Shown: piece after piece, positions 1 through 64,000 of the stretch
How the letters are laid out: every line of letters begins with the position of its first letter
Position numbering within the stretch: position 1 is the first letter of the stretch
Virus record (IMG/VR): IMGVR_UViG_3300032092_000009
Location: 46,869-110,868 of that record
Direction: 5' to 3' (one strand)
Length of the DNA stretch: 64,000 nucleotides
Origin: a virus
Taxonomy: Duplodnaviria > Caudoviricetes
Position numbers and translations under genes: made by a program
The notes under the pieces: model-generated
Told to the model about the DNA's origin: nothing
The model's database searches: none
Seen by the model: only the letters and a program-made list of their open reading frames with translations

Positions 1-2
1 AC

Positions 3-3000
3 TACGGTAACTTTAATGGCACTTCAGTAGTAAATTCTATTCGTTTTGGTACCTCAACAAATAACTCGACTTTTTCTGGAGACGGTGCTTGGGGAATTAA
101 ATTGTATAATGATAATGGATATATACAATTTGGTCCTGCAAATACTAGTCATGCGCATATCTATACAGACAGAGCCAACTTCTATTTTAACAAAGACATT
201 CTAATAAATGGTAACTCAGTAATTACTACATCAACTATTGGTTCACAAACTGCAGGTTCAGTTACAGGATTGACTTTAACTAGTTCTGCAAATAATCTTA
301 ACCCAGATAACGTAACTCAGAATCAAATTGGATATAATACATCTGTAAGTCTATTTGGACAAACGGATGGGGGTCTTTATTCTTCTGCATATAGTTCTAG
401 TTGGATTCATCAGATTTATGGTGATTTTAGAAGTGGACAAATTGCAGTAAGGGGAAAAAATAATGGAACATGGCAATCTTGGAGAACCATCCTAGATAGC
501 GGTAACTACACAAGTTACTCTCCCTCCCTTACAGGCAGTGGGGCTAGTGGTACCTGGGGAATCAGCATTACTGGTAACTCTGCTTATGCTACAAATAGCA
601 CTAGGTTGTATGCTTCCGACTCTCCATATACTTATGGTGGAGCAGCACCTTACTATATGTATATGAACTACGATGGAGGTAGTTACTGGGAACTCAAAGT
701 TTCTCCTGCTACTCCAGGTGCTGTAAGAGTTGCTTACTCAAACAATTCTGGAGCTGTAGGTAATATTGATGTATCTCGAATTGTTTATGGAGATGGAGCA
801 AGAGGTAGATCTACAAGTAAGATAGGCGGAAATGCTAATACTTCTGATTCTTCAAATTCTTCTGGATTTTATTTTGGAAACGCTGTTGCAGGTATGCCTA
901 GTACAGACTGGTGGAATTGGTTAACTGTAGCAGGAAATTCTTGGTCAGGAGGAGACGGTTATGCTTATCAAATGGCTGGTTCTTTCTGGGGTGACGACTT
1001 CAGATTAAGACGTATGACTAGTGGGACTTGGAATTCTTGGTTAACAATTATTCATTCTGGAAATATAGGTTCTCAATCCGTAAACTATGCAACTACTGCA
1101 GGGGCACTTAGTTCGATGAACATTTCCCAGTTCAGTAATAATTCAGGCTATTTAACAGGAATAACGTCAGGACAAGTAACAGGAGCTTTAGGATATACTC
1201 CGTATAACTCTAGTAACCCTAATGGATATATAACCTCATCAGGAAGTATTAGTGGTAATGCAGCTACGGCTACAACTGCAAATGCTTTAACCAGTATGAA
1301 CATTTCTCAGTTTACTAATAACTCTGGATACCTTACTTCCCTTCCTTCACATAATCATGATGATAGATACTACACAGAATCAGAGATTGATTCTCAGATA
1401 AGTGGAAGACTATATCAAGCTTCTGTTAATACTTTTGACTTTAATGCTTTTAACGGAACTGGTTTATATAGAGGCTCAACAGGTAGTTGGAGTAATAGAC
1501 CACCTTCAGGACATAATGGAGGAGCTGTCTTACAGATAGACACCCATCCTGGAAACTACCACTCTCAATTGTATTTTGACACAGGGGCAGAGAGACTCTA
1601 CTTCCGAAATGCTAATGCAGGAACTTGGGGAAACTGGTTGACTGTACTTCATAGTAGTAACTTTAACTTATACTCTCCTAGCCTAACGGGAAGTAATGCT
1701 AGTGGAACATGGAATATCAATGTAACTGGAAGTGCAGGATCAGTAGCATGGACTAACGTAAGTTCTCGCCCTACTGCTTTATCTCAATTTACCAACGATC
1801 TAGGCAACCTATCTTCAACAGGTGGTACAATAACTGGTGACTTAAACCTACAGTATAGTTATCCTCGTATTAATTTTTATGATACAGACAATGACTCTGA
1901 TTACTCTTTAATTAATAATAATGGTAACTTTAGTCTTTACGACATTAATAACAACGTTCATCGTTTTGTAGTCTTAGCTGGGGGAAATGTAGGAATCAAT
2001 ACTACTAGTCCTGCTAACTTACTTACCGTTAACGGCAGTACAAGAATTGTTACTCATGCCCAGCAAGGTCTATTTGGCTATGATGATCCTACAGGAGGAT
2101 CTTTTATCTGGTCGATAACTAGATATACAGACGGAGATGGTAACGATTTAAATATTAATGCTTTAGCAGGTTTTGCAGTAAAAACAGGAGCTAGTTCTCT
2201 TACCAATAGTGGACACCAGTTTTATATAAACTCAAGTGGAAACGTAGGTATAGGAACCAGACTACCTGTAGGTCAATTAAATGTATTCGGTGGAACAGGT
2301 AATAACGCTGCTATCTTAACTCTTCAATCTCAGTCTGGAGGAAACGGTAACACGGGTATTTATTTTAGGCCTTATCAAAATGAAACTTTTGCTAATAGTG
2401 CAGAAGCCCAAGCAGCTATTTTGGCTCAAGATGCTAGTTACTCTGCACATATTAAATTCCTAACCAAGGTTCCTGGCTCAGGTACAAACTCTTTAACAGA
2501 GAGAATGCGTCTTACTAGTACAGGTAATCTTCTGATAGGTACTACTACAGATAACGGATTTAAGTTAACTGTAAGCGGAACTGCTAACATTACGAACAAT
2601 GTTAAGGTAGGATCAAATACTTTTGTTGTAGATACTGTAAACAATAGAGTTGGTATCGGAGGAAGTGCTACACCATCCTACACTCTTGAGGTATTAGGTA
2701 AAGGCTTTTTTAACGAACAAGTTATTATTGCAAATGGTGAGGGTCTTTCTCTCTTGAATAATAATGTTCAGATTAAACCACCTGTAATAAACTCACTAGG
2801 TTTCTATACTGGCACAAGTGGTGCTAATGAAAGGATGCGTATCACTCCTTCAGGTAATGTAGGAATTAATACAACAAGTCCAACTACTCTTTTAAATATT
2901 AAGGGTACCAGTACTACATCAGCTCTTGCTTCTTTTAAGGTAGAAAATTTTTCAGGAGATCCTGGAATTATTGTAAATGATGCAGGTAACTTGTTAGTAG

Positions 3001-3173
3001 GAACAGCTTCTGATTCAGGAAATAGATTAGAGGTAAATGGAACAGTTAATGCAACTGGATATAAACTTAATGGAGTAACAGGTTATACAGGAATGGTTAC
3101 TATACAACAAGCACCTCCGATGCCTCCTATAACTTTTGATATTCAGAATGGTATAATCATGAGCGTCACCTAA
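3..3173 (+). CDS. Tail fibre / receptor-binding protein, 5'-truncated
   Basis: Frame is open from base 3 (YGNFNGTSVV...), so the start lies upstream. G/S/T/N-rich; repeated W-x-x-W knob-like modules (GTWQSWRTILDSGN, GTWNSWLTIIHSGN, GTWGNWLTVLHSSN); ERMRI-x-x-GNVGI repeats. Confidence 0.85.
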   Translation, partial: YGNFNGTSVVNSIRFGTSTNNSTFSGDGAWGIKLYNDNGYIQFGPANTSHAHIYTDRANFYFNKDILINGNSVITTSTIGSQTAGSVTGLTLTSSANNLNPDNVTQNQIGYNTSVSLFGQTDGGLYSSAYSSSWIHQIYGDFRSGQIAVRGKNNGTWQSWRTILDSGNYTSYSPSLTGSGASGTWGISITGNSAYATNSTRLYASDSPYTYGGAAPYYMYMNYDGGSYWELKVSPATPGAVRVAYSNNSGAVGNIDVSRIVYGDGARGRSTSKIGGNANTSDSSNSSGFYFGNAVAGMPSTDWWNWLTVAGNSWSGGDGYAYQMAGSFWGDDFRLRRMTSGTWNSWLTIIHSGNIGSQSVNYATTAGALSSMNISQFSNNSGYLTGITSGQVTGALGYTPYNSSNPNGYITSSGSISGNAATATTANALTSMNISQFTNNSGYLTSLPSHNHDDRYYTESEIDSQISGRLYQASVNTFDFNAFNGTGLYRGSTGSWSNRPPSGHNGGAVLQIDTHPGNYHSQLYFDTGAERLYFRNANAGTWGNWLTVLHSSNFNLYSPSLTGSNASGTWNINVTGSAGSVAWTNVSSRPTALSQFTNDLGNLSSTGGTITGDLNLQYSYPRINFYDTDNDSDYSLINNNGNFSLYDINNNVHRFVVLAGGNVGINTTSPANLLTVNGSTRIVTHAQQGLFGYDDPTGGSFIWSITRYTDGDGNDLNINALAGFAVKTGASSLTNSGHQFYINSSGNVGIGTRLPVGQLNVFGGTGNNAAILTLQSQSGGNGNTGIYFRPYQNETFANSAEAQAAILAQDASYSAHIKFLTKVPGSGTNSLTERMRLTSTGNLLIGTTTDNGFKLTVSGTANITNNVKVGSNTFVVDTVNNRVGIGGSATPSYTLEVLGKGFFNEQVIIANGEGLSLLNNNVQIKPPVINSLGFYTGTSGANERMRITPSGNVGINTTSPTTLLNIKGTSTTSALASFKVENFSGDPGIIVNDAGNLLVGTASDSGNRLEVNGTVNATGYKLNGVTGYTGMVTIQQAPPMPPITFDIQNGIIMSVT

Positions 3174-3181
3174 GCTACTAC

Positions 3182-3211
3182 TTGACAAAATAACTAATAA
3201 CATTATATTTG
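3182..3211 (+). promoter_or_regulatory. Bacteroidota sigmaA-type promoter (TTGAC...TATATTTG)
   Basis: TTG at 3182, TATATTTG at 3204-3211, matching the -33/-7 consensus; precedes the 3248 ORF. Confidence 0.75.
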
Positions 3212-3247
3212 TAATGTATACAAAACTAAAATTATAATTTTACAACA

Positions 3248-3751
3248 ATGGCACTTAAAATCACAAAAAGCATTGGTACCGATAAAGGTATTACCAATGA
3301 GGCATACATCCGTATTGCCGACTACCAAATTTCTAAAACTGGTAACGCTAACTTCCGTATCCAGATTTACTTGAACGAAGCAGACGCTACTCCTAACGTT
3401 TCTATGGGTCCTTCAGGTGTTGAGCAAGCACGTAACCAACAAATTGGTGAGTACTTGTCTGTATCCTTGACTAAGCAAGTAGAAGAAGTTAAGACTCGTA
3501 CTATGATGCGTCCAGTTGAAGTAGATGTAGTTAAGACTCGCACTATCACCAACGAAGAGGGTGAAGAAGTAACCGAAGAATACACTGTAAAAGAATACGT
3601 GACTGAAGAAGTTACTGAAGAGTACACTGTTACAAACACAGTTCCTGATCTATCTTCCGCAGAAGGTGTTGACATTTTTGCATTTGGCTATAGCCACTTG
3701 AAAGCCAAACTTGTCAGTTTGTTTACTGCTGGTAAGGTAGAAGACTGTTAA
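3248..3751 (+). CDS. Tail-fibre-associated protein (possible assembly chaperone)
   Basis: 167 aa directly after the fibre gene; acidic EEYTV repeats. Confidence 0.5.
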   Translation: MALKITKSIGTDKGITNEAYIRIADYQISKTGNANFRIQIYLNEADATPNVSMGPSGVEQARNQQIGEYLSVSLTKQVEEVKTRTMMRPVEVDVVKTRTITNEEGEEVTEEYTVKEYVTEEVTEEYTVTNTVPDLSSAEGVDIFAFGYSHLKAKLVSLFTAGKVEDC

Positions 3752-3752
3752 T

Positions 3753-3784
3753 TTGGCAGGATTTATAAAAAAGCATTATATTTG
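3753..3784 (+). promoter_or_regulatory. Bacteroidota-type promoter
   Basis: TTG at 3753, TATATTTG at 3777-3784. Confidence 0.65.
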
Positions 3785-3809
3785 CATAAACCAACTAAAC
3801 ATATAAATC

Positions 3810-4109
3810 ATGGCTACTAAATTAACTGAACAAGAAATCGAAGCAATCAAAGGCTTCCAGCAAAAGACTCAAAACGTAATTATGGATTTGGGTAAGATCG
3901 AACTTCAAATGAATGACTTGCTTTCTGTAAAAGAGAAGGTAAAAGAAGCAATGGCAGAAGTAGTAAAAGAACAGAATGAGTTCTTCCAGACTATCGAAGC
4001 TAGCTACGGTAAAGGTCAAATCAATTTGGATTCATTTGAATTTATTCCTGCTGAAGCACCTGTTGATGAAACTCCTGTAGTTCCTTTTACTCAGGCAGAA
4101 GTATTGTAA
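3810..4109 (+). CDS. Hypothetical coiled-coil protein
   Basis: 99-aa ORF with A-rich leader, helical with a YGKGQINLDS end; flanked by a promoter and a terminator. Confidence 0.7.
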   Translation: MATKLTEQEIEAIKGFQQKTQNVIMDLGKIELQMNDLLSVKEKVKEAMAEVVKEQNEFFQTIEASYGKGQINLDSFEFIPAEAPVDETPVVPFTQAEVL

Positions 4110-4129
4110 TTTAACTTTATTTCATAAAG

Positions 4130-4156
4130 ACCCTCAGAGAAATCTGGGGGTTTTTT
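4130..4156 (+). terminator. Rho-independent terminator
   Basis: CCCTCAGA-GAAA-TCTGGGGG stem with GNRA loop, followed by T6. Confidence 0.85.
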
Positions 4157-4173
4157 GTTTTATAGCCAACTAG

Positions 4174-4203
4174 TTGACTTATTTTTTTAAAGTTTTATCT
4201 TTG
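4174..4203 (+). promoter_or_regulatory. Bacteroidota-type promoter for the 4.2-11.9 kb operon
   Basis: TTGAC at 4174, TATCTTTG at 4196-4203. Confidence 0.7.
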
Positions 4204-4257
4204 CCCATAACCAACCTTTTCTCACTTAAGTACCGTTTATGAAAGTCCGAAGTTGCT

Positions 4258-4374
4258 TTGAACATCCTTTCAGATATCACTGTGCTAGTGAGTTTAACTG
4301 TTTTTCTCACTGTCCTGCTTTCTAAGTGGGCCATAGAAGACATTATTAAATTTTTAAGAAATAAAAAAAGGTAA
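4258..4374 (+). CDS. Putative small single-TM peptide (38 aa, TTG start)
   Basis: Manual translation MNILSDITVLVSLTVFLTVLLSKWAIEDIIKFLRNKKR; stop lies 4 nt before the next ATG. Confidence 0.35.
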   Translation: MNILSDITVLVSLTVFLTVLLSKWAIEDIIKFLRNKKR

Positions 4375-4378
4375 CTAT

Positions 4379-4627
4379 ATGAAACTATTAAACTTTATTG
4401 GCGGACTCTTCAAAGATGAGAAGGGTGTTGTCTCCATGAAACGCTTGTGCGGATTAGTATGCACAGCTACACTATGCGCTACATTGTACGCTAACTCTTT
4501 TACTGAAGCTCACTTTGCTCCTTCTGTTCCTTTGGTGGATGCGGTTGCTTTGTTGGCTTTTGGTTGTCTAGGTTTGACTTCTGTTGAGAAAATCATGAAG
4601 AAGCCAGAAGCACCTAGCGAAGACTAA
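4379..4627 (+). CDS. Holin-like small membrane protein
   Basis: 82 aa, two hydrophobic segments, S-x-K-R motif before TM1, charged C-terminus, next to a peptidoglycan-enzyme gene. Confidence 0.55.
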   Translation: MKLLNFIGGLFKDEKGVVSMKRLCGLVCTATLCATLYANSFTEAHFAPSVPLVDAVALLAFGCLGLTSVEKIMKKPEAPSED

Positions 4628-4657
4628 TTTACTATAAACTATAAACTATAAACAACT

Positions 4658-5245
4658 ATGAGCTACACAAGAGAACAAATCGAAGCGGCTATGAAAGCCA
4701 AAGGTTATAAGTACTTTGAGAATGGAGATTTTAACGTAAACATTATTGGTGTACGTAACTCTTCTACTGGTACTAAAGTAACTAACGTATTTGACGATCA
4801 CTTAACTCTTTCTTACAAAGAAGGTGGTGAGTGGAAATTTAAAATCTGGCCTGCTACTACAGATCCAGGAACTAAGGGTGTTAAAGAATTCCATAACGCT
4901 GCAGGTGTTGCACGTTTGGTACCTGGTCAATACTCAGGTTCACACCATGTAGGATTGCACCAAGGTAAGTACGAAGCCCTTAAGCAAAAGGCTAACGTTA
5001 AAGTTTACCGTGATGCTAACAAAGACATGAACTATGACGAGTCCAAGATACAAGAAGGCATCTTCGGTATTAATATTCATAAAGCTGGTGCAGACTCTAC
5101 CTACGTTGAAAACTGGAGCGAAGGTTGCCAAGTGTTCAAGAAGTCTGCTGACTTTGATGCATTCATGGTTATCTGTAAGAAGGCTGCGGCATTGGGTGGT
5201 AACTCTTTCACTTATACTCTTATTGAATCTAAAGATATCAAGTAA
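4658..5245 (+). CDS. YkuD/L,D-transpeptidase-like peptidoglycan enzyme (endolysin candidate)
   Basis: GINIH-x11-WSEGCQV resembles the YkuD His...S-x-G-C catalytic motif; no signal peptide. Confidence 0.6.
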   Translation: MSYTREQIEAAMKAKGYKYFENGDFNVNIIGVRNSSTGTKVTNVFDDHLTLSYKEGGEWKFKIWPATTDPGTKGVKEFHNAAGVARLVPGQYSGSHHVGLHQGKYEALKQKANVKVYRDANKDMNYDESKIQEGIFGINIHKAGADSTYVENWSEGCQVFKKSADFDAFMVICKKAAALGGNSFTYTLIESKDIK

Positions 5246-5716
5246 ATGAAAGGACTTCTAGTAAGTCTTTTCCTAATTCTTTCTATCCCCTGTTCTTCTC
5301 AAATCAATGTGATGAAGGCAGGGGATGGTTGGGATTTAAAGGTAGACTCGGCCTTAGCATTAATTGCTCAAACTGATGTCAACGCTTATACTAGAGTAAT
5401 AGATGTCTGCCAAGTAATAGACTTCTGGATTAGCCCCTATTCCTCTAATACAATCTCCCAAGATGGTGGAACTATATTTATCGCTACAGGAGACATAAAA
5501 ACGAATTCACTCAATAACCTAGCTTGTGTTATTGTACATGAAAGTCTTCACTTATACTACTTGTTACATCCAGTAGAACAGTCACAGGACGAAGAAGAAC
5601 TTAAGTGTTATATCTACGAGTTAGACTTTATAAAAAAACTACCAACCCCAGAGCCTTGGTTACAGGCAAATGCAATTGAACAATTACATAAATTAACTAA
5701 AACAAAAACAAAATGA
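5246..5716 (+). CDS. Secreted zincin-like metallopeptidase
   Basis: Signal peptide ending CSS-Q; VHESLH (HExxH) plus downstream EEE. Confidence 0.65.
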   Translation: MKGLLVSLFLILSIPCSSQINVMKAGDGWDLKVDSALALIAQTDVNAYTRVIDVCQVIDFWISPYSSNTISQDGGTIFIATGDIKTNSLNNLACVIVHESLHLYYLLHPVEQSQDEEELKCYIYELDFIKKLPTPEPWLQANAIEQLHKLTKTKTK

Positions 5717-7611
5717 ATAAACTATTTAAAGTAATCATCGGGGTGTTGACATTGTTGGTTGGCAATGTATCAGCACAAAGTTCTGCTACCTCTCCAGGTA
5801 CAGGTCATTGGGTTGTAATCGACTCAGGTTATCAAGTAGCTACAAACACTGTAGGACAGACTGTAGCTCCTCTACACTTCTACAATACCTCTACTTCTGA
5901 AAAGATCACAGGTATGCAGTTCCGTGTATTCTACGATAAGACAGCTTTCACAGCAGTTGTTCCTTCTCTTAAGATTTCTTCTACTGATCAATACTTGCAG
6001 TATGTAGATAGTAACACACAAGGTTTCTTAACTGTTACATTGGCTTACACTGGATCTAGCTCAACATTTAACTACTCTAATGGAGCTACATTTGATCTTA
6101 CCTTCACACACGCAAGCGCAGCTGTATGGAACACATTGGATTCTATTAAGACTCTTAAGGTATCAGGTGTTAAATCATTCGCTAACAAAGCCGCTACTAA
6201 CTGGGGTAACGATACTACTTTAGTAGTTTACTCTTATGGTGGTCGCTTCAACCAGAAAGTATTAAGATTTGCTGCTAAGTTTAAAAACGTAACAGGTTCT
6301 GACGCTAAGAACTTGTGGGTGTCTTTGGAAAAGAAAGCTCCTTCAGGATCTTGGACTCAAGTAGAAGCTAAAGCAACTAACTCTAGTGGTGTTGTTGTAT
6401 TCCGTAAATTCTTGGATACTACTTACTGGGATGTACGTATGGTTGTTAAGGGAGATACTATGACCCCTGGTAACGTATTCTCTACTGCAGATGCACAGAA
6501 AATTAACCAGTCTATTCTAGGTCAATATGTTGCTTCAGGATTTGACTACTACACTATGGACGTAAACGGAACTGATGGAACTATTTCTATTGCTGATGTT
6601 TACTCTGTATACGGACGTTTGGCAGGTAGATTCTCTGCATGGCCTAATTCTAAGAAGGATGTAATGTTCTTTACAGTTGCTGAGTACAACTCAATTAATG
6701 GATCTGCTACTAACTTAACTTCTACTTACTCTACTATTAATAACTTTAACTACACAATTGACGGTAGAGATTCTATCACTTACTACGTAGCTGTTAAAGG
6801 TGATGCTAACTCTACAGGATTTAAGATGGCTCGTTTAACACCTATTAAGATTGTTAACCCAGCTAATGCTAAGCGTTACATCATTGACGAGACTGTAGAA
6901 TACGACTTCCCTGCAGAAACTATTGAGATCAACATGCCTAAAGTAACTGTAGACGAAGGTAACTTGGTTAACGTACCAGTTAAAGTACTGACTAACGGAA
7001 AGAACTTAGGTGCACTACAATTAGACTTGCGTTATGACACTGCTTACTTAGAGTTTAAGAAAGTAGAAAACACTGAGAAGATGATGAAGTGGACTTCTTA
7101 CTTGAACCCTTCTAATGGAATCATTTCTTGGGGAGCTGCTGACTTGACTAACGAGAACATGCTTAATGACGGAGAGCAAGTATTCACTCTTCAATTTATC
7201 GCTAAGAAGCCACAAGACTCTTGGGCTACTGCAGCTTTGTGGACAGGTGCTAAATACGTAGGAGACAAAAACTCTAAAGACATGAACATTACCCCTGCTA
7301 TGGGAGTAATTGAAGTACGTAGAATTAACAAGGGAGTTGTTTCACTTAATGACTTGAACTCTATTATTACTTTTCCTAACCCTACAGAAGGTCCAGTACA
7401 AATACAATTCAAGATCAAAGAAGACAGCGAAGTAGACGTAGCTATCTCTGATGAGGTGGGAAGACGTGTACAAACGATTTTAAGAGAAAGAATGCCTGCA
7501 GGTAAGTACAAGTATAATACAAACCTAGATCGTCTCCCTAATGGCTTCTATGTACTTTCTGTAACAACTCAAAAAGAAATCTTACACTCCAAAATAATCG
7601 TACAAAAATGA
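5713..7611 (+). CDS. Secreted cohesin / dockerin-like / cohesin protein with T9SS type-A C-terminal sorting domain
   Basis: Signal peptide VSA-Q; cohesin-like ITGMQFRVFYD and VNVPVKV..LGALQLDLRYD..LEF; Ca-loop DVNGTDGTISIAD; C-terminal FPNP...DEVGRRV...LPNGFYVL...KIIVQK. Confidence 0.8.
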   Translation: MNKLFKVIIGVLTLLVGNVSAQSSATSPGTGHWVVIDSGYQVATNTVGQTVAPLHFYNTSTSEKITGMQFRVFYDKTAFTAVVPSLKISSTDQYLQYVDSNTQGFLTVTLAYTGSSSTFNYSNGATFDLTFTHASAAVWNTLDSIKTLKVSGVKSFANKAATNWGNDTTLVVYSYGGRFNQKVLRFAAKFKNVTGSDAKNLWVSLEKKAPSGSWTQVEAKATNSSGVVVFRKFLDTTYWDVRMVVKGDTMTPGNVFSTADAQKINQSILGQYVASGFDYYTMDVNGTDGTISIADVYSVYGRLAGRFSAWPNSKKDVMFFTVAEYNSINGSATNLTSTYSTINNFNYTIDGRDSITYYVAVKGDANSTGFKMARLTPIKIVNPANAKRYIIDETVEYDFPAETIEINMPKVTVDEGNLVNVPVKVLTNGKNLGALQLDLRYDTAYLEFKKVENTEKMMKWTSYLNPSNGIISWGAADLTNENMLNDGEQVFTLQFIAKKPQDSWATAALWTGAKYVGDKNSKDMNITPAMGVIEVRRINKGVVSLNDLNSIITFPNPTEGPVQIQFKIKEDSEVDVAISDEVGRRVQTILRERMPAGKYKYNTNLDRLPNGFYVLSVTTQKEILHSKIIVQK

Positions 7612-7955
7612 ACATTAAAAAAGCACTTGGTTTTAGCCAAGCAGAACCAGTAGTAGTAGATCCTAAGAATAGGTTCTATTATATGCTACAACAAATGCAA
7701 GCCAATCGTTGGAAGATCACTGCTATCGTATTAGGTTTGTTCTTCTTTATTATCCTTGGTATTAACTCAGCTGTATTCTTCGGAGTAGAGATTGCGGAGA
7801 ACTGGAAAGAAATGTTGCTTATTCTTTTTGGAGCATTCGTAGGTAATTTGAACAAAGTAGTAGACTACTGGTTTAATTCTGAAGATCGAGATAAGATGCT
7901 AATACAGAAGGTGGATGAGGAAGATGGTGAATCATTGTCAAATAATAATCCATAA
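7608..7955 (+). CDS. Two-TM membrane protein
   Basis: Hydrophobic ITAIVLGLFFFIILGI and MLLILFGAFVG, then VVDYWFNS; ATGA overlap with the previous gene. Confidence 0.65.
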   Translation: MNIKKALGFSQAEPVVVDPKNRFYYMLQQMQANRWKITAIVLGLFFFIILGINSAVFFGVEIAENWKEMLLILFGAFVGNLNKVVDYWFNSEDRDKMLIQKVDEEDGESLSNNNP

Positions 7956-7959
7956 TAAT

Positions 7960-8283
7960 ATGTCAGAAGAACAAGAAGAAAGCGTAATGTCAGCTACTAA
8001 GAAAGCTATCATTGGCGCAGTCACCACTGCTGTAACTGCAGGAGGTGCATGGTTTGCCACTCACTTTGGTGGCGGTGAAGAACCTAAAGAAGAAGCTAAA
8101 ACAGAACAAGCACCCGCTGCTGCTCCTGTGATTAACTTGAATCTAGAGAACAACAACACTAACCAGCAGAAACAATCTTCAGGTGGAACTACTACTATCA
8201 TCAAAGAAAGAACAGTAGAAAAACCTGCAGCTCAATCTGCTCCTGCAACCAAACCACAAGCTGATGAGGAAGATCCTTGGTAA
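7960..8283 (+). CDS. Small membrane-anchored low-complexity protein
   Basis: ATG at 7960, just after the previous stop; KKAIIGAVTTAVTAGGAWF anchor, then P/A/N/Q-rich. Confidence 0.6.
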   Translation: MSEEQEESVMSATKKAIIGAVTTAVTAGGAWFATHFGGGEEPKEEAKTEQAPAAAPVINLNLENNNTNQQKQSSGGTTTIIKERTVEKPAAQSAPATKPQADEEDPW

Positions 8284-8971
8284 ATGGTTTAACAAGTTCA
8301 TGACTCTTGTAGTCTTGACCTTAGCAGGTTGTGGTTCTATGAAGACTACTACCGAAGAAGATAAAGTGGAGGTTAAAGACATCTCCACTGTATCTAATTA
8401 TAGTGATTCTATTAAAAAAACAGTACAAGTGGTAAGCGTAGATATGACCAAGGTACTTGCTCTTTATCCTGCTCTTCAGGAAAAGAACGTAGGTCTTGGA
8501 TTTGCAGAATCTGTTTTGGATTATTTGGATGAAACAAACAGATTTATATTTACGGAAGAAAAATCAGAGATCAAAGAAAGAATGGTCACTCAATTCAAAG
8601 CATCAAAGAAAGGCGTATTCGATGAGCCTATTGATGGCAAAGGTAAGATTAAGCCTGCTCACTACTTTGTGTATGTTACTGTGGCTGATTTTGCTGTTGA
8701 TGAAGACGAGCAAGTTGATGGCCTTAAGTCAAAAGTTGTTGTCACTACCTTCATTCGTTTACAAGTTCGCTTTGTGGACGCTAAAACAGGTCAGATCTAT
8801 ATTGGATCTGGCGAAGGAGAGTCGACTAAGACTGGTGAATCATTCTTAAAATCTTTAGATGATATGAAGTTCTCTCAAAGCACAGTAGGTAAAGCTACTC
8901 GTAAATCTTTGGAGACAGCTTGTACTAATGTGATTCAAAATCTCATTAAGTCAGGTGTATTTAAAAACTAA
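8264..8971 (+). CDS. CsgG/HfaB-family-like lipoprotein
   Basis: Lipobox LAGC; LDETNRFIFTEE and LQVRFVDAKTGQI..GSGEG segments typical of the CsgG/HfaB fold. Confidence 0.65.
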   Translation: MRKILGKWFNKFMTLVVLTLAGCGSMKTTTEEDKVEVKDISTVSNYSDSIKKTVQVVSVDMTKVLALYPALQEKNVGLGFAESVLDYLDETNRFIFTEEKSEIKERMVTQFKASKKGVFDEPIDGKGKIKPAHYFVYVTVADFAVDEDEQVDGLKSKVVVTTFIRLQVRFVDAKTGQIYIGSGEGESTKTGESFLKSLDDMKFSQSTVGKATRKSLETACTNVIQNLIKSGVFKN

Positions 8972-10430
8972 AATACTAATACTATTTATGATAGCTCTGT
9001 CTCTTCGGGGGCAGAGCTTTATTTATTCGTATACAGATCCGTGTACACAGGAGTTAAAGTTTATTAACGCAGACATGTCTAGTCCTATAGTGATTGCTTA
9101 CTACGGACAGGTTAAAACTTTCTCCTACACAGAGTTACAAGATGGTACGTTTGATAATTGGATAAATAGTGTATATTTGAAGTATCAAAGTACATCACCC
9201 TGTCAAGGAGTTGGAGTAACAACTACTACAACTACCACAACAAATACTACCCTAAACATTGTAAGCAATGTTATGAACCTAGGGGCTATTTCAAATGTTG
9301 GTAGTGTAAACGTAGACGTAGGCTCAAGTACCTCTTCAGGAACAAACATAGGAACAACAAAAACCAATAATAACAATGACAATCGAACTAGTTCTCGGAA
9401 TCGTACTAGCAGTAGCTCTAGTCGTTCTAATTCTTCTGGCAGCTCGTCAGGAGAAAATGGAAAATCAAATGATGGAGGAAACTCATCAGAAAATCAAAGT
9501 GGGTCTTCATCCAACTCCAACTCCAGTGGAGAAGGCAGCGGAGAAGGTAATGGAGGAAGCAGTAGCTCCAGCTCCAGTTCCAGTAGTAGTGGAGGAAACT
9601 CCAGTGGTAGTGGAACTAGTGGAAGTAGTAGTGGAAGCTCCCAAGGTGGAGGCGGAAGTGGTGGTAAAACCGAAGAAAAAACGGAAGTACAAACCGAGGA
9701 ACCCACAGAACAAAAAGTAGAAGAAACTAAAACTGAGACTCAAAAATCTCAGTCTACTGGTACTGCAAAAGCTGCAGGAAAAGCTAAAGCCGAAGTTGCT
9801 AAGCCTGCAATCTTAGTAACTGGTGATTTAGTTGGTATTCAGACTAAGTCTGATGGAGCACAAGATGCAAGAGGTACTGCCTCTTTTACTAGAGTAAAGG
9901 GAGACGGTACTTCTTCTCTTGGGTTTTCAGCTGACTACATGGTTAACGCTAGAATAGGAAATATCTCTTGCGTACGTTCCTGGATAGGAGCAAACAAAAA
10001 AGGACACAAACATATCAGTGTTGTATCTGATGGACTTAGCATAATGCCTAAGTCAATGTCAAACACTCTTCTATTTGTAAGAGTTAATTCAGTTAAAAAC
10101 TTTACAGCGCTCTACGGAGCAGCGGGAACCTACGGTAAACTATTTGGAGAAGAAATGATTTCTACCATTGCCATAGGAGGTTTTATGTACAAAGGTAAAC
10201 TTACTAAGAGTATAGACGCTACAGTTATTATGGCTGGTATCTATTCTCCTTATTCTAAGTATTACACAGAGTCTATATTTGAAGCTAAGCCTATTGTTAT
10301 TCCTTTCTTCAACTTTACATATAGAATGACCAAGACTTTTGGTTTAGGTATTACTGGAGGAGGAACATACGTAGCAGGACAGGATATATTGAACTTTCAA
10401 TTATTAATGGGAGCTAAGTTATTAATATGA
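8955..10430 (+). CDS. Secreted protein with Ser/Gly/Asn linker and putative C-terminal outer-membrane beta-barrel
   Basis: GTG start, signal peptide LRG-Q; N-domain with 2 Cys; low-complexity middle; about 200 C-terminal aa with alternating hydrophobic strands. Confidence 0.6.
   Translation: MYLKTKILILFMIALSLRGQSFIYSYTDPCTQELKFINADMSSPIVIAYYGQVKTFSYTELQDGTFDNWINSVYLKYQSTSPCQGVGVTTTTTTTTNTTLNIVSNVMNLGAISNVGSVNVDVGSSTSSGTNIGTTKTNNNNDNRTSSRNRTSSSSSRSNSSGSSSGENGKSNDGGNSSENQSGSSSNSNSSGEGSGEGNGGSSSSSSSSSSSGGNSSGSGTSGSSSGSSQGGGGSGGKTEEKTEVQTEEPTEQKVEETKTETQKSQSTGTAKAAGKAKAEVAKPAILVTGDLVGIQTKSDGAQDARGTASFTRVKGDGTSSLGFSADYMVNARIGNISCVRSWIGANKKGHKHISVVSDGLSIMPKSMSNTLLFVRVNSVKNFTALYGAAGTYGKLFGEEMISTIAIGGFMYKGKLTKSIDATVIMAGIYSPYSKYYTESIFEAKPIVIPFFNFTYRMTKTFGLGITGGGTYVAGQDILNFQLLMGAKLLI
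9376..9720 (+). CDS. Overprinted membrane protein in the +1 frame
   Basis: N-terminal TM (LVLGIVLAVALVVLILLAA), E/V/P-rich linker, basic tail KPKKKRKYKPR; A-rich AACCAA leader. Confidence 0.55.
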   Translation: MTIELVLGIVLAVALVVLILLAARQEKMENQMMEETHQKIKVGLHPTPTPVEKAAEKVMEEAVAPAPVPVVVEETPVVVELVEVVVEAPKVEAEVVVKPKKKRKYKPRNPQNKK

Positions 10431-11410
10431 GGTGGTTAGTTATTCTATTCTTTATTGTAAGCCCTCTAAGTGCACAATTTACTTATTCTGGATACTTGTA
10501 TAATGCAAATGGATCTGGGGCCAACAACGTAGCTATAAAACTGTATAGAAGAACTAACTCAACTATTACAGGCTTTACTAATCAGCAGAACTACAACGGG
10601 CACTCTTATTACCGTTCTACAGGAACTGCATTTTGGACTACAGCCAAGACTAACTGCTCTAATATGGGAGGGCACTTAGTAACTATTACAACTTCAGGAG
10701 AGCAAAGTTTTCTATATAATCTCTGGCCTTCTGGATGGATAGGACTAACAGATGAAGTAACAGAAGGTACTTGGAGATGGGTTACAGGGGAAAGTTATTC
10801 TTATTCTAACTGGAACTCTGGAGAACCTAATAATGCAGGTAACGAAGATTATGTTCAATTTGTATCTAATGGTAGGTGGAATGACTTACCTAATAACTAC
10901 GCACTTCCTTATGTACTAGAGTTTGAGTATTTAGTAACTACTTCTTCTTGGACACTCTACAAGACTATATATACTAACTCTTCGGGTTACTATTCTATTT
11001 CTGAGACTTACGATCCTTCTAAGGAATACTACATTGAGATAGATGCTCCTACCAGAATTCAATCTTATACAACTTCAGACATTCAAGGAGTATCTAATAT
11101 TATTCTCGGAAGGAGTGTAAGGAATGGTTTGTCTTTTCATATGTTTGATGTTAATGAAGACGGAGTAATTTCTATAGCAGATAAGTATTATGTAGCTGCG
11201 AGGAAAGCTGGTTTATTCTCTAGATGGAGAACAGCTCCTGATGTAAGGATCTTTACTACTGCTCAATACAATTCAATTAAAGCAGCAACAACAAACGTAA
11301 GAGCAACCTATCCTGGAGTTACTACTCATACTACAACTACCTTAACCTCAGGGGGAAGTTTAAACTTATATATAATAGCTCCTGGCTATGCTGGAGCAGT
11401 AACCTACTAA
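10427..11410 (+). CDS. Secreted C-type lectin with dockerin-like module
   Basis: Signal peptide LSA-Q; CTLD motifs GHSYY, GGHLVTI, WIGLTD, EG-x-W-x-W, EPN, WND; Ca-loop DVNEDGVISIAD. Confidence 0.85.
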   Translation: MRWLVILFFIVSPLSAQFTYSGYLYNANGSGANNVAIKLYRRTNSTITGFTNQQNYNGHSYYRSTGTAFWTTAKTNCSNMGGHLVTITTSGEQSFLYNLWPSGWIGLTDEVTEGTWRWVTGESYSYSNWNSGEPNNAGNEDYVQFVSNGRWNDLPNNYALPYVLEFEYLVTTSSWTLYKTIYTNSSGYYSISETYDPSKEYYIEIDAPTRIQSYTTSDIQGVSNIILGRSVRNGLSFHMFDVNEDGVISIADKYYVAARKAGLFSRWRTAPDVRIFTTAQYNSIKAATTNVRATYPGVTTHTTTTLTSGGSLNLYIIAPGYAGAVTY

Positions 11411-11412
11411 CT

Positions 11413-11859
11413 ATGAAAAAACTATTTATACTTTGCTTTCTAGTCACTATGATGACTTCTCTGAGTGCTCAATGCTATAAAGTTGACACTGTAACATCAA
11501 TTGCTTCTGTAACAGAAATAGGAGGAAGACCTATAATCTTTGGAGCACAAACAACTTTAGAAGAGATTGCAGCCTCAAAGTACCAACTATGTAATGAGGG
11601 CAGTCCTATTTCAGGAACAATCAAATCCATTGCTATGCCTGAAGAACTCTTAAATATCGTAGGGTTACAGTTTCTTAAGAGAGACTATATTGTAATCACT
11701 GAGATAAATCTAAATGGAGTAACTGTTCTTGGAGAGGCTAAAAAGACTGTCTATGTTAATGCTATGTTTGTTTCTGTAGAAGGTATTCCTCATAACAGAA
11801 AAGCTTATTCTAAGGCATTGGAGAAGTCTTTCAAGAATGGATTTGAGAATTTGAAATAG
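11413..11859 (+). CDS. Secreted hypothetical protein
   Basis: Signal peptide LSA-Q; two Cys in the mature part; last gene of the operon. Confidence 0.7.
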   Translation: MKKLFILCFLVTMMTSLSAQCYKVDTVTSIASVTEIGGRPIIFGAQTTLEEIAASKYQLCNEGSPISGTIKSIAMPEELLNIVGLQFLKRDYIVITEINLNGVTVLGEAKKTVYVNAMFVSVEGIPHNRKAYSKALEKSFKNGFENLK

Positions 11860-11929
11860 TTTTTGTTCCTTCTCATTCTGAGAAGTAGTCTATTTTGACT
11901 TTCTATTCTAACTTATATTGCAGCAGTTT

Positions 11930-12175
11930 TTAACCAAATAGCTCTCGGAGCTAAGTCTCTGTTCTGTCCACTTATTGCCTACGGTCTATTACTTGTAGGT
12001 CAGAGCACTGCAAACTTCATTAGAACATTTTGACACTATCGGAGAAACCTCTTTTCACCTCTGAGGGCTACTCATACTATCCAACTTCTAGCAGATTACT
12101 TTTTAATCCTCGTCTGCGAACATTAAGAAATGGTGTCGGGGGGTCAAAGATAAAGCGACTTACGTGTAAGTAGAT
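11930..12175. ncRNA. Candidate structured intergenic RNA
   Basis: Within the ~350-nt gap with no listed ORF; several stems (gctc/gagc, cctac/gtagg, ctctg/cagag, gacacta/tggtgtc, gcaga/tctgc, gatta/taatc, acttac/gtaagt). Confidence 0.3.
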
Positions 12176-12213
12176 GTCCGTGTGGAAAATTTGTGAAATA
12201 AAAGATAGCTAGA

Positions 12214-12486
12214 TTAGAGTCCAGCTACATTCTGAGCATGCATATAGTCTGTCTGCTGCATAGGTTGATCATCTCCTAGAATAGATTCTAGAGCATAGTC
12301 AATATAATCGAAGAGCATTTCTTCTGTGTACTTCTTTCTATAGGTAAAATCTTTGAATCCTTGATAAAGGGCATCCTTGAATCCACCTATGTCTCCTGCT
12401 ATCTTGACCTCTTCATCCTGTAAGGCTAGAAGGAAGAACTCGAATACTTCTTCTGAGGTCGGCTTTTTAACTTTTTCCATCGACAT
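12214..12486 (-). CDS. Hypothetical acidic protein
   Basis: Likely ATG at 12486 (MSMEKVKK...), downstream of a minus-strand promoter. Confidence 0.65.
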   Translation of the reverse strand: MSMEKVKKPTSEEVFEFFLLALQDEEVKIAGDIGGFKDALYQGFKDFTYRKKYTEEMLFDYIDYALESILGDDQPMQQTDYMHAQNVAGL

Positions 12487-12504
12487 AGCAGTAATTGTTT
12501 GATA

Positions 12505-12534
12505 CAAATATAGGTTTAAATAAAGTTTTGTCTA
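12505..12534 (-). promoter_or_regulatory. Divergent Bacteroidota-type promoter
   Basis: Reverse complement reads TAGAC...TATATTTG with the same spacing as the other promoters. Confidence 0.6.
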
Positions 12535-12643
12535 TAGTGTTTATCTAATTCCCTGAGACATCTAAAATAATTATCTAGGTTACAAATTGAGTTAACACGT
12601 GTAACATTTGATATTAATTACTGGTTTAGACTTAACATTTAAC

Positions 12644-12673
12644 TTGACTTTTTTTGTTACAATCGTATATTTG
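12644..12673 (+). promoter_or_regulatory. Bacteroidota-type promoter of the packaging operon
   Basis: TTGAC at 12644, TATATTTG at 12666-12673. Confidence 0.75.
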
Positions 12674-12697
12674 TTTAGCAAAAAACAAACCAAACCA

Positions 12698-13054
12698 ATG
12701 AAAGTAGCACGTAGATATGAAGAAGGAGTTAAGTTACATCAAGCATATATTGATGTATTGCTCAGACTTGCAGGGTATAGATTATCAGATTTATACACTA
12801 GTATATTAGCCCATAGTTCCTACTACGGCACTTTAGACAAAGAAGTAAAAGAAAGAATCGCTGGTGAGTTTAACACATCAATTCAGGTAATCTCTAATGG
12901 AATTACTAGATTAAGAAAGATGGGCATCTTAGAAAAAAACATAGTCAACCCAAGACTGTGTCCTACTAGCAAGCAAGGTGTTACACTCACATTGGTTCTT
13001 TCAACAGGCAATGGAGTAACTGAGAATAAGGCAGAGAGCGCAATAGCAGTATGA
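12698..13054 (+). CDS. Winged HTH DNA-binding protein
   Basis: ATG at 12698 after an AACCAAACCA leader; KERIAGEFNTSIQVISNGITRLRKMGIL fits an HTH pattern. Confidence 0.65.
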   Translation: MKVARRYEEGVKLHQAYIDVLLRLAGYRLSDLYTSILAHSSYYGTLDKEVKERIAGEFNTSIQVISNGITRLRKMGILEKNIVNPRLCPTSKQGVTLTLVLSTGNGVTENKAESAIAV

Positions 13055-13593
13055 GGAAAGTAAAAGATAGGTATGAAGGTATTGAAATAAAAACTTATGC
13101 AGCTTACTCAGAAGTTGCTAAGGAAACTGGAATGACTATCGACCAAGTAAGCACTATCTACGAATGGTACTTAAAGAAGACCATAGAAGAGATAAGAGAT
13201 CTTCCTACTGTGAAAGTAAGAATGTCTGGCTTAGGAGTACTTGTATTTAATCCTAACAAAGCAATCAAGATCATTGCTACTAAGATTAAGTCTGAGTACT
13301 TGATTACCCAGGAATCCAGAGAAGACTGTACAGCACTTAGAGGATATAACAATTATTATATGCTTAAAGACTGGCTTAGGATTTTCGAAGAAAGGTACGA
13401 AAGAGGAAAGAGCAAGAAACTATACACAGACGTAGTAGTAGATTACATGGACAGAGAATTACTAAGACAAAAACAAAACCACAAAAATTTATATGAATCC
13501 TTACAAAGAGTACATGGCCCTGAGCCTGAAGGGTCTGAAGAATTTGAACAAAGTCTTGGAGGGAGTAGCAACGAAGACAGCGAATCAATTTAA
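13051..13593 (+). CDS. HU/IHF-like DNA-binding protein
   Basis: EVAKETGMTIDQVSTIY...VKVRMSGLGVLVF resembles the HU/IHF N-terminal helices and GFG strand. Confidence 0.55.
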   Translation: MRKVKDRYEGIEIKTYAAYSEVAKETGMTIDQVSTIYEWYLKKTIEEIRDLPTVKVRMSGLGVLVFNPNKAIKIIATKIKSEYLITQESREDCTALRGYNNYYMLKDWLRIFEERYERGKSKKLYTDVVVDYMDRELLRQKQNHKNLYESLQRVHGPEPEGSEEFEQSLGGSSNEDSESI

Positions 13594-13876
13594 ACTATTG
13601 AGTAATGAAAAACAGAACGTTATCGCAGAGAGAATGGATATTTGTATCAAGTGTCCCTACAATTCAACAAACGCAGTCACTTCCCCTGAGTACTTACAAC
13701 TTACGGGCGAACACTACAGCACCACAAGGACAGAACTACACTGTTCGTTTTGTGGTTGCATCTGCACCTACAAAACAGCATCCCTATCTTCGGATTGTGG
13801 AATAGAAACTTGGAATAACTCCAACCCTAACAACCCAGAAAAACACTTAGAACTATTATGGAAAAGAACAGAGTAA
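13493..13876 (+). CDS. Cys-rich putative Zn-binding protein
   Basis: ERMDICIKCP...CSFCGC...KT....C...W pattern. Confidence 0.65.
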   Translation: MNPYKEYMALSLKGLKNLNKVLEGVATKTANQFKLLSNEKQNVIAERMDICIKCPYNSTNAVTSPEYLQLTGEHYSTTRTELHCSFCGCICTYKTASLSSDCGIETWNNSNPNNPEKHLELLWKRTE

Positions 13877-13989
13877 AAAAGACCACAATCAAGAATGGTT
13901 GTGACAAAAAGCCAGGAAGCAAGTGTGGAGTACAAATTTACTTCTTGCCTGCTGACAAACCTCTAACACAGGTTTCTTCTAAAAAATAA
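13858..13989 (+). CDS. Small basic hypothetical protein (43 aa)
   Basis: Manual translation MEKNRVKKTTIKNGCDKKPGSKCGVQIYFLPADKPLTQVSSKK; fills the gap between ORFs. Confidence 0.4.
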   Translation: MEKNRVKKTTIKNGCDKKPGSKCGVQIYFLPADKPLTQVSSKK

Positions 13990-13993
13990 GATT

Positions 13994-14200
13994 ATGGAAA
14001 ACCACCAAGCCCCTAGTCCTCAACCTCACGTAGCCAATACTCTCCAAGATAACTTATTTGAAACATTTAAGATCTTCTGGAAAGCAGGTTACTCTTATGG
14101 AAAGACAGGAAGGGATGAAGATTTCTATGCACGTGTCCTAGAAGACATTATGAATATGAATCAAATTGACTTCCTAAAAAAGTACAACAATGGCAACTAA
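13994..14200 (+). CDS. Hypothetical protein
   Basis: 68-aa ORF tightly packed in the operon. Confidence 0.55.
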   Translation: MENHQAPSPQPHVANTLQDNLFETFKIFWKAGYSYGKTGRDEDFYARVLEDIMNMNQIDFLKKYNNGN

Positions 14201-14507
14201 GAAATTATCATACATATCAGCAGAGTTAGAGTGGGCAGAACAACGCCTAACTGAGTGGAGGGCATACATTGATAACAATCCTATCAACGGACTCAAAGAC
14301 AGGATTGAATGGAAGCCAACAGCTAAAGGAGGAACTATGCCTATGGTTATTGCTAGTCAAGAATCTCAAATCAAGTCTTTAAGAGATACTATGAAAGAGT
14401 ATCTAGCTCTTTTAGAAGTAGTAGATAGATTGAGAGAGAAAGAAGAGCAAAAAGCAGAAGCTAGAGGTTCTCAAGAGATCAATGGTAAGATGAAACAGTT
14501 TAGTTAA
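14190..14507 (+). CDS. Putative terminase small subunit
   Basis: 105-aa helical protein immediately upstream of TerL (positional inference). Confidence 0.45.
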   Translation: MATKKLSYISAELEWAEQRLTEWRAYIDNNPINGLKDRIEWKPTAKGGTMPMVIASQESQIKSLRDTMKEYLALLEVVDRLREKEEQKAEARGSQEINGKMKQFS

Positions 14508-14512
14508 TAGTT

Positions 14513-16522
14513 ATGTATCCAAATCTAGAAAGTCCTGAATTCCTAATCAACGTACACAATCTCCCTGACGCAGACTCAGAGGAGTATACTGCGTTCTGGG
14601 AAAACGAGGACAAAAAGATTACAGAGGGTGTAACTATTAACGGATTCTATTTTTCTCCTTTTATTTACTGGCACTTAAACTACTGGTCCATTTATGTGGA
14701 CACTATGATAGGTAAGCGTCAAGTTCGTAAATTAGATAAACCTCAGTTGTGGGACACCTACTTAGCTGTAGATGAAACTATCAACAAAGCTGAGAATCAC
14801 GAAGACGGAAAGAAAGGAGTTGTTATGGTAGGATCAAGACGTATCTCTAAATCAGTTCTTACTTCTTCCTATATGGCTCACAAGGCTGTAACACAGAAGG
14901 GATCTGACAACTTGATATCTGCGCTTAATCAACCTGACTTAAAAGTAATCACAGACTATGTAGACTTAGGTCTTAGAAACCTTCCTGACTATTTTAGATT
15001 TCCTCGTATTGAGGATGACTGGAAGAAGCAGGTAACTTTAGGTTTTAAAGATAAAAAGACTAACGCTCGTAATGAGTGGTCTAAGTTTCATGTACGTAAC
15101 TTCGATGAAGGTAACAATACGGAAGCAGCGGCAGGTCTTACTCTATCTTCGTTTCTTTTGGAAGAAGGAGGAAAAGGAAAGATCCTTAGTTGTTTAGCGG
15201 CAACTACTCCGTGTTTTGATAGTCCTTATGGATGGCGTTGCTCTCCTTTTGTAATTGGAACTTCTGGAGACATGAGTAAAGCAGCTGACCTAGAAGAACT
15301 TTTCAATAACCCAGAAGCTTATAACTTTCTTCCTGTAGAATCTAACGAATCAGGAAAGTCTTACGGATTGTTTATTCCAGGAACTCGTTCTTTGAAAGTA
15401 CCAAAAGAAGAAAAGCCTTTAGGACTTTACTTAGGTAAGGAAGGTCAGTCCGAGTTAGATCTAATTAAGATCTGGGTAGCAGACGAAGAAAAAGGTAAAG
15501 ACCAGATTCTTAAGTCTAGAGAGCAGATTAAAAAGTCTAGTGGATTAGAGACTTACTTGAAAGAAGTAATGTATTACCCACTAACTCATGAAGAGTGTTT
15601 CCTAGAACTGTCTCAGAATATCTTTCCAGTAGATTTGCTTCAGGAACAATTACAGAAACTAACAGCTCAAGAGATTGTAGCTGACAACGTAGAACTGTAT
15701 ACAGGATCTGAAGGAACTATTAGACACAAGTTTACAGATAAGAAAGCCGTTACAATGTTCCCAGTGAAGCCAACAGATGACATTGAGGGTTGCGTACAGA
15801 TTTGGGAATATCCTCTCTCAGATGCTCCCTATGGGCTTTATACAGCAGGAACGGATCCATACAAACAATCACAGGCTCACTACTCAACTTCTTTAGGGTC
15901 TACTTACATCTACAAAAGGGTACATAGTCTTAACGGAGAAGGGTGGCAGAATATGGTTGTTGCTTGTTACACAGGTCGTCCTAAGAAGATTGAGACTTGG
16001 TACGAGACTACTAAGATGCTTCTTAAGTATTACAATGCTAAGACTCTTTGTGAAAACATGGACTACGGTTTTATCCAACACTGTGTAGATAAGAACGAAT
16101 CTCCCAGAGTACTTGAGAAGACACCTAGATTCTTAAATGATATTCATCCTAACTCTACAGTTAATCGTGACTATGGTATTCACATGACTAAAGATATTAA
16201 AAACTATTTGATGTCCCTCATCATTGAATACATTACCGAAGTAGTAGAGATAGAGAGAGACGCAGATGGAAACATAGTAAAAGAACGCTTAGGAGTAACC
16301 AGAATATTAGACCCTGTACTGATTAAGGAATTAATTAAGTTTACACCTAAGTTAAACGTTGACCGAGTTATATCTTTTGGCTTGACATTAGCAATGGCTA
16401 AATCATTGAACACTCAGGTAATCATATCTGATGCAAGTCAAGACACTAGAATGCAAGCATACTTTAGAGAGAAGAAAGGGAACTCTCTATTCCGTACTAC
16501 CTCATCTCCCTTCCGTTATTAA
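14513..16522 (+). CDS. terL: Terminase large subunit
   Basis: GSRRISKS Walker-A-like, LLEEGG Walker-B-like, GTSGD motif C, nuclease YTAGTDPY and NVDRV, as in crAss TerL. Confidence 0.92.
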   Translation: MYPNLESPEFLINVHNLPDADSEEYTAFWENEDKKITEGVTINGFYFSPFIYWHLNYWSIYVDTMIGKRQVRKLDKPQLWDTYLAVDETINKAENHEDGKKGVVMVGSRRISKSVLTSSYMAHKAVTQKGSDNLISALNQPDLKVITDYVDLGLRNLPDYFRFPRIEDDWKKQVTLGFKDKKTNARNEWSKFHVRNFDEGNNTEAAAGLTLSSFLLEEGGKGKILSCLAATTPCFDSPYGWRCSPFVIGTSGDMSKAADLEELFNNPEAYNFLPVESNESGKSYGLFIPGTRSLKVPKEEKPLGLYLGKEGQSELDLIKIWVADEEKGKDQILKSREQIKKSSGLETYLKEVMYYPLTHEECFLELSQNIFPVDLLQEQLQKLTAQEIVADNVELYTGSEGTIRHKFTDKKAVTMFPVKPTDDIEGCVQIWEYPLSDAPYGLYTAGTDPYKQSQAHYSTSLGSTYIYKRVHSLNGEGWQNMVVACYTGRPKKIETWYETTKMLLKYYNAKTLCENMDYGFIQHCVDKNESPRVLEKTPRFLNDIHPNSTVNRDYGIHMTKDIKNYLMSLIIEYITEVVEIERDADGNIVKERLGVTRILDPVLIKELIKFTPKLNVDRVISFGLTLAMAKSLNTQVIISDASQDTRMQAYFREKKGNSLFRTTSSPFRY

Positions 16523-16547
16523 CTAAAACTAAAATAAATATACTGAA

Positions 16548-19001
16548 ATGATTATTGAATCTCTCAAAGAGTACACTGATCCACTAAATCACGCCTATTT
16601 CTACCCAGAGCAATTTGTAAGCTTATCGGAGAAACAGAAAGAGCAGTGGATTAAGTCTACTATGGACTACTTTGCAAATATTGCATTTTCGCAGTATAAG
16701 CAAAATATCAACTTCAGAAAGAACTACCGTTTGCTTAACGGTGAATTCAACTTTGCTGACTACACAAACGTCCCTGAGTATCAGGAGATGATAAGCTATT
16801 TGAATGATGTTCCAGATCAGGAACCTGAAGTACCCCAGCATTTGAAGCACTATCCAATAGTTAATCCTCCTATCAATCAGTTGAAGGGTGAGTTGATTAA
16901 TCGTCCTCACAAATACAAGGTAAAAGCTGTGGATGATGAAGCCATCAACGAGACTATTGACTTTAGAACTGAGTTGATTAAGGAACACTTCCTACAAAAA
17001 CTGCAAGCACAGATGGAAGGTCAGGAGATAGATCCAGAACAAGAGGCTCAGATGCAGCAAGAGATCCAGGATAAAATCTTGGATTACACTTCAGTTGCTG
17101 AAGAGTGGGGTAACAAAACTCTTAATGCACTCAAGTATCATTTTAACTTTAGAGAGAAGTCACAAGGATCTTTCTTAGATTTTTTGGTAACAGGTAAAGA
17201 GTTTCACCACTTCTACCCTGATAATTCTCGCTTAGGTTTTAATTATAAAGTAGAGAATCCATCTAACGTATGGTACCTGGCTAACCGTAATGCTCAGTAT
17301 ACTTCTGATTGTTGGGCACTAGGTCTTATCGAAGTTCTTTCTATGACTGAGATTGTAGAACGTTACAATCTAACAGGAGAAGAAGTAGAACATCTTAAGA
17401 ATCGTTCTCTGCAAAACTTAAGAAACAATGAGTACTCTCCTTTGGCTCCTGCTCTTCCAGATCCTAACGATCCTTTGTGGCAGTTGACTTTTGAAAACGT
17501 AGGTGACTTTGCCAACGGAGGTATTGACCATAACGTATTCTCATTTAACTCTCAGCACTCTTACACAGTTGTTACTTCTTACTGGCAGTCTAAAAAGAAA
17601 ATCTTTAAGAGAACTTTCCTAGACGAAGAAGGATTTCAACAAGAGATGTTTGTATCTGAAGACTACAAGATGGACAAAACTCTGGGTGATGTTATGCTTG
17701 AAGAACTTTGGATTAACGAATGGTGGAGAGGTATCAAGATTGGAGCAGACATCTACGTAAACGTAGAACCCTTAGAATTTACTCAACAGGCTCCTATCGT
17801 AGGTATCATTAATACTACTCGTAACACTCAAGGTAAATCTTTGTTAGATCTTCTTAAGCCCTACCAGGTTCTTTACAACATCTGTATGAACCAGTTGTGG
17901 GAATTGCTTGAGAAAGAAATTGGGGTTGTGTTCTTAGGTGACCTTAAAGTTGTTCCTAAGAAAGATTCTCAAGATCCTATTGAGACAATGCTTTGGAATG
18001 CCAAGAACAGAGGTACTCTTTTGATTGATACTTCTATTGAGAATACAGGAGGAGCTGTACAGTTCAACCAATTCTCTCGTATGGATCTTACACGTTCTCA
18101 GGAAATTCAAGCACGTATCCAACTAGCTCAACAACTTCGTTTAGAGGCTTATGAACTAGTAGGTCTTACTCGTCAACGTTTAGGTAACTCTCAAGCATCA
18201 GACACAGCAACTGCTGCTAACAATGCTTTGATTCAATCCTTTGCTCAGACAGAGACTTGGTTTGCTTGGCATGATAACATCTTGCAGAAAGTGTATCAGA
18301 CTATCTTGGACATGGCTCAGTATATTGAGTTGCAGAAACCTACTTCTACGCTTAACTACTTAAACTCTGAACTAGAGACAGTATTCCTAAGAGTAAGTAA
18401 GAATGAACTCCTTCATGAACTATTCGTATTCGTTTCTTCTTACGCAGAAGATAAAGTAACCCTAGAACAGTTGAAGCAATTGGCTCAGCCTGCTATGCAG
18501 AATGGAGCAGAGCTCTCTGAAATGGTAGACTTGTTTACTGCTAACTCTGAAAGAAATCTACGTAAGACTTTGGGTGATGTTCAGAAACGTAAAGAAGCTA
18601 TTCGTCAACAAGAGCAAGCTATGAAACAACAAGAGTTGCAGCAACAGCAAGCACAGTTTGAACAGAAGATGCAGATGGATGCTGCTCAGAAAGCAGAGGA
18701 TGCACGTAGAGAAGATATGAACAAGCAGCTTGATCGTGAGAACAGACTTCAGGTAGTACAACTTCAAGGTATTGCTAACGAAGGTTCTTATAATCCTGAA
18801 GTAGACACTACAGGTCTTCTAATTCAACAAACTAAAATGGCTCAAGAAATTTCTAAGCAAAGCTTTGATAAAGTAGTTAAAGATAAAGAGCTTAGTTTGA
18901 AGGAGAAAGAGCTGTCTCTCAAGGAGAAAGACATCGACAACAAACTAAAAATAGCTCAAACAAATAAAAATAAATACGATTCAGGCTCAAAAAAGAAATA
19001 A
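16548..19001 (+). CDS. Portal protein
   Basis: 817 aa after TerL; HYPIVNP..NQLKGE, KPYQVLYNI and GLTRQRLG motifs of crAss portals; Q-rich coiled-coil tail. Confidence 0.88.
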   Translation: MIIESLKEYTDPLNHAYFYPEQFVSLSEKQKEQWIKSTMDYFANIAFSQYKQNINFRKNYRLLNGEFNFADYTNVPEYQEMISYLNDVPDQEPEVPQHLKHYPIVNPPINQLKGELINRPHKYKVKAVDDEAINETIDFRTELIKEHFLQKLQAQMEGQEIDPEQEAQMQQEIQDKILDYTSVAEEWGNKTLNALKYHFNFREKSQGSFLDFLVTGKEFHHFYPDNSRLGFNYKVENPSNVWYLANRNAQYTSDCWALGLIEVLSMTEIVERYNLTGEEVEHLKNRSLQNLRNNEYSPLAPALPDPNDPLWQLTFENVGDFANGGIDHNVFSFNSQHSYTVVTSYWQSKKKIFKRTFLDEEGFQQEMFVSEDYKMDKTLGDVMLEELWINEWWRGIKIGADIYVNVEPLEFTQQAPIVGIINTTRNTQGKSLLDLLKPYQVLYNICMNQLWELLEKEIGVVFLGDLKVVPKKDSQDPIETMLWNAKNRGTLLIDTSIENTGGAVQFNQFSRMDLTRSQEIQARIQLAQQLRLEAYELVGLTRQRLGNSQASDTATAANNALIQSFAQTETWFAWHDNILQKVYQTILDMAQYIELQKPTSTLNYLNSELETVFLRVSKNELLHELFVFVSSYAEDKVTLEQLKQLAQPAMQNGAELSEMVDLFTANSERNLRKTLGDVQKRKEAIRQQEQAMKQQELQQQQAQFEQKMQMDAAQKAEDARREDMNKQLDRENRLQVVQLQGIANEGSYNPEVDTTGLLIQQTKMAQEISKQSFDKVVKDKELSLKEKELSLKEKDIDNKLKIAQTNKNKYDSGSKKK

Positions 19002-19008
19002 AATGAGC

Positions 19009-19050
19009 TTAAAGTAGGGGGTTTTTGAGCCTGAAAATCCCCTATTTTAA
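19009..19050 (+). terminator. Long hairpin / terminator after the portal gene
   Basis: TTAAAGTAGGGGGTTTT-loop-AAAATCCCCTATTTTAA. Confidence 0.65.
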
Positions 19051-19086
19051 CTTAATGTGTATATCATAACCAAAATTATTAATCTC

Positions 19087-19116
19087 TTGTGTTAATTTTT
19101 TAAAATATTACTTTTG
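19087..19116 (+). promoter_or_regulatory. Bacteroidota-type promoter for scaffold/MCP
   Basis: TTG at 19087, TACTTTTG at 19109-19116. Confidence 0.6.
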
Positions 19117-19136
19117 AATTAAACCAAACTAACCTT

Positions 19137-20276
19137 ATGACACCTAATAGTTCTTTAGAGAATCTAGAGTTCTTTGACAGTTTTTCCGTAGATGATCCAA
19201 TTGATTTGGATACCGCTGTTGAAGATCCCAATGCAAACATCAAACCCGATATCCTAGGAGGAGAAGAGTTTGATCCTTTGAAAGATGAGGAAGAAGATAC
19301 TCCCCCAGCACCTCCAACACCTCCTAAGACTCCTGCTCCTGCTCCTGCAGAAGAGGAAGAAGAGGAAGAAGAGATAGACTTAGACGAAGATAACGAAGAA
19401 GGAGAAGAAAACTACTTCGAAGTATTCGGTAAAGGTCTTGTAAAAGCAGGAATGCTTAACGTAGAAGAGGGAGAAGAGATTGAATGGACTGAACAAACGT
19501 TCTTAGCTAAGATGAATGAAACCATTGAAGACAGAGCATGGAATCAGTTAGAGGAACTCGCAACCGAGACCTACGGAGAAGCAGGAGTACAGATGATCGA
19601 AGATATCTTCATTAACAAAGTACCTGTTCTAGAATACCTACAAAAGTTTTCAAACGAACAAATTGTAGAGAATGTAGACTTAACTGTAGAAGCAAACCAA
19701 GAAAGAGTTTTCCGTTTGTATCTAGCTAAGACAGGAATGGACGAAGATGAGATTACAGATCAACTTAACTACGCTAGAGATAATGATCGCTTAGAGGCAT
19801 ATGCTCAGAAGTACCACGGTAAACTGATAGAGAAGATGCAACAGGAAAGAGCAACACTCGCACAAGAGAGTGAAGCACGAGTACAGGCGATGAGACAAAA
19901 AGAAGAGGAAAGAGAACAGCTTTATGCTGACGTACTTGATAAAGCAATTGCTTCTGGTGCTATCGAAGGATACCCAATCAATGAACAGTCTGCAGGTGAT
20001 CTTTTTGATTTCGTTCTTTCTAAACCACACGTTCTTCCAAACGGTCAACGTATTAGTGAGTTTGAATACAAACTAGCTAAGATGCGTCAGGAAGATCCAA
20101 GTAAGTTTCTAGCTGTAGCAAAACTTGTTCAGAGTGATTTGGACTTGACTCCTGTAAAAAGAAAAGCTGTTACCGAAGAAACTAATTCTCTCTTCAATGA
20201 TTTAAAGACCAAGAGCAAGAAGTCAACTAAGCCTGCAAAGTCTAATGACGATCTATTCTCACGGTACTTCAAATAA
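19137..20276 (+). CDS. Putative capsid scaffolding protein
   Basis: Very acidic, Pro-rich N-terminus and coiled coils; lies between portal and MCP. Confidence 0.65.
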   Translation: MTPNSSLENLEFFDSFSVDDPIDLDTAVEDPNANIKPDILGGEEFDPLKDEEEDTPPAPPTPPKTPAPAPAEEEEEEEEIDLDEDNEEGEENYFEVFGKGLVKAGMLNVEEGEEIEWTEQTFLAKMNETIEDRAWNQLEELATETYGEAGVQMIEDIFINKVPVLEYLQKFSNEQIVENVDLTVEANQERVFRLYLAKTGMDEDEITDQLNYARDNDRLEAYAQKYHGKLIEKMQQERATLAQESEARVQAMRQKEEEREQLYADVLDKAIASGAIEGYPINEQSAGDLFDFVLSKPHVLPNGQRISEFEYKLAKMRQEDPSKFLAVAKLVQSDLDLTPVKRKAVTEETNSLFNDLKTKSKKSTKPAKSNDDLFSRYFK

Positions 20277-20308
20277 AAACACAAAAACAAAAAAAATAAA
20301 TTACTACT

Positions 20309-21832
20309 ATGCCTAATCAAAGTATTCCACATGTTAATGGGAGAGTTATAGCTAACGCTCACATGACAAGCTCATTCTATTCTAAGAATGGTTTGGGTAA
20401 ATTGACAGACAAGAATTTTGTTGAAACTATGTTGCGCACTAAGCCTGACCAGTATGACAAAATGATGATCCGTCTTTTCACTGACACTAAATTGTACAAG
20501 AACGACCTTTTGGATTTGGTCATGAAGACTGGTAAGCCTTTCATGGTTAACGATCCTAACGGTGTTTTCACCTACAAAATCAAGAAGCGTGCTGAGTTGC
20601 CAAAAATCATCATCGGTACTTCTGCTTCTAATCCTGGTAGAGATGGTTCTGTATTCGAATTGGTGTTTGACAAGAACGTATTCGTTGTAAACGATATCGT
20701 AACTGCTCACCGCTACGAGCAAGAGACTCAAATCCAGATCGTATCTGAAGGAGAGAAATTCCAAAACGGTTTCAAATACAAGTGTACTGCTGTTGGCGCT
20801 TCTGCTGCTGATTTCGTAGATGCTCGTTTCTTGGCTGTAGGAGTTGAGTACTTCAAGATCGGTAACGTATTGGGTGAGTACACCACTTCATTCTCTAGCT
20901 TGGGATTGTTCGATGGTAACTTGGAAGTAATGGCTGACGTATTGCAACAGTATGGTGTTGAACACACTATCACTGACTGGGCTGATGCTACCAAATTGGG
21001 TATGCAAACTGATGCAGCTGGTAATCCTATGGATATCACCTACTACTCAGTTTCTGATCCTATGGCTGAAGGCGAAAAGACCAAGATTGTTGGTTGGGAG
21101 CCTACTGTATCTCGTTTGTTGCGTATGGAAATGTTGCGTATGAAGGCTAACACTTTGATGTGGGGTCGTCAAGGTAACGGTAAAGACGAAAAAGGTCGTC
21201 CTACTCGTGCCAAGCAAGGTTTGTGGCAGCAATTGCACTTGGGTAACGTTATCTATTATGATCGTGGCCAGTTCTCTTTGAACTTGATTCGTACTGCTAT
21301 CGGTGACTTGTTCTACAACCGTGTGTTGATTAAAGATCGTAGCGTGAAGATCTACACTAACCGTTCTGGTATGGAGTTGGCTTCTACTGCTATCCGCAAA
21401 GACTTCAACGGTCAGAACTTTACTGTATCTGCTGATAAGTTCTTGGATGGTAAAGATCGTACCAAGCAAGGTTACGCTTTCCAATTCGATCACTTCATGA
21501 CCACCGAAACTGGTCCTGTAGAATTCGTAGAATTGGAACAGTTGAACGAGCATGCTACTTTCTTGGAGTTGGGTCCTAACAAGAAGACTCCTCCAATCTT
21601 CATCATCTTGGATGTAAGTGGTCAAGAAGACGCTGGTATCCGTGAGGTAAAATTGTCTACTCGTCCTAACATGTACTACCAGTACATTGCAGGTTCAGTA
21701 GGATTCGGTGCTCAACAGACATCAATCGCTAACAAAGATCCTTACAGTACCTACATCATGAAGGACTTCTGTGGTATCTTCTTGGAAGATCCTACCAAGA
21801 CTGTAATCATTAAAGAATTCCCTCGCATCTAA
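20309..21832 (+). CDS. Major capsid protein
   Basis: 507 aa; position after scaffold; LMWGRQG and GLWQQL motifs; strongly biased codon usage (TTG/CGT/GGT/TTC) of a highly expressed gene. Confidence 0.88.
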   Translation: MPNQSIPHVNGRVIANAHMTSSFYSKNGLGKLTDKNFVETMLRTKPDQYDKMMIRLFTDTKLYKNDLLDLVMKTGKPFMVNDPNGVFTYKIKKRAELPKIIIGTSASNPGRDGSVFELVFDKNVFVVNDIVTAHRYEQETQIQIVSEGEKFQNGFKYKCTAVGASAADFVDARFLAVGVEYFKIGNVLGEYTTSFSSLGLFDGNLEVMADVLQQYGVEHTITDWADATKLGMQTDAAGNPMDITYYSVSDPMAEGEKTKIVGWEPTVSRLLRMEMLRMKANTLMWGRQGNGKDEKGRPTRAKQGLWQQLHLGNVIYYDRGQFSLNLIRTAIGDLFYNRVLIKDRSVKIYTNRSGMELASTAIRKDFNGQNFTVSADKFLDGKDRTKQGYAFQFDHFMTTETGPVEFVELEQLNEHATFLELGPNKKTPPIFIILDVSGQEDAGIREVKLSTRPNMYYQYIAGSVGFGAQQTSIANKDPYSTYIMKDFCGIFLEDPTKTVIIKEFPRI

Positions 21833-21847
21833 TTGCGAATCTATGAC

Positions 21848-21871
21848 GGAGGGGGTTTAATAGCCCCCTCC
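21848..21871 (+). terminator. GC-rich hairpin after MCP (stabiliser or weak terminator)
   Basis: GGAGGGGGT...GCCCCCTCC with no U-tract. Confidence 0.55.
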
Positions 21872-21911
21872 TGATTAGATAAAGTTAGAACTAAACCAAA
21901 AACCAAACCAA

Positions 21912-22850
21912 ATGAGTAAACAAATAGCACAGGGAGTGCGTATTATTCGTCCCTTCAAACGTCAACCATCTAGCATGCGCACCTTAGAGGGTTCATTGTA
22001 CCAGAATGGATACAACTTCATTCCAGGAACAGTAAGAAAATTTTTCCCACGAGTTGATTCACGTGGAGTAATTCGGACAGGATTAGACGAGAACTCTCCA
22101 AAGTTCCGTGGAATCTTAGACCTAAAAGTTAGAGAGCAAGAGATTCAAAGAGTTACACAACTTAGAGAATACTACGAGTCTATCCTAGACGAGTCCTTGT
22201 TGCCTAACAGTACGTTCTATGACGAAATCAAAGAAAATGGCTATACCCTAGAAGACGGTGACAACCTCTTCAATATGGAAAATCCAAGAGACGCAATCAA
22301 TTTCTATTGGTTAATGGAAACTGATATGGTTGCTGCTTCTATGGATGATATAGAAAGTGGTAAAGTCGATACATCAATTGTAAAATTCTACGTTTACAAT
22401 GGTGATGTTGAAACTAAGACAACCTTTGAGCGTAAGAAAAAGATCAACAGCGCTATTGCATCTCTTGATAAGATGACTGCAAGCAAGCGTAAGAAGGTTC
22501 AGAAACTTATCGGCTTAGGTTTGCCTATGGATGCTACAGAAGAAGAAGTTTACAATGCAGTAGATGAATTCCTCCGTACACCTGCCTCTGCTCTAGATAG
22601 AGACCCTATCGAACAGTTTAACAGAATCATGGCTTACAGTGATGATTTGTTGGATGTTAAGTCTCTGGTTAGAGATCTAGTAGATAAAAACATAGTTAGA
22701 ATTAAAGGTTCTATTGTATACGAAGGTGAGCATGTGTGGTCTAAGTCAATTGAAGAGTTTGAACTTTTCTTGGCAGATCCTAAGAACACTGAAGAGTACA
22801 CAGCCTTTAAAGAAAAACTAAAGAACAAAGCACGAATTGACGCTCTATAA
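21912..22850 (+). CDS. Conserved crAss-like capsid-module protein (gene after MCP)
   Basis: 312 aa, syntenic position after MCP. Confidence 0.6.
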   Translation: MSKQIAQGVRIIRPFKRQPSSMRTLEGSLYQNGYNFIPGTVRKFFPRVDSRGVIRTGLDENSPKFRGILDLKVREQEIQRVTQLREYYESILDESLLPNSTFYDEIKENGYTLEDGDNLFNMENPRDAINFYWLMETDMVAASMDDIESGKVDTSIVKFYVYNGDVETKTTFERKKKINSAIASLDKMTASKRKKVQKLIGLGLPMDATEEEVYNAVDEFLRTPASALDRDPIEQFNRIMAYSDDLLDVKSLVRDLVDKNIVRIKGSIVYEGEHVWSKSIEEFELFLADPKNTEEYTAFKEKLKNKARIDAL

Positions 22851-22867
22851 TAAACTAAATAACTGAT

Positions 22868-23584
22868 ATGATCCCTGTTGAGGAACTCATCTATGAGTTT
22901 AAACTAACTTTAAATAAAATCAATCGTCAGGATAACATTGATATCCCGATTGAAGATATTATAGTTTACCTCAACAAGGCTCAGATTAGCTGGGTTAAAA
23001 CAAAGATTAACCCTAACAATGTTTACAAAGTAGGGTACGATTCGATAAGGAAACGGATTGATGATCTTCAGGTTCTGAAGGAAAGCAATGTTCCCTTAAA
23101 GCCAATAAAAACAAACGATCTCTTTCATGTCGGATATGATTGTCCTTTGAAAGATGCAGCAAACTATATGTTCTACATTTCGTCTTATGCTATGGCTAAA
23201 AACGGCACTTGTGTTGAGCCAATAACTGTAGACTTAATTAGACATGGAGAACTTACGACTAAGTATCTAGATGGAAATTACAACCCTTCGTTTGAGTGGA
23301 GAACAACTATAGCCACACTGGGGAACGATAATTTGACTATATATACTGATAGTAAGTTTCAGATTCAAAAAGTGTTTATGACGTACTTACGTTATCCCCT
23401 CAATATAGATGTAGAGGGCTACGTTAAGTTTGACGGAACAACATCTAAGAATCAAAACTCAGAACTTCCTGAATATGCTAAGTCAGACCTAGTCGATTTA
23501 GCTGTGAAGTTCGCTGCTCAATCTACAGATAATCAAGCTCAGGCAGTGTTTGCCGAAGATCGTTTAAACAAAAATACTGAATAA
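22868..23584 (+). CDS. Tail/neck ring protein
   Basis: EDIIVYLNKAQ, KRIDDLQVL, YLRYP, SELPE..DLVDLAV resemble crAss ring proteins. Confidence 0.65.
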   Translation: MIPVEELIYEFKLTLNKINRQDNIDIPIEDIIVYLNKAQISWVKTKINPNNVYKVGYDSIRKRIDDLQVLKESNVPLKPIKTNDLFHVGYDCPLKDAANYMFYISSYAMAKNGTCVEPITVDLIRHGELTTKYLDGNYNPSFEWRTTIATLGNDNLTIYTDSKFQIQKVFMTYLRYPLNIDVEGYVKFDGTTSKNQNSELPEYAKSDLVDLAVKFAAQSTDNQAQAVFAEDRLNKNTE

Positions 23585-23595
23585 TATATAAAACT

Positions 23596-24660
23596 ATGAA
23601 TCACAAGATCACACAAATCTTTGTACCTAACGCAGTATCTGCTGCTACTAGTACTTTTGCAATGGCTGAAAAGTCTGTTGCTGCTTTTAATGCAGACTTG
23701 ACTTCCAACTTGGGAGCAACTCCTGCTGTTCCTGCATCTTTCCAATTGGTTTTCGGAACAGGTACCAACAACAAATACGGTACTTTCAAAACTGGTGTTA
23801 TCAAGCAAAGCAACATTTTGTCTGTAACTAAGACAAATGCTGACTTGACTGTAACTCAGCAAGTTTCTTACATTGGTTGGGATGAAGCTTCTGCTGCTAC
23901 TCCTGTTTTCAAATGTGACGAAGAGTATGTTGTTACTTTGAAAATTGACGAGTACTGGAGCAAAGGCATCTATCAACCAATGATCCAAGAGTCAGTAGTA
24001 GTTAAGACTGCTTGCTGCTCTGATTGTGGTGGTGACTGCGATGCTTTGTCTGCAGCTACTTACATGACTGCTATTGTTACCAAGATCAACGCTTCTCCTT
24101 TGTTGAGCAAGTATGTAGTTGCTTCTTTGGTATCTAGCGGCTCTAACTACGGTGTTAAATTGGTAGGTAAGGCTTTGGATGAATTCGGAAACGCTTGTGT
24201 TCCTGATGCAGTTCCTTACGTATTCAACTTGGTACGTTTCAAGGCTCACGTACATGCTGGTCCTTACAACACTCAAGACTTTGACATCGAAGATTCTTGC
24301 GCTGCTTGGACTATCACTTACGCTACTCCTGTTAAATACCCAGTAGGTGCTAAAGCAGCTATGGCTGAAATGGAGCGTAACTACTTCACTAACAACTTGC
24401 CTGCTGTTGCTGAAGCTCGCTACTACTGGAATCCTATCTACAACGAGGATGCTAACAAGTTCATGTATGTTCCTACTTACACTGCCGCTACAGGTTTTGA
24501 AATGTATGAAATTACTTTCTTGGAAGATTCTCCAGTAGGTTTCGAGAAGAAGACTCAAAACACTCACTCAGTTATCTTGTTGAGTGAAGAGGGTGGAGCA
24601 GGTGAAGCTGCTATCCGTGCTTTGATTAACGCTTTGACTGGTCAGTCTTTCGTAGACTAA
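23596..24660 (+). CDS. Auxiliary capsid / decoration protein
   Basis: 354 aa, MCP-like codon bias, syntenic with the crAss auxiliary capsid gene. Confidence 0.6.
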   Translation: MNHKITQIFVPNAVSAATSTFAMAEKSVAAFNADLTSNLGATPAVPASFQLVFGTGTNNKYGTFKTGVIKQSNILSVTKTNADLTVTQQVSYIGWDEASAATPVFKCDEEYVVTLKIDEYWSKGIYQPMIQESVVVKTACCSDCGGDCDALSAATYMTAIVTKINASPLLSKYVVASLVSSGSNYGVKLVGKALDEFGNACVPDAVPYVFNLVRFKAHVHAGPYNTQDFDIEDSCAAWTITYATPVKYPVGAKAAMAEMERNYFTNNLPAVAEARYYWNPIYNEDANKFMYVPTYTAATGFEMYEITFLEDSPVGFEKKTQNTHSVILLSEEGGAGEAAIRALINALTGQSFVD

Positions 24661-24672
24661 TCTAAAGAATAT

Positions 24673-24699
24673 GTGGGGGATTAAGTTCCCCCACTTTTT
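24673..24699 (+). terminator. Rho-independent terminator
   Basis: GTGGGGGA...TCCCCCAC followed by T5. Confidence 0.8.
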
Positions 24700-24722
24700 C
24701 TAACCTATTAATTTAAATCGAA

Positions 24723-25019
24723 ATGAAAGATATCACTCTAAAACCTGGAACATTCAGTGAACCCTTGGAAAATGCTTCTGGCAAAGGTCCTGGGAAATCA
24801 CTTGTAAAATTCATCCTGAAGGTTTTGTCTAGTAGCTCTACTTGCTGCGACAAGACTTTTGCTTACGGAACAGTAAACAACTCTACCGTTACTCTTTTGT
24901 CTTACACCACTGCAGAATTGACTGCATTGACTACTAAGCCAGAAGGTACCTTGGCATACGATACTACTTTGAACAAAGTACACGTATACACTGGTTCTGC
25001 TTGGGTAGCTCTCCACTAA
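24723..25019 (+). CDS. Small virion protein (head-fibre-like C-terminus)
   Basis: GTLAYDTTLNKVHVYTGSAW fibre-type motif. Confidence 0.55.
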   Translation: MKDITLKPGTFSEPLENASGKGPGKSLVKFILKVLSSSSTCCDKTFAYGTVNNSTVTLLSYTTAELTALTTKPEGTLAYDTTLNKVHVYTGSAWVALH

Positions 25020-25030
25020 TCACTAAATAA

Positions 25031-25059
25031 AAGGGGGAGGTAATACTCCCCTCTTTTTT
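25031..25059 (+). terminator. Rho-independent terminator
   Basis: GGGGGAG...CTCCCCT stem followed by a T-tract. Confidence 0.75.
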
Positions 25060-25066
25060 AAAAACT

Positions 25067-25573
25067 ATGAACGTACAACTCAACTTAGAAGCACTTAAAG
25101 CAAAGGATTGCGCTTACTTGTCAATTCTTGATACATCAGTATATCCATTAGCTCCTGATACAGCAGAGATCTCTATCTCAGTACCAGGGTATGACAATCC
25201 ATTTACCTTCGATTACACTATCGGAGAAGTTAATATCTTTAACTCTTACAACTTTGGATTTACTACTTCAGCTACTACTGGCTTTACTGCTCTACCTGAT
25301 GGCGTTTATACATTAACTATTACTACTTGTCCTGATACAGGAGTTAACACTCGTTACCACTTGAGGACTTGTAAGATTGATTGTCGTCTAGGCGTACAGT
25401 GGGCTAAGTATGTAGACTGCTGTGAAGATGAGAAGACACTTTATTACTTAGACAAAATTGAGTTTTTGTTGAAGGGAGCTGAGGCACATGCTGACCTTTG
25501 CAACCCTGCAAAAGCTACTGAATTATATAAGAAAGCCGATGACCTACTCAAACGAATTGAGCTTGACTGTTAA
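25067..25573 (+). CDS. Virion structural protein (tail-hub-like)
   Basis: LSILDTSVYP, LPDGVYTLTI beta-rich motif; Cys-rich C-terminus. Confidence 0.5.
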   Translation: MNVQLNLEALKAKDCAYLSILDTSVYPLAPDTAEISISVPGYDNPFTFDYTIGEVNIFNSYNFGFTTSATTGFTALPDGVYTLTITTCPDTGVNTRYHLRTCKIDCRLGVQWAKYVDCCEDEKTLYYLDKIEFLLKGAEAHADLCNPAKATELYKKADDLLKRIELDC

Positions 25574-25727
25574 GAAAAAACTTGCTAATGCTGCTTACAA
25601 AGAACTACAGCATATCAAGTACTTAACAAAACCCTATTACAAAAAGTCTAGAGCATTAGCACGCTTCCTTAAGTATGCTGATTGTCTAGATTGCGACACA
25701 CAAGCAACCTTGAAAATTAAACTTTAA
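25539..25727 (+). CDS. Small hypothetical virion protein
   Basis: Likely ATG at 25539 (MTYSNELS...), overlapping the previous stop; CLDC motif. Confidence 0.45.
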   Translation: MTYSNELSLTVKKKLANAAYKELQHIKYLTKPYYKKSRALARFLKYADCLDCDTQATLKIKL

Positions 25728-25731
25728 AACA

Positions 25732-26256
25732 ATGACTAACTGCTGCCCCAATAACAACTGCGTAGAAATCGTTCCTTCTGGGTGCGTAAAGTATACAGGT
25801 ACTCCTACTACAGGAGGTCTGATTGATTCCTTTAATTCTTGTGACCCTTATCTGAATGACTTGCTTAAGTTGTTGGATGATAATGTTACTACACTTGATG
25901 CACGAGTAGGTTTAGATAAAACTACTTTTGATGCAGCTAATACTGCTTGTGGTACTACTCCAGTAATTTCAATGACAGGAGTAACAGTTAAGGATGACAA
26001 ATACTACTCTGCTGATGTAGTTATTAAGTTGGTAGGAGTTATTTGTGAATTGCGTTCTCGTCTTAACTATCTTACTACAGAAGACATTAACTCTAATCTA
26101 GGTAATCTTCACTGGGAAGACTTGCCTTTGAGTCCCTCTTTTAAAGCTTGGTTGACAGACAAATGTCTTGGAGATGATCCATGTGGTACAGGTGCTCCTA
26201 CTACATTGGGTGGATTATTGAGAGCTATCATTACTAAACTTTGTACTTGCTGCTAA
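25732..26256 (+). CDS. Cys-rich structural (fibre-associated) protein
   Basis: TNCCPNNNC, GCVKYTG, terminal LCTCC. Confidence 0.6.
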   Translation: MTNCCPNNNCVEIVPSGCVKYTGTPTTGGLIDSFNSCDPYLNDLLKLLDDNVTTLDARVGLDKTTFDAANTACGTTPVISMTGVTVKDDKYYSADVVIKLVGVICELRSRLNYLTTEDINSNLGNLHWEDLPLSPSFKAWLTDKCLGDDPCGTGAPTTLGGLLRAIITKLCTCC

Positions 26257-26258
26257 TT

Positions 26259-27935
26259 ATGTCTACTTGTCTTGATTGTTTCGGAACATATACAAACACT
26301 CCCTGCGATTCAGTAGGGTGTTTGTCAACTAACTACGGTAAGTGTATTACTTACTCTGGTTTGCCCTTAGCCTGTGGAACAGGTGCTATTTCAACTGTTA
26401 GCAAAGCAGGTTTAGCATTAAGCCCTACTGTAATAACTGAGTATACCGTTTCTCCTACAGGAGGATCAGGTTCAGGAGCTTCTGTAAAAGTTACACGTAC
26501 TCCTGGCTCTAACGCTTACACAGTAACTCTTCTTAACGGAGGTTCAGGTTATACAGTAGGTAACTTCCTCACTGTATTGGGAACTTCTTTGGGTGGAGCG
26601 ACTCCTGCAAATGATTTGACATTGCAAGTAACAACTCTTGCAGCTATTATCAATACTGGAGCTAACTTAGACGTTGTAGTATCAAATCTACACCAACGTA
26701 TCTGTAACCTTACAGCATCAGGTTTAGATTACTCTGCATACTCATACAGTTGTTTGAGAGTAGGTGGAGCATTGACAGGTATTGGTACACCCATTACAAC
26801 TGCTCAACAATTTGTAGAATCTACTGCAAGTGCTTTGTGTTCTTTGAATACTCGTACTCTTGCTTTAGAGACTCCTACCTTTACAGTTCCTGGTTGTATC
26901 TCTTTGACTTCTGGAGTATCTACTCTTAGTCAGATCTTGACTGCATACGGATCTAAAATCTGTACTATCAATACAAGTGTTGATATGACTGGGGTTTTGG
27001 GTAATCCTTGTATTGCTTTTGCATTCTCTACTAAGCCTACTTCTACTGTAGTTTCTGATTACTTTAACTGGGTAACTAGTAACATGTGCTCAATGTACCA
27101 AGATCTTTCAAGTGACTTGGTTACTACAGGCGCAACTGTAGCTAGTTTGAAAACTTACGTAGCAGGTGTAGGATCTATTCCTGCATCTATTAATACTTCT
27201 TGTATCCCTGGTGGTTCTAGCACAAGTACTTTGAGTGCAGCAGCTATCTTGTTTACTAGTCAGATCTGTGCTATCAACACGGCATTGGCTTCTATTCCAG
27301 CTACTAACTACGCTTTGACTTGGGCTACTAACTTTGGCTCTACTGCTTACTATGGTTATACTTTTAACTATACTAACACAAGTACTACTCTCCAAACACA
27401 ATTGGATCGTGTAGTAGCTACTTTGGGTAGAATGAAGCTTAAGTTGAATCCTGCTCACTTTACTGCTACTAGTGATTCAGATGGTCTTAATATTTCTCTA
27501 GTTAGTACAGGTGGTGGCGCTACCCCAAGTTTTGTAAACTTGACAGCTGGCACTCTTACTAACGCTGTAGTAGTTTCTTCTGCAAGATTCCCTATTGGTA
27601 GTTTGCCTAAACTTCAGAAGTATGGTAACGTTGTTACTATCATTGGAAGTTTGGCTGTAAATGCTACTGGTTCATTTACTTGGACTCACGGACAATCTTT
27701 AACTATTGCAAACATTCCTGCAGGTTATGCTCCTCTCTATACTCAAGTGTTCGATGTATTGATTCTTAAGTATGCTACAACTTCTGGTACTCCATCTACG
27801 GCTGTATACCATGGTGCATGCTATTTGAACGGTACTGATCTTGTTGTAGAGTTGAATAACCCAGCAGCTTCAGTGACATTATCTGGTACAGAATCCCTCG
27901 AAATTTTTGTCGGAGGAAGATCGTACGCAGTTTAA
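26259..27935 (+). CDS. Cys/Thr/Ser-rich fibre or spike protein
   Basis: ATG at 26259; KCITYSG motif shared with the upstream gene; GGSGSGA..GGSGYTVG module; C-terminal KYGNVVTIIG..IPAGYAP head domain. Confidence 0.6.
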   Translation: MSTCLDCFGTYTNTPCDSVGCLSTNYGKCITYSGLPLACGTGAISTVSKAGLALSPTVITEYTVSPTGGSGSGASVKVTRTPGSNAYTVTLLNGGSGYTVGNFLTVLGTSLGGATPANDLTLQVTTLAAIINTGANLDVVVSNLHQRICNLTASGLDYSAYSYSCLRVGGALTGIGTPITTAQQFVESTASALCSLNTRTLALETPTFTVPGCISLTSGVSTLSQILTAYGSKICTINTSVDMTGVLGNPCIAFAFSTKPTSTVVSDYFNWVTSNMCSMYQDLSSDLVTTGATVASLKTYVAGVGSIPASINTSCIPGGSSTSTLSAAAILFTSQICAINTALASIPATNYALTWATNFGSTAYYGYTFNYTNTSTTLQTQLDRVVATLGRMKLKLNPAHFTATSDSDGLNISLVSTGGGATPSFVNLTAGTLTNAVVVSSARFPIGSLPKLQKYGNVVTIIGSLAVNATGSFTWTHGQSLTIANIPAGYAPLYTQVFDVLILKYATTSGTPSTAVYHGACYLNGTDLVVELNNPAASVTLSGTESLEIFVGGRSYAV

Positions 27936-27981
27936 TATAAATCTTGACAGGGTTTTTTTGGTTGGTTTTCCTGTCATCTTG

Positions 27982-28014
27982 CTAGTAGGAGCCTGCGAAA
28001 GTGGGCTCTTCTAG
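27982..28014 (+). terminator. Hairpin with GAAA loop (terminator-like)
   Basis: CTAG-T-AGGAGCCTGC-GAAA-GTGGGCTCTT-CTAG. Confidence 0.6.
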
Positions 28015-28028
28015 TTCTTAAATAACAC

Positions 28029-28059
28029 TTGACTTAACTTTAAAATTAAATTATATTTG
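28029..28059 (+). promoter_or_regulatory. Bacteroidota-type promoter
   Basis: TTGAC at 28029, TATATTTG at 28052-28059. Confidence 0.75.
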
Positions 28060-28095
28060 TATTAGACCTTAAATTGACCCAAACTATATTCTGAC

Positions 28096-28737
28096 ATGTA
28101 CACGAATTCGGATTTAATTGCCAGAGTCAAAAGCGCTAACAAGTTTGTTAGTGATGATGACATGATTAGTGATCGTTATATATACGGGTTACTTAAGACT
28201 AAAGCTTCTACATTATTGAGAAGAGAGATTAACCTAAGAAGGTTGCTTACTTCAGATAATGTTTACCAAGCTTATGAATGCGTACATCTAATCGAAGCTC
28301 CTGGTTCAGAGTGTGATTTGAAATGCCCTATACGTAGAACTAAAAACAAACTACCTAAAATTGATGAGGGCTTGTATTCTTACTTTATCCAGGGTGTGTT
28401 CAACACTTCTAACTCGGAGGAACTTTTTCCTACTACTATTAGAGATTTTATTAATCACAGCTCTTTACGTTTTAAGACCCCTAAAAAATACTATACTATC
28501 CGCAATGGATACCTTTATGTTTTAGATCCTGATGTAGAGTGTGTGAATATGTATGCTTACTTTACAGAGTCTATCGAAGACTTAGACGGTAGTCAGTGTA
28601 TGAGCATGTACGATAAACAGTTTAAGTTTCCTGGATACTTAACTGATACATTGATCGAGATGTGCAATCAGTCGCTTATCAACTATCATAAATTACCTTA
28701 TGAGACAGAGGATAACAACAGAGACGAACCCAACTAA
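28096..28737 (+). CDS. Tail ring protein
   Basis: SDDDMISDRYI, RTKNKLP, YTIRNGYLY; crAss-like synteny before the IHF gene. Confidence 0.6.
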   Translation: MYTNSDLIARVKSANKFVSDDDMISDRYIYGLLKTKASTLLRREINLRRLLTSDNVYQAYECVHLIEAPGSECDLKCPIRRTKNKLPKIDEGLYSYFIQGVFNTSNSEELFPTTIRDFINHSSLRFKTPKKYYTIRNGYLYVLDPDVECVNMYAYFTESIEDLDGSQCMSMYDKQFKFPGYLTDTLIEMCNQSLINYHKLPYETEDNNRDEPN

Positions 28738-28739
28738 TT

Positions 28740-29243
28740 ATGTCGAAAGACTTTATAAAACCAAACAAACAAACCTACGTTAGACTGAAAGAAAGAGACA
28801 CTAGTTCTGATACTAATTATCTCAGTCTTAAAGCCTATCATCTGTTCTTAAAAGAAACTAAACGTAAAGACATTACCTATAAGCAGTTTTGTGGTGTTCC
28901 TAAAAAGATCCACTTAAAACTTATGGAGAGGTTGTTACGAGGAAGATACTCTCTGAGGTTCCCAAACTTCGGATCAATTAAAATTGTAAAAACTGAAAAT
29001 GCACTTAAAGAAGGTAAACATACAATTATTAATTGGAAATACTATAAAGAAACAGGTATCAAAGTGCCTTATAGAAACTCACATACCGATGGTGCCATCT
29101 ATAAGTTTCACTTGTATCCATATTCTAAACGAGTAGCACAATTTGGTTTCTATGACTTACGAATGTCTAACAGACATAAGAAAGCCTTAGCAGACGCAAT
29201 TAATAATAACAAGATAAACATTTCACCACCTCCCCAATACTAA
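28740..29243 (+). CDS. crAss-type IHF-like protein
   Basis: Basic; LRFPNFGSIKI, INWK..KETG..Y.NSHTDG..YKF. Confidence 0.65.
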   Translation: MSKDFIKPNKQTYVRLKERDTSSDTNYLSLKAYHLFLKETKRKDITYKQFCGVPKKIHLKLMERLLRGRYSLRFPNFGSIKIVKTENALKEGKHTIINWKYYKETGIKVPYRNSHTDGAIYKFHLYPYSKRVAQFGFYDLRMSNRHKKALADAINNNKINISPPPQY

Positions 29244-29247
29244 AAAA

Positions 29248-30090
29248 ATGAAATACGATAACACTAACTTTATTTCTTCTGAACCTCTAGTTGCTGAAGT
29301 TAAGCAGGAGCTTAAGTCGTACTTTGAAGCTGGTGCTATCAGTGAGGTTTTGATTCCCACTATTATAGATCAGGCACTCCGTAAACTTAGAGTTATGGTA
29401 CTTAAGCCTGAAGAAGCTGTACTTACATTCTCTGGATATAAATCTGAATTACCTTGTGACTTTGCTTTACTTGATCATGCTTTGTTGTATGATGCAGATG
29501 TAGAGTGGTATGCAGGAGTTAATTCTATGAGAGGGTACTGGTGGCAAAACCTCGAATGCACAGGAGGTTGTGATGGAGGAGATTGCGTTAAGCAAGAAAA
29601 CTACTACGAAACTATCAGTGTACCTACTCCTGGATTTAAACTTACAATGAAGCACCCTAAAATGCTTCGTGTTTACCATGGCTCTAAAGCTTTGTGTACA
29701 GAAGGATGTGAGAACTTAAGTGTTTCCTCTCCTGATGTTTTACAAATTTTCCCGAATAAAAGCATTACTGCTACGTTTGAAACAGGCTGTGTTTACCTTA
29801 GATATTACTCACGTCCAATGGACGATGATAACTTACCTATGGTGCCAGAAATTCTTGAGGTTGAAGAGTATGTCAAGTCTTATCTTAAGTTTAAATTTTT
29901 TGAGCAGCTTTGGCATTCAGTAGTTGACGAAAGTCAACGTCAAGTAGAAGCCAAGTTTCAATACTACAGACAAGATCAATTGAATAAACTACAAGCTGCT
30001 AATGGATTCTTGTTGACGTACACTAAGCAACAGATGGCAGATAACGTAGCTAGAACCAGAACTCGCTTTAATAAGTTCTACATCTCCTAA
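29248..30090 (+). CDS. Tail tubular/ring protein
   Basis: ELPCDF and VYLRYYSRPMDDDNLPMVPE motifs; lies upstream of the muzzle gene. Confidence 0.65.
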   Translation: MKYDNTNFISSEPLVAEVKQELKSYFEAGAISEVLIPTIIDQALRKLRVMVLKPEEAVLTFSGYKSELPCDFALLDHALLYDADVEWYAGVNSMRGYWWQNLECTGGCDGGDCVKQENYYETISVPTPGFKLTMKHPKMLRVYHGSKALCTEGCENLSVSSPDVLQIFPNKSITATFETGCVYLRYYSRPMDDDNLPMVPEILEVEEYVKSYLKFKFFEQLWHSVVDESQRQVEAKFQYYRQDQLNKLQAANGFLLTYTKQQMADNVARTRTRFNKFYIS

Positions 30091-30095
30091 TTTTA

Positions 30096-33000
30096 ATGCA
30101 AAACAAAATCAATCAGAACACGGCAGGTTTAAACCTTGATTCGGTTAATTACCAGATCAAGGAGAACATGATTACGTATGCCTTGAATGCAAACGTGCAG
30201 TCTCATGATGGTAACTCAACCACATATACTAACGAGCCTTCAAACCAAATCTGTTATGATTTTAGTTTAACTTATCCTGGATTTAAAATACTTAATGTTT
30301 TAAGTATTACAGAACAGTCTAAGTTAATTGTTTTCTTAGCTCATCCAGATGGCAGATCGCTTATTGGAGAGTTAACTAATTTAAATAAAGATTGTACTAC
30401 ACTAACAGAAACAGAAACAGATTGTGGTTGTATCTCTGGAACAGTAGTAACTAACGTAGTGAATAGTGCAACAGGTTGTTGCACTTTTACCCCATTAATT
30501 GTAGATAACTGTTGTGATTGTACAGATTGCTACAGATACTCTGCTCAATCAATAAACAATACTCCTTACTCTATAACTTACGTAAATTGTAACGGAGTAG
30601 AAGTAACAGATACTTTTCCTTCAGGTATAGGAACATTTACTGCTAGAAAGAACAAATATATTCTTCCTTCAGATGTTGAGATACTTGATAGCAATCTAGA
30701 GTCTCAGGGACAGTGTGTTCCTAAAACTTCTGACTGCTGTCTAAAATTGTCTACAGATTTTCCTGTGTACTCTGAGTACAGAATTGATAACTGTGAAACA
30801 AAGGTTTACTTTATTGCAAGAAATATACAACCTCGTTACTTCTCTTTAGAAGAACCTTTGGGTCGTGATCAATGTGGAGATGCCCTTGACTGTCTTACAG
30901 ACGCTTGTGAGCGCTTAAAACTATTCCCTGACTTTTGCCAAGCAGATATCTATCCAACAGCAATTGACTCAGGTGGAAGACTTAAGGGAGGTGTATACTC
31001 TTTCTCAGTGGCTTATGCAGATGAGAATGGAAAAGAACTTACAGATTACGTAGACTTCAGTAATCCTATTGCAATCTTTGAGCGAGCTATTACTGAACAA
31101 ACAGAGTACGAAACCTCTAAGTCTATCAGAGTATCAATAGATCACAGTACTACAATCTTTGATTACTTTAATCTAGTTGTAGCAGAAAATATAAATGAAG
31201 TAACTACATACCAACTGGTAGGTACTTACAGAGTAAATCAATCTACTTATAGAGACTCTTTAGTTTACACTGGAGATTACTCTTCTACTTTCTCTTCTAT
31301 TGTCCCTCTCATCCGCAGTCCTCACTACGAGACAGCAGAGATTATTGAGAAACAGAATGACATCTTGATGTTGGCTGATTTGGTAGAGACTCCTAAGTAT
31401 AACTTTCAATTACTTGCTAATAAGATTAAACTTCGCTGGGAAACTGTAAAGATGCCAGTTGATAATAAGTTTGATTACTCTAATCCAGAAATCGCTTACT
31501 TCTTTAGAACTTATCAGAGGGATGAAGTTTATCCTTTTGGTATTAAGTTTAAACTAAAGAACGGTAAGTATACAGATGTATTTCATATTCCAGGTAGAGA
31601 AGTATTTCCAAACTCAGATGAGAGATCACTTATCTATCATGATAGTAACCCAGATGCATTTGGTACAGTTAACGATTGTATAGTTACAGACAGAGAAGAG
31701 AAATGGAAAGTATATAACACAGCTACAACTGGTATTACTCCTCCTAACAATACCCCTTCTTTACAAGAAGCTCAATACTCTTGTAAGATTACAGTAGAAA
31801 CTGGTGGGGAATTTGCTTACTGGGAATCTACTGAAACTTATCCTTGTTATGAAGAAGTGTGGGGAGCCTTAGCAGGTCAACCTATTCGTCACCACAAGTT
31901 CCCAGAGAATGCTAAGTCACATATCCACGCAGATGGGGATGACTTTATCTATCCTATCGGAGTACGTCTCTGGAGTGAAAGTTTGTTTGCATCTATCCTA
32001 GATACAGAAACAGTATACGATCCTTTGAATACTTATGGTAATCATCAGATACCTGTTAAAGAGTTGATCTGTGGTTATGAGTTAGTAAGAGGTAATCGTG
32101 TAAACAATAAATCAGTAGTAGCTAAAGGACTTGTTTACGATGTAGGATCTTTCAGAGATGTTAAGTCAGGTAGAGAATTCTATTATCCTAACTATCCTTA
32201 TAACTCCTTGGAGGATGACGCTTACATCAAATCTACTCCAGACTGGTATAACAAAGCTGATAGAGGATTAGAAGAATCTAATGCTGATTTTAGTTCTGGA
32301 CTACGTCTTCATAAAGGTTTTAATGTTATTGGTTCTCGCTATACATTTCATTCTCCTGATACACACTTCCAGTATCCTAAGATTGGTACAGAACTTAAGC
32401 TAGAGACTGTAGAGTACGGTAAAGTACAGGGTAAGTTTGTTCCTGTATTAGATCATCCACAGTATAAGTTTTTGACAACTGCAGACTATGCGGTTACTGC
32501 AGTATTAGCAGATGCTTTATCTTTAGCTTTTGAATCAGAACTTACAACTACTCCTACTCCAGGGGCTGCAACTAGGTGGAAAGCAGATGCTCTAGCTATA
32601 CTTACAAATAACCAGATATTTATAGATCTACTTGAGAAGTTAATTCCTAATACAAACTTTGCTTATCAGTTTAACTCAGTAGGAGAGTACAAAAGATTCC
32701 TTCCTATTACAACTATAGGCAACAGAAGAAGATTCTTAGATATTGGTTTATATGCTAACGACAAGATTGTAGAACTGAATGACGACAAGCCTCTTCATAA
32801 TAGACTAAGAGAAACTTCAGTTTATCTTAAGACTAGTGGATCATTCTCTACAGAATATGCTAGTATTGTAGATAATAGTCGTTACACAATAGGACAAAAG
32901 AATCTACAAAACAATCCAGAACAGATTGTTGAGAGCGATACAAGAGCATACTACGCTTCTGTTAAGAGAAACTTTCCTAATCAGTATGGACAGATTGAAA

Positions 33001-35159
33001 ATATTACTTATGTTTCTACTGGCTACTCTTGTTCTGTTTACACAGACATTACTAATACGCTAAAGATCAAGGCTAAGTATTATCCTGCATTTGGAGGAGA
33101 TACGTTCATTAACAAGTTTGCACTTAAACGTAAGCACTCTTTCTTTACTCGTAACCTTGCTAATCTTCCTGCTAAAGTAGACAACGTTCCTTTTGATTAC
33201 TGGTTGTATCCTAATCTAGGATACCCTACATACTACATCGGAGAGTCTCCTGCTACTATTGATAATGCAGCTTACACAGCATTACTTGCGGGACTATCTG
33301 CAGCAATAGCAGCGGCTATAGCAGCATCAGCAACTGGGGCTCCTTCTGGAGTTGCAATGAATTCTGCAATCTCAGGAGCACTAGCTACTGCTTATGCTCT
33401 GTTTGTTAAAAAGAATAACCTAGATGCAGATCCTCAATCATTCTTTTACCAGAAAGGGTTCTTCTATACAGCTTCTTATGGTATTCCTGTATTCTATGTA
33501 GAGTCTGATATTAACGTAGATCTACGTCATGGAAGAAATGACCTAGAAGAGAACTTCTATCCTAACGTAGGAGATGGTATTCCAGATGAGTGGTTGCATG
33601 AAGTTAACGTACCTATTAAGTTTGACAACTTCTATAGTTACAATGCTACTTACTCTGCACAAAATCTAAGTCCTAACCTTCCATATAGATTAAAGTATCC
33701 TTCACTAGAGTGTTTGTCTATCCATAACAACCGAGTAATCTACTCAGATCCTGCAAACTCTTCTAACTATCTTTCTGATGCTTGGCGAGTATTCCGTCCA
33801 GGAAACTTCTATGACTTTCCTAAGCAAGGTGGCCGCTTAATTGATTTGAATGCGGGAGAGAACGAAAGAGTGTATGCTAGATTTGAGAATACAACTAAAG
33901 TATACAACTCTCGTATCACCCTAAGTACTAACTCTCCTTATCAGTTAGAGATTGGTAGTGCAGAGATGTTCAAACAAAAACCTGTAGATCTTGCTAAAAC
34001 AGATCTAGGTTATATTGGAACTCAACACAAAGCTTACGTTAAGTGTGAGTATGGAACATTCTGGGTAGATGCTAAACGTGGTCACATCTATCAGATCACA
34101 GGAGACGGATTCAACGAGATTAAAACAGAAAGTAACTTTAACTGGTTTAAACAGAATCTTCCTTTCCAAATCCTAAAAGATATTTCAAATGCAGACATAG
34201 ACAATCCACCGATTGGCTTAGGTATTGTTATGGGATGGGACGAAAGGTATGAGAGGGTATTTATTACTAAGTTAGACTACAGAGTTAAACCTGAGTTTAG
34301 AGCAGGCAATCCTTCAGTAGTTAAATACATTACAGATACTTCGGATACTAATTATAGAAAATATGTACTAGAGGGTGGAAGTACTCAAGTAGAGATTACT
34401 TTTGGTGATCCTGCATTCTTTGAGAATAAGTCTTGGACAGTTGCTTACTCACCAAAACTTAAAAACTTTATTTCTTTCTACTCATTCCTTCCAAACTTCT
34501 TTGTTCCTATGTTGGGTAACTTCCAAACAGTTATCAATACTTCTGCAGGAGCATCTACTTGGAACCATAATCTTTCTATCTTTACTTACCAGACTTACTA
34601 CAACAAACTCTATCCTTACATCATAGAGTACAATGTAAACTCTTTCCCTCAGGTATCTACAGTTAACTCTATTACTTTGATGCAGGACATCCAAGAATAT
34701 TACTCTGACTACGAGTACTACTCTTTGTCTACTGCAAATAAAAAGAACTTAGCAAACTTTACTAAGGCAATCATCTATAACAAAGAACAGTCCTCTGGTA
34801 TTATTAAGTTGATTCCTGAAGAGTTCGGTAACACAAGACAGAAGATTACCTATCCTAGAATGACTACAACGGGCATAGAAGCGCTTATCTCTCGTAGAGA
34901 ACACTTGTATACCTTTAACGGATTTTGGAACGTTGCAGCGCAAGGAAATGGACAACCACTTTGGTCTACTCAATGGAGTGACTTGATTACTCAGTATCCA
35001 ATAGACAAGATACCAAACACTAAGAGTGTAAGACCTGTATCTGTATCTTACCAGAAGTCTAAGATTAAATCAGACTTTGCTAAAGTAAGATTGATTCAAG
35101 ATCAGTACTCTAGATTTAAGTTTATCAATACAATCCAAATAACTCAAACCAACCCATAA
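30096..35159 (+). CDS. Tail stabilisation / muzzle protein
   Basis: 1687 aa; GLNLD..YALNA start, YQRDEVYPFGI, RHHKFP, FHSPD, FGGDTFI, SWTVAYS..FISFYSFLP motifs. Confidence 0.8.
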   Translation: MQNKINQNTAGLNLDSVNYQIKENMITYALNANVQSHDGNSTTYTNEPSNQICYDFSLTYPGFKILNVLSITEQSKLIVFLAHPDGRSLIGELTNLNKDCTTLTETETDCGCISGTVVTNVVNSATGCCTFTPLIVDNCCDCTDCYRYSAQSINNTPYSITYVNCNGVEVTDTFPSGIGTFTARKNKYILPSDVEILDSNLESQGQCVPKTSDCCLKLSTDFPVYSEYRIDNCETKVYFIARNIQPRYFSLEEPLGRDQCGDALDCLTDACERLKLFPDFCQADIYPTAIDSGGRLKGGVYSFSVAYADENGKELTDYVDFSNPIAIFERAITEQTEYETSKSIRVSIDHSTTIFDYFNLVVAENINEVTTYQLVGTYRVNQSTYRDSLVYTGDYSSTFSSIVPLIRSPHYETAEIIEKQNDILMLADLVETPKYNFQLLANKIKLRWETVKMPVDNKFDYSNPEIAYFFRTYQRDEVYPFGIKFKLKNGKYTDVFHIPGREVFPNSDERSLIYHDSNPDAFGTVNDCIVTDREEKWKVYNTATTGITPPNNTPSLQEAQYSCKITVETGGEFAYWESTETYPCYEEVWGALAGQPIRHHKFPENAKSHIHADGDDFIYPIGVRLWSESLFASILDTETVYDPLNTYGNHQIPVKELICGYELVRGNRVNNKSVVAKGLVYDVGSFRDVKSGREFYYPNYPYNSLEDDAYIKSTPDWYNKADRGLEESNADFSSGLRLHKGFNVIGSRYTFHSPDTHFQYPKIGTELKLETVEYGKVQGKFVPVLDHPQYKFLTTADYAVTAVLADALSLAFESELTTTPTPGAATRWKADALAILTNNQIFIDLLEKLIPNTNFAYQFNSVGEYKRFLPITTIGNRRRFLDIGLYANDKIVELNDDKPLHNRLRETSVYLKTSGSFSTEYASIVDNSRYTIGQKNLQNNPEQIVESDTRAYYASVKRNFPNQYGQIENITYVSTGYSCSVYTDITNTLKIKAKYYPAFGGDTFINKFALKRKHSFFTRNLANLPAKVDNVPFDYWLYPNLGYPTYYIGESPATIDNAAYTALLAGLSAAIAAAIAASATGAPSGVAMNSAISGALATAYALFVKKNNLDADPQSFFYQKGFFYTASYGIPVFYVESDINVDLRHGRNDLEENFYPNVGDGIPDEWLHEVNVPIKFDNFYSYNATYSAQNLSPNLPYRLKYPSLECLSIHNNRVIYSDPANSSNYLSDAWRVFRPGNFYDFPKQGGRLIDLNAGENERVYARFENTTKVYNSRITLSTNSPYQLEIGSAEMFKQKPVDLAKTDLGYIGTQHKAYVKCEYGTFWVDAKRGHIYQITGDGFNEIKTESNFNWFKQNLPFQILKDISNADIDNPPIGLGIVMGWDERYERVFITKLDYRVKPEFRAGNPSVVKYITDTSDTNYRKYVLEGGSTQVEITFGDPAFFENKSWTVAYSPKLKNFISFYSFLPNFFVPMLGNFQTVINTSAGASTWNHNLSIFTYQTYYNKLYPYIIEYNVNSFPQVSTVNSITLMQDIQEYYSDYEYYSLSTANKKNLANFTKAIIYNKEQSSGIIKLIPEEFGNTRQKITYPRMTTTGIEALISRREHLYTFNGFWNVAAQGNGQPLWSTQWSDLITQYPIDKIPNTKSVRPVSVSYQKSKIKSDFAKVRLIQDQYSRFKFINTIQITQTNP

Positions 35160-35163
35160 TACC

Positions 35164-35544
35164 ATGAAAGAAAAAGAACTTTTCACTACAGTCAAACCCG
35201 AGATAGTAATTGGACAGTTGTTCCAGTCTCGTGACATCATCCACATTGCACACTTGCAGACAACTTCTTTTAGTGAGCACAAAGCACTAGACGGTTACTA
35301 TACTGAGATTATTGGTTTAACTGATGATATCGTAGAGTCTTACTTCGGTACAATAGGTAAAAGACTTAACTTTAAGATTCCTGCATCTGAGTACATGAAT
35401 GCAAGAACTCACTTGATCTATATGAAAGACTATATGATGAAGCATCGTGGAGTATTTGGTATGGAGAATACCCACCTACAGAACTCAATTGATGAGGTAA
35501 TTAGTTTGATCACTAGTACCTTATATCAACTTACCTTAACTTAA
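35164..35544 (+). CDS. Ferritin/Dps-like protein (DUF5856-like)
   Basis: HIAHLQT..SEHKALDGYY...DDIVESYFG...LQNSIDE..YQLTL four-helix-bundle pattern. Confidence 0.7.
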   Translation: MKEKELFTTVKPEIVIGQLFQSRDIIHIAHLQTTSFSEHKALDGYYTEIIGLTDDIVESYFGTIGKRLNFKIPASEYMNARTHLIYMKDYMMKHRGVFGMENTHLQNSIDEVISLITSTLYQLTLT

Positions 35545-35559
35545 ACTAAATAAAACTAT

Positions 35560-35802
35560 ATGAATCGCTTAAAGAAAGCTTACTCTTCTTGCATGGAGTG
35601 CGGAGGTAAGAAAATGAAATCAGGAGGCAACTGGATTAAGAAAGCTATTAAGAAGCCAGGTTCTTTTACAGCTCAAGCTAAAAAGGCTGGAATGTCTGTA
35701 CCTGCTTTTCGTGACAAAGTATTGGCTAACAAGTCTGCCTACTCTTCTACTACAGTAAAGAGAGCTAACCTAGCTAAGACTCTTTCTAAAATGAAAAAGT
35801 AA
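35560..35802 (+). CDS. Small basic virion protein
   Basis: WIKKAIKKPGSFT...KRANLAKTL; xxGG motifs. Confidence 0.65.
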   Translation: MNRLKKAYSSCMECGGKKMKSGGNWIKKAIKKPGSFTAQAKKAGMSVPAFRDKVLANKSAYSSTTVKRANLAKTLSKMKK

Positions 35803-36455
35803 TGTTTGTACCAGGAGTAAATGGTTCTGTAATTCCTAGTGTCTCTTCAGGCTCAAAGCTTAAGGGTGCATATAAGAATTCTAAAAAGCGTAAGATGCCT
35901 AATGGAGGTTTAACTTATACTCCATATAGTCCAGCTCAAAACAGGTACACTGATAGTCCTGTACAAAAACCTATTGTTAAACCTAGAGTCGGAGATACTA
36001 TTAGTCCTAACTATGAACGTCTTTATACTGACCTAGGGGTAGATCTTGGATCTTATATTCCAGGTCCTGTAGGAAGAGGATTTAATGCTGTATCGGTTAT
36101 CAGGTCTGCTGATAACAATAGTTATAATCAAGGATTAGATCTTATGCCTGGTAAGAAAGCAAATACTATTAGTGTAGTAAATGATATTTATAATATATCC
36201 AATGCTAAGCCTTACAAGTATCAGGGTAGAAAACTAAAGGATGGAGGAGAAGTAGAGACAGAAGATGAGGATGAGTCAGAGGACGAATCAGAGGACGATA
36301 AAGAGATGGTAGATGGAGTAGCAAGTATCTTAAGAGGAGTTAAGAGTAAAGCTAATAGGTTGCAGTTAGCAAATAAACTTGCTAAACAATTTAATAGAGA
36401 AAAAGTAAATTATGACTTAAAATCATTCTTAAAGAAATCAAATGTAAAGAAATGA
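35802..36455 (+). CDS. Hypothetical internal virion protein
   Basis: Basic and acidic blocks separated by MPNGG and LKDGG. Confidence 0.55.
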   Translation: MFVPGVNGSVIPSVSSGSKLKGAYKNSKKRKMPNGGLTYTPYSPAQNRYTDSPVQKPIVKPRVGDTISPNYERLYTDLGVDLGSYIPGPVGRGFNAVSVIRSADNNSYNQGLDLMPGKKANTISVVNDIYNISNAKPYKYQGRKLKDGGEVETEDEDESEDESEDDKEMVDGVASILRGVKSKANRLQLANKLAKQFNREKVNYDLKSFLKKSNVKK

Positions 36456-37024
36456 AAAAGATGATAAAACGTAAAGATGGATCTTACTCACAAAGAGGAT
36501 TGTGGGATAACATCCGTGCTAACAGAGGTTCTGGAAAGAAACCTACTCCAGAGATGCTTAAGCAAGAACGTAAGATTAAACGTAACATGGCTGAAGGTGG
36601 TAAGATGCCTACTAGTGTTGCTAAGGCAAGATTCGTAGCAGCTAATAATGGAAATGTATCTGAGGCTAGACAAGATGCTTCTAAGTACGGATACAAGTTT
36701 ATGGCTGGTGGTAGACTTAAAAAAGCTTACATGGCTAAGGGTGGAACTATTGCTAAAACAACTAAAGGCCCAGGAGCTAACTATCGTCCTACTAAGCAAG
36801 GTGCTGGTATGACTAAGAAGGGAGTTATGGCTTATCGTAGAGCTAACCCAGGTTCTAAATTAAGTACTGCTGTTACAGGTAAGGTAAAGCCAGGTAGCAA
36901 AGCAGCTAATCGTAGAAAGTCCTACTGTGCTCGTTCATTAGGTCAGTTGCGTAGATCGAAACAATCTACACAGAATGATCCTAATAGCAGAATCAGACAA
37001 GCACGTAGGCGTTGGAAGTGCTAA
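36452..37024 (+). CDS. Highly basic modular protein (C-terminus resembles DUF6321)
   Basis: GLWDNIRA module; RRKSYCARS..DPNSRIRQARRRWKC module; MAEGG, FMAGG and MAKGG junctions. Confidence 0.6.
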   Translation: MKKMIKRKDGSYSQRGLWDNIRANRGSGKKPTPEMLKQERKIKRNMAEGGKMPTSVAKARFVAANNGNVSEARQDASKYGYKFMAGGRLKKAYMAKGGTIAKTTKGPGANYRPTKQGAGMTKKGVMAYRRANPGSKLSTAVTGKVKPGSKAANRRKSYCARSLGQLRRSKQSTQNDPNSRIRQARRRWKC

Positions 37025-37045
37025 ACTAAAACTAAAACTAAATAT

Positions 37046-37204
37046 ATGGCAACTAAAGCATCTAAAACTAAATCAACCTCTTCAGCTTCTAAGTTCAAAG
37101 TTAAACCTAAGATCAGAAGAAAGGGAGTTGTAGCGAAGACTAAAGCTTCAAAGTTAAAGTCTAGCAAAAATTATCTTAAGAAAAGCAGAGGACAAGGGAG
37201 TTAA
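37046..37204 (+). CDS. Small Lys/Ser-rich protein (52 aa) ending RGQG
   Basis: Manual translation MATKASKTKSTSSASKFKVKPKIRRKGVVAKTKASKLKSSKNYLKKSRGQGS; A-rich leader; terminator follows. Confidence 0.6.
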   Translation: MATKASKTKSTSSASKFKVKPKIRRKGVVAKTKASKLKSSKNYLKKSRGQGS

Positions 37205-37223
37205 TTCTCCCTTGCTTTTTTTT
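37193..37223 (+). terminator. Rho-independent terminator overlapping the next promoter
   Basis: CAAGGGAG-TTAATT-CTCCCTTG followed by C and a T8 tract. Confidence 0.8.
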
Positions 37224-37241
37224 ATTAATCTTGTATATTTG
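37212..37241 (+). promoter_or_regulatory. Bacteroidota-type promoter for cargo genes
   Basis: TTG at 37212, TATATTTG at 37234-37241. Confidence 0.7.
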
Positions 37242-37304
37242 TATAACTAGCTTATTCTCAAGCAGTTATTAACTTTCTATGTTAATAACATAAATCATTA
37301 AAAC

Positions 37305-39671
37305 ATGTTAAGAAGCAATCTTTTTAAGAGATTTGGTACTAAAAAATTCCAAGATGCAGGAACAGTTACAAAACCTGAAGAAACAGGTTTGTCTATTCCT
37401 ACTATAGAGGATATTAAAAAGAACTTTACTATTAACAATCCTTTTGTTCTAGATAGTTATACTACCGAAGAACAACCTAAAGGCACTGTTAGTACTGGTA
37501 CTAGTTCTTTTGCCCCTGGTACATTTAGTGACTTAGTTAAGAGTCCTATGTTTACTAGTGGACTTTCTCCTTTAAATCCTTACGATGTTAATCCTAAGAC
37601 ACCTGAGGCAGAACAAGGACCAATGACTAAGGAACAAAGTGACTACTTTGTGTTAGACCAAACTACTCCTGAGACTCCTGCTACTAAAGAAGACAATACA
37701 CCTGCTATGGTATCATTAGGTCTACTAGGATTTGATGCTTTGCTAGGCAAGAATGAAGATCTAAAGAATCAACAAAAATTAAACGAGTCAATACAACAAA
37801 GAAACTCTAAGCCTTTATACGATTATAATTATATGTATGGTCGTACAACTAGTGGAGGTACAGAGTATCAACCTATAATAAAAGCAGAAATGGGTGCAAA
37901 AATAAACAAGCGTTATGCTAGTGAAGGCATGAACGATGTAGAGGTAGAAGGTGGAGAGTATATCCAACTTCCAAACCTAGAAACAGAAATGGCTTCAGGT
38001 CCTTCTCACAGTAATGGAGGTGTCCCTACAAATCTTCCTGATCAAACTCGTGTATATTCTAATAATCTAAAGCCAGAAGGATCTAAGAAGACCTTTGCTC
38101 AGATTGCTAAAAACTACGATACAACTTCTTATAAGAAAGTATTAGATAATACCTTTGCAAAACAAGTAGACAAAGACACAGCTACTATTATGATGCAGAG
38201 AAACCAAAAGATACTTGATCAATTATTTGCTGATCAACAAGCTATGAATGGTAACTCTACAGGAGAAGTGGAAGCAAAGGGTGGAGCAAGTATTAATAAC
38301 CCAGGATTTAAAGCTCTTCCAGGTTATGTACAAGCTAAGATTATGGCTAACATGGCTGATGGCGGGGAAACAGACCTTCCTAGAGTCAAAGCAATTGATC
38401 CTTTGAATCTGGATGCTAATTCAACGCTTAATCAATTAGAGACTCAGCTTGCATTAGAAGCAGCAAACAAAGCTTCTAATATTGCTGCTCGTAGTAAGAA
38501 TGCTTTATTTGATCCTACTAAGCCAGGTATGCCTGCTCACACAGTTCCTGAAGGTCAGTTCTTGACAGGTATTGATCCTTCTCTGAACCCTAGTTTGGAA
38601 ACTGTTCCAGGAGTTCAACCTAGTTTGGGTACAGGTGTGTATGGAGAAGAGTCTAATATAGATATCTTTAATAAAAACTATCGTTGGTACCTAGATGACC
38701 TACAAGCAAGTGGTGAAACATTTGATCCAAGTAGGGAAGGAGATGTACGCAGAGCACAGGTTGCTTATACAGAAGAAGCTTACAATAGATTTAAGAAACA
38801 AGGTCTAACTGAAGAAGAGGCAAGAAAGAAAGCGGATGAGATAGGATTTGTAGCAACTAAGTCTTTACAGAACTCTGTAGATGATATGCTTGGTAGATAT
38901 ACAGCTACTCGTATTCTTCCTGAGAACACTCCTCCTGCTCCCGTTACTCCAGGAGAGAAACCTCCAATGGATTTAATAGATGGATTTACTCCTCAACCTG
39001 AGAAAGCAAAATCTACCACTACACAAACTACTACAGGAAGAACTTTTACAGGACCAGGTGCTCCTGCTAAAGGAAAATATATCCCAGGACAGTTTCCTTT
39101 GTATCAGGCTATTCCTGAAGCAATGGGACTTGCTCAATCACAACAAATCTATCCTTATGCTATTCCTGAGATAGATGCTCCCTATGTTCGTCCTCAGACT
39201 TTAAACATCCAAAGTCAATTACAGGATATAGATAGTATGGCTACTGCAGCACAGAGAGCAGGAGGAGATCCTCTTACTACTTACATTGCAGGGTTGGATG
39301 CTAAGCAAAAAGCTTTCCAAGCTAAGCAAAACTATGACGCAGAAGGTAGATCTAGGGCAGATATGGCGAACGCACAAATGAGAATGTCTGCTGATCAAAT
39401 TAATGCACAGTACTTTGATCGTGTGTATAACAACTTGGTAGGACAAGCAAGAGATGCTCAATCTGCAGAAAAGCAGGCAGCTGTTGCAAGTCTTACAAAT
39501 AAAAAGGCTAAATTTACACAGGAAGAAACTAAGAAGTCTGCTTACATAAATGCTCTTATGGAGAACTACGATGTAGATTCTAAAGGAAACTTTACATTAA
39601 AGCCAGGTAAGAACCCTGTCTTAAATTCTAATCCAGCAAAAACTGCCAAGAAGGGCATGTATAAAAAATAA
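37305..39671 (+). CDS. Internal virion cargo protein
   Basis: VEVEGGE...GPSHSNGGV motif typical of crAss cargo proteins; Cys-free; xxGG motifs. Confidence 0.65.
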   Translation: MLRSNLFKRFGTKKFQDAGTVTKPEETGLSIPTIEDIKKNFTINNPFVLDSYTTEEQPKGTVSTGTSSFAPGTFSDLVKSPMFTSGLSPLNPYDVNPKTPEAEQGPMTKEQSDYFVLDQTTPETPATKEDNTPAMVSLGLLGFDALLGKNEDLKNQQKLNESIQQRNSKPLYDYNYMYGRTTSGGTEYQPIIKAEMGAKINKRYASEGMNDVEVEGGEYIQLPNLETEMASGPSHSNGGVPTNLPDQTRVYSNNLKPEGSKKTFAQIAKNYDTTSYKKVLDNTFAKQVDKDTATIMMQRNQKILDQLFADQQAMNGNSTGEVEAKGGASINNPGFKALPGYVQAKIMANMADGGETDLPRVKAIDPLNLDANSTLNQLETQLALEAANKASNIAARSKNALFDPTKPGMPAHTVPEGQFLTGIDPSLNPSLETVPGVQPSLGTGVYGEESNIDIFNKNYRWYLDDLQASGETFDPSREGDVRRAQVAYTEEAYNRFKKQGLTEEEARKKADEIGFVATKSLQNSVDDMLGRYTATRILPENTPPAPVTPGEKPPMDLIDGFTPQPEKAKSTTTQTTTGRTFTGPGAPAKGKYIPGQFPLYQAIPEAMGLAQSQQIYPYAIPEIDAPYVRPQTLNIQSQLQDIDSMATAAQRAGGDPLTTYIAGLDAKQKAFQAKQNYDAEGRSRADMANAQMRMSADQINAQYFDRVYNNLVGQARDAQSAEKQAAVASLTNKKAKFTQEETKKSAYINALMENYDVDSKGNFTLKPGKNPVLNSNPAKTAKKGMYKK

Positions 39672-39676
39672 AACCT

Positions 39677-41383
39677 ATGCCAATTTCAGCACAACACACT
39701 AAGTTTGTTTACCCAGATTATGTATCTGCATTACCTGCAGATGATCTGATTAATCTTGCTGTTAAGAAACAGGAGATGTACACTGAAGGACTTGCTAAAG
39801 TACAACAGAGTGTAGACGCTTACGGCCAACTACGTAATAATATTAAGACAGATGTAGAACGTGAGTACTTTGACAAGACTATGGATAACCTAGTAAAGAC
39901 TATCAATGATAATGCTGGACTAGACTTCTCTATGAAAGGAAACGTACAAGCAGTATTGAACATCGGTAAGCCTATAGAGAAGGATGAGTACATTACTACA
40001 GCTATCTCTAATGGTAAAGAAATTACCCGTAGACAAGAAACTTTATCTAAACTTAAGTCTGACGAGAGAAGTGCTGCTAACGATGCAGATTACTTTGAGG
40101 ATGTTCAGGATTATATGAAGAGTGGTAAGCTCGGATATAAACTTGGTACAAAAGAATACACTCCCTACATTGACATCTCTAAAGAAATCAATGACAGAAT
40201 GAAGAGTGCCAAAGAGAATGGTACTGTAGATATTATCATGGATGGTAAATACATTCGTACAGAGTCTGTAAAAGGTCTTTCTGAGAATGAGGTTGCTTCT
40301 AAGATTTCAGCTATGTTAGGTGCAAAAGAAAAGAATCAACTTCGTATTGATGCTATGTATGACCTTAAGCAAAAAGGTATTCCACAAGCACATGCAGAAG
40401 TCGTAGGTTATTATTCTAATCTTAAAGCTTCTAGTGAAGCTACTCTGTTGGAGGGACAACGTCAATTGCAAGAAGCACAAGCTGCTTATGCTAAGGCTCC
40501 TACAGAAAGTGCTAGACAAGCTTTAGAGGCTGCTAGAGCTCCACTAGAGCAAGCAAGAGTTCAAGCTGAGGTTGCTAACAAAACTTTACAGAAAGTATCT
40601 GACATTAATAACTTTAATCCTAATCAATACGTAGGATTGTTTACTTCTAGCTTTATTGCTAACCAAGCTAATGCTTATGCTTATCGTCAGGTAGAACAAA
40701 AGATTCAAGCAGATCCTTATGGAGTACAGGCAGTAACTGCTGCAAACGCACGTAGTCTTGCCCAGCTAAACAGTTCTTTGCGTAGACAAGAGAATGCTGA
40801 GAAGATAAATCTAGCTGCAACTAAGTTACCTGCTGATGCTCGTGTTATCTCTGGTCAAGATAGATTTAATATTGATTTTCCTACTGCTCCTGCGTTAGAT
40901 CAAATGTCAGAGAGATACCAGAAAGTAGGTATTACTGTTGGAGGAAAAACTAATGCAAGTAACGTAGGTAGAGAAATTCAACAAGCTAAAAACCTTATGG
41001 AGAAGGCAGATATTAATACTCCAGAAGGAAGAAAGGCTTTGCAAGATGGTATTAATAAATTGAAAACATCTTATAACTTGACTGGTAAAAAGGATGAGTA
41101 CTTAGATGGAGTAGTTAGAAAAGCAGACGCTATCCTAAAAGCTTACAACAATTATCAAGATAAAATTAATGCTAAAGATAGTAAGTTCAAAGAAGGCGAG
41201 TTCCCTGAAGTAGACTTTGGTTCAGGAACAATGCCAGCTGATGAATACTTTAGACAACCATTCTTTGAGTTGATGGAAAGTCCAAGAACCTTGATCTACT
41301 CTAGATCAGGAAGAACTACAAGTATGAATGACTTCTTGTCTACTGTAGATTTAAGTCAAACTCAAACAACTGCTGAAGATTAA
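39677..41383 (+). CDS. Internal virion cargo protein (coiled-coil)
   Basis: 568 aa, Cys-free, YTPYIDI and ADPY motifs; position before the giant cargo genes. Confidence 0.6.
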   Translation: MPISAQHTKFVYPDYVSALPADDLINLAVKKQEMYTEGLAKVQQSVDAYGQLRNNIKTDVEREYFDKTMDNLVKTINDNAGLDFSMKGNVQAVLNIGKPIEKDEYITTAISNGKEITRRQETLSKLKSDERSAANDADYFEDVQDYMKSGKLGYKLGTKEYTPYIDISKEINDRMKSAKENGTVDIIMDGKYIRTESVKGLSENEVASKISAMLGAKEKNQLRIDAMYDLKQKGIPQAHAEVVGYYSNLKASSEATLLEGQRQLQEAQAAYAKAPTESARQALEAARAPLEQARVQAEVANKTLQKVSDINNFNPNQYVGLFTSSFIANQANAYAYRQVEQKIQADPYGVQAVTAANARSLAQLNSSLRRQENAEKINLAATKLPADARVISGQDRFNIDFPTAPALDQMSERYQKVGITVGGKTNASNVGREIQQAKNLMEKADINTPEGRKALQDGINKLKTSYNLTGKKDEYLDGVVRKADAILKAYNNYQDKINAKDSKFKEGEFPEVDFGSGTMPADEYFRQPFFELMESPRTLIYSRSGRTTSMNDFLSTVDLSQTQTTAED

Positions 41384-41397
41384 AAACCAGACTAAGG

Positions 41398-44300
41398 ATG
41401 CCTAAAGAACCTTTATACAACTTACCTCCTAAAAGTGGTATCTTAACTACTCGTACAGTAGAGTTAGGAAATACTGCAGCATCAAGGTCATTAGCTTATA
41501 ATGAGATTAGTGCTCAGAATACTAGTGCAAGGATAGCACAGGAAGCACAGCAGAAAGAAGCTGCTAGGTTAAAAGCAGCTAACGATGCAAAGGTTGATGG
41601 AGCATTAGAAGTAGCCGCTAAAATAAACTTAGAAACTGCAGGTGCTCTTAAACCTGGTACTTTTTTTCCTCCTCCATCTGCTAGAGGTACTATGGGTCCT
41701 CAGTTAACTGCTGAGTATCAAATGGTAAACCAAGAGAAGAATCGGTCTAAGCAAATCATCACCCAGAGTTTTGCTGAGAAAGATCCTATTTCTGAAGAGT
41801 TGAATAAAAAAATTGGGCAAGTAGAAGACGAACTAGACTCTATTGTTTCTAGTAAACAAAGCGGTTCACTAATGACTACTGGATCTTCTGCAGAAGTAGG
41901 TGGAAGTGCAGGTTTATTTTTACAAGACTTTATTAAAGAACAGGCACTAGGAAAAGATGTTAGTATAGAAAGAGAAAAGGAGTTAAGAAATACTCTTTCA
42001 AATCTTAGTCAAGCTCAAGTAAATATTAATAAGTTTAAGACAGACATTCAGTTAGCAAAAGCTACTGAAGACTATTTGCTTAATCTTAAAGGAAAAGGAC
42101 AGAAGCTAGATCAAAATACTATCAAAGGGCTAGTAGACGTATCTAAAGACATAGTAGCAAAACAGAGAGCAGCTACAAGAGGGGACGAATTATATAATCC
42201 TGATACTTACGAAACTTATATGACTCAGATTAAAGGAAACAATGATTTCTTTGACTGGAGGCATACTGATATTAGTATAGGAAGTACTCTTGAAGCTGTA
42301 CACAATAAAATTAAAGAAGATCCAAGTAAGGCAAAGGAATTAATACCTGTCTTAAACGAACTTCAAACTGCCTATAAGCAGCACGAGAAGACTAATAGGG
42401 ATGCTTATGATAACTATTACGGAGCACAAAAAAGGTATTTAAAAGAAGGAATGGCAGGTAGCACCTACCTGAAGAGTCAAGTATTAGGTTCTGCAGCTGA
42501 GGGTATTTATAACTTTACTTCTCCTTTTATTACTACTAGTTTAGATTTATTAGGTCTTCGTAAAACTGCATTTGAAGCAAGACAAGCTAAAGATAAAACT
42601 TATTCTGGTGCTGTATTGTATGCTGACCTTAATAAGGACCAACAACTTGATGAAAGAGATTGGGACATACACAAAAATTATCAACGAGTAGGACAAGACG
42701 TTACTTATATAAAACAAGATGGAAGTAGAGGATACCTTGCAGAGTCTGTTTTAGGTGCTTCAGTAAGAACATTAGCAGAAATGGCTCCAACACTTTTTCT
42801 TACTCGAGGATTAATGGGGGTTGGGATGGGAGCACGTGCTGCTACATTTCTTCCTGTTGCTGTCTCTTCTGGAGTAAGATCTTTTGAAGAGAATAAGAAG
42901 TGGTATAAAGATAAAACAAATGCTGCAGTAGTAGGAACTCTTCAAGGAATTATTGAAGGTGCTACTGAATCTATTGTTCCCGATATCAATTACTTTTTGG
43001 GTAATAAGAAACTTGCAACTAAGGCATTGGGAGCAAGTGAGAAGAAGTACTTTATTGCTCAAACTTTAGTTCCTGAATTTACTAATCTCTCTACCGCTGC
43101 TAAAAACTTTTTAACAAGTTCTGGTTATGCAGCAAAGGCTGTTGCCTCTCAGTCTCTACAGGAAGGATTTGAGGAAGAGATCTCTATGTTTGCTAATTAC
43201 TTTTTAGATAAAGTTTACAAAACCAAAGACGATCAGTTTGGAGAAAAGCCTCAAGAACTTGACGACTCTAGCATCTTAGGTTTTGGAAGTTCAATGATTA
43301 CAACATTTATTAACTCAGCTGCTTCTGGTCTACTTATGTCTGGCGCATCTATTGTAGCTTCTCGTAATCAAGATAGGAACTATATGCGATTTAACATTGC
43401 AAATAATCCTGAGTTATTTAAACAAGAACTTACTAAACAACTTCAAAACAAGCAGATTACTCAAGATCAATATAACAGAGGTATCTTAGAGACTGGTCGC
43501 TTAACTCAGTTGAAGGAACAGGCTAATAGTACTATGATGAATCTAGTTGATGCAGGTACATTGCTAGAGGACAAAGATCAACAGTATGACTACTTTTCTA
43601 GACTATTAACTAGGGATGACTTGTTACAAAAAGTAGATTACAACTCTCTGTCTGATGAAGACAAAGCAGAGTACGTTAAGCAAGTAGAGAAAGTAGAAAA
43701 AGAAATAAACTCTTACGAAAATCTAGCTAAGCAGTATGCTGAAATGCCTCAAGAAAAGAAAGAGGGGGTATTGGCTAAGATGGTACAGAGACAACTAGAC
43801 ACTATACAGAATACTAATAGTCCTGAAGCCCTCGCTAAAAACTTGGAAGACATTGATGATGCTATCCAGGTAGGTGAGAAGACGGGTAAAGGCTCTCCTA
43901 TTATGGTTTCTGGTAGACAGCAAATAAGAGAAGCTGTAATTGCTCGTATGGAACAATTACAAAAAGTTGAGGATAATGGTAATACTGTATTTGAGAATCA
44001 ACTACTAGACACTCCAGTAGAGTCTATGGGTGAGTCTATGCAGGTTAGCAATACTGTGCGTTTAGAGAAACTTTTGTTAGAGAATGATAGGATGGTTAGT
44101 CCTGCAGTAAAACAAGAGCTTAGAAGTCGTATAGCAAATGCTTCTCGTGTTGCACAAGAAAGACTTAACGAACTCCCTAAGAAAGAGCAAAGAAAAGTAA
44201 TTGCAAGAGAATTAGCACGTGTAGAACTCTTACATCCAGGTACTGCATTTAGTGATGAAAGACTTAAGACATTGTTTGGTATGGAGTTTACTCCAGAAGA

Positions 44301-46086
44301 AAAGTCTGAAGTGATTAGAGAAACTGCAGTAACTTTATCTAGAGAGAAAGAGAAGATTGAAGATGAGGAAGTACTGCAACCTGCAGAAAAGGATATTGTG
44401 ATGGATGCTTTGATTAAATCGTTTGAGTCTGAGCCATTAGAGATACAGGTAGAGAATGAACAAGGCAACCTAGAAAGAGTAAGAAATGAAGAAAGAGTAA
44501 ACAGAGAGAGGAGAGCAATCTTTGCTATTCCTAGATCTAAATCTAAAGACCAAGCTAAAGGTAGAATTAAATCTATCTTTAAGGCAATGGGCTATAGTTC
44601 TGAGGACATTAACAAGGCTCTAGAAGATATTAATAAAGTCTTTGATAATGAGGAAGTTACAGAACCTGGAGATATCTATAGTTCTTACTTAAGATTTCTA
44701 GATTCTAATTTGCTTAAAGGTTTACCTGACAAAGCAGTTACCGAGGAAGTTATAGTAGAAGAAGCTGTTGTAACACCAGAAACTCCTGGAACACCTACTG
44801 AAACACCTACAGAAGTAGTTGCTGAAGTAGTTCCTAGTACTACCGAAGAAGATGAGTTGTTTGGAACTAACGAGGAGATTGATGCTGCAAGAGAAAAGAA
44901 ATTAGGAATACCTGAAGTAGATCCTGCAGATCAAGTAGTAGTTGAGACTCCTGTTGTTGTAGAGGATGAGTTCGATGGCTTAGAGGTTGTTCCTGTAAGT
45001 ACTATCACCTCCCCTGAGTTAGTACATACTACTCCTACTGTATTTACTAGTAGTAATTCTGGAGTACAGGGTTCCATCATGAGGACTATGAGCAACTCTA
45101 TAGAGTCTTATAGTCTTAAGTTGATGGATATGTTCTCTTTTATTAGAGAGACTTTAGGCGAGTCAGCTATGTCTAGCCTAGAGAACATATATAATAGTGT
45201 AACAGAGGCGCTTAAAACGCAAGATAAAGAGGCTATTGATAAACTTAAAGAAGACTATTTGTCTGTATTTAGTGGAAGTACATTTGCTCCCGAACAATTA
45301 GAGTACATTTGGAATGAGCAATACGTTAAAGGTAAGCCTGATGCTTCTGTTCCGTTTCAAGAAGTAGCTTATGTTACTAACCCTCAGTTTGCATTAGCAT
45401 ACAAAGACGAGGAAGTAAGTGTTGCTGCAGTAAATAAAAGTACAGGAGAGTTGTTTGTCTACAAAGCAAAAGTAACAGGTAACGTAAATGACTCTAATCA
45501 GATTGAAGTTAAGACTGCTAAAGGTGCTTTAGTTTACGTTAAGAAGAGTAGCATTCAAGCTGGTAAGGTTATACCTATTAATGTAAGAGTTAACTTTAAT
45601 CAAACTAACTCTGTAATGATGACAGCAGTAGATAGGACTAGCGGAGAGATTGCTAAGTTTAATTCTAACGGAGAAAGAGATTCTCAAGGAGATACCCAGT
45701 TAAATGTATTTGCTCCTAAAGAAAATGCTACAATAAAAGAAGTAAAAAAGAATCTTGCTTCAGGTCAACCTATTGCTCATACTCTTCCTATTCACACAGG
45801 TCCTAGAATCAATACTGCTGCCGCTTATAGAAAAGGAAAGAACTCTGTTTACTTAACTGCATCAGTTGCAGGCATTGATACTAATATTCAGACAGTGACT
45901 CCAGTAGAGTTAGAAGTAGTGTCAGAGGTAGCAGTAGAGCCAGAAGTGACTACTAATTTAAATGCAGATGAATTAGCGATTCTTTCTTTTGATGTTAGTG
46001 CACTAGAGAACCTTGAGAGTGCTGCTGAGTCCTTAGATCAAAATACAGGACAAGAGATTGATAATGCAGGAAGCTGCAAACTTTAA
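41398..46086 (+). CDS. Large ejected cargo protein with membrane-interacting segments
   Basis: 1562 aa; Gly/Ala hydrophobic helices (TLFLTRGLMGVGMGA, SAASGLLMSGASIVA), EGATE and QEGFEE motifs. Confidence 0.65.
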   Translation: MPKEPLYNLPPKSGILTTRTVELGNTAASRSLAYNEISAQNTSARIAQEAQQKEAARLKAANDAKVDGALEVAAKINLETAGALKPGTFFPPPSARGTMGPQLTAEYQMVNQEKNRSKQIITQSFAEKDPISEELNKKIGQVEDELDSIVSSKQSGSLMTTGSSAEVGGSAGLFLQDFIKEQALGKDVSIEREKELRNTLSNLSQAQVNINKFKTDIQLAKATEDYLLNLKGKGQKLDQNTIKGLVDVSKDIVAKQRAATRGDELYNPDTYETYMTQIKGNNDFFDWRHTDISIGSTLEAVHNKIKEDPSKAKELIPVLNELQTAYKQHEKTNRDAYDNYYGAQKRYLKEGMAGSTYLKSQVLGSAAEGIYNFTSPFITTSLDLLGLRKTAFEARQAKDKTYSGAVLYADLNKDQQLDERDWDIHKNYQRVGQDVTYIKQDGSRGYLAESVLGASVRTLAEMAPTLFLTRGLMGVGMGARAATFLPVAVSSGVRSFEENKKWYKDKTNAAVVGTLQGIIEGATESIVPDINYFLGNKKLATKALGASEKKYFIAQTLVPEFTNLSTAAKNFLTSSGYAAKAVASQSLQEGFEEEISMFANYFLDKVYKTKDDQFGEKPQELDDSSILGFGSSMITTFINSAASGLLMSGASIVASRNQDRNYMRFNIANNPELFKQELTKQLQNKQITQDQYNRGILETGRLTQLKEQANSTMMNLVDAGTLLEDKDQQYDYFSRLLTRDDLLQKVDYNSLSDEDKAEYVKQVEKVEKEINSYENLAKQYAEMPQEKKEGVLAKMVQRQLDTIQNTNSPEALAKNLEDIDDAIQVGEKTGKGSPIMVSGRQQIREAVIARMEQLQKVEDNGNTVFENQLLDTPVESMGESMQVSNTVRLEKLLLENDRMVSPAVKQELRSRIANASRVAQERLNELPKKEQRKVIARELARVELLHPGTAFSDERLKTLFGMEFTPEEKSEVIRETAVTLSREKEKIEDEEVLQPAEKDIVMDALIKSFESEPLEIQVENEQGNLERVRNEERVNRERRAIFAIPRSKSKDQAKGRIKSIFKAMGYSSEDINKALEDINKVFDNEEVTEPGDIYSSYLRFLDSNLLKGLPDKAVTEEVIVEEAVVTPETPGTPTETPTEVVAEVVPSTTEEDELFGTNEEIDAAREKKLGIPEVDPADQVVVETPVVVEDEFDGLEVVPVSTITSPELVHTTPTVFTSSNSGVQGSIMRTMSNSIESYSLKLMDMFSFIRETLGESAMSSLENIYNSVTEALKTQDKEAIDKLKEDYLSVFSGSTFAPEQLEYIWNEQYVKGKPDASVPFQEVAYVTNPQFALAYKDEEVSVAAVNKSTGELFVYKAKVTGNVNDSNQIEVKTAKGALVYVKKSSIQAGKVIPINVRVNFNQTNSVMMTAVDRTSGEIAKFNSNGERDSQGDTQLNVFAPKENATIKEVKKNLASGQPIAHTLPIHTGPRINTAAAYRKGKNSVYLTASVAGIDTNIQTVTPVELEVVSEVAVEPEVTTNLNADELAILSFDVSALENLESAAESLDQNTGQEIDNAGSCKL

Positions 46087-46129
46087 TTAAAAAAGAGTAA
46101 AAGTACTAAACTAAAGTATATTTGTAAAG

Positions 46130-49100
46130 ATGGCAAAAATAATCTGCCCTACCAGGGAAAATAAAGACTTTTCAAACTTAAGCAATGCTCTTGGTAGTGA
46201 TGCCTTGGCTAGATATGTATGGTATAAGAATAGCAATCTTCCTTTAAACTTAACTGAGGATGCTGAAGGTAATATTGTTTCTAGTGAGATCTACGATAGA
46301 ATCTTAAACGAAGTTGCAGATGGTAATGAAAGTCTTGCTTTAGGGATTACTGCTATCATGCACTATCCTAGCTTCCAAGAGAAGTATGGAGAAGAAGACC
46401 CTGCTTTTACTGTAGACTACATTAAGCAAGAAGCACAAGATAAAGCAGATAAAGCAGCTAAGAGACAAGCACAACTTCTTGAAGAAAAGATTATTCCAGG
46501 CACCAAGACTCTTTATATTCAGTCTCCTGAAGGTGATGTTATCTATACTCAAGAAGAAGGAAAAGAAATTTTTGACAGTCTAGAGTACCTTGCCTCTACT
46601 AAGAAGAGTTGGAAAGCAGTATTAGATGCTTTAGCAGAAAGATTTACAGACATCCAAGCTAAAATTAAGAATAGTGCAGTTGATCCTGAGTCTAATGTTA
46701 CTCCACAAGAAATTGCCATTGCTAAAAACTTAGTTAATATTCTTAAGAACTGGCCCCAAGTAAAAGCTTGGTATCTTAGTCAGGATACAAACTTTGGCTT
46801 AGAGTTGACTGAAGACGAAGTTAATCCAGATACAGGAGGAAACGTCTACAATAAGAATGCACATGATCGTAGTCAGATGGATCTAGCATCTGCTCAAGTT
46901 ATTAAACTAGTACAGTCTCTTCCCAAATACAATAAACTTACTACACAGAATCGTAAGGATGTAAAGTCAGGAAAGAAAAGTATTACTGATTTCCAAGTTA
47001 TAAGTAACCTTACAGGTTTTCCTATTGTAGGAAACTTCTCTACTAACTGGAATGTACTTACTTCTAGTTTATCTGGAATTACTAAGTACGATAAGATTCT
47101 CGAAGAGTTGACAGTTGTTGCTCAAGAATATCCTCAGTTTAGAGATTTGGTTAACATGCTTCCAAAGGAAGATGTACAAGATGTTGACTTGAATACAGCA
47201 AACTTTGTAGCCTCATTTGTACAAACAGTATCTCTCCCTGAGATTGCTGCTTACCAATTATCTATAGGTAAAAAGAATGACGGTAAACAAACTAAGGTTG
47301 TTACTAAGACCTTTCAATTAGGTACTAGAACAGTTGACAACCTTATTAAGTATTTTGACGAAGACTACTTTAGGTCTAATCCTAAATATGGAATGCTTAA
47401 CGATGAGGGAAAGACTGTACTTAACATCCCTAAGATTCTAGAAGACTTTGCCAATATTAAAGACATTAGGGCATTTTTTGCTAATGAAGGAGATATAAAC
47501 TCTGCTGAAGGTATAAAATTACTGTACAATATCCATAAGTTTTATAATGCTTTAGGAGTTATACCTACTAACGCTCTTTATTTAAAAGACAAAAAAGCAC
47601 TATATGCCTTCTTGAAGGACAATACTTTTCATGTAAGAGAACTTTACGATAAGTTAGAGGCAAGTAAAGATAACAAAACAGTTACTCAACCTCTTCAGTT
47701 TTTGTCTCGTCCTCAAGGAAGTGGAAAAGCATTAGGTCCTAAGTTTGATATCATTAACTCTATCGTAGGATACTACGGTAAGTTTGAAAGAGAGTTTGCT
47801 TCTGGTTCTTACTTTAACCCTGAAGACAAACTACAATACAATCGTGTACAATACTTCTATCTAACTCAAGTAACTAATGCACTTAACAATGTAGCAAGTT
47901 ATAACGAGTTAATTGCTATGCCAGAGTTTGCTCACCTAGACGTAAGATTGAATCCTAATATATTAGGTTCTGTATGGCTAGAGAGGATGTTTGGTATCAG
48001 CATTAAAGGTAAGACACCTGGCCAACTAAAGAAGGACTTGGATGCGGGTAAGCAGTTTCCTAGACTTAAAACTAAGTTTAGTAAAGAACCATTTAAGATA
48101 AACATTGTAAACTACTCAGGTCTGAGTATTGATGCAGATGTTAAGGAGGGTATAACTACTACTGAGCTTACCTCAGAAGATAAGATTGTACAAGACTTTT
48201 TATCTTTCTTTGGTTCTGGTATAGTTGAGAACATTCGTTTTGGTGATAAAGGAACTTCTTATGCTACAGTTACCTCAGGTAAGGTAGAGGAAAGGATTTA
48301 CATTCCTCTTAACTCTGACGTACTTGGTATGATGGAGAAGCCTAGTTCTGTTATAGAACAGTCTTTGGTAGATCAGTTTAATGCTTATCTTACTTCAGAA
48401 GTCTTTCGTGTACTTGCCGTAAACAAAGAAACTAAGAAGAATACATACACTAAGAATGGCAGACAGTTATTCTTATTTAAAGATATCATCCCTAAGGAAG
48501 ACTACGATGCTTTGACAAGTGAAGACAGTAACGTAGTAAAAGAAGCTTATGCAAGAGTATCTAGTAATCTTCCAACCTACTTAGGTCAATACTTCACTAA
48601 ACAGACTCAAGAGTATAAGAAGCGTCTGATGGATTCTGTACTTGGAGACAACACTGCTATCAAGACAACTATTACCGAAGAACAGAAAGAAGAACAATTG
48701 GTAAACTCTTTATCTGCTTTGGGATTTGTAGATCCTGCTTTATTTAAAAAGAATCAACTTACTAAGCAAAACTTAGACTACGTTATTGCAAACTACCTTA
48801 AGAATGACTTTATCCATAAAGCAGAGTTCATGAAGGTATTTGTAGGAGACATTTCTAACTTCCAAGTTAAAGGTGACTTCCGTGAGGTATTCAAACGTAT
48901 TCCTCTTACATCTTCTCCTGGCTTTATCTTCCAAGATAATCCAGTAGTGATGTCTCACTTAAACAATAGTAGTGCAACTAACGGACTACATAAAGCGCTT
49001 ACAGGAGCTGCACAGAAGTTCCGTAAGACTGTAAGGACTGTTATCTTTAATGATGTCAACACATTCAGTAAAGAAGACTGGCCTACTTATAGAAATGCTT

Positions 49101-52100
49101 TAGGTCTTCCTGATACCATGGAGTATCAAGAGTACGTAAACTCTCCTAAGGAAGCAGATGCACAGGGTTTAGTTAGTTTAGACTTCTATCGTAACTATCT
49201 TATTGGGTTAGGACAGTGGTCCCAAGAACAAGAGAATGCTTACTTAAATGAAATCGAGATCTTTAAGATCCTTAACAAGACTGAGAAGACAGAAGAAGAC
49301 TACGCTAAAATGCAAGAACTAAAAGCTAGCATGAACTATGTAGGTTTTCCTCCTTTGAAGTTAGGTCACTATGGTCCTATTGTAGAGGATGTTAAACTTA
49401 CTGCATTACATAAGTATTCTTTGGCTCCTATGATTCCTTCTATGATTGCTGGTACTCAGTTAGAGGAATTGAATAAGCAAATGATTGCTAAGCAGATTGA
49501 CTATGCAACATTCAACTCAGGATCAAAAGCGTCCAATTTTGGAGACGCTTTGGACTTTTATGTACCAGATGCAGACAATGCAGGCACACTTAAAGTGAAT
49601 CCTGACATCAAGGGAAACAACGTTACCACTCTACACTTGACCAATCTTAAACAACAGCAGTACATTGCTCCTAAGTTTAAGAACGAAGCTACTCTAGCTA
49701 CTCAGATGGTTAAGCTTATCTTTGGTGACTTCTTTGCTCAGGGTAACTTATCTGATCTAAATGCTAGTACTGCTAAGAATATCTCTGACCTCTATAAAGA
49801 CTATACCAGCATACTAGGGAATATCATTGGAGCAGAGGAAGCAAACTTGTTTAACAAGTTAGGTATTACTAAAGATGCTCAAGGTAACTTTGTAAACTTT
49901 GATAACAAGAAGTTCTACAACTTCCTTAAAGGAGAGTTGGATAAAAGAGATACTAGTGCTTCTCTTAAGCGTTATATCCAATTAGATGAAGCTGGCAATA
50001 TCAAGTATCCACTTGACGCTACTAAGAATAGAGCAGAGATTGAAAACATCTTACTGTCTATTATTAATAACAAGATTATCTCTCAGAAGATTCACGGAGA
50101 GTCTTATGTTCAGATGGCATCTACTGCTCAAGGTAACACAAGATTCACTAAGCCTACTGAAGAACAAATTAAAAAGTATGGTATCAACGGACTACGATTC
50201 TATCGTAAAGGTCCAGAGGGTACAGAACCTGCAGATGTAAAGATTGCTTTCAATCCTAAGAAGCATGCAGGTCTACTTAATCTTACATTTAAAGGTAAGA
50301 AGATTGGAACTATAGATAACCTTAACAAGATTCTTAAGTCTAGTAACCAAGATGCTATTGATTGGGTTAACCAACACAGTAAGAAACTAAGTTTAGTAGG
50401 TGTACGTATTCCAGTACAAGGTCTAAACTCTATGGAGTACTTCCGTGTAAGAGAGTTCTTGCCTACTAGTGCAGGTCCTGTTATTGTTGTTCCTGCTCAG
50501 ATTGTAGTTAAGTCTGGATCTGACTTTGACATTGATAAGTTGACAATGTTTGAACCTAAGTTAACTGCTAACGGAGAGTTGGTTGATGACGGAGGATTCA
50601 CTCTTAAAGATTACAATGCTAATCTTCCTAGCCAAAAGGAGTCAATGAGAATGCTTAAAACTCTTACTGAGGTTAAACAAGCTTTGGTAGAAACTTTAGC
50701 AGCGACTCCTGCTTACGTTAATAAAAAGCAATTAGAAAAAGAAATCCAAGAGTTGACTGAGTCTATCTCTACTACAGAGGAAGAGATCAGCAAGTTCTCT
50801 AATAAGAAGATGAACTTGGAAGAACTTCAGGCTTTGATGTCAGAAGGATCTAACGACAAAGAAAACTTAATTAAACAAAAGATTGAAGAAGCAAAAGCTC
50901 TTGTTAGAACAGGTGACCTAGCAGCTTCACTTCCTGTTCTTAAGTCTCTTAAGTCAGAGATTAACGATTACGTAAGTACAGTTAACGGAGTACAAAACTT
51001 CAAGCAAGCTAACATCAACAAGTTGATAGATGTATTTAGTTCTGTTCTTTCTATGAAAGAGAACTACGATAAGCTTGTACTTCCTAATACTAACACAGTA
51101 TTGACAGAGATCTCAGATAAGCTACAAGCTAATCCTATCACTTCTACTGAGTTGTTTAGTCCTCTTACATCTAATCGTGTATATGGAGATAATATCGAGT
51201 CTAAGAAAGCCTTAGGTATTGATGCTAAACTTAACACAATGCAGAAGGAGTTCCAGATTGCAGGACTAATTTACACAAGTGAATTTGCTAGTATGTATCC
51301 TTTTGCTGCTAACCGTGTAGAAAAGGGTATTAGTTTAGGTGAGAAGACTCTTACTGATGGTACCTCTATCTCTAGAGTAATTAGTGAAGCGATTAACGGG
51401 CACGTAGATATTGCAAAAGAAGATTGGATTATCTTGTTGGGATTAGATAAAGCTAAGACTCCACTATTCCACTCTATGATTCTTGCAGGTACCCCTGTAA
51501 AAACTGCCTTAGACTTTTTGAATAAGCCAGTAGTTAAGCACGTACTTAAAGAGTCTACTAGAGGACCTTTGTTCAAACAGCTAGGAGTTAGAAGAGGAAG
51601 ACTTGTTAAGATGACTTTCAAAGAAGTCTTAATGGATACTCTAAAGAGTCTTAACATATCTAAAGAGGCAATAAGTATTGTTAATAGTTCTATTGTTAGT
51701 GACGAGAGTGGAACTATAAAAGTAAAACCTACTATAGAAGCTTTGAATATAGCTTTGAATGAAGGTAATTTTGCAAATGAGTCAGATGCTTCTCAAGTAA
51801 AAGATATAGTAGATCTGTTTGTAGTTAAGGAAATGCAGAGTGCTATACAACAGTTGACTGGCTTGGTAGACTATAACACTAGAAGATTCCAAAACTCTTA
51901 CCAAGTTAAAGCAGATAAGATTAGTGCAGCAAAGATTCAAGAGAGTTTTAATGCATCAGGACTTGACAAACTAACTAATAAGTCTGCTCTTTCTAAGTTT
52001 AATCAATCTAACACTATTGAGTCTTTGATGCCTCAAGTGTTTGATGTATCAAATCATCCTAGTGTGTTAGATGCTATTACAACTTATTCTAATAACGCTG

Positions 52101-53224
52101 GAATCTTTACTGAGGAGGACTTAGTTAAAGCCTCTAGAAAAGTTAAAGACAACTACCTTGTTACTATGGTACAGTTGTTTGGCGTAGATGGTACAGGAAC
52201 TAAACTACAAGATAAGTTTTTCTCTAATGCAGGTCTTTTGAATAAAAATAACCCAGAGAATTTATCTAAGAGGATTGCTGATATCAGTGAGAAGTATAGT
52301 GACTTATCTAAGAATCAAATCTTGGCTAATCTTTATACAGCAGAAACAACTTCAAATAACATTATCTTTAGACTTAGGAACGCTAACTTGGATAGTTACT
52401 TGATTGGTGAGTACGAGAAAGCATTCATAGAGGGACTTAATGATGTACGTGAAGACGTACGTAGTGTATTTGAGAATCTAGGTCTAGGGACTTTCCTTCA
52501 GTTTGGTTTTGCTAAAAACTCTTATGGACTCTCCCAAGTAGTTCCTTACGAGACTTATGTAACTCATACTACTCAAGCAGTCGCTAAGCTTAAAGAAGGA
52601 CTTAACAATCCTAGCTTCGCAGAGTCTATGTCTAAGTACGTAGGTTTGATGACTTACTTCAATGATAGTAGAAACGTTCCTACTTTGGTTCTTAACTCAA
52701 GAGTAGCTAGAGTTAGTTATGAGAACGACTTCTTAGGTACTTTAGGTAGATTAGAGTCTGAGGTTGAAGATAGTCTTAGAAACATAGCTAACTTTAAAGG
52801 CAAGACTTATACTAACTTTGATAACATTAAGTCAAAGGGTAAGTTCAGATCTTTGCCTATTCAGTTGGTAGATATTATTCCTACTAAGAAGACTACCCCT
52901 GTTGCTATGAGAAACCTAGAGGGTACTATTCTTATTAATGAGAAAGAGTTCATTAAGAAGTTTAACGATAAGGCTTGGACTAAACCTGCTAAACAACTAG
53001 ATGATAGCTTTGCTACTCCTTTAGCTTCAGATGAATTCCAATCACTAGAAGAGTTCTTGACCTTTGCTTTGATACATGAAGCTAAACACAACACTATCAA
53101 ACAAGAAGAAGGTGAAACTAAGGGACAATATGAGGACAGAATTAACCAAGCGGCTTTACAAGACTTACGTTACAACTACGGTAAGGGAGAATCAAGCAGT
53201 GTAATAGACCCATTTAAATGTTAA
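46130..53224 (+). CDS. Virion-packaged single-polypeptide DNA-dependent RNA polymerase (crAss/phi14:2 type)
   Basis: ADAQG, GVRIPVQGLNSM and GSDFDIDK (DFDID at 50522-50536), VDIAK motifs; 2364 aa. Confidence 0.92.
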   Translation: MAKIICPTRENKDFSNLSNALGSDALARYVWYKNSNLPLNLTEDAEGNIVSSEIYDRILNEVADGNESLALGITAIMHYPSFQEKYGEEDPAFTVDYIKQEAQDKADKAAKRQAQLLEEKIIPGTKTLYIQSPEGDVIYTQEEGKEIFDSLEYLASTKKSWKAVLDALAERFTDIQAKIKNSAVDPESNVTPQEIAIAKNLVNILKNWPQVKAWYLSQDTNFGLELTEDEVNPDTGGNVYNKNAHDRSQMDLASAQVIKLVQSLPKYNKLTTQNRKDVKSGKKSITDFQVISNLTGFPIVGNFSTNWNVLTSSLSGITKYDKILEELTVVAQEYPQFRDLVNMLPKEDVQDVDLNTANFVASFVQTVSLPEIAAYQLSIGKKNDGKQTKVVTKTFQLGTRTVDNLIKYFDEDYFRSNPKYGMLNDEGKTVLNIPKILEDFANIKDIRAFFANEGDINSAEGIKLLYNIHKFYNALGVIPTNALYLKDKKALYAFLKDNTFHVRELYDKLEASKDNKTVTQPLQFLSRPQGSGKALGPKFDIINSIVGYYGKFEREFASGSYFNPEDKLQYNRVQYFYLTQVTNALNNVASYNELIAMPEFAHLDVRLNPNILGSVWLERMFGISIKGKTPGQLKKDLDAGKQFPRLKTKFSKEPFKINIVNYSGLSIDADVKEGITTTELTSEDKIVQDFLSFFGSGIVENIRFGDKGTSYATVTSGKVEERIYIPLNSDVLGMMEKPSSVIEQSLVDQFNAYLTSEVFRVLAVNKETKKNTYTKNGRQLFLFKDIIPKEDYDALTSEDSNVVKEAYARVSSNLPTYLGQYFTKQTQEYKKRLMDSVLGDNTAIKTTITEEQKEEQLVNSLSALGFVDPALFKKNQLTKQNLDYVIANYLKNDFIHKAEFMKVFVGDISNFQVKGDFREVFKRIPLTSSPGFIFQDNPVVMSHLNNSSATNGLHKALTGAAQKFRKTVRTVIFNDVNTFSKEDWPTYRNALGLPDTMEYQEYVNSPKEADAQGLVSLDFYRNYLIGLGQWSQEQENAYLNEIEIFKILNKTEKTEEDYAKMQELKASMNYVGFPPLKLGHYGPIVEDVKLTALHKYSLAPMIPSMIAGTQLEELNKQMIAKQIDYATFNSGSKASNFGDALDFYVPDADNAGTLKVNPDIKGNNVTTLHLTNLKQQQYIAPKFKNEATLATQMVKLIFGDFFAQGNLSDLNASTAKNISDLYKDYTSILGNIIGAEEANLFNKLGITKDAQGNFVNFDNKKFYNFLKGELDKRDTSASLKRYIQLDEAGNIKYPLDATKNRAEIENILLSIINNKIISQKIHGESYVQMASTAQGNTRFTKPTEEQIKKYGINGLRFYRKGPEGTEPADVKIAFNPKKHAGLLNLTFKGKKIGTIDNLNKILKSSNQDAIDWVNQHSKKLSLVGVRIPVQGLNSMEYFRVREFLPTSAGPVIVVPAQIVVKSGSDFDIDKLTMFEPKLTANGELVDDGGFTLKDYNANLPSQKESMRMLKTLTEVKQALVETLAATPAYVNKKQLEKEIQELTESISTTEEEISKFSNKKMNLEELQALMSEGSNDKENLIKQKIEEAKALVRTGDLAASLPVLKSLKSEINDYVSTVNGVQNFKQANINKLIDVFSSVLSMKENYDKLVLPNTNTVLTEISDKLQANPITSTELFSPLTSNRVYGDNIESKKALGIDAKLNTMQKEFQIAGLIYTSEFASMYPFAANRVEKGISLGEKTLTDGTSISRVISEAINGHVDIAKEDWIILLGLDKAKTPLFHSMILAGTPVKTALDFLNKPVVKHVLKESTRGPLFKQLGVRRGRLVKMTFKEVLMDTLKSLNISKEAISIVNSSIVSDESGTIKVKPTIEALNIALNEGNFANESDASQVKDIVDLFVVKEMQSAIQQLTGLVDYNTRRFQNSYQVKADKISAAKIQESFNASGLDKLTNKSALSKFNQSNTIESLMPQVFDVSNHPSVLDAITTYSNNAGIFTEEDLVKASRKVKDNYLVTMVQLFGVDGTGTKLQDKFFSNAGLLNKNNPENLSKRIADISEKYSDLSKNQILANLYTAETTSNNIIFRLRNANLDSYLIGEYEKAFIEGLNDVREDVRSVFENLGLGTFLQFGFAKNSYGLSQVVPYETYVTHTTQAVAKLKEGLNNPSFAESMSKYVGLMTYFNDSRNVPTLVLNSRVARVSYENDFLGTLGRLESEVEDSLRNIANFKGKTYTNFDNIKSKGKFRSLPIQLVDIIPTKKTTPVAMRNLEGTILINEKEFIKKFNDKAWTKPAKQLDDSFATPLASDEFQSLEEFLTFALIHEAKHNTIKQEEGETKGQYEDRINQAALQDLRYNYGKGESSSVIDPFKC

Positions 53225-53228
53225 AGAT

Positions 53229-53747
53229 ATGGCAAGTTGCGATTTAAAAACAACAAACAGAGAGTACATGATTGCAAAGGGAGCTATAGTACAAGGTTCC
53301 CTTAAGATACCGAATGAACGTCTATTCGATCTACATAATGCAGAGATCAGAGATTCTGCTAACCAACGTTATAATTTAAATAACGAGGAACTTCCTTTTA
53401 CTAAAACTGAAAGACGAATTACTAGAAACGATTATCTTAGAAGAGGGTCTGACTACTTTGTAGAGTGGGGATTCAATGATAAGTTCTTTGATAATATTAG
53501 ACCTATAGTAGAAATGTACAAGTCTTTTGATGAGGATATCTACGATGAGACCCCTACTACTATCCCTACTTACAGTCAAATGCAGATTTCCTTTGAAGAA
53601 AGCATAGACGATAATATCATAGTAAAGGAAAGTCCTATTAGGACAACCTTTCCTTACGAAGCCGAAGACTATCTTGCAGATGTTAAGGCAGAAACTAAAG
53701 CCAACTTAACTAGACTTCAGTTTAAAGAAGAGGCTTGTAATATTTAA
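53229..53747 (+). CDS. Small protein between RNAP and zincin cargo (possible linker)
   Basis: 172 aa with Cys only at position 4 and third from the end. Confidence 0.65.
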   Translation: MASCDLKTTNREYMIAKGAIVQGSLKIPNERLFDLHNAEIRDSANQRYNLNNEELPFTKTERRITRNDYLRRGSDYFVEWGFNDKFFDNIRPIVEMYKSFDEDIYDETPTTIPTYSQMQISFEESIDDNIIVKESPIRTTFPYEAEDYLADVKAETKANLTRLQFKEEACNI

Positions 53748-53778
53748 TTATATTTGTATAATAACTTAAGATAAAATA

Positions 53779-56700
53779 ATGTCCTGTAAAGCAACTATAA
53801 AATCTCCTATTACTGGTAAGACAGTGATGTCTACTACATATTACCAATTGACTAATGTATTCGATAAAGAGAAAGCAGTAGATATCTATAATAGTATGTA
53901 TACTCCTGGATTCCAAGATCTTCTTGGTTTTGATTGGACTACCAACAAGGAGTATAGAGAAGAACTTAACTTAAATGGAGAGCCTAAAATTGAGTATCTT
54001 AATGAGATTCTTGGATTAGAACTATCTGATTATCAATTAGATGCAATCAATTCTGAGGAAGATGCTTTGACTCAGTTGGATCCTATGCAGGAGTTTCCTA
54101 CATATGATGAAGCTGTATTAGTTGCAGCAAACTTTAATCTTAATCCAAGATACAAGAACATTTCAGCAGAAGTAGTTCGTACAGACAAAGGCTTTAGGGT
54201 GTCTATTGGGTTGTTTAAGGCTTCTGGTATAGAGTCTAAGGAGACCTTAAGTAAACTTAACTTTGGTGAAATTATTTCTCAGTTCTTTCCAAATAGTAAC
54301 TCTAGTTGGGATGATGTAGTATCTGGTTTGCTTACCAGTGATAGACTTTCAGACACTCAGAAGACCGTTCTTTCTAAATTAAAAGAACTTCAAGACATTA
54401 ATCCTAGTGTAAAACTAGTAATCTTTGACGATACTGATTCTATGGATGCAGGTCAAGTTGCATTCTATGATAATAACTCACGCACTATCTACATAGGTAA
54501 GACAGTAAGTGAGAGCATGGATGATTCTAAGCTCATTACAGACCTCATCCACGAGTCTATGCACGCTTACACCATTAAGGCTTTGAATGAACCTGTTACA
54601 GATCAGGAGAAGGCATTTAAGGCAGAGATGGAAAAGGTATACAACTCTTACTTGAAGAAGTTTCCCAACCTAGTTGTTAACTACGGGTTTACTAACGTAG
54701 AAGAGTTTGTAAGTGAGGTAGTATCTAATCCTCATTTTAGAGCAGCATTAACTACACAACAAGAATCTCTTAAGGAAGATAAAGGCTTTTTAAGGAACAT
54801 GTTAGAGAAAATAACAAACTTCTTAAAAGGTTTGTATACAGATTTACCTAACATAGAACAGATTGATTCTACAATCAATAGCTACTTAGATCATTTGATT
54901 GAGACCAGGGATATGCCTATTACCCAAGGAGAATACGATCTAAGATTTAAGAGTGAGAAGTATAATCCTAATGGCCTTACAGATCTAGAAAGATTTCCTG
55001 AGTTGCAGAAGTTCGTAAACTTTATTAATAAGAATACTTCTAGTAAGATGTGGGGACAGATTACACAGTCTCTTAAGGAGATTGATGCTACTCTTAGAAG
55101 TACAGGAAGACTACAGGAACGTTTTAGTGACATCAACTCTACTAACGCTAAAGATATTCTAGCTAATACAATTGCTTATCTTAACACAGCTCTTACCACC
55201 CTTACTACTGTACAGAATCAACTTGATTTGTATAAGAAGAATGCTTCAGAGTTTGAGGACTTTGCTATTATTAAAACTTTTAACTACGCTAAGAACTTAA
55301 GCGGAGTAATCAGAGAGCAGATCAATGAATTCGAAAAAGAGTTTAATGCTATCTTTAGTTTAGAGGATATAACAAACATGCAGGATAGAGCTACTGCACA
55401 AGAAGCTCTTGAACTGGCTATTCCTGATTATGCACAGGTAGTTAAAGAACTTATGCAGACTATTGAAGAGACTCGTAAGTTAGCAGACTCTATTGATAGC
55501 AACTATAACAATGCAGTAATTGCTCCTATTGCTAGGGAGTTGGCTGCTTCTTTTGGTGAAGAAGCTACAGTAGAAGGTAAGAAGAGAGTAAAAGAACAAC
55601 TTACTGCTTTGACTGCGGCTAAAGCCAAGGCAGATGCTAATGGTAAAACTGCTTTATCTAAAGTACTTGCCAAAGAGATCGAAGACCTAAGACAATTAGA
55701 AAGATTTATTCCTACTGCAAAGAACATCGAAGAACTTCTTAAGAACGATAAGAAGTACGGAAGGGAGACTAGCTTTTTGGGTATGTGGATTAACAACGCA
55801 GTACAAGGAAAGAATCCTACTGTACAGATTGTTAAACAGTTTATTGATAAGGCTACCGCTGAAGCACAGGTAAACTCAGGTAAGTTTAGTAAGCGTGCTC
55901 AAGATATCTTTGATAGACTTCGTAACCTAAGAGGTAAGTTGGCTACTGAAGGTATGACTTATCAAACTCTTTACAAAGGGTTTACTAGGGTAGTTGAAGT
56001 TCTACATAAACAACCAGATGGTTCTCTTAAGAAAGTAAAGCAAGCAGTACTAAACACTAAATTAAAAGAAGAGGAATTCCAAAATGATCTTAAACTTCTT
56101 TTAGAAAGAGAAGAGCAGGCTATTAAGTCAGGTGATCAATCTGCTATAGATAACACTAAGGCTGCTACTAATAAATTCCTAGAGGATTACGCTTTACGTC
56201 CTTATACAGACGAATACTATAAGATTCAAGAGTTACTTACTGAAGAAGCAAAAGAAGCTAGGGAAGCTATCTTGTCTGAGATTAACTTCTTATCAGAAGA
56301 TTTAAATCCTGATGAGACTACTAAGGATGAGATTAAAAGATTGTTGACTGAGTTTAATCGCTTAGGTTCTTTGTACTACTCTAACGGAGATGAGAAGCCA
56401 GTAGGAAGTAAAGACAGAAGAGTAGCAGAGTCAATCATTGCGTGGAAGAAGGAAAGAAATAACCAAGATGTACTTACTTATGATAACGTTAGTAAGCGTA
56501 AGCAGTGGCAGATACAAAAGAATGAAATAGACGAAGAGTACAATAAAATCCTTAAGAGGAAGAATGCCTCAGATATTTCTATGTCTATGAGAGCATTTTC
56601 AGACTTGCAAGACGATAATCTTGCAGAAGAGAACGAAAAAATTACTAAGGAGTTTGAAGAAGCAAAGAAAGTAAGGGATCAGTGGTACGAAGAGAATACT

Positions 56701-59700
56701 AGAACAGAAATCTCTCCAGAGTTTTACAGAGAGCAAGAGGCTATAACAGATTCTATTAATGCTATTCTTAGTAGGTATCCTTCTTTAGATGCAGAAGACC
56801 TTACTGAGGCTTACAAGAGATTAAACAACGCTATCTTAGGCTTTAGAGATAATGACGGAGCTATTCAAGGTAATGATGTAGTCAATGCAGGTAATTTGTT
56901 TCAGACAGTTAAAGACATAGAAGCAGAGATAGAAGACATCAAGAAGTATGCAGAGGCAAGAGAGTTAAGTGCAGATGATAAGTCAGAGTTAGGCAGACTG
57001 TATAAAATGCTTAATGCTTTGCAGGGTAGAAAAGAAACCCAATACTACAAAGACAAAGTAGCAGAAGTCCAAGCAACAATCAGAACAGAGGTATCTCAAG
57101 ACCAAGAGTTCATGGATTCGTTGGAGGAGAAAGCAAAGACAAGAAGAGAGACTTACATTGCAGCACAGTTGATGAGTACATTTACAACTGTAGAAGAAAT
57201 AAAACAAACAATCCTAGAAGAAGAAATAGACGATAGATTTAGAGCAAGTCAGTGGTATAAGGACAATCATATTGTTACCGAAGAGGTAAAGATAGTAAAC
57301 GGAGACACAGTAACTACAACTAAAGAAAGACCTTCTTATATCTGGACTCAGATTCTTCCTAAGGATGCTCGTCACATTATTGAGGACGCTCCTTCATTCC
57401 AATGGTCTATACCTGTAATTGACGATAAGTTCAAGAACAAAGACTACAGATTTACTTCTGAACCTAGACCAAGAGAGACTTCTGATGGTAAATACTCTAA
57501 CCAAGAGTACTACAGCCTTCCTTCTCAAGAGAGAGCAATTCTAGATGAAATTATCTCTTTACACGAGGACGTACAGAAAGAGTTGCCTAAGAGTCAACGT
57601 ATCGGATACTCTCTAGTAAATGAGAACAAGACAGCATTTGAGACTTTATCTAATGTTTTCAGAAGACCTCTTGATACTTTCTCAGGTATCTATGAGTTGT
57701 TTAAGTTAGCTTTTGTACCTAACATAGGTTCTAGTCAATACGAACAGTTAGACGAGTCTGAGGTAGAGACTATCTCAGGAAGAAAAGTACAATTGATTCG
57801 TAGTCGTTACAAAACTCCATTGAATACAGATCAGGTATCTTATAATATCTTGGGTAATATCGCTAAGTATGGAGTTTACTCTTCACACTTTGCAGCTATG
57901 CAAAAGATTATGCCTACTGTCTTCAGCACTAGAGATGCATTAGAAAGAAACAAAACTGCTGAAAGTACTTTGTCTACAGTAGACTTTGAAATCTCTAAGA
58001 ACTTCTACGGAGAAGAGATTAACTCAATGGGTAATACAAAGTTTGTTAAACTTCTTACTCGTCCTGCCAACAAGTTTTTGTCAGTAGGTCAACGTAAAGC
58101 TTTGCAGTTTAACGCAATTGCATCTATTAAGAACTTTGCAGTCAACTTATGGAATGCAGGAATAAATGCAAATCTAGCAGGCGTAAGTAGACAAGAATTC
58201 ATTCAGGGTATGTGGAGAGGACTTAAACAATCAGATAAGATGTTTGAAGTTTACAGAGGTGGAGGTAATGTTTCTTACTACGCAGACCTTTTAATGCACT
58301 TTAATGCTATGCCACAAGCACAACCTGGAGCTAAGGCAGATACTATTCATCAGACTATGTTGAATAGATTTGTATCTAGTGAGACTGCAGGTTTTGTAAT
58401 TCGTGGATACTTGGAGAGTATTTCTACTATTGCTGTATTCGAGTCTATCATGAATCAGTACAATGTTCAGATTGAAGAAGGTGGAACAACAAGAACTATT
58501 AAGTTAGCAGAAGCATATGAACAAGTAGACGGTAAACTACAGCTTAAAGCTGGAGTAAAAGTAGAGAACATATCTCGCTTAGAACAACAGATCAGAGATA
58601 GAATCTTTAATTACTTTACCTCAACACAGGGTAACTACTATAAGAGAGGGTCAGCTCAATACGAAAGATATATTCTTGCAAGAATGGTCATGAGTATGAA
58701 GCGTTGGTTAGCTACTACATTTAATAATAAGTATGGATCAAGAAGACTCCAGTTAAATACAGGTAACATAGAGAAAGGATTTAACAGAGAAGTTGGTTCT
58801 TATTTAAAACTACTTGCTTTGGGTGGTAGTTCTATGGCTAACCAGACAGTTACAGATCAACAAAAGTCTAGGATGCGTACTGCAGCTACCAACTTAGTGG
58901 GTATGCTTGCTATACAACAAGCCTTGATCACTACTATGGGTATCATAGCTAAGTCTTTAGATCCAGATGATGAGGAGAGCACTAGTCCATTCTTAGCGTT
59001 TATTGCTAACTTACTTCAAGGTATACATGACGAGTTAACTACCTTTAGTCCTATAGGGGCAGCAAACTGGGCTTACAAGTCATTCTATCAAACTCCTACC
59101 AAACAACCAGGAGAGAGTAACACAATAGCAAGAGGTAAACAGTTAGGTTGGAGTGTTATTGGTGGTACAACTAAAGCTTCCTATGATGCATTGACTCCTT
59201 TGTTTGATGGAGATACTTGGTCAGATCCTTTTGGTTCTTTCTCATATAAGTATGCTAATGGTCTTCCTAACTCATTCAGTACTCCTAAAGCACTGTATGG
59301 TAAGCCTAATCTACTTGCAGCTTTCATGATTTATACAGGAGCAGAGTCAGGTATGAGTCAATTCCTACAGCCAGAGAAAAAGCTTTATACTGTATTGAAA
59401 TACAACCCAAGGTTAGACTTAACGGAAGAAAGAAGGATTAAACTAGATCCTATGGGAAGCTATAACCAATTGAGCGAGAGAGTGTCCGAGATTAAAAAAG
59501 AGTTAAAGTCAGTAGATCCTTCAAAGAGAATCACAGATCAAGGAGAAAGAATAGAGAGATTTAAAGAGATTGCTTCCTTGGAGAGTAAGATGGAGATCAT
59601 AGGAATGCAGTATCCATACGTAGGAGCCTACTATAGAAATAGAAAGTTTGGTTCTTCATTGGGAAGTAGGGAAGCAGCGAGACTCAATAAGGAAATCGAG

Positions 59701-59808
59701 AGGTATCAGATGCAAAATAACCCCGAAGAATTCCTAAGAGATAAGCTGGAATCTAAAGTAGAAGGGTTAAGAAATAAGGTAGAATCAGAAAGACTAAGGA
59801 GAAAGTAA
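53779..59808 (+). CDS. Large cargo protein with N-terminal zincin metallopeptidase domain
   Basis: AFYDNNSRTIYI..LIHESMH...EEFVSEVVSNPHF; long helical body; hydrophobic C-terminal segments. Confidence 0.75.
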   Translation: MSCKATIKSPITGKTVMSTTYYQLTNVFDKEKAVDIYNSMYTPGFQDLLGFDWTTNKEYREELNLNGEPKIEYLNEILGLELSDYQLDAINSEEDALTQLDPMQEFPTYDEAVLVAANFNLNPRYKNISAEVVRTDKGFRVSIGLFKASGIESKETLSKLNFGEIISQFFPNSNSSWDDVVSGLLTSDRLSDTQKTVLSKLKELQDINPSVKLVIFDDTDSMDAGQVAFYDNNSRTIYIGKTVSESMDDSKLITDLIHESMHAYTIKALNEPVTDQEKAFKAEMEKVYNSYLKKFPNLVVNYGFTNVEEFVSEVVSNPHFRAALTTQQESLKEDKGFLRNMLEKITNFLKGLYTDLPNIEQIDSTINSYLDHLIETRDMPITQGEYDLRFKSEKYNPNGLTDLERFPELQKFVNFINKNTSSKMWGQITQSLKEIDATLRSTGRLQERFSDINSTNAKDILANTIAYLNTALTTLTTVQNQLDLYKKNASEFEDFAIIKTFNYAKNLSGVIREQINEFEKEFNAIFSLEDITNMQDRATAQEALELAIPDYAQVVKELMQTIEETRKLADSIDSNYNNAVIAPIARELAASFGEEATVEGKKRVKEQLTALTAAKAKADANGKTALSKVLAKEIEDLRQLERFIPTAKNIEELLKNDKKYGRETSFLGMWINNAVQGKNPTVQIVKQFIDKATAEAQVNSGKFSKRAQDIFDRLRNLRGKLATEGMTYQTLYKGFTRVVEVLHKQPDGSLKKVKQAVLNTKLKEEEFQNDLKLLLEREEQAIKSGDQSAIDNTKAATNKFLEDYALRPYTDEYYKIQELLTEEAKEAREAILSEINFLSEDLNPDETTKDEIKRLLTEFNRLGSLYYSNGDEKPVGSKDRRVAESIIAWKKERNNQDVLTYDNVSKRKQWQIQKNEIDEEYNKILKRKNASDISMSMRAFSDLQDDNLAEENEKITKEFEEAKKVRDQWYEENTRTEISPEFYREQEAITDSINAILSRYPSLDAEDLTEAYKRLNNAILGFRDNDGAIQGNDVVNAGNLFQTVKDIEAEIEDIKKYAEARELSADDKSELGRLYKMLNALQGRKETQYYKDKVAEVQATIRTEVSQDQEFMDSLEEKAKTRRETYIAAQLMSTFTTVEEIKQTILEEEIDDRFRASQWYKDNHIVTEEVKIVNGDTVTTTKERPSYIWTQILPKDARHIIEDAPSFQWSIPVIDDKFKNKDYRFTSEPRPRETSDGKYSNQEYYSLPSQERAILDEIISLHEDVQKELPKSQRIGYSLVNENKTAFETLSNVFRRPLDTFSGIYELFKLAFVPNIGSSQYEQLDESEVETISGRKVQLIRSRYKTPLNTDQVSYNILGNIAKYGVYSSHFAAMQKIMPTVFSTRDALERNKTAESTLSTVDFEISKNFYGEEINSMGNTKFVKLLTRPANKFLSVGQRKALQFNAIASIKNFAVNLWNAGINANLAGVSRQEFIQGMWRGLKQSDKMFEVYRGGGNVSYYADLLMHFNAMPQAQPGAKADTIHQTMLNRFVSSETAGFVIRGYLESISTIAVFESIMNQYNVQIEEGGTTRTIKLAEAYEQVDGKLQLKAGVKVENISRLEQQIRDRIFNYFTSTQGNYYKRGSAQYERYILARMVMSMKRWLATTFNNKYGSRRLQLNTGNIEKGFNREVGSYLKLLALGGSSMANQTVTDQQKSRMRTAATNLVGMLAIQQALITTMGIIAKSLDPDDEESTSPFLAFIANLLQGIHDELTTFSPIGAANWAYKSFYQTPTKQPGESNTIARGKQLGWSVIGGTTKASYDALTPLFDGDTWSDPFGSFSYKYANGLPNSFSTPKALYGKPNLLAAFMIYTGAESGMSQFLQPEKKLYTVLKYNPRLDLTEERRIKLDPMGSYNQLSERVSEIKKELKSVDPSKRITDQGERIERFKEIASLESKMEIIGMQYPYVGAYYRNRKFGSSLGSREAARLNKEIERYQMQNNPEEFLRDKLESKVEGLRNKVESERLRRK

Positions 59809-59819
59809 CTCCTTAGTCT
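59791..59819 (+). terminator. Perfect 11-bp hairpin enclosing the stop codon
   Basis: AGACTAAGGAG-AAAGTAA-CTCCTTAGTCT. Confidence 0.55.
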
Positions 59820-59827
59820 ACTATCTC

Positions 59828-59857
59828 TTGACTTTATTTTAAATTAAAGTAAATTTG
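59828..59857 (+). promoter_or_regulatory. Bacteroidota-type promoter for the lysis cassette
   Basis: TTGAC at 59828, TAAATTTG at 59850-59857. Confidence 0.7.
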
Positions 59858-59906
59858 TGTATACGGACTTAGGTCGGACTTAGAGTCGTAAAAGATAATA
59901 TACATT

Positions 59907-60245
59907 ATGGAAACTCATGACATTCTCAGAGAGCAATCAAAGAAACTTCGTCAAATCGAAAGTCAACTTTGTTGCATCAATGCTAGCGTAACTGCGGAAG
60001 CAGGTATGAATGGTAGCAAAGTTATTTCAGGTACTTCTCCTGTTACAGGAAGCTTTCAGTACTTTGTAGTAAACGCATCTGCTGTAGTTACAGCAATCTT
60101 AGATCAAAGCGGTAATAGTCTTATGACTTCACTAAGTTTATCTGGGATTACTTTAGCTCCAACAATGAAGATTAGCGTACCTAAAGGTACAACTATCTCT
60201 TCTATCACACTTTCTTCTGGTTCAGTAATCGCTTACAACGCTTAA
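59907..60245 (+). CDS. Hypothetical (possibly structural) protein
   Basis: 112 aa; short coiled coil then a beta-rich end (ISSITLSSGSVIAYN). Confidence 0.6.
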   Translation: METHDILREQSKKLRQIESQLCCINASVTAEAGMNGSKVISGTSPVTGSFQYFVVNASAVVTAILDQSGNSLMTSLSLSGITLAPTMKISVPKGTTISSITLSSGSVIAYNA

Positions 60246-60667
60246 TGAAAACCCTTCTAATAGCTTTCACTACAGTATGTGCCTTCTTAGGCACATATTT
60301 TTTAAAGTTGACTGCAGATAACTTCGAGCAGTTCTTAGCTATAGTGTCTGTTGTTAGTTTAGATGGTTTCTTTGGTGTGTGGGCTGGAACAAAGAAAGAA
60401 GGTTTTCAAACTCGTAAGGCACTAAAAGTTCTTAAGACTTTGGTTGGTTGGGTAGTAATACTATCCGTTGTTCTCCTAGTAGAGAAAGGATTTGATGGTA
60501 CATTTTGGCTAAGTGAGACTATTTGTGCTCCCTTTATTATCTTCCAACTGATTAGTGCTCTTAAGAATGCACATACAGTAGGAATCATAGATAACAGTGT
60601 ACTATCCCAAGTTCTAGAAAAAATAGACAGACATAAATTCAACCACGATGAAAAACCTCTCGATTAA
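60245..60667 (+). CDS. Phage holin (holin family 4-like)
   Basis: Several TM segments; LDGFFGVWAG..K and SALKNA..VG motifs. Confidence 0.7.
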   Translation: MKTLLIAFTTVCAFLGTYFLKLTADNFEQFLAIVSVVSLDGFFGVWAGTKKEGFQTRKALKVLKTLVGWVVILSVVLLVEKGFDGTFWLSETICAPFIIFQLISALKNAHTVGIIDNSVLSQVLEKIDRHKFNHDEKPLD

Positions 60668-60965
60668 ACTTAACTTTATCTTTTTCTTTGTTATTGTATA
60701 CCTGCTTTACAGGTACGAGTATGTACAAGAGCAGGACACTAACCAAGTAATATCTTTTATAGATTCTATAGATAAAGCCAACGATACTTACTTCGAAAAG
60801 ATAGACTCTCTAGAGCACATCAAGCACGAAGAGTATCACAACTATGAAAAAATCACCTTAAAGTATGACACAATTCAGATTGCTATTGACACTATGCCTG
60901 ATATTGACGGCACAAAGTATCTACTCACAATCTCTAGACAGCTTACCGCTAAAGGAGTTGAATAA
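60648..60965 (+). CDS. N-terminal TM coiled-coil protein (i-spanin-like)
   Basis: FIFFFVIVYLLY TM, then an IDSL-type helical region; follows the holin. Confidence 0.5.
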   Translation: MKNLSIKLNFIFFFVIVYLLYRYEYVQEQDTNQVISFIDSIDKANDTYFEKIDSLEHIKHEEYHNYEKITLKYDTIQIAIDTMPDIDGTKYLLTISRQLTAKGVE

Positions 60966-61224
60966 TGAGTTCTTAAAAGGAATTCAAGCACGTGAAAGAG
61001 TAGTTAGTTTAAAGAAGATTGTCAAAGCAGACAGTCTTCAACTACATTATTATAAAGATTCTATAGTTCCCAACTACCAAAAGGCTTTAGATACAGCCAA
61101 GGTAGAGATAGTTCGCTTAGATACTAAAGTTAGATCTCAAGCAGAAACTATAAAAACATTGAAGAATGTTTTGAAAGGCGGATTAATTGCTATAGCTTTG
61201 TTAACCATAGGGTTAATACTTTAA
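60865..61224 (+). CDS. Signal peptide + coiled coil + C-terminal TM protein (spanin-like partner)
   Basis: Overlaps the previous gene by 101 nt; IYS-Q cleavage; C-terminal GGLIAIALLTIGLIL. Confidence 0.5.
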   Translation: MTQFRLLLTLCLILTAQSIYSQSLDSLPLKELNNEFLKGIQARERVVSLKKIVKADSLQLHYYKDSIVPNYQKALDTAKVEIVRLDTKVRSQAETIKTLKNVLKGGLIAIALLTIGLIL

Positions 61225-61235
61225 CCACCAAGCCT

Positions 61236-62570
61236 ATGATGCCAATCTCTAAACAGATTGTCCAGTATTATATGGACAATCCAAATACGAATGAGACAGC
61301 TATTGAAGTTGCTCTTCGTTTTAATTATCATCCTGAAGAACGTAATCAGTTAAGGGGTAAGCGAGTTCGTGATTTAAAAAGATCAGCTATGGCTAAACTT
61401 CTAAAAGGTGATCCTCTTTACATGCCAAACCCACAATCTGAGATTAATTCTAATACAACTCTAGGAACATACGATGAGAATCTAGAAAAAGGTACCTTAG
61501 AAGTATCTAAACTAGTCTCTGAACAACCTAGATCTGCAGAAGAGATAATTAGAATCCACAAAATAGATACTACTAAGTGGAAATTAGTTCAGTATTGGAG
61601 TAAAGAAAAGAGTGCAGGCTGGCTAGTGTCAGCCTTATTTGCTCATATAAAGCCTGAGGATACTTTTAATGATGACATAGAAGGCATTTTAAGAGAAGTT
61701 TTTTTAGAGTCTGACATCAATGTATATCCAACGCCTAAGAAAGCTCCTGTGAGCACTAAGAGAGGCTTATTCGTATACATGAGTGACAAACATGTAGGTG
61801 CACTTACACACTCTACTGCTCTTTTTGGTAACGAATACAATGAGAATGTCTTTGAGGAGCGAATGAATAGAACTCTAGAGGAAATAGAAAGACAAGTAAA
61901 GACTTATGGAAGACTAGAAGACTTGTTTATTTGTGACTTGGGTGACTCTTTAGATGGTTGGAATGGCTACACTACTAGAGGAGGTCACCAATTGCCTCAG
62001 AACATGGATAATAAAGAAGCTTTTATGACTTATCTTTATGCTCATAAGAGATTCTTTGATACATTAGTAGAGAGAAACTTAGCAAATAACCTTCACGCAG
62101 TAATGCAAACTAACGATAACCATGCAGGTTCATTCGGTTACATTACTAATCAAGCATTAAACTTATACTTAAATACAGCTTATCCATTCATCAAAGTAAC
62201 GATAATGGAGAAGTTCTTAGAACATTTTGACTATGGCAAACATACGTTTATCTTCACTCACGGAAAAGATTCTGAAGATCTTAAGCACGGTCTTCCCCTT
62301 TTCTTAAATGAAAAAGCAGAAAACTTCCTTAATAAGTACATCAATCACCACAACTTAGGAGAGAATAAAAATATCTCGATAGTAAAAGGAGACCTACATA
62401 CAGAGAGTATGCAACAAGCATACAAGTTTAGATACCGTAATGTATTGTCTATGTATGGTTCTTCTAAGTGGATTATGAACAACTTTGGCCCTGGGTATCC
62501 AGGAGTTTCCTTTGATTTAGTAGAAAAAGATACGGATTTGATTTATTCGTTTTATATTCGCTTTAAATAA
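61236..62570 (+). CDS. Calcineurin-like metallophosphoesterase
   Basis: SDKHVG, DLGDSLDG, NDNH, THG and GDLH metal-binding motifs. Confidence 0.75.
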   Translation: MMPISKQIVQYYMDNPNTNETAIEVALRFNYHPEERNQLRGKRVRDLKRSAMAKLLKGDPLYMPNPQSEINSNTTLGTYDENLEKGTLEVSKLVSEQPRSAEEIIRIHKIDTTKWKLVQYWSKEKSAGWLVSALFAHIKPEDTFNDDIEGILREVFLESDINVYPTPKKAPVSTKRGLFVYMSDKHVGALTHSTALFGNEYNENVFEERMNRTLEEIERQVKTYGRLEDLFICDLGDSLDGWNGYTTRGGHQLPQNMDNKEAFMTYLYAHKRFFDTLVERNLANNLHAVMQTNDNHAGSFGYITNQALNLYLNTAYPFIKVTIMEKFLEHFDYGKHTFIFTHGKDSEDLKHGLPLFLNEKAENFLNKYINHHNLGENKNISIVKGDLHTESMQQAYKFRYRNVLSMYGSSKWIMNNFGPGYPGVSFDLVEKDTDLIYSFYIRFK

Positions 62571-62577
62571 AAATAAG

Positions 62578-62808
62578 ATGATTACCCTAGCAGATATAGA
62601 CAAATTAATAAATCAATTCTATCTAGACTCGGAGAAGGATGGTCAAGCAATGAGACCTAATGCAGTCCTACTTACCGAAGAGCAGTTCGAAGACTTGCTT
62701 ATAGAGATGGGAGTAGAAGACGAAGATGATGTCACAATAGAAAGTATATACGGATTAGATGTCATACTTGCAGTAGGACTAGAGTATCCGAGAGTAATAA
62801 GACTTTAA
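62578..62808 (+). CDS. Hypothetical acidic protein
   Basis: 76-aa ORF ending before a bidirectional terminator. Confidence 0.6.
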   Translation: MITLADIDKLINQFYLDSEKDGQAMRPNAVLLTEEQFEDLLIEMGVEDEDDVTIESIYGLDVILAVGLEYPRVIRL

Positions 62809-62821
62809 TAAGACTTTAAAT

Positions 62822-62850
62822 AAAAAGGGGCCCTATTAAGAGCCCCTTTT
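62822..62850. terminator. Bidirectional terminator between convergent modules
   Basis: AAAAAGGGGC-loop-GCCCCTTTT. Confidence 0.8.
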
Positions 62851-62900
62851 CATTTGGTTGGTAAAATAACTAAAAACTAAAACTAAATAAACTAAAACTA

Positions 62901-63224
62901 TTAGATCGCTTGTGGTCCACCTGTTAAGCTAAAGAAAGCAAGAATCTCTTCCTTTACCTTCAACTCAACTACGATAGGCTCACTTGTGATTTCAAATTTA
63001 GTGATTTTTACTGGAACTTTTTGCTTAGTTGCAGGATCAATCTTGTATTGATAGTCTACAGGATTAAGTTTGTCTGCTGCTCCCTCAAGAACAATAGCCA
63101 ATCCATTCTCTGTAGGATAGGTCATCAACACCTTGTTAAGGTCAAAAGAGAAACCCTTTTTAATAACGAGTTCCATCTCTTCACCACTCTCGATTTTCTC
63201 TTTTTCGGTATAGTAGAATAACAT
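62901..63224 (-). CDS. Hypothetical protein
   Basis: 107-aa ORF in the minus-strand operon. Confidence 0.65.
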   Translation of the reverse strand: MLFYYTEKEKIESGEEMELVIKKGFSFDLNKVLMTYPTENGLAIVLEGAADKLNPVDYQYKIDPATKQKVPVKITKFEITSEPIVVELKVKEEILAFFSLTGGPQAI

Positions 63225-63235
63225 AGTCGTATATA

Positions 63236-63517
63236 TTACCAGATGATAGCGATGTCGCTAGACCTTACCATGATTTTTTCATTGCCCTCTACTTCTACTA
63301 GTTCTGCAGATTGCAATGACATTAACTGTACATAGACTTTGTCTCCAACGTTGATACCTTGAACTTCTTCTCCAACGGCAAATACTTCTAGGTTCTTCAA
63401 CTTCTTCAACTCTTCAAACTCCATTGCCTCCTCCATCTCTGGACTCAACTTGATAAGTCTTTCTTCTTTTACAGGACGATTAAGTAATACTCTGTGTCCT
63501 TTTACTTTGATGCTCAT
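63236..63517 (-). CDS. groES: GroES-like co-chaperonin
   Basis: IKVKGHRVLL..., EVFAVGEEVQGINVGDKV, IMVRSSDIAII. Confidence 0.75.
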   Translation of the reverse strand: MSIKVKGHRVLLNRPVKEERLIKLSPEMEEAMEFEELKKLKNLEVFAVGEEVQGINVGDKVYVQLMSLQSAELVEVEGNEKIMVRSSDIAIIW

Positions 63518-63524
63518 ATCTTTT

Positions 63525-63965
63525 TTAATTTAGTTCTGCTTTAATTACATCTAGACCTGCAGCAATCAAAAGCTCTAAGCCTGATCTGTCTCTATAGTCT
63601 TCGATGTATACAAATGTAGTGATTCCACTTTGAATTATCAACTTAGCGCAATGCACACAGCATGCATGAGTACAGTACATAGTGGCTCCCTCTGTACTGA
63701 TAGGACTCTTGCATGCTTTAGTGATTGCATTAGACTCTGCGTGTAATACGTATTCAAAGGTTACATTGTTGGCTTCACAAACATTAGGGAACCCAGAAGG
63801 TGTGCCATTATAACCAAAGGAGATGATGTTACCATTCTTAACAATTAAGGCTCCTACTTGGAGTCTTTCACAGTAGGACTCTTGAGAAATTCTTTTAGTT
63901 AAATCTAAGTAAAGCAATGCTTTATCTCCTACTGTTGTGTTGTAAATGATTGGTATCTTATGCAT
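63525..63965 (-). CDS. dCMP deaminase
   Basis: QVGALIVK..IISFGYNGTPSG, HAESNAI, HACCVHC Zn-binding motifs. Confidence 0.9.
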   Translation of the reverse strand: MHKIPIIYNTTVGDKALLYLDLTKRISQESYCERLQVGALIVKNGNIISFGYNGTPSGFPNVCEANNVTFEYVLHAESNAITKACKSPISTEGATMYCTHACCVHCAKLIIQSGITTFVYIEDYRDRSGLELLIAAGLDVIKAELN

Positions 63966-64000
63966 ACTATGGTTTTAAACTTTCTTCAAATCTATAAATT

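Follow-up and report, generated by a model that had tools for sequence, protein, structure and literature searches.

Eight closely spaced genes on the plus strand of a phage genome (5246-11859) raise the question of why a phage should encode a cohesin scaffold, a lectin and six further proteins that all carry signals for export or membrane insertion. The window, by which we mean the whole stretch of 64,000 nucleotides analysed, is phage DNA as originally predicted, with terminase, portal and major head protein all recovered. Tail-fibre genes immediately precede the cassette, and packaging genes follow it. Features are listed in Table 1.

Table 1. Features of the cassette and its flanks in the window
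Feature	Position	Strand	Remarks
Terminator-like hairpin	4126..4155	+	13 pairs then T run; closes unit before cassette
Candidate promoter	4174..4203	+	Sigma-70-like TTGACT/TATCTT, 9/12; frequency not above chance
Holin-like protein, 82 aa	4379..4627	+	Two hydrophobic segments (2-TM)
Endolysin-like protein, 195 aa	4658..5245	+	phrog_3000 1.4e-38; phrog_33083 (endolysin) 3.2e-13
Secreted zincin-like protein, 156 aa	5246..5716	+	HESLH at 98-102
Scaffold, 632 aa	5713..7611	+	Signal peptide, two cohesins, docking module, type A T9SS CTD
Ca-loop motif DVNGTDGTISIAD	6559..6597	+	In internal docking module of scaffold
Two-helix membrane protein, 115 aa	7608..7955	+	Highly conserved, dN/dS 0.068
Bitopic protein, 107 aa (w122)	7960..8283	+	Readable from 7915 (122 aa)
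CsgG-superfamily-fold lipoprotein, 235 aa (w235)	8264..8971	+	AF2 model, structure search
Barrel protein, 491 aa	8955..10430	+	Signal peptide, predicted 12-strand outer-membrane barrel (AF2)
Lectin-slot protein, 327 aa	10427..11410	+	Signal peptide, C-type lectin head, docking module
EPN motif	10823..10831		Residues 133-135 of lectin-slot protein
WND motif	10877..10885		Residues 151-153 of lectin-slot protein
Ca loop of docking module	11147..11182		In lectin-slot protein
Secreted protein, 148 aa (w148)	11413..11859	+	Signal peptide; link to w235 profile
Terminator-like hairpin	11869..11885	+	10 bases past final stop codon

Gene layout and export signals

The ORF coordinates bear out the tight coupling claimed for the eight genes, with 4-base overlaps at 5713, 7608 and 10427. 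Judging by its relatives, the 122-aa ORF probably has its true start at 7960 (107 aa), and its last 20 bases are shared with the lipoprotein gene. On the other hand, the proposal of a single promoter at 4174 did not hold, as 25 sigma-70 matches were found where 26.4 are expected in shuffles. The candidate overlaps TATCTTTG, a match to the Bacteroidota -7 consensus TAnnTTTG. Most likely the unit starts at 4379, ahead of the eight genes, with the holin-like and endolysin-like genes 3' of the first hairpin; the holin-like gene accompanies the cassette in many relatives.

As read from the translations, five proteins (156, 632, 491, 327 and 148 aa) carry Sec signal peptides cleaving just before Gln, and a lipobox (LAGC) marks the 235-aa protein, as had been noted. 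The Gln at +1 is invariant in the family alignments of the 632-, 327- and 156-aa proteins and fits the Bacteroidetes Q-rule as outlined in PMC5837995. Two proteins had been taken for membrane proteins; this stands for the 115-aa protein with its strong hydrophobic helix, whereas the 122-aa protein has only a weak, Ala/Gly/Thr-rich helix below the hydropathy threshold used. Since all eight proteins bear export or membrane signals (signal peptide, lipobox or transmembrane helix), they are not put together into virions in the cytoplasm, in agreement with the original prediction that they are not virion proteins.

Domains of the scaffold and the lectin-slot protein

Two cohesin-like domains and a T9SS C-terminal domain (CTD) had been proposed for the 632-aa protein, and both were recovered by profile searches. 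Cohesin was matched in two stretches (6.6e-16), the N-terminal cohesin alone scoring 24.8 bits against a cut-off of 24.1, and the C terminus matched Por_Secre_tail (1.7e-9) and the type A profile TIGR04183 (1.6e-8). Cohesin 1 (residues 23-176) is followed by a beta-sandwich with a dockerin-like module (177-371), cohesin 2 (398-546) and the CTD (554-632), which scores above or near cut-off in distant scaffolds as well.

The 327-aa protein is the predicted EPN/WND C-type lectin without a T9SS signal: it matched Lectin_C at 9.9e-17, and no CTD was found in Pfam/TIGRFAM profile searches. The lectin (residues 70-163) is inserted in a split beta-sandwich, with the docking module behind. This sandwich-plus-Ca-loop module is common to scaffold and lectin-slot protein (34% identity). 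The loops DVNEDGVISIAD and DVNGTDGTISIAD, described as dockerin-like, are genuine Ca-loop motifs, but the modules do not reach Dockerin_1 (13.5-17 bits against a cut-off of 22.9). Dockerin_1 and EF-hand matches are sub-threshold, a single canonical Ca loop is present where two are expected of a dockerin, and scaffold residues 244-314 match the PDB dockerin chain 4uyp_B weakly (E 0.12). At the level of sequence, the docking module is dockerin-like only.

Relatives carry different heads in the lectin slot (Lectin_C, PA14, GEVED, ConA-like, Laminin_G_3 with Lectin_C, and unknown heads), while the N terminus and docking module stay constant. Distances among the docking modules co-vary weakly with those of cohesin 1 (Spearman 0.445), against 0.252 for the adjacent 148-aa protein and 0.131 for the barrel. 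Four locus pairs combine near-identical cohesins (distance <0.08) with docking modules that are 64-68% different, which argues against strict co-evolution of the two.

The arrangement resembles the cohesin-dockerin system of Clostridia cellulosomes: several cohesins sit on one scaffold, and a second protein combines a working head with a Ca-loop docking module. It differs in that the heads are lectins where cellulosomes have enzymes, the docking module, with its single canonical Ca loop, stays below Dockerin_1, anchoring relies on a T9SS CTD in place of SLH or sortase, and the system is phage-encoded. RemA of Flavobacterium johnsoniae is a lectin adhesin and T9SS type A cargo; the scaffold resembles such cargo in its CTD, above Pfam and TIGRFAM cut-offs, and in its likely output, a surface glycan binder, but here lectin and tag belong to separate polypeptides, and it is a phage that encodes the tag. 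The RemA-CTD complex (8gl6) came up among the search matches.

Lipoprotein, barrel and small proteins

Confidence in the two AF2 models is moderate (pLDDT 70.4 for the 235-aa and 66.6 for the 491-aa protein). The 235-aa protein had been called a CsgG-like lipoprotein. Its predicted fold agrees (Foldseek to CsgG 4.3e-6, VIA Z 12.2; a phage CsgG in BFVD at 1.1e-6), but its identity to CsgG is about 13-17%, Pfam CsgG gave no hit, and a pore is not supported, with PelC (Z 9.8) and LptE (Z about 9) as close runners-up and a homologue in phage immuto having a plain signal peptide without lipobox. The 148-aa protein is probably a shortened paralogue: the 235-aa family profile matches members of the 148-aa family across about 100 residues, although hhalign between the families is weak. 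Its atlas leads were LptE/Lipoprotein_16.

The predicted beta-barrel was recovered in the AF2 model of the 491-aa protein, which has 12 strands and resembles CymA (VIA Z 19.2). A Cys-pair domain (21-77) and a predicted helix (84-116) precede a disordered linker rich in Ser, Gly, Asn and Thr (117-284) and the barrel (285-489). Type Va autotransporters share the C-terminal 12-strand barrel, and in structural alignments the helix falls where EspP and NalP have their lumen helix (Z 18.4 and 14.5); in contrast to them, about 170 disordered residues separate helix and barrel, and no autotransporter family of Pfam or NCBIfam was hit. FapF (Z 12.8) has the same order of N-domain, linker and barrel. 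The 235-aa lipoprotein gene always lies directly upstream of the barrel gene and overlaps it. A lipoprotein gene preceding and overlapping a barrel gene, together with the fold match, recalls LptE-LptD and PelC-PelB, but there is no sequence relation, and LptD has 26 and PelB 16 strands as against 12 here.

The zincin assignment of the 156-aa protein is strengthened by an HExxH motif invariant in 16/16 relatives; Glu117/118 and Cys121 are also invariant, and its atlas leads were DUF6647/eCIS_core (0.93). The bitopic protein consists of an N-terminal MSEE, the Ala/Gly/Thr-rich helix, a Pro/Ala-rich tail and a final invariant Trp.

CsgG and CsgF are encoded by pelagimyophages and methylophage Melnitz (PMC9004378; see also PMC7029224), with sibling capture or lysis timing as proposed purposes. 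These phages resemble ours in having a CsgG-fold outer-membrane lipoprotein near lysis genes and no curli subunits; they differ in that our hosts are Bacteroidota, the cassette protein falls outside Pfam CsgG, and in every case it comes with a 12-strand barrel protein and with cohesin and lectin genes.

Distribution and possible function

The proposed synteny search in IMG/VR gave 122 loci, with the six core genes in one order. Where flanks allow counting, the scaffold was present at 97/97 loci, the bitopic gene at 114/114, the barrel at 108/109, the lectin slot at 103/103 and the 148-aa gene at 97/97, while the 115-aa gene was found at 79/97 and the HExxH gene, at 63/74, is accessory. Gene order is kept in all 21 distant loci (lipoprotein 45-56% identical), and at least 553 IMG/VR stretches code for relatives of the lipoprotein. 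Median dN/dS values of 0.066-0.264 across all eight genes indicate purifying selection. Among 185,579 cellular species genomes we found 6 loci, all in MAGs; in the family of a Flavobacterium MAG, 2 of 401 genomes carry the cassette. Taken together, the order, selection and rarity in cells speak against an unconserved fragment of host origin; judged from sequence comparison, the genes are functional and phage-owned. The only hint of expression is a set of short contigs from a single RNA library that could contain DNA.

At least three phage backbones that are unrelated to each other carry the cassette. Where the major head proteins of two backbones are 23-26% identical or not detectable, the cassette module still shows 67-98% identity; it evidently moves between them. 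One backbone is that of a cultured Flavobacterium phage, vB_FspM_immuto (MW353175), whose genes 13-19 correspond to the cassette (lectin 50% identity, CsgG-fold protein 43%, barrel 28%, small paralogue 27%; cohesin and bitopic proteins present). There the lectin gene comes first, the 115-aa and HExxH genes are missing, and the scaffold is split into a cohesin 1-plus-module gene and a cohesin 2-plus-CTD gene. The split layout resembles the anchoring and adaptor scaffoldins of Clostridia cellulosomes, and a modular design of this kind would permit it. Annotation of the immuto cluster covers two genes, by domain name only, and gives the cluster as a whole no function; our literature search found no paper discussing it.

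The cassette is best explained as a self-contained, horizontally mobile accessory unit of Bacteroidota phages whose products would all be exported. As to its task, we favour, at a probability of about 0.45, a phage-encoded, T9SS-routed scaffold that would show variable glycan binders on infected cells. The scaffold would pass the inner membrane via Sec and be brought to the surface by the host T9SS through its type A CTD. The lectin-slot protein would bind a cohesin through its docking module, probably while still in the periplasm, and, having no secretion tag of its own, exit together with the scaffold. An envelope-spanning helper complex of the bitopic and two-helix inner-membrane proteins, the CsgG-fold lipoprotein, its small paralogue and the linker-barrel protein may anchor or assemble the display; the roles of these five of the eight proteins are guessed. 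Late in infection, cells and debris would bear phage-chosen lectins binding glycans of neighbouring host cells, particles or the cell itself.

The main rival, though unlikely, is that the same five proteins form a spanin-like complex or gated pore that times or effects outer-membrane disruption at lysis, with the cohesin and lectin proteins as accessories, for example tethering wall or debris. Holin-like and endolysin genes precede the cassette in the window, a GH19-type endolysin follows it in immuto-like contigs (L036, L038, L065, L032), PG_binding_1+GH19 endolysins flank it in L085, L086 and L087, and in L086 a holin-like gene lies inside it. An endolysin is at most two genes from the cassette in most backbones examined, a position that suits a lysis role just as well as display. 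The 20-base overlap of bitopic and lipoprotein genes also recalls some spanin pairs, which have overlapping genes. Phage CsgGF pores have been proposed, from synteny, to regulate lysis (PMC9004378). However, the lipoprotein forms a folded domain of 210 residues, whereas o-spanins are short and Pro-rich, and its immuto counterpart is not lipidated; in that phage the endolysin is about 28 kb distant. The bitopic tail is rich in Pro, Ala and Gln, with no coiled coil. Nor would this reading explain the pair of cohesins, the T9SS tag and the swapped glycan-binding head, all of them no less invariant than the other parts.

Somewhat more doubtful still is the same assembly aimed at the cell's own surface glycans, at or near the phage receptor, blocking superinfection and sparing progeny from loss on debris as T5 Llp does by acting on FhuA. 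Changing heads among glycan-binding folds on a constant remainder is what tracking of variable host glycans should produce, and tail-fibre genes lie just upstream, but the lysis-gene neighbourhood suggests late expression, whereas superinfection-exclusion functions are usually early. We consider it improbable that lectin and scaffold act in the periplasm on peptidoglycan or envelope precursors with a vestigial CTD. EPN-type C-type lectins prefer Man and GlcNAc, the lectin-slot protein has no tag beyond Sec, and endolysins adjoin the cassette; against this, the CTD persists in distant scaffolds, and surface adhesins are where PA14, GEVED and ConA-like heads are typically found. Virion decoration or a decaying host fragment, suggested by the position between tail-fibre and packaging genes, is hardly credible given the export signals on every protein, dN/dS of 0.07-0.26, the order kept across loci and near-absence from cellular genomes; none of the eight proteins matched PHROG structural families.

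The carriers of the cassette are freshwater Bacteroidota phages, in which the gene unit is conserved and mobile. If the display reading is true, swappable sugar-binding heads on the surface of the infected cell would be a phage strategy not previously described.

The cassette in its genome

Concerning the gene layout, the eight plus-strand ORFs between positions 5246 and 11859 lie exactly where the original prediction had placed them, and encode proteins of 156, 632, 115, 122, 235, 491, 327 and 148 aa in that order, with four-base overlaps at 5713, 7608 and 10427. Taking its relatives into account, the 122-aa ORF probably starts at 7960, which gives a protein of 107 aa. Signal peptides ending just before a Gln residue were identified in five of the proteins, as had been predicted, and this Gln does not vary in the family alignments of the 632-, 327- and 156-aa proteins, in agreement with the Q-rule of Bacteroidetes (PMC5837995). 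The lipobox of the 235-aa protein is also present. Two membrane proteins had been proposed. The 115-aa protein indeed displays one strong and one weaker hydrophobic helix; the Ala/Gly/Thr-rich helix of the 122-aa protein falls under the hydropathy threshold.

The proposal of a single promoter at 4174 did not hold. The sigma-70-like site at this position agrees in 9 of 12 bases, a level of match not above chance (25 sites against 26.4 in shuffles), and it overlaps a TAnnTTTG element. The Bacteroidota-type two-box promoter pattern occurs six times in the window, with no match upstream of the cassette. Two terminator-like hairpins (see the table) probably delimit a ten-gene unit, whose first two genes encode a holin-like protein of 82 aa and an endolysin-like protein of 195 aa. 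The segment 3100-12700 is enriched for terminator-like sites, with 15 against an expectation of 5.4 (sd 2.4).

With its 64 kb, the window forms the end of an IMG/VR virus record of 110,868 bases, for which completeness is estimated at 94%. Its genes include those for the large terminase (phrog_6681, 5.8e-96), the portal (1.4e-103), tail-fibre proteins and a major head protein. The best relative of the terminase in the phage collection is that of the Leptolyngbya (cyanobacterial) phage Lbo-JY46 (38.5% identity), well above the 28-29% found with crAss-like gut phages and Cellulophaga phages. No tRNA was found in the window, and a search of its entire length against Rfam at gathering scores gave no match. 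PADLOC recognized no defence family among 10 proteins. In PHROGs, the cassette proteins have no family with the sole exception of the 115-aa protein (phrog_38564, function unknown, 0.0015).

Features of the window and of related loci, with the head types of the lectin-slot proteins (coordinates refer to the window unless a locus is named)
Feature	Coordinates	Length (aa)	Remark
ORF between tail-fibre and lysis genes	3248-3751	167	Repeated Glu/Val/Thr-rich stretch (VTEEYTV-like); weak match to phrog_14049 (0.0059)
Terminator-like hairpin	4126-4155		Upstream bracket of unit
Segment inside the 195-aa endolysin-like gene	4950-5090		Short blastn matches (71-76%) to Bacteroides phage crAss002 and pig-gut phage cr271_1, in genes annotated hypothetical
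Strong terminator-like hairpin	8993-9018		Within first 60 bases of the 491-aa gene; 11 pairs, 6 G-C, T-rich tail
Likely module boundary	11860-12607		Some 350 bases of non-coding DNA carrying small hairpins, followed by a solitary minus-strand ORF and a return to plus-strand genes
Terminator-like hairpin	11869-11885		Downstream bracket of unit
Lone ORF, minus strand	12214-12507	97	No PADLOC match
Large terminase	14513-16522		
Virion protein	30096-35159	1687	phrog_37948, 4.9e-117
Three giant ORFs, plus strand	41398-59808	1562, 2364, 2009	No PHROG match at 1e-5
Gene 12 of phage immuto	L001 8240-8818		Annotated DNA/RNA endonuclease G; directly upstream of cassette; signal peptide ends before Gln
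Lipoprotein gene in two divergent loci	L086 6204-6575; L087 6343-6699	118-123	Lipobox ISC/AGC; between scaffold and bitopic gene
Tandem CsgG-fold genes	L089 7992-9295		36% and 28% identity
Lectin-slot head: C-type lectin		302-329	
Lectin-slot head: PA14		372-386	
Lectin-slot head: GEVED		355-359	
Lectin-slot head: Laminin_G_3 + C-type lectin		551-555 and 994	
Lectin-slot head: unassigned		397-400, 409 and 760-765	

Conservation, mobility and occurrence

A blastn search from the window pointed to a cultured myophage of 160 kb, Flavobacterium phage immuto, whose genes 13-19 represent the same cassette. Identities between the two are 50% for the lectin, 43% for the CsgG-fold protein (235 aa), 28% for the barrel protein (491 aa) and 27% for the small paralogue (148 aa). 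The immuto scaffold is split over two genes, one with cohesin 1 and the docking module (the beta-sandwich and dockerin-like Ca-loop region common to scaffold and lectin-slot protein), the other with cohesin 2 and the C-terminal sorting domain (CTD). Gene 12 of immuto may encode a secreted nuclease travelling with the cassette.

A synteny search, as had been suggested for the cassette, showed one core gene order across 122 IMG/VR loci, and this order is kept in all 21 loci whose CsgG-fold protein is only 45-56% identical. Counting only loci with far-enough flanks, and leaving out three loci without a full-length CsgG-fold match, the scaffold was present in 97/97, the bitopic protein (the 122-aa ORF) in 114/114, the barrel protein in 108/109, the lectin slot in 103/103 and the small paralogue in 97/97. 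The 115-aa gene was present in 79/97 and the HExxH gene, which is accessory, in 63/74. The lipoprotein encoded after the scaffold in L086 and L087 shows no homology to the 115-aa membrane protein.

The cassette is abundant, with the CsgG-fold protein encoded in at least 553 stretches of IMG/VR. Among 185,579 cellular species genomes, only six loci were found, all in MAGs, one of them an Ignavibacteriales locus with tandem CsgG-fold genes without the remaining cassette; in the family of a Flavobacterium MAG, 2 of 401 genomes were positive. The median pairwise dN/dS against relatives was 0.066-0.264 across all eight genes, with pairs dropped if dS lay outside 0.05-2 or coverage was under 80%. 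These values, the order kept in 122 loci and the near-absence from cellular genomes argue that the cassette is not host-derived junk.

The phages around the cassette differ. Two complete cassette contigs of 166 and 176 kb gave no match to the head protein of the window, and one cassette contig carries a helicase 62% identical to that of immuto. In two further contigs (L006 and L014), the head protein is only 23-26% identical to that of the window and the cassette 84-98% identical.

The cassette stretch was found in runs of 12 studies, mostly labelled as freshwater. The matching public runs for 4300-11900 include, in addition to freshwater and lake runs, three labelled 'fungus metagenome' that contain 86-91% of the words sampled from the stretch. 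One metatranscriptomic library contained short contigs with 0-3 differences at 6841-7009, 7919-8234, 9365-9515 and 11312-11544, and also contigs outside the cassette at 3710-4051 and 14417-14739, all of which may represent DNA carry-over. Two other RNA runs (X23 and X24) yielded no such contig.

Domains of the cassette proteins

The two cohesins predicted for the scaffold (632 aa) were recovered with Cohesin PF00963 as two stretches (59.2 bits, cut-off 24.1). The N-terminal domain alone reached 24.8 bits, the second cohesin spans residues 405-534, and relatives scored 30.7-49.6 bits. The two domains displayed no similarity to one another by BLASTP (E 2.7). Residues 554-631 correspond to a type A sorting domain of the type IX secretion system (T9SS), likewise as predicted (PF18962, 38.2 bits against 27; TIGR04183, 34.4 bits against 23). 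We infer a Bacteroidota host on the strength of the CTD, the signal peptides of Q-rule type and the labels of the MAGs.

The dockerin assignment survived in part: the Ca-loop motifs are genuine, and neither the Dockerin profile nor a second loop was found. Scores with Dockerin type I (PF00404) were 13.5 bits in the window, 17.0 in L006 and 14.3 in L007, another cassette contig, all under the cut-off of 22.9. Each docking module has one canonical DxNxDGxIxxxD loop in place of the duplicated Ca loop-helix of dockerins, and the helix before it (TSDIQGVSNIILG / TADAQKINQSILG) is without any loop. The modules fall into two sequence classes. Near-identical cohesins are paired with modules of different class in four locus pairs, which argues against strict pairwise co-evolution of cohesin and module. 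Among 55 sequences, docking-module distances track cohesin 1 (Spearman 0.445) more than neighbouring genes (0.13-0.25), a comparison not corrected for phylogeny that gives a weak hint of co-variation. Complex prediction with cohesin 1, cohesin 2, the mature lectin protein and Ca gave scores of 0.01 and 0.00 (mark, 0.32), and is evidence neither way.

The C-type lectin of the 327-aa protein scored 62.1 bits with PF00059 (cut-off 22.6). The Ca/sugar motifs EPN (133-135) and WND (151-153) are present, in line with the earlier assignment. All lectin-slot proteins have in common the first 40-odd residues, comprising the signal peptide and the first strands of the beta-sandwich, and the last ~150 residues with the remainder of the sandwich and the docking module; the heads differ (see the table). 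The 110,868-base genome yielded no reverse transcriptase (PF00078) and thus no indication of a diversity-generating retroelement that targets the lectin, so that head variation reflects swapping and not retroelement mutagenesis.

With respect to the CsgG-like lipoprotein, the fold was supported and the sequence profile was not. A model of the 235-aa protein (10-row alignment, pLDDT 70.4) matched CsgG in Foldseek (4.3e-6, TM 0.40-0.47) and in the structure comparison VIA (Z 12.2, 149-168 residues aligned, rmsd 3.4-4.3), with PelC (Z 9.8) and LptE (Z ~9) only 2-3 Z units lower. The top match in BFVD is a phage protein named CsgG (1.1e-6), and two matching metagenome records carry this source name. 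The CsgG profile PF03783 gave no match, nor did any Pfam family at E up to 0.1, and the profile of the protein found no PDB sequence at E up to 10. The lipobox is present in the window and absent in immuto. None of the curli partner families CsgE, CsgF, CsgA and CsgB was found among the cassette proteins. The tandem genes of L089, a 232-kb Ignavibacteriales MAG contig, sit among cellular genes and are followed by an 825-aa protein and a CHASE2-adenylate cyclase, and no cohesin, barrel or lectin gene is present; they may be relatives of the 235-aa protein on the cellular side.

The predicted beta-barrel was reproduced in the model of the 491-aa protein (38 rows, pLDDT 66.6 overall and 85-93 in the barrel). 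The modelled chain begins with a small domain with a conserved Cys pair, continues through a helix and a disordered stretch of 165 residues (52 Ser, 30 Gly, 17 Asn, 17 Thr), and ends in a 12-strand barrel. In VIA the barrel resembles CymA (Z 19.2), the autotransporter translocators EspP (18.4) and NalP (14.5), and FapF (12.8), as well as OmpG and FadL. The lumen helix of type Va autotransporters directly precedes the barrel; the helix here is ~170 residues away. The Autotransporter profile did not match the protein, and Pfam found nothing relevant in 38 family members. The model thus points to an outer-membrane barrel that cannot be assigned to any established family. Among 1.84 billion proteins, the relatives of the 491-aa protein form 194 representative clusters.

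Like the 235- and 491-aa proteins, the 148-aa protein has no Pfam match. It probably represents a paralogue of the 235-aa protein in shortened form, judging from the 235-aa profile, which matches several 148-aa family members over ~100 residues. A direct hhalign comparison was weak (probability 4%, E 0.01, 41 columns), PDB sequences gave chance-level rows only, and the atlas gave leads only. The 156-aa protein had been taken for a zincin. Its HExxH motif is invariant (HESxH in 16 of 16 relatives), as is Glu117/118. No family match exceeded the cut-off, and the atlas gave leads only.

Proposed display on the cell surface and its alternatives

The cassette is firmly established as phage-specific, selected and mobile. 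Its proteins carry export or membrane signals and include two cohesins, a T9SS tag, a common dockerin-like module and an exchangeable head that is predicted to bind glycans. The most economical mechanism is surface display, to which we assign a probability of about 45%; here we infer binding, location and purpose, and the roles of five proteins are guesses. The T9SS of the host would plant the scaffold on the cell surface, and the lectin protein, without a tag of its own, would dock on a cohesin and travel with the scaffold. The inner-membrane proteins, the CsgG-fold protein, its paralogue and the barrel protein may form an envelope-spanning helper complex.

Rather unlikely, in our estimate, is the main rival, in which lysis is the task of the membrane, lipoprotein and barrel components. 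A lysis role has been proposed from synteny for phage CsgGF (PMC9004378), and the adjacent, overlapping genes for the bitopic protein and the lipoprotein are a spanin-like trait. A holin-like gene and an endolysin lie upstream of the cassette in the window and L006-type contigs, a GH19-type endolysin lies within two genes downstream in immuto-like metagenomic contigs, and a PG_binding_1+GH19 endolysin flanks the cassette in L085, L086 and L087. In immuto itself the endolysin is ~28 kb away. Linkage to lysis genes is therefore frequent, not obligatory. The proteins themselves do not resemble a two-component spanin: the tail of the bitopic protein is Pro/Ala/Gln-rich and does not read as helical, where a coiled coil would be expected, and instead of a short, Pro-rich lipoprotein there is a folded 235-aa domain, which is unlipidated in immuto. 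We consider it doubtful that the same assembly is aimed at the receptors of the infected cell itself. A periplasmic role fits poorly and is improbable; virion decoration or a junk fragment, which also fits poorly, is highly improbable.

Surface display may be taken further, into a joint reading that we put forward as speculative and on balance unlikely, in which Bacteroidota phages of unrelated lineages trade a plug-and-play lectin display and the infected cell becomes a sticky trap gathering fresh hosts around the burst ("sibling capture"). The host T9SS would be hijacked to place the two-cohesin scaffold on the dying cell, interchangeable lectin heads would ride out on the new single-loop docking module, and a phage-supplied CsgG-fold ring and the 12-strand barrel with its long disordered tether would hold or export the display.

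Every domain is already known, as are phage CsgG-like genes. A phage cohesin/T9SS/lectin cassette is not described in the full-text literature searched (main texts), nor in the part of PMC7824862 consulted, and for the immuto gene cluster annotation only was found. What is new relative to this literature is the combination, in which a phage-borne, T9SS-tagged cohesin scaffold shares a single-loop module with a lectin protein that swaps its head, accompanied by a constant set of CsgG-fold and barrel proteins. The display reading is directly testable because phage immuto is available in culture as a pair with Flavobacterium sp. LMO8. If it is true, phages would not only kill Bacteroidota but also re-dress their surface with a glycan-binding display of modular, exchangeable parts, by way of a host secretion system so far known only for the cell's own cargo. 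This would represent a new class of phage accessory function, would bring assembly of the cohesin-dockerin type to viruses and to T9SS anchoring, and would offer a way into the so far unexplained CsgG-like genes that aquatic phages carry.

Follow-up and report, generated by a model that had tools for sequence, protein, structure and literature searches.

Can a low-complexity linker, the kind of region commonly dismissed in annotation, conceal a real gene that every gene caller has skipped? The question is raised by a 491-aa gene in a 64,000-nt stretch of phage DNA (hereafter the window), within which an ATG-initiated open reading frame at 9376-9720 lies wholly inside 8955-10430 on the same strand, offset by 421 nt and hence in the +1 frame (Table 1). 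The initial annotation had described this ORF as a coherent 114-aa protein filling the linker, with a 19-residue transmembrane helix, a stalk rich in Glu, Val, Pro and Ala and a basic tail, and had read the locus as a genuine dual-coding region. The description is accurate: according to the ORF list the overlapped part, host residues 141-255, is the low-complexity linker, the hydrophobic run occupies +1 residues 5-23, the stalk and the basic tail are found as described, the AACCAA at 9362-9367 does lie inside an A-rich leader, and the Ser and Gly codons AGT and GGT do give Val when shifted by one nucleotide. Here we report comparative analyses which make it very probable that the host linker carries a second, genuine protein-coding gene at 9376-9720, read in the +1 frame.

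Table 1 Features of the host gene and of the frame nested in its linker; p1, p2 and p3 denote change at the first, second and third positions of host codons
Feature	Position	Strand	Basis
Host gene, 491 aa, GTG start	8955..10430	+	ORF list
Host product parts: signal peptide, N-terminal domain, Ser/Gly-rich linker, C-terminal beta-barrel-like domain			
Candidate internal promoter	9150..9179	+	Match to Bacteroidota -33/-7 consensus; 197 nt upstream of embedded ATG
A-rich leader without Shine-Dalgarno	9351..9375	+	Start-context PWM
Embedded +1 gene (very probable), 114 aa plus stop, ATG; predicted small single-pass membrane protein	9376..9720	+	Selection, conservation, homologues
Membrane helix, +1 residues 5-23	9388..9444	+	Suppressed third-position change; AlphaFold2 helix, pLDDT above 90
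Short acidic helix motif, conserved, +1 residues 51-66	9526..9573	+	p3 0.097 (9/93), p=0.008
Val/Glu/Pro/Ala spacer, variable, +1 residues 67-95	9574..9660	+	p3 0.348 (48/138)
Polybasic tail, +1 residues 96-114	9661..9717	+	p1 0.079, p2 0.000, p3 0.044 (5/114), p=4e-6

The host linker and what its composition yields by chance

The 491-aa product has, by reading of its sequence, a signal-peptide-like N-terminus, and its C-terminal 221 aa are modelled with 12 strands (pLDDT 69, only one of five models being good), the best Foldseek matches of this model being outer-membrane barrels (NanC, E=3e-4). The linker varies in length, yet host frame 0 runs through it without a break in 43 of 47 viral and 12 of 12 metagenome loci. 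In a distant relative, immuto, the linker is present without such a +1 ORF (three stops, no hydrophobic run).

A stop in the +1 frame requires a T at the second position of a host codon, i.e. a hydrophobic residue, and the first such codon in the linker is the Val that makes the TAG at 9718; the +1 frame is therefore open up to that point without any selection. Read one nucleotide on, Ser codons AGT and TCT begin Val and Leu, Gly GGT begins Val, Asn AAT Ile, Thr ACT Leu and Arg CGT Val. When synonymous codons were resampled 5000 times for the same frame-0 protein with this phage's own codon usage, every resampling (100%) left the +1 frame free of stops for 114 codons or more, 77% contained an ATG ORF no shorter than 100 aa, and in 7.7% an ORF of this kind also had a hydrophobic 19-mer within its first 12 residues; the best observed hydrophobic 19-mer scores 3.34 on the Kyte-Doolittle scale against an expected 2.54 (sd 0.45, p=0.047). 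Four of the six frames are listed as open over part of the linker; the codon-aligned antisense frame, which has no long ORF over the helix region in the ORF list and fits the periodicity described below less well, was rejected as coding. The open frame, the hydrophobic run and the basic tail, which the initial annotation had offered as its grounds, thus fall within chance expectation and weigh little because they are by-products of a Ser/Gly/Asn/Glu/Lys linker. More generally, a 'coherent' open alternative frame is to be expected by chance in such linkers, and comparative tests alone discriminate. What exceeds chance, judged from the sequences of relatives, is the evolutionary pattern that they display and the existence of a stand-alone homologue.

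Codon usage in the window scores -0.22 for the +1 frame, like shifted frames, and -0.10 for the host frame; both look shifted, and the scores give no age order of the two frames.

Constraint on the +1 frame in relatives

A +1 ORF of 98-118 aa with the ATG, the helix and the same tail is present in the window and in 26 of the 38 viral loci that could be used, and the remaining 12 loci (clades B-D) carry +1 ORFs of 41-102 aa with an ATG and a hydrophobic run. All 12 metagenome loci retain the ORF at 108-113 aa, and the +2 frame is broken by 6-23 stops in each of the aligned sequences. In the middle of the linker the alignment is uncertain on account of its low complexity.

The main selection test compared 10 independent pairs of extant sequences from four clades, picked from a tree, with the helix segments picked automatically; recombination could weaken the independence of the pairs. 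Change in the flanking domains amounts to p1 0.068, p2 0.035 and p3 0.260 (n=3039 codons) versus p1 0.148, p2 0.089 and p3 0.076 (18/236) in the +1 helix segment (Fisher p=2.3e-12), and none of 249 flank windows of 25 codons has a pooled p3 of 0.076 or less, the minimum being 0.160. Seven of the 18 third-position differences stem from a single pair (L022/L035) in which the automatic pick fell on a second, non-conserved hydrophobic run; in another (L014/L016) p3 is 0.43 in the flanks and 0/23 in the helix.

Clades B-D were analysed by sliding windows and automatic segment picks, and the finer map rests on six clade-A pairs. Here p3 is 0.044 (7/160) over +1 residues 1-27 against 0.172 and 0.209 in the domains (p=5e-8). 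From 5' to 3' the values run from an unsuppressed 0.282 in the leader through 0.044 in the helix, 0.152 in a first variable part, 0.097 in the acidic motif, 0.348 in the spacer and 0.044 in the tail to 0.156 after the stop, such that suppression begins at the +1 ATG and finishes at the +1 stop, and the periodicity of the constraint is that of the +1 frame. Within the tail no second position has changed (0/285); substitutions that are non-synonymous in the host and synonymous in +1 occur at 0.0455 (7.5/165), and those that are synonymous in the host and non-synonymous in +1 at 0.018 (4/223). The ratio of +1-synonymous to +1-non-synonymous changes at host first positions is 2.2 in the linker, inside the 1.0-5.6 range of the controls. 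Several host-frame codons that are rare within their families (CGG 1%, TCG 2%, ACG 3%, CCC 5%) are invariant in 18-20 clade-A taxa.

The alignments show that both frames are kept open and that selection acts on the +1 helix, the acidic helix and the polybasic tail. The columns of the acidic motif are invariant across embedded and stand-alone members, and the tail contains an invariant block; by the same comparison the Val/Glu/Pro/Ala spacer is unconstrained, the stand-alone form lacks it, and the alignment has a gap there in L050 and P0022-24. The initial annotation had named conservation of the +1 ORF, suppressed synonymous variation and stand-alone homologues as checks on its reading: the ORF is kept in 26 of 26 close viral loci and 12 of 12 metagenome loci, host-frame change is reduced exactly over the conserved +1 parts, and a stand-alone homologue exists (95 aa, in L050), all of which supports a genuine dual-coding region.

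A stand-alone homologue, the start context and competing readings

Comparison with the related phage L050 shows the same protein as a free-standing gene (2930-3217), 43% identical over its full length, between flanking genes that are 73-88% identical to those of the window. The host frame at this copy is interrupted by 10 stops, the +1 dN/dS is 0.41-0.52, and the codon-usage score of 0.20 lies inside the range of real genes. Its tail is identical in protein sequence despite seven nucleotide differences, all of them at +1 third positions and synonymous. An embedded and stand-alone pair of this kind constitutes a natural experiment on the constraint that overlap imposes upon two proteins, and it opens the way to clean genetics, in which the inner gene is knocked out by changes that are silent in the host frame. 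Further variants are P0022-25 and P0026-27; no viral locus was recovered for either of the latter two, and the matches listed in the alignment-based scan and in the metagenome scan include only embedded forms. The family is tiny, with seven clusters among 1.84 billion representatives, and its 25 database matches are nearly all on short contigs under names that are 'hypothetical' or spurious.

The embedded ATG scores 8.89 in a start-context PWM, above the median for 39 gene starts (6.6), and none of 585 out-of-frame internal ATGs scores as high. A accounts for 70% of positions -20 to -1 and occupies -3, -6 and -13, which are reported as positive determinants in Flavobacterium johnsoniae (PMC6847099). 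Ribosomes would start at this ATG, whose A-rich leader lacks a Shine-Dalgarno sequence in the usual manner of Bacteroidota, and they would be reading the mRNA of the host gene or else a transcript that arises from the promoter-like site (9150-9179). The -33/-7 consensus that this site matches (PMC6847099) is found eight times in the window versus 2.9 expected; the site is present in all clade-A relatives, absent in clades B-D and immuto, and part of a stretch (9153-9206) with near-zero third-position change, from which we infer only that it could be an internal promoter. Read-length contigs identical to 9365-9515 and to two other parts of the window occur in the X15 metatranscriptome, the only one among the RNA and RNA-labelled runs with exact read-length pieces; these may reflect DNA carry-over, and the uncovered parts are uninformative.

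Three other explanations compete with a translated gene. That the +1 ORF is a mere shifted reading of the linker, never translated and without function, would account for an open frame, an ATG ORF and a hydrophobic run of the sort that arise unselected, for the openness of other frames, for the poor +1 codon usage and for the missing ORF in immuto. It does not account for a 3- to 5-fold loss of host-synonymous change that is confined to three +1 segments, follows +1 periodicity and recurs in four clades, nor for the invariant rare host codons, an intact homologue where the host frame is broken by 10 stops or tail differences that are all synonymous in +1, and we regard it as very improbable.

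Equally slight is the probability that conservation acts on a nucleotide-level element (a recoding signal, a structure in the RNA or a regulatory site within the gene), for clades with little sequence in common still retain the hydrophobicity, an RNA element would have no need of an ATG in a gene-like start context, and the stand-alone gene keeps the protein while changing seven third positions in the tail. The constraint is moreover periodic: in the pair L044/L049, with a flank p3 of 0.518, the helix has a p1 of 0.519 (the neutral rate) and a p2 of 0.148 next to a p3 of 0.074. Some RNA-level constraint may nonetheless add to the signal, as a 401-nt region folds at -107.8 kcal/mol versus -88.9 for shuffles (z=-3.4, 0/100 shuffles as good). 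In favour of a nucleotide-level element, too, about 30 nt of the tail, among them an A-run and the rare codon next to it, do not vary in 20 taxa, and the host gene contains other conserved elements, namely a hairpin near 8990-9020 and the promoter-like site. Least probable of all is ribosomal frameshifting from the host frame into +1, by which the N-terminal domain would be fused to the membrane helix and basic tail. Such a fusion would yield a membrane-anchored isoform of an exported protein, and there are indeed A-runs in the tail and immediately ahead of the ATG; however, clade A has a +1 stop eight codons before the ATG, no clade has lost this ATG, which stands in a strong start context, and the stand-alone homologue begins at the same ATG behind a similar leader with no upstream domain. 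A shift site at the tail A-run in particular was rejected on the strength of the stand-alone ATG and the +1-synonymous tail changes.

Predicted architecture, known counterparts and possible role of the small protein

An AlphaFold2 model built on 17 family members places residues 3-44 in one helix (pLDDT 91-97 over the first 30) and residues 50-62 in another, with 63-96 disordered. The predicted 114-aa product contains no Cys and no lipobox and opens directly with the membrane helix. It has no significant family match in Pfam, NCBIfam or PDB sequences, the stand-alone form has none in PHROGs, the same searches return no holin or spanin family, and the ESM Atlas gives no family assignment (best feature score 0.81). 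A resemblance in shape to PspB (TM-score 0.63) is too generic to use.

The gene belongs to an already known class, that of embedded phage genes, although a non-exhaustive literature search turned up no account of this particular pair. The closest parallel is provided by embedded two-component spanins such as lambda Rz/Rz1 (Kongari et al. 2018, PMC6139136), in which one phage gene likewise contains another, complete gene in its +1 frame near the lysis genes and both products are envelope proteins; gene callers overlook such inner genes, 196 o-spanins having gone unidentified (PMC6139136). Unlike Rz1, the 114-aa product carries just an N-terminal membrane helix and no lipoprotein signal; unlike Rz, the outer gene encodes a signal-peptide protein with a barrel-like C-terminal domain and not an i-spanin; and the overlap sits in a disordered low-complexity linker. 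The homologue also exists as a separate gene, whereas no spanin family in that survey is reported to combine embedded with separated architecture (PMC6139136). A two-component spanin was rejected on the missing lipobox Cys of the inner product and the make-up of the outer one, a linker and a 12-strand barrel-like domain. As in viral overprinting at large (Pavesi 2021, PMC8227390; for Sabath-type selection methods, PMC4316641), both frames are under selection and the second is detected through suppressed synonymous change in the known one. In contrast to the general case, it is the overlapped part of the older-looking gene that is disordered while the embedded product has an ordered helix, and the composition of the host frame is by itself enough to open the second frame and to make it first hydrophobic, then basic.

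Lysis and envelope functions of freshwater Bacteroidota phages are poorly known, and the embedded gene would add an unrecognised small membrane protein to their lysis-adjacent island. Holins are small phage membrane proteins with a charged C-terminal tail, and the 114-aa product resembles them in its small size, single membrane helix and strongly basic C-terminus and in being encoded a few genes past holin-like and endolysin-like genes. It matches no holin family in Pfam, PHROGs or NCBIfam, and hole formation is conceivable by likeness; a better holin candidate is an 82-aa product with, by reading, two hydrophobic segments, encoded directly before the endolysin-like gene. TonB/TolA-type anchors have an N-terminal membrane helix followed by a Glu/Pro-Lys/Pro spacer, and the succession here of an N-terminal anchor and an acidic, then basic, Pro-containing spacer offers a lead; unlike those anchors, the protein has no C-terminal domain and no Pfam match, its spacer is dispensable and its charge distribution suggests the opposite topology.

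We propose that the N-terminal helix serves the product as an anchor in the cytoplasmic membrane, most likely with an N-out/C-in topology because the positive charges lie after the helix. The strictly conserved polybasic tail would be the working end, binding an anionic partner, and the Val/Glu/Pro/Ala stretch would act as a spacer only; a cytoplasmic tail that binds nucleic acid or lipid head groups is possible. The embedded and L050 genes both occupy a variable island just after holin-like and endolysin-like genes, and the job of the protein is probably independent of the host protein because the gene survives in a phage record without a match to the 491-aa gene and keeps this lysis-adjacent island in both phages. 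Our best guess, which we put somewhat below an even chance, is that the protein acts on the membrane as an accessory to the late or lysis programme. An obligate component of the surface module is less likely, since the stand-alone copy resides in a record (69% complete) with no match to the 491-aa gene, and co-occurrence with an envelope module (cohesin/T9SS scaffold, lectin, lipoprotein, barrel) does not extend to it.

As to its origin, we tentatively suggest, with a little under even confidence, that the gene was born de novo by overprinting in the Ser/Gly linker and later escaped to become free-standing in related phages. The +1 reading of the linker would have supplied for free an open frame that is hydrophobic and then basic, and after escape the constraint of the host frame would have been lost and normal codon usage gained. 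If true, this would be one of the rare cases in which a gene can be traced from its birth in a disordered linker to its liberation. Three observations support this reading: immuto, the outgroup that roots the host-gene tree, has the linker without the ORF; embedded forms are found in all four ingroup clades; and the stand-alone forms carry the clade-A tail and nest beside L004 and L024 in the small-protein tree with a support of 66-93.

The host gene and its embedded reading frame

The window lies within a 110.9-kb IMG/VR virus record whose only named relatives are the distant Flavobacterium 'immuto' phages, with 31.6% protein identity for the 491-aa product of the gene that encloses the +1 ORF (hereafter the host gene). 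This protein comprises a signal-peptide-like N-terminus (judged by inspection) and two conserved domains, N-terminal and C-terminal, joined by a linker of ~115 residues rich in Ser, Gly and Asn. In the C-terminal domain 12 beta-strands are modelled (pLDDT 69; one of five models good). The PDB structure matches of the C-terminal domain in Foldseek are outer-membrane barrels only, headed by NanC (E=3e-4, TM about 0.4); the modelled layout of the host protein, in which a Ser/Gly linker connects a small N-terminal domain to a 12-strand barrel, resembles that of an autotransporter. The NalP translocator domain is also found among the Foldseek matches of the host protein, obtained with a low-confidence model.

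A strong hairpin, at -18.6 kcal/mol and with a T-run behind it, lies in the signal-peptide coding part, where the lipoprotein gene upstream has just ended. Its stem shows compensatory changes across immuto and clades A-D (groups of relatives by host gene, the window belonging to clade A) and is weak in the clade-A locus L016; it could be a terminator, attenuator or RNA-stability element inside the coding region.

Coordinates of features in the window and in related viral records
Feature	Record	Position	Strand	Description
Host gene	window	8955-10430	+	491 aa
+1 ORF	window	9376-9720	+	114 aa, ATG, overlaps host residues 141-255
AACCAA motif	window	9362-9367
Promoter-like match	window	9150-9179		inside N-domain coding region
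Zone of near-zero p3	window	9153-9206		holds promoter-like match
Hairpin	window	about 8990-9020
Swapped island	window	4379-11859		envelope module of about 6.8 kb
Swapped island	L050	445-3217		two DUF2589 genes, two small genes (small membrane proteins)
Stand-alone homologue	L050	2930-3217
ORF with NUMOD3 motif	L023	3085-3726		213 aa, E=5e-10

The initial annotation had proposed a gene in the +1 frame of the linker, and the ORF, its hydrophobic run (residues 5-23), the ensuing Val/Glu/Pro/Ala stretch, the polybasic tail and the position of AACCAA were all correct on re-examination. A structure model of the product gives helix 3-44 (pLDDT >90 for the first 30 residues), helix 50-62 and disorder over 63-96. 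The ORF itself is unsurprising. An open +1 frame is expected because a +1 stop can arise only from host codons whose second base is T, and the hydrophilic linker has none; host Ser AGT/TCT, Gly GGT, Asn AAT and Thr ACT are read in +1 as Val/Leu/Val/Ile/Leu, and Glu and Lys codons as Lys/Asn. With the host protein fixed and synonymous codons redrawn from the phage's usage (31 genes), the +1 frame stayed open over 114 codons or more in 100% of 5000 resamplings and offered an ATG ORF of at least 100 aa in 77%; in 7.7% an ORF of that kind also had a hydrophobic 19-mer in the first 12 residues. The best observed 19-mer scored 3.34 on the Kyte-Doolittle scale against an expected 2.54 (sd 0.45, p=0.047). 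The features originally cited as grounds recur under resampling and are therefore by-products of the linker, insufficient to show a gene.

Conservation of and selection on the +1 frame

A scan of viral contigs yielded 47 loci, of which 38 were used; nine were left out, either with an interrupted host frame (L023, L027, L028, L042) or as short fragments (L029, L033, L038, L046, L047). Together with the window and immuto they form an alignment of 40 rows and 36 distinct coding sequences. The +1 ORF, whose conservation the initial annotation had proposed to check, is kept throughout clade A (the window and 26 loci; 98-118 aa) with ATG, helix and identical tail type, and in 12/12 metagenome loci among the matches listed (108-113 aa). 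The remaining 12 loci fall into three more clades with differing +1 ORFs, in which an ATG and a hydrophobic run are always present: 51 aa in clade B, 41-42 aa in clade C (plus a second ORF of 80 aa in three loci) and 92-102 aa in clade D. Immuto has three +1 stops, and the hydrophobic run was not found in its +1 frame. The +2 frame contains 6-23 stops in every row.

After the 51-aa ORF, the clade-B loci L019 and L031 carry a second hydrophobic open +1 stretch lacking an ATG, with a host-synonymous rate near zero and non-synonymous change of 0.035-0.064, possibly a further small ORF that uses a different start codon.

Selection was gauged from the fractions of changed first, second and third host-frame codon positions (p1, p2, p3) in ten pairs of extant sequences, phylogenetically separate from one another (six in clade A, one each in B and C, two in D). 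Suppressed host-synonymous variation, another check proposed at the outset, was found over the segment encoding the +1 helix, with p1 0.148, p2 0.089 and p3 0.076 (18/236 codons) versus 0.068, 0.035 and 0.260 in the two flanking domains (3039 codons; Fisher p=2.3e-12 for p3). Seven of these 18 differences come from L022/L035, where the automatic pick fell on a further hydrophobic run that is not conserved. The pooled p3 of 249 flank windows, each of 25 codons, never falls to 0.076 (minimum 0.160). The order p1 > p2 > p3 equals third > first > second in the +1 frame, which is clearest in two pairs; L044/L049 gives helix values of 0.519, 0.148 and 0.074 at a flank p3 of 0.518, and L014/L016 a helix p3 of 0/23 at a flank p3 of 0.43.

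Host-frame p3 along the gene in six clade-A pairs
Segment	p3	Changed/total	p
N-terminal domain of host gene	0.172	99/576
Leader	0.282	20/71
Helix and next four residues	0.044	7/160	5e-8
Variable part	0.152	19/125
Acidic helix motif	0.097	9/93	0.008
Val/Glu/Pro/Ala spacer	0.348	48/138
Tail	0.044	5/114	4e-6
After +1 stop	0.156	29/186
C-terminal domain of host gene	0.209	258/1236

The constraint is bounded by the ATG on one side and the stop on the other, and comprises three segments. In the tail, host-altering, +1-silent changes (0.0455) exceed host-synonymous, +1-altering ones (0.018), and second positions changed at 0/285 opportunities. Host codons that are rare in this phage do not vary across 18-20 taxa. 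Sliding windows reveal matching p3 dips in clades B, C and D, that of clade C stopping at the end of its 41-42-aa ORF.

A stand-alone homologue and the start site

The 114-aa product matches 25 database proteins, mostly on short contigs, four of them divergent forms of 95-99 aa. The stand-alone homologue that the initial annotation had suggested searching for exists as a separate gene, with no larger ORF over it, in L050, an 81.5-kb viral record syntenic with the window. The shared flanking genes, 73-88% identical, encode an 82-aa protein with two hydrophobic segments (judged by inspection), an endolysin-like protein (phrog_33083) and four downstream products. The frame corresponding to the host gene contains 10 stops, and the 491-aa protein has no match anywhere in this record, which is 69% complete. 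DNA-level homology with the embedded copies runs from ~15 nt before the ATG through the stop, with a +1-frame dN/dS of 0.41-0.52; the 19-residue tail is identical despite seven nucleotide differences, all at +1 third positions. The codon-usage score of the L050 copy is normal (0.20; real genes average 0.33, sd 0.11), and the window overlap scores -0.10 in the host frame and -0.22 in +1.

Related phages have swapped the island that separates the endolysin-like gene from the conserved genes downstream. The window module encodes a metalloprotease-like protein (judged by inspection), a scaffold with cohesin and T9SS tail, a lipoprotein, the 491-aa barrel protein and a C-type lectin, and the small membrane protein is the sole gene common to both islands. 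In one relative, L023, the lipoprotein gene is separated from the 491-aa gene by an ORF that looks like a homing-endonuclease insertion.

Scored with a start-context weight matrix derived from the starts of 39 window genes, the ATG at 9376 reaches 8.89 (median true start 6.6), a value that 0/585 out-of-frame internal ATGs attain. It is preceded by A at -3, -6 and -13; according to PMC6847099, all three act as positive determinants in F. johnsoniae. All clade-A relatives keep the match to the Bacteroidota -33/-7 promoter consensus unchanged, and clades B-D and immuto lack it. This match falls in the one further zone where p3 is near zero and, judging by sequence, might serve the embedded gene as an internal promoter. 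In one metatranscriptome, contigs of read length match 9365-9515 and two further parts of the stretch exactly, which is not proof of transcription.

Conservation of the region through RNA structure would agree with its folding better than shuffles (z=-3.4), but structure can yield neither three-base periodicity nor the +1-synonymous changes of the tail. Entry into the +1 frame by frameshifting conflicts with a +1 stop eight codons upstream of the ATG and with the stand-alone copy having its own start. That the ORF is purely a by-product of the linker, as resampling alone would allow, is excluded by the selection data and the stand-alone copy.

Function and origin of the small membrane protein

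The family of the small membrane protein has no match in Pfam, PHROGs, NCBIfam, PDB sequences or the ESM Atlas, and a 15-member profile finds only seven clusters among 1.84 billion representatives. The parts that do not vary are a Gly within the helix, an Arg beyond it, the acidic helix motif and the tail; the Val/Glu/Pro/Ala spacer is dispensable. The protein would probably lie N-out with its tail in the cytoplasm, and may act in the late or lysis programme.

The host-gene tree rooted on immuto places L016 and L014 as basal in clade A, and the small-protein tree sets the stand-alone forms beside loci L004/L024 (support 66-93). Birth of the gene in the linker followed by escape to a stand-alone form, while not proven, fits both this rooting and the nesting of the stand-alone forms. 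Literature searches, supplements aside, found no paper on this gene pair; phage genes embedded in the +1 frame of another are already known from Rz/Rz1, as described in PMC6139136.

What the first reader, a model, noticed from the sequence alone, without database searches (positions are those of the whole stretch)
41398..59808. Terminal-only cysteines suggest head-to-tail chaining of four consecutive ejected cargo proteins, including the virion RNAP
Seen (manual scan): across 6107 aa there are only six Cys, all within 6 residues of a terminus. They form three matched junctions in gene order: 41398 ...GSCKL / 46130 MAKIICP; 46130 ...PFKC / 53229 MASC; 53229 ...EACNI / 53779 MSC. The first protein lacks an N-terminal Cys, the last lacks a C-terminal Cys, and the two upstream cargo proteins have none. 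The 46130 and 53779 N-termini also share a G..(V)S..Y..(L/I)...A...(Y)..P.FQ pattern. Established: the ejected N4 virion RNAP is Cys-free. Inference: disulfide or metal links join the cargo into an ordered train for packaging or ejection, released in the reducing cytoplasm, with the 172-aa protein acting as a coupler.
Basis: partly seen in the sequence, partly recalled or inferred. Interest (0 to 1): 0.8.

Follow-up and report, generated by a model that had tools for sequence, protein, structure and literature searches.

The report
Terminal cysteine pairs link crAss-phage cargo
In this crAss-like phage and its relatives, the giant proteins packed with the virion RNA polymerase have almost no cysteines except one at each end that faces the next protein, which suggests they are clipped head-to-tail into one thread for injection into the host.

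Summary
The four proteins (1562, 2364, 172 and 2009 aa) hold six Cys in 6107 aa, all at junction-facing termini (P = 1.7e-13).

It is a conserved rule, not a quirk of this phage:
- All 11 named crAss-like genomes I checked follow it, including phi14:2, crAss001, crAss002 and prototype crAssphage. Three of them need a start reassignment or an unannotated ORF.
- In 61 dereplicated IMG/VR loci, 55 of 56 junctions downstream of the polymerase have Cys on both sides.
- At the upstream junction, 24 have both, 25 have neither (fused genes or pseudo-breaks) and 1 is discordant; that one was resolved.
- Internal Cys frequency is 0.027%, against 0.99% in control ORFs.
- Chain ends are "capped", with no outward-facing Cys.
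- In crAss001 the first gene lies on the opposite strand, which rules out a DNA-level artefact.
- Fused homologues have no Cys at the fusion point.
- GIY-YIG homing endonuclease genes sit at some breaks.

Best reading (about 0.6): inter-protein disulfides re-join split cargo into one linear thread. The chemistry is untested. I found no paper describing this.

The parts
37305..39671 (+). Cys-free cargo protein (788 aa). It sits in the position of the crAss001 gp45/gp46-type cargo and is not part of the Cys chain.
   Evidence: 0 Cys; only a weak PHROG match of unknown function. The role is inferred from position only, using passages on crAss001 gp45/gp46.
39677..41383 (+). Cys-free cargo protein (568 aa), not part of the Cys chain.
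   Evidence: 0 Cys; no family. The role is inferred from position only.
41398..46086 (+). Chain protein A (1562 aa), the first link. Its single Cys is third from the C-terminus (codon 46075-46077) and it has no N-terminal Cys.
   Evidence: Residues 384-812 match the N-terminal part of fused A+B proteins in L065 and L047. It lies in the position of phi14:2 gp67 and crAss001 gp47.
46130..53224 (+). Chain protein B (2364 aa), the crAss-type virion RNA polymerase. Cys6 (46145-46147) and a C-terminal last-residue Cys (53219-53221). Catalytic GSDFDID motif at residue 1463.
   Evidence: 25% identity over 620 aa to phi14:2 gp66. Motif.
53229..53747 (+). Chain link c (172 aa) with Cys4 (53238-53240) and Cys170 (53736-53738). 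An extra link with no counterpart in phi14:2.
   Evidence: Both Cys are invariant in 5 of 5 relatives. No homologue in phi14:2, crAss001, FPSV or cr118 by BLASTP. The first 66 residues resemble the N-terminus of L071's D protein (32% identity, E = 1e-3).
53779..59808 (+). Chain protein D (2009 aa), the last link. Homologue of phi14:2 gp65, with HESMH at residue 258. Cys3 only (53785-53787) and no C-terminal Cys.
   Evidence: Residues 151-352 match gp65 residues 145-333 (30% identity, E = 5e-17). HExxH at the equivalent position. The N-terminal cap resembles the phi14:2 gp66 N-terminus (z = 7.5).

Best explanation
SHOWN
- The RNA-polymerase cargo module of this crAss-like phage and of Crassvirales in general follows a strict sequence rule. 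Cysteine is purged from these giant proteins, except for one Cys within about 6 residues of the N-terminus and about 10 residues of the C-terminus wherever two separately translated module proteins meet.
- The number of terminal Cys equals twice the number of polypeptide breaks.
- The outer ends of the set carry none.
- Fused versions carry none at the fusion point.

INFERRED
- The C-terminal Cys of protein i forms a disulfide with the N-terminal Cys of protein i+1. In this window the order is A, then the RNAP (B), then the 172-aa link, then D.
- This happens once the virion is outside the reducing cytoplasm. It turns the separate proteins into one linear thread of more than 6000 residues, functionally equivalent to the single 4000-5000-aa fused proteins of other crassviruses and to the single-chain N4 vRNAP.
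- Because the links sit at the extreme termini, the junction leaves only stubs a few residues long. The partly unfolded thread can then pass through the portal and tail channel in one N-to-C run, in fixed order and 1:1 stoichiometry.
- All other Cys are selected against because an internal cross-link would make a loop or branch that cannot be threaded.
- In the host cytoplasm the disulfides are reduced and the subunits separate.
- Breaks probably arise by gene fission, in some lineages through insertion of GIY-YIG homing-endonuclease genes. The Cys pair restores continuity.
For: Window
- Six Cys in 6107 aa, all junction-facing; P = 1.7e-13.

Named genomes: 11 of 11 show the junction pair.
- 8 comply as annotated under the survey's thresholds.
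- 2 (cr110_1, crAss002) comply only if translation starts at an internal M-S-C.
- 1 (cr10_1) needs an unannotated ORF, and its upstream Cys is at -11.
- phi14:2: gp67 has its only Cys as the last residue; gp66 has Cys at 3 and 2179 of 2180; gp65 has Cys 3 only.
- crAss001: gp47 has Cys -3 only; gp50 has Cys 5, 1334 and -9; gp49 has Cys 5 only. Here gp47 lies on the opposite strand from gp50/gp49.

Survey
- One search found 509 relatives and kept the best 80. These fell into 61 clusters at 80% identity or more.
- 55 of 56 scorable junctions downstream of the RNAP have Cys on both sides. At the upstream junction, 24 have both, 25 have neither and 1 is discordant, out of 50.
- The discordant L044 turned out to have its partners upstream, separated by inserted genes.
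- The 3 'neither' cases with a large upstream ORF are frameshifts or an in-frame stop, not real termini.

Cys density
- Module: 144 proteins, 342,741 aa, 169 terminal Cys and 93 internal Cys (0.027%).
- Control: 89 ORFs, 0.987% Cys; 7 of 89 have a Cys within 6 of the N-terminus and 8 of 89 within 10 of the C-terminus.

Capping
- 31 of 32 chain-first proteins lack an N-terminal Cys.
- 34 of 36 chain-last proteins lack a C-terminal Cys. The 2 exceptions there (L025, L092) have an extra ORF inserted before the next Cys-started protein; the 1 chain-first exception (L044) was resolved.

Fission and fusion
- FPSV-S29's fused 4419-aa protein has one Cys, at -2.
- L038's 3969-aa protein is collinear with phi14:2 gp67 + gp66 (3977 aa) and has one Cys, at -6.
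- L065's D protein is collinear with L021's link + D and has no Cys at the equivalent point.

Other
- Junction spacing runs from -10 to 524 nt, and both Cys codons are used.
- N-terminal cap modules move between chain positions.
- Disulfides do exist in crAss001 virions, in the tail and portal-vertex proteins. The ejection model there is N-to-C with partial unfolding (passages of PMC10172136).
- The three proteins are fused in some phages (passage of the bioRxiv preprint 10.1101/2020.03.07.982082).
Against: - No result here shows a disulfide or any covalent link. The chemistry is inferred.
- Phylogenetic independence is limited. The downstream B|D pair may be a single ancestral trait. On the core tree the upstream split/fused state needs only 4 changes (3 on well-supported branches). 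There are only 3-4 independent contrasts, all concordant, and the sign test (p = 0.25) cannot reach significance.
- Assembly takes place in a reducing cytoplasm. The phage record encodes no thioredoxin, glutaredoxin or DsbA, and the Erv1 search was uninformative. Oxidation would therefore have to be spontaneous or use a host factor, and specific pairing would need docking that has not been shown.
- Gut crassviruses keep 5-20 internal Cys per giant protein, so the purge is not absolute.
- Some junction Cys lie further from the end, which gives longer stubs: -9 in crAss001 gp50, -11 in cr10_1, and -18 or -19 in three A proteins.
- Orphan C-terminal Cys with no obvious partner occur in other cargo-region proteins: window 36452-37024, crAssphage gp47 and crAss002 gp30.
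- If fused forms are cleaved after packaging, as the preprint speculates, continuity may not be required.
Confidence: 0.6

Rival explanations
1. The paired terminal Cys bridge a metal ion (Zn, Fe or Cu), possibly with other ligands or a second copy of the junction, instead of forming a disulfide. The chaining logic is the same but the chemistry differs.
For: The same pairing, capping and fission evidence applies. A metal clip could form in the reducing cytoplasm, which avoids the oxidation problem. D carries a zincin HExxH motif.
Against: Each junction supplies only two thiols. No conserved His, Asp or second Cys sits next to them in the 83 tail/cap pairs printed. The number of terminal Cys scales as 2, 4, 6 with the number of breaks, which fits pairs and not a Cys4 site.
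Confidence: 0.12
2. The terminal Cys do not bond to each other. Each end reacts with something else, such as the capsid interior, the portal, the host envelope, or the zinc of the D protease as a cysteine switch. Alternatively the ends act as free-thiol redox sensors.
For: Orphan C-terminal Cys exist in neighbouring cargo-region proteins that have no N-terminal-Cys partner. crAss001 structural proteins use disulfides.
Against: This does not explain why Cys appear on both sides of each break and on neither side when genes are fused (49 of 50 concordant; the last resolved). It also does not explain why the outer ends of the set lack Cys.
Confidence: 0.12
3. Tail and cap dock non-covalently, and Cys is kept for packing or for transient, non-essential oxidation. 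The proteins travel as a non-covalent complex.
For: Tail and cap families recur together. The DPFKC tail goes with a C-[DN]-[LIV]-[KR] cap in the window clade and in L071. CxG tails go with CP caps in 9 of 24 cases versus 0 of 59 (the motif was defined post hoc and the test is not corrected for phylogeny). L023 and L021 share the last 22 residues ahead of the same D cap, even though the preceding roughly 1470 residues differ.
Against: Cys is the only residue kept at both positions across 25-98% identity, in proteins otherwise purged of Cys about 36-fold. A purely steric role would tolerate Ser, Ala or Val.
Confidence: 0.08
4. The middle proteins cyclise (their own N-terminal Cys bonds to their own C-terminal Cys), and the first and last proteins pair with each other. 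This would not give a linear chain.
For: Counting Cys alone cannot separate this from the linear chain in three- and four-protein sets.
Against: In two-protein sets the only possible pairing is upstream C-terminus with downstream N-terminus (14 complete and 22 incomplete two-protein chains). New breaks add a pair exactly at the break. A cyclised 2000-aa protein could not be threaded through a narrow channel.
Confidence: 0.05
5. Chance, annotation error, or a DNA-level signal at gene junctions that happens to encode Cys.
For: Many junctions are tight (median 3 nt). TGT dominates on both sides (72 of 83).
Against: P = 1.7e-13 in the window alone. The pattern holds with gaps from -10 to 524 nt. 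It holds across inserted endonuclease genes. It holds in crAss001, where gp47 is on the opposite strand from gp50.
Confidence: 0.01

Closest known systems
RNAP-associated cargo set of Crassvirales (phi14:2 gp67/gp66/gp65; crAss001 gp47/gp50/gp49)
   Same: The window's B is a gp66-type two-barrel RNAP with the DFDID motif. D is a gp65-type protein with HExxH at the same position. The gene block follows terminase, portal and head genes. The same terminal-Cys rule holds in these cultured phages.
   Different: The window has an extra 172-aa link with no counterpart in phi14:2. Its caps are swapped: the B cap resembles cr118's D cap, and the D cap resembles phi14:2's B cap. The papers I could read on these phages do not mention cysteines in the cargo. 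'cysteine' occurs 0 times in PMC10172136 and 0 times in the 2020 preprint. The final Nature version was not held.
Cys-suppressed ejection proteins of N4-like phages (Schitoviridae: N4 gp50-52, DEV gp71-73)
   Same: These are giant virion-packaged RNAPs and ejection proteins, strongly depleted of Cys. The published rationale is passage through the envelope (passages of PMC11445570).
   Different: In Schitoviridae the suppression is total (0.00075% in gp71 homologues, per that paper) and the polymerase is one chain. Here a defined set of terminal Cys is retained and conserved. The two polymerases are described as structurally distinct (passage of PMC13434306).
Interchain-disulfide AB toxins, in which a translocated chain is released by cytosolic reduction (recalled from general knowledge, not from a call)
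   Same: The proposed logic is the same: a disulfide tethers polypeptides during translocation through a narrow pore, and reduction in the cytosol releases them.
   Different: There is no homology. Here the proposed links are strictly end-to-end, number up to three in series, join separately translated proteins, and sit inside a phage capsid. None of this was tested here.
Genes-in-pieces made by homing-endonuclease insertion in phages, such as the split ribonucleotide reductase of a T4-like phage (recalled, not from a call)
   Same: Free-standing GIY-YIG endonuclease genes sit exactly between chain genes in L044 (two of them), L025 and L058.
   Different: In the recalled cases the pieces re-associate non-covalently. 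Here each new end carries a Cys. The window's own junctions hold no endonuclease gene (gaps of 43, 4 and 31 nt, from the coordinates).
Structural disulfides of the crAss001 virion (tail hub/ring proteins, gp57 dimer)
   Same: They show that crassvirus virions do contain inter-subunit disulfides (figure legends in PMC10172136).
   Different: Those are in ordered structural proteins. The RNAP-associated cargo was not resolved in that reconstruction. Extended Data Table 2 was seen only as a legend.

Membership tests
Crassvirales virion RNA polymerase (phi14:2 gp66 type) | Catalytic DFDxD motif within the conserved core | tested here: met
   GSDFDID at residue 1463 of the 46130-53224 protein. The D, D, D columns are invariant in the 5-sequence core alignment.
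Crassvirales virion RNA polymerase (phi14:2 gp66 type) | Sequence homology to gp66 | tested here: met
   tblastn E = 3e-15 over residues 876-1476. BLASTP 25% identity over 620 aa, E = 3e-24 against a 10-sequence database. phmmer of the whole protein against PDB sequences found nothing. The A1 profile hits 6vr4_A, but A1 contains phi14:2 itself.
Crassvirales virion RNA polymerase (phi14:2 gp66 type) | Encoded in the virion/cargo gene block | tested here: met
   Large terminase at 14513, portal at 16548, major head protein at 20309 and virion proteins lie upstream on the same strand.
Crassvirales virion RNA polymerase (phi14:2 gp66 type) | Physically packaged in the virion and ejected | not testable with these tools
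   Known for phi14:2 and crAss001 from proteomics (record annotations; passages). Inferred by homology here.
gp65-type RNAP-associated protein with zincin-like domain | HExxH motif at the conserved N-terminal-region position, plus homology to gp65 | tested here: met
   HESMH at 258 versus HEIMH at 245 in gp65. 30% identity over 205 aa, E = 5e-17. Pfam gave no hit.
Cys-free ejection proteins (Schitoviridae type) | Near-total absence of Cys over the whole protein | tested here: not met
   Internal Cys count is 0 of 6107 residues, but six terminal Cys are retained and conserved.
Cys-free ejection proteins (Schitoviridae type) | Homology to N4 gp50/gp51/gp52 | not tested
   No Pfam or PHROG family matched the four proteins, apart from one sub-threshold Pfam hit. 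No direct comparison with N4 proteins was run.
Disulfide-concatenated cargo chain (proposed here) | Cys on both sides of every true polypeptide break, and none at fusion points | tested here: met
   55 of 56 downstream junctions and 49 of 50 concordant upstream junctions. The exceptions were resolved. Fused proteins have a single C-terminal Cys.
Disulfide-concatenated cargo chain (proposed here) | Outer ends of the set lack Cys (capping) | tested here: met
   31 of 32 chain-first proteins and 34 of 36 chain-last proteins.
Disulfide-concatenated cargo chain (proposed here) | A covalent S-S bond between consecutive proteins in virions | not testable with these tools
   This needs non-reducing gels and disulfide-mapping mass spectrometry on virions.
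Homing-endonuclease 'genes in pieces' | An endonuclease gene at the break | tested here: not met
   The window's three junctions are 43, 4 and 31 nt with no ORF. The feature is met in relatives L044, L025 and L058, where 4 of the 5 intervening ORFs are GIY-YIG.

The most novel reading that the evidence does not exclude
Crassviruses build their injected transcription machine as a covalent 'train'. Separately translated giant proteins are joined end-to-end by terminal disulfides into a single thread of 6000 residues or more. Exchangeable tail and cap modules act as couplers that set the order of the cars. This lets the phage tolerate repeated gene fission, including fission caused by homing-endonuclease insertion, without losing single-file ejection. 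The host cytoplasm's reducing power uncouples the train. This would be a previously undescribed way of translocating several proteins through one channel, and it would operate in the most abundant viruses of the human gut.
Probability: 0.3. Interest if true: 0.9.

Novelty: new variant of a known kind. Interest (0 to 1): 0.8.

Why it matters
How crassviruses package and inject about 0.7 MDa of RNA-polymerase-associated cargo is an open question. The crAss001 reconstruction could not resolve these proteins. [quoted passage not shown]

The terminal-Cys rule gives a concrete hypothesis that can be tested immediately in cultured phages (phi14:2, crAss001, crAss002), using a non-reducing gel and disulfide mapping. 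It explains three things at once:
- why these proteins are fused in some lineages and split in others;
- why they are purged of cysteine;
- why the outer ends differ from the inner ends.

It also gives annotators a practical marker. M-x(1-4)-C starts and C-x(0-9) ends help place start codons, tell true gene breaks from frameshifts or introns, and find chain members that have moved elsewhere in the genome.

Tried and rejected
- Structure of the 172-aa link (AlphaFold2, 5-row alignment A2): mean pLDDT 39.4, unusable. No fold search was run on it.

- Complex prediction: vRNAP C-terminal 150 aa, the 172-aa link as scored partner, and D's N-terminal 200 aa. It returned 'no answer' (score 0.00, controls not folded). 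This counts neither for nor against binding.

- phmmer of the whole vRNAP against PDB sequences: 0 hits. The A1 profile found 6vr4_A, but only because A1 contains phi14:2.

- L023 as an unsplit version of L021's B + link: rejected. L023 matches L021's B only over residues 1-1204 and shares only the last 22 residues with the link.

- Search for a gp67-like protein in L044's record: nothing. Reading the upstream DNA directly found the partners.

- Phage-encoded thiol oxidoreductases: none found. The Erv1 control rang in no genome, so that one search says nothing.

- Nucleotide-level artefact: rejected (crAss001 strand arrangement).

- Split-intein or protein-splicing reading: rejected by inspection. 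Only 0-9 residues lie beyond the C-side Cys and 2-5 before the N-side Cys in most junctions, which leaves no room for intein halves.

- Independent-contrast test: only 3-4 contrasts, so it cannot reach significance. I report this as a limitation.

- Literature: searches found no paper describing terminal Cys or disulfide chaining of crAss cargo. These searches cover only the held library. Supplementary files were not opened. Extended Data Tables 2 and 3 of PMC10172136 were seen only as legends and may bear on disulfides and on proteomic coverage of the termini.

- Rows dropped:
  - Of the 80 loci, 19 near-duplicates were collapsed.
  - In one search, 5 of 61 representatives could not be scored at the downstream junction and 11 of 61 at the upstream junction, because ORFs ran off the locus.
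  - Control ORFs are mechanical ORFs of 100 aa or more, and some may not be genes.
  - In one search, L058's upstream 'both' was scored through the inserted endonuclease ORF (Cys at -18). Its real partner is the truncated ORF before it, which ends with Cys at -2.

Full report
**What is in the window.** The window is the last 64 kb of a 110,868-nt virus record estimated at 94% complete. On the + strand it carries a crAss-type virion module: large terminase (14513-16522), portal (16548-19001), major head protein (20309-21832) and several virion structural proteins. Two Cys-free ORFs follow (37305-39671 and 39677-41383), and then the four ORFs of the finding. The 2364-aa protein (46130-53224) is the crAss-type virion RNA polymerase. 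It matches phi14:2 g066, annotated 'Catalytic RNA polymerase subunit', and many Crassvirales at 22-28% identity. It is 25% identical to gp66 over 620 aa and has GSDFDID at residue 1463. The 2009-aa protein (53779-59808) is the gp65 homologue (30% over 205 aa, collinear from the N-terminus) and has HESMH where gp65 has HEIMH. The 1562-aa protein (41398-46086) occupies the gp67 position, and its residues 384-812 match the N-terminal part of fused A+B proteins. The 172-aa protein has no counterpart in phi14:2, crAss001, FPSV-S29 or cr118_1. No Pfam or PHROG family describes any of the four.

I checked the codons against the raw sequence. The probability that six Cys placed at random all fall within six residues of a terminus is 1.7e-13. 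At the Cys frequency of non-module ORFs (0.987%), about 60 would be expected.

**It is a conserved rule.** Three close IMG/VR relatives (88% and 69% identity in the 172-aa protein) keep every Cys. So does phi14:2 at about 25% identity. There gp67 (1797 aa) has its only Cys as the last residue, gp66 (2180 aa) has Cys at 3 and 2179, and gp65 (1421 aa) has Cys 3 only.

I then read ten more named genomes:
- crAss001: gp47 (2341 aa) has Cys -3 only; gp50 (2412 aa) has Cys 5, 1334 and -9; gp49 (1349 aa) has Cys 5 only.
- Prototype crAssphage (BK010471): gp45 has its last Cys at -2, and gp44 starts M-S-C.
- FPSV-S29: a 4419-aa fused protein with one Cys at -2, followed by a protein with Cys 3.
- cr118_1, cr53_1, cr6_1 and cr108_1 all have the pair.
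- cr110_1 and crAss002 have the upstream Cys at -2. The downstream M-S-C lies 14 and 32 residues inside the annotated start, so these two comply only if the start is reassigned.
- cr10_1 has Cys at -11, followed by an unannotated ORF starting M-K-I-I-C.

So 8 of 11 comply as annotated and 3 of 11 comply with these caveats. In crAss001, gp47 lies on the opposite strand from gp50 and gp49, yet it carries the matching C-terminal Cys.

**Survey.** A five-sequence vRNAP-core alignment (A1) retrieved 509 confirmed relatives from IMG/VR. The tool kept the best 80 (98-25% identity), which fell into 61 clusters at 80% identity or more. For one representative per cluster I took the first ATG of each ORF, with no tuning, and allowed TAG=Q or TGA=W where that gave a much longer polymerase ORF.

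At the junction downstream of the polymerase-bearing ORF, 55 of 56 scorable representatives have a Cys within 10 residues of the upstream C-terminus and within 6 of the downstream N-terminus. The exception, L092, has a ferritin-like ORF inserted and then an ORF starting M-L-C-P.

At the upstream junction, of 50 scorable representatives:
- 24 have Cys on both sides;
- 25 have Cys on neither side;
- 1 is discordant.

Of the 25 with neither, 22 are cases where A is fused to the polymerase. The other 3 (L052, L061, L068) have a large upstream ORF but are frameshifts or a single in-frame stop, not real ends. The discordant L044 was resolved by reading upstream DNA. There a 1311-aa protein (Cys -2 only), a 691-aa link (Cys 3 and -2) and the polymerase protein (starting M-A-C) are separated by two small Cys-rich ORFs.

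Other survey numbers:
- Chain-first proteins lack an N-terminal Cys in 31 of 32 cases. Chain-last proteins lack a C-terminal Cys in 34 of 36.
- Across 144 module proteins (342,741 aa) there are 169 terminal and 93 internal Cys (0.027%).
- The 89 control ORFs from the same loci and the window are 0.987% Cys. Of these, 7 of 89 have an N-terminal Cys and 8 of 89 a C-terminal Cys by the same windows.
- The N-side Cys sits at residue 3, 4, 5 or 6 in 36, 31, 12 and 4 junctions. The C-side Cys is the last to sixth-last residue in 76 of 83.

**Breaks versus fusions.**
- L038 is a single 3969-aa protein whose only Cys is at -6. It is collinear with phi14:2 gp67 followed by gp66 (1797 + 2180 = 3977 aa), which carry a Cys pair at their break.
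- L065's D protein is collinear with L021's 328-aa link plus D (offset 336) and has no Cys at the equivalent point. L021 has a pair there.
- In cr108_1 the gap in the polymerase gene falls inside the catalytic motif (GSD | YDID). This is consistent with an intron of about 290 nt, meaning no polypeptide break, and there is no Cys pair.
- The distance from the N-terminus of split polymerase proteins to the catalytic motif ranges from 1378 to 3045 residues. This suggests several break positions, although indels were not separated out.

**Origin of breaks.** Four of the five small ORFs sitting between chain genes (two in L044, one each in L025 and L058) are GIY-YIG homing endonucleases with NUMOD3 and HTH motifs. 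This suggests that endonuclease insertion is one way the giant gene gets split. The window's own junctions (43, 4 and 31 nt) hold no such gene.

**Connectors are modular.** The window's D cap resembles the N-terminus of the phi14:2 polymerase (z = 7.5, 0 of 300 shuffles). The window's polymerase cap resembles the N-terminus of cr118_1's last protein (z = 10.1). So caps move between chain positions. Tail and cap types tend to recur together, and L021 and L023 share a 22-residue tail ahead of the same cap despite different preceding sequence. These associations were defined post hoc and are not corrected for phylogeny.

**Limits.** The downstream pair may be one ancestral trait. Its persistence down to 25% identity in Cys-purged proteins argues for purifying selection, but it does not count as 55 independent events. 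On a core tree, the upstream split/fused state needs only 4 changes, 3 of them on well-supported branches. The independent-contrast test has 3-4 contrasts. All are concordant, and p = 0.25. Additional independent breaks, each with a pair, are the window-clade 172-aa link, the L021 link, the L025 link, the L088 link, and the L044 and L058 breaks. Nothing here shows a bond.

**Mechanism.** The rule has four parts: pairs at breaks, none at fusions, capped outer ends, and a purge elsewhere. It is what one expects if consecutive proteins are joined end-to-end by thiol chemistry into a linear thread. The published context fits this reading:
- Crass cargo is proposed to leave N-to-C with partial unfolding through constrictions narrower than 50 Å, and crAss001 virions contain disulfides (passages and legends of PMC10172136).
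- The three proteins are one polypeptide in some phages (2020 preprint).
- N4-like phages, whose polymerase is a single chain, suppress Cys completely (PMC11445570).

I put about 0.6 on inter-protein disulfides. The remainder goes to a metal bridge, reaction of each end with another partner, non-covalent docking, or cyclisation.

**Novelty.** Eight full-text searches, and term searches inside the two key crass papers I could read, found no mention of cysteines in the crass cargo. The final Nature version of the phi14:2 paper was not held, and supplements were not opened. Cys suppression in ejected proteins is known. A conserved terminal-Cys coupling rule appears not to be.

Noticed in passing
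window 36452-37024 (+): This 190-aa ORF ends with Cys as its last residue (...RWKC), plus Cys159, but the next ORFs have no Cys at all. Similar 'orphan' C-terminal Cys occur in prototype crAssphage gp47 (857 aa, only Cys at -2) and crAss002 gp30 (557 aa, only Cys at -8). A partner is unknown; it could be a homodimer or a tail protein.
   Followed up: partly
L096 13668-14282 and 16336-17121; L025 17645-18292; L058 471-1136: GIY-YIG/NUMOD3 homing-endonuclease genes are inserted exactly between Cys-capped cargo genes. L092 14479-14967 is a ferritin/Dps-like ORF at the same kind of position.
   Followed up: yes
L005 (cr108_1) 17365-17656: An insert of about 290 nt interrupts the polymerase catalytic motif between GSD and YDID. 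This is consistent with a self-splicing intron. The record annotates two separate CDS.
   Followed up: partly
window 5713-7611 (+) and 10427-11410 (+): The phage encodes a protein with a Cohesin domain and a T9SS C-terminal sorting domain (Por_Secre_tail), and another with a C-type lectin domain. The T9SS signal points to a Bacteroidota host.
   Followed up: no
window 30096-35159 (+): This 1687-aa virion structural protein has 26 Cys, 19 of them in the first 281 residues. That is a sharp contrast with the Cys-purged cargo, so the phage does not avoid Cys in general.
   Followed up: no
window 59907-60245 (+): A small ORF directly after the chain carries a vicinal Cys-Cys (residues 22-23). It recurs downstream of D in L014, L016 and L019, and a 106-aa ORF with Cys 44-45 recurs in L013 and L018.
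   Followed up: no
window 53075-53089 (residues 2316-2320 of the vRNAP): A second HExxH motif (HEAKH) lies 48 residues from the polymerase C-terminus. It could be chance. Only the Glu is invariant in the 5-row alignment.
   Followed up: no
L041, L072, L081, L091 (and cr6_1, cr53_1): These loci need TAG read as a residue to give an intact polymerase ORF. The recoded loci tend to carry more internal Cys (3-20 per giant protein) than most others.
   Followed up: no
L008 (cr110_1) 13187 and L094 (crAss002) 22161: The annotated starts of the giant polymerase fusion lie 14 and 32 codons upstream of a conserved M-S-C, which is the first ATG in prototype crAssphage gp44. The annotated starts are probably too early.
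   Followed up: partly
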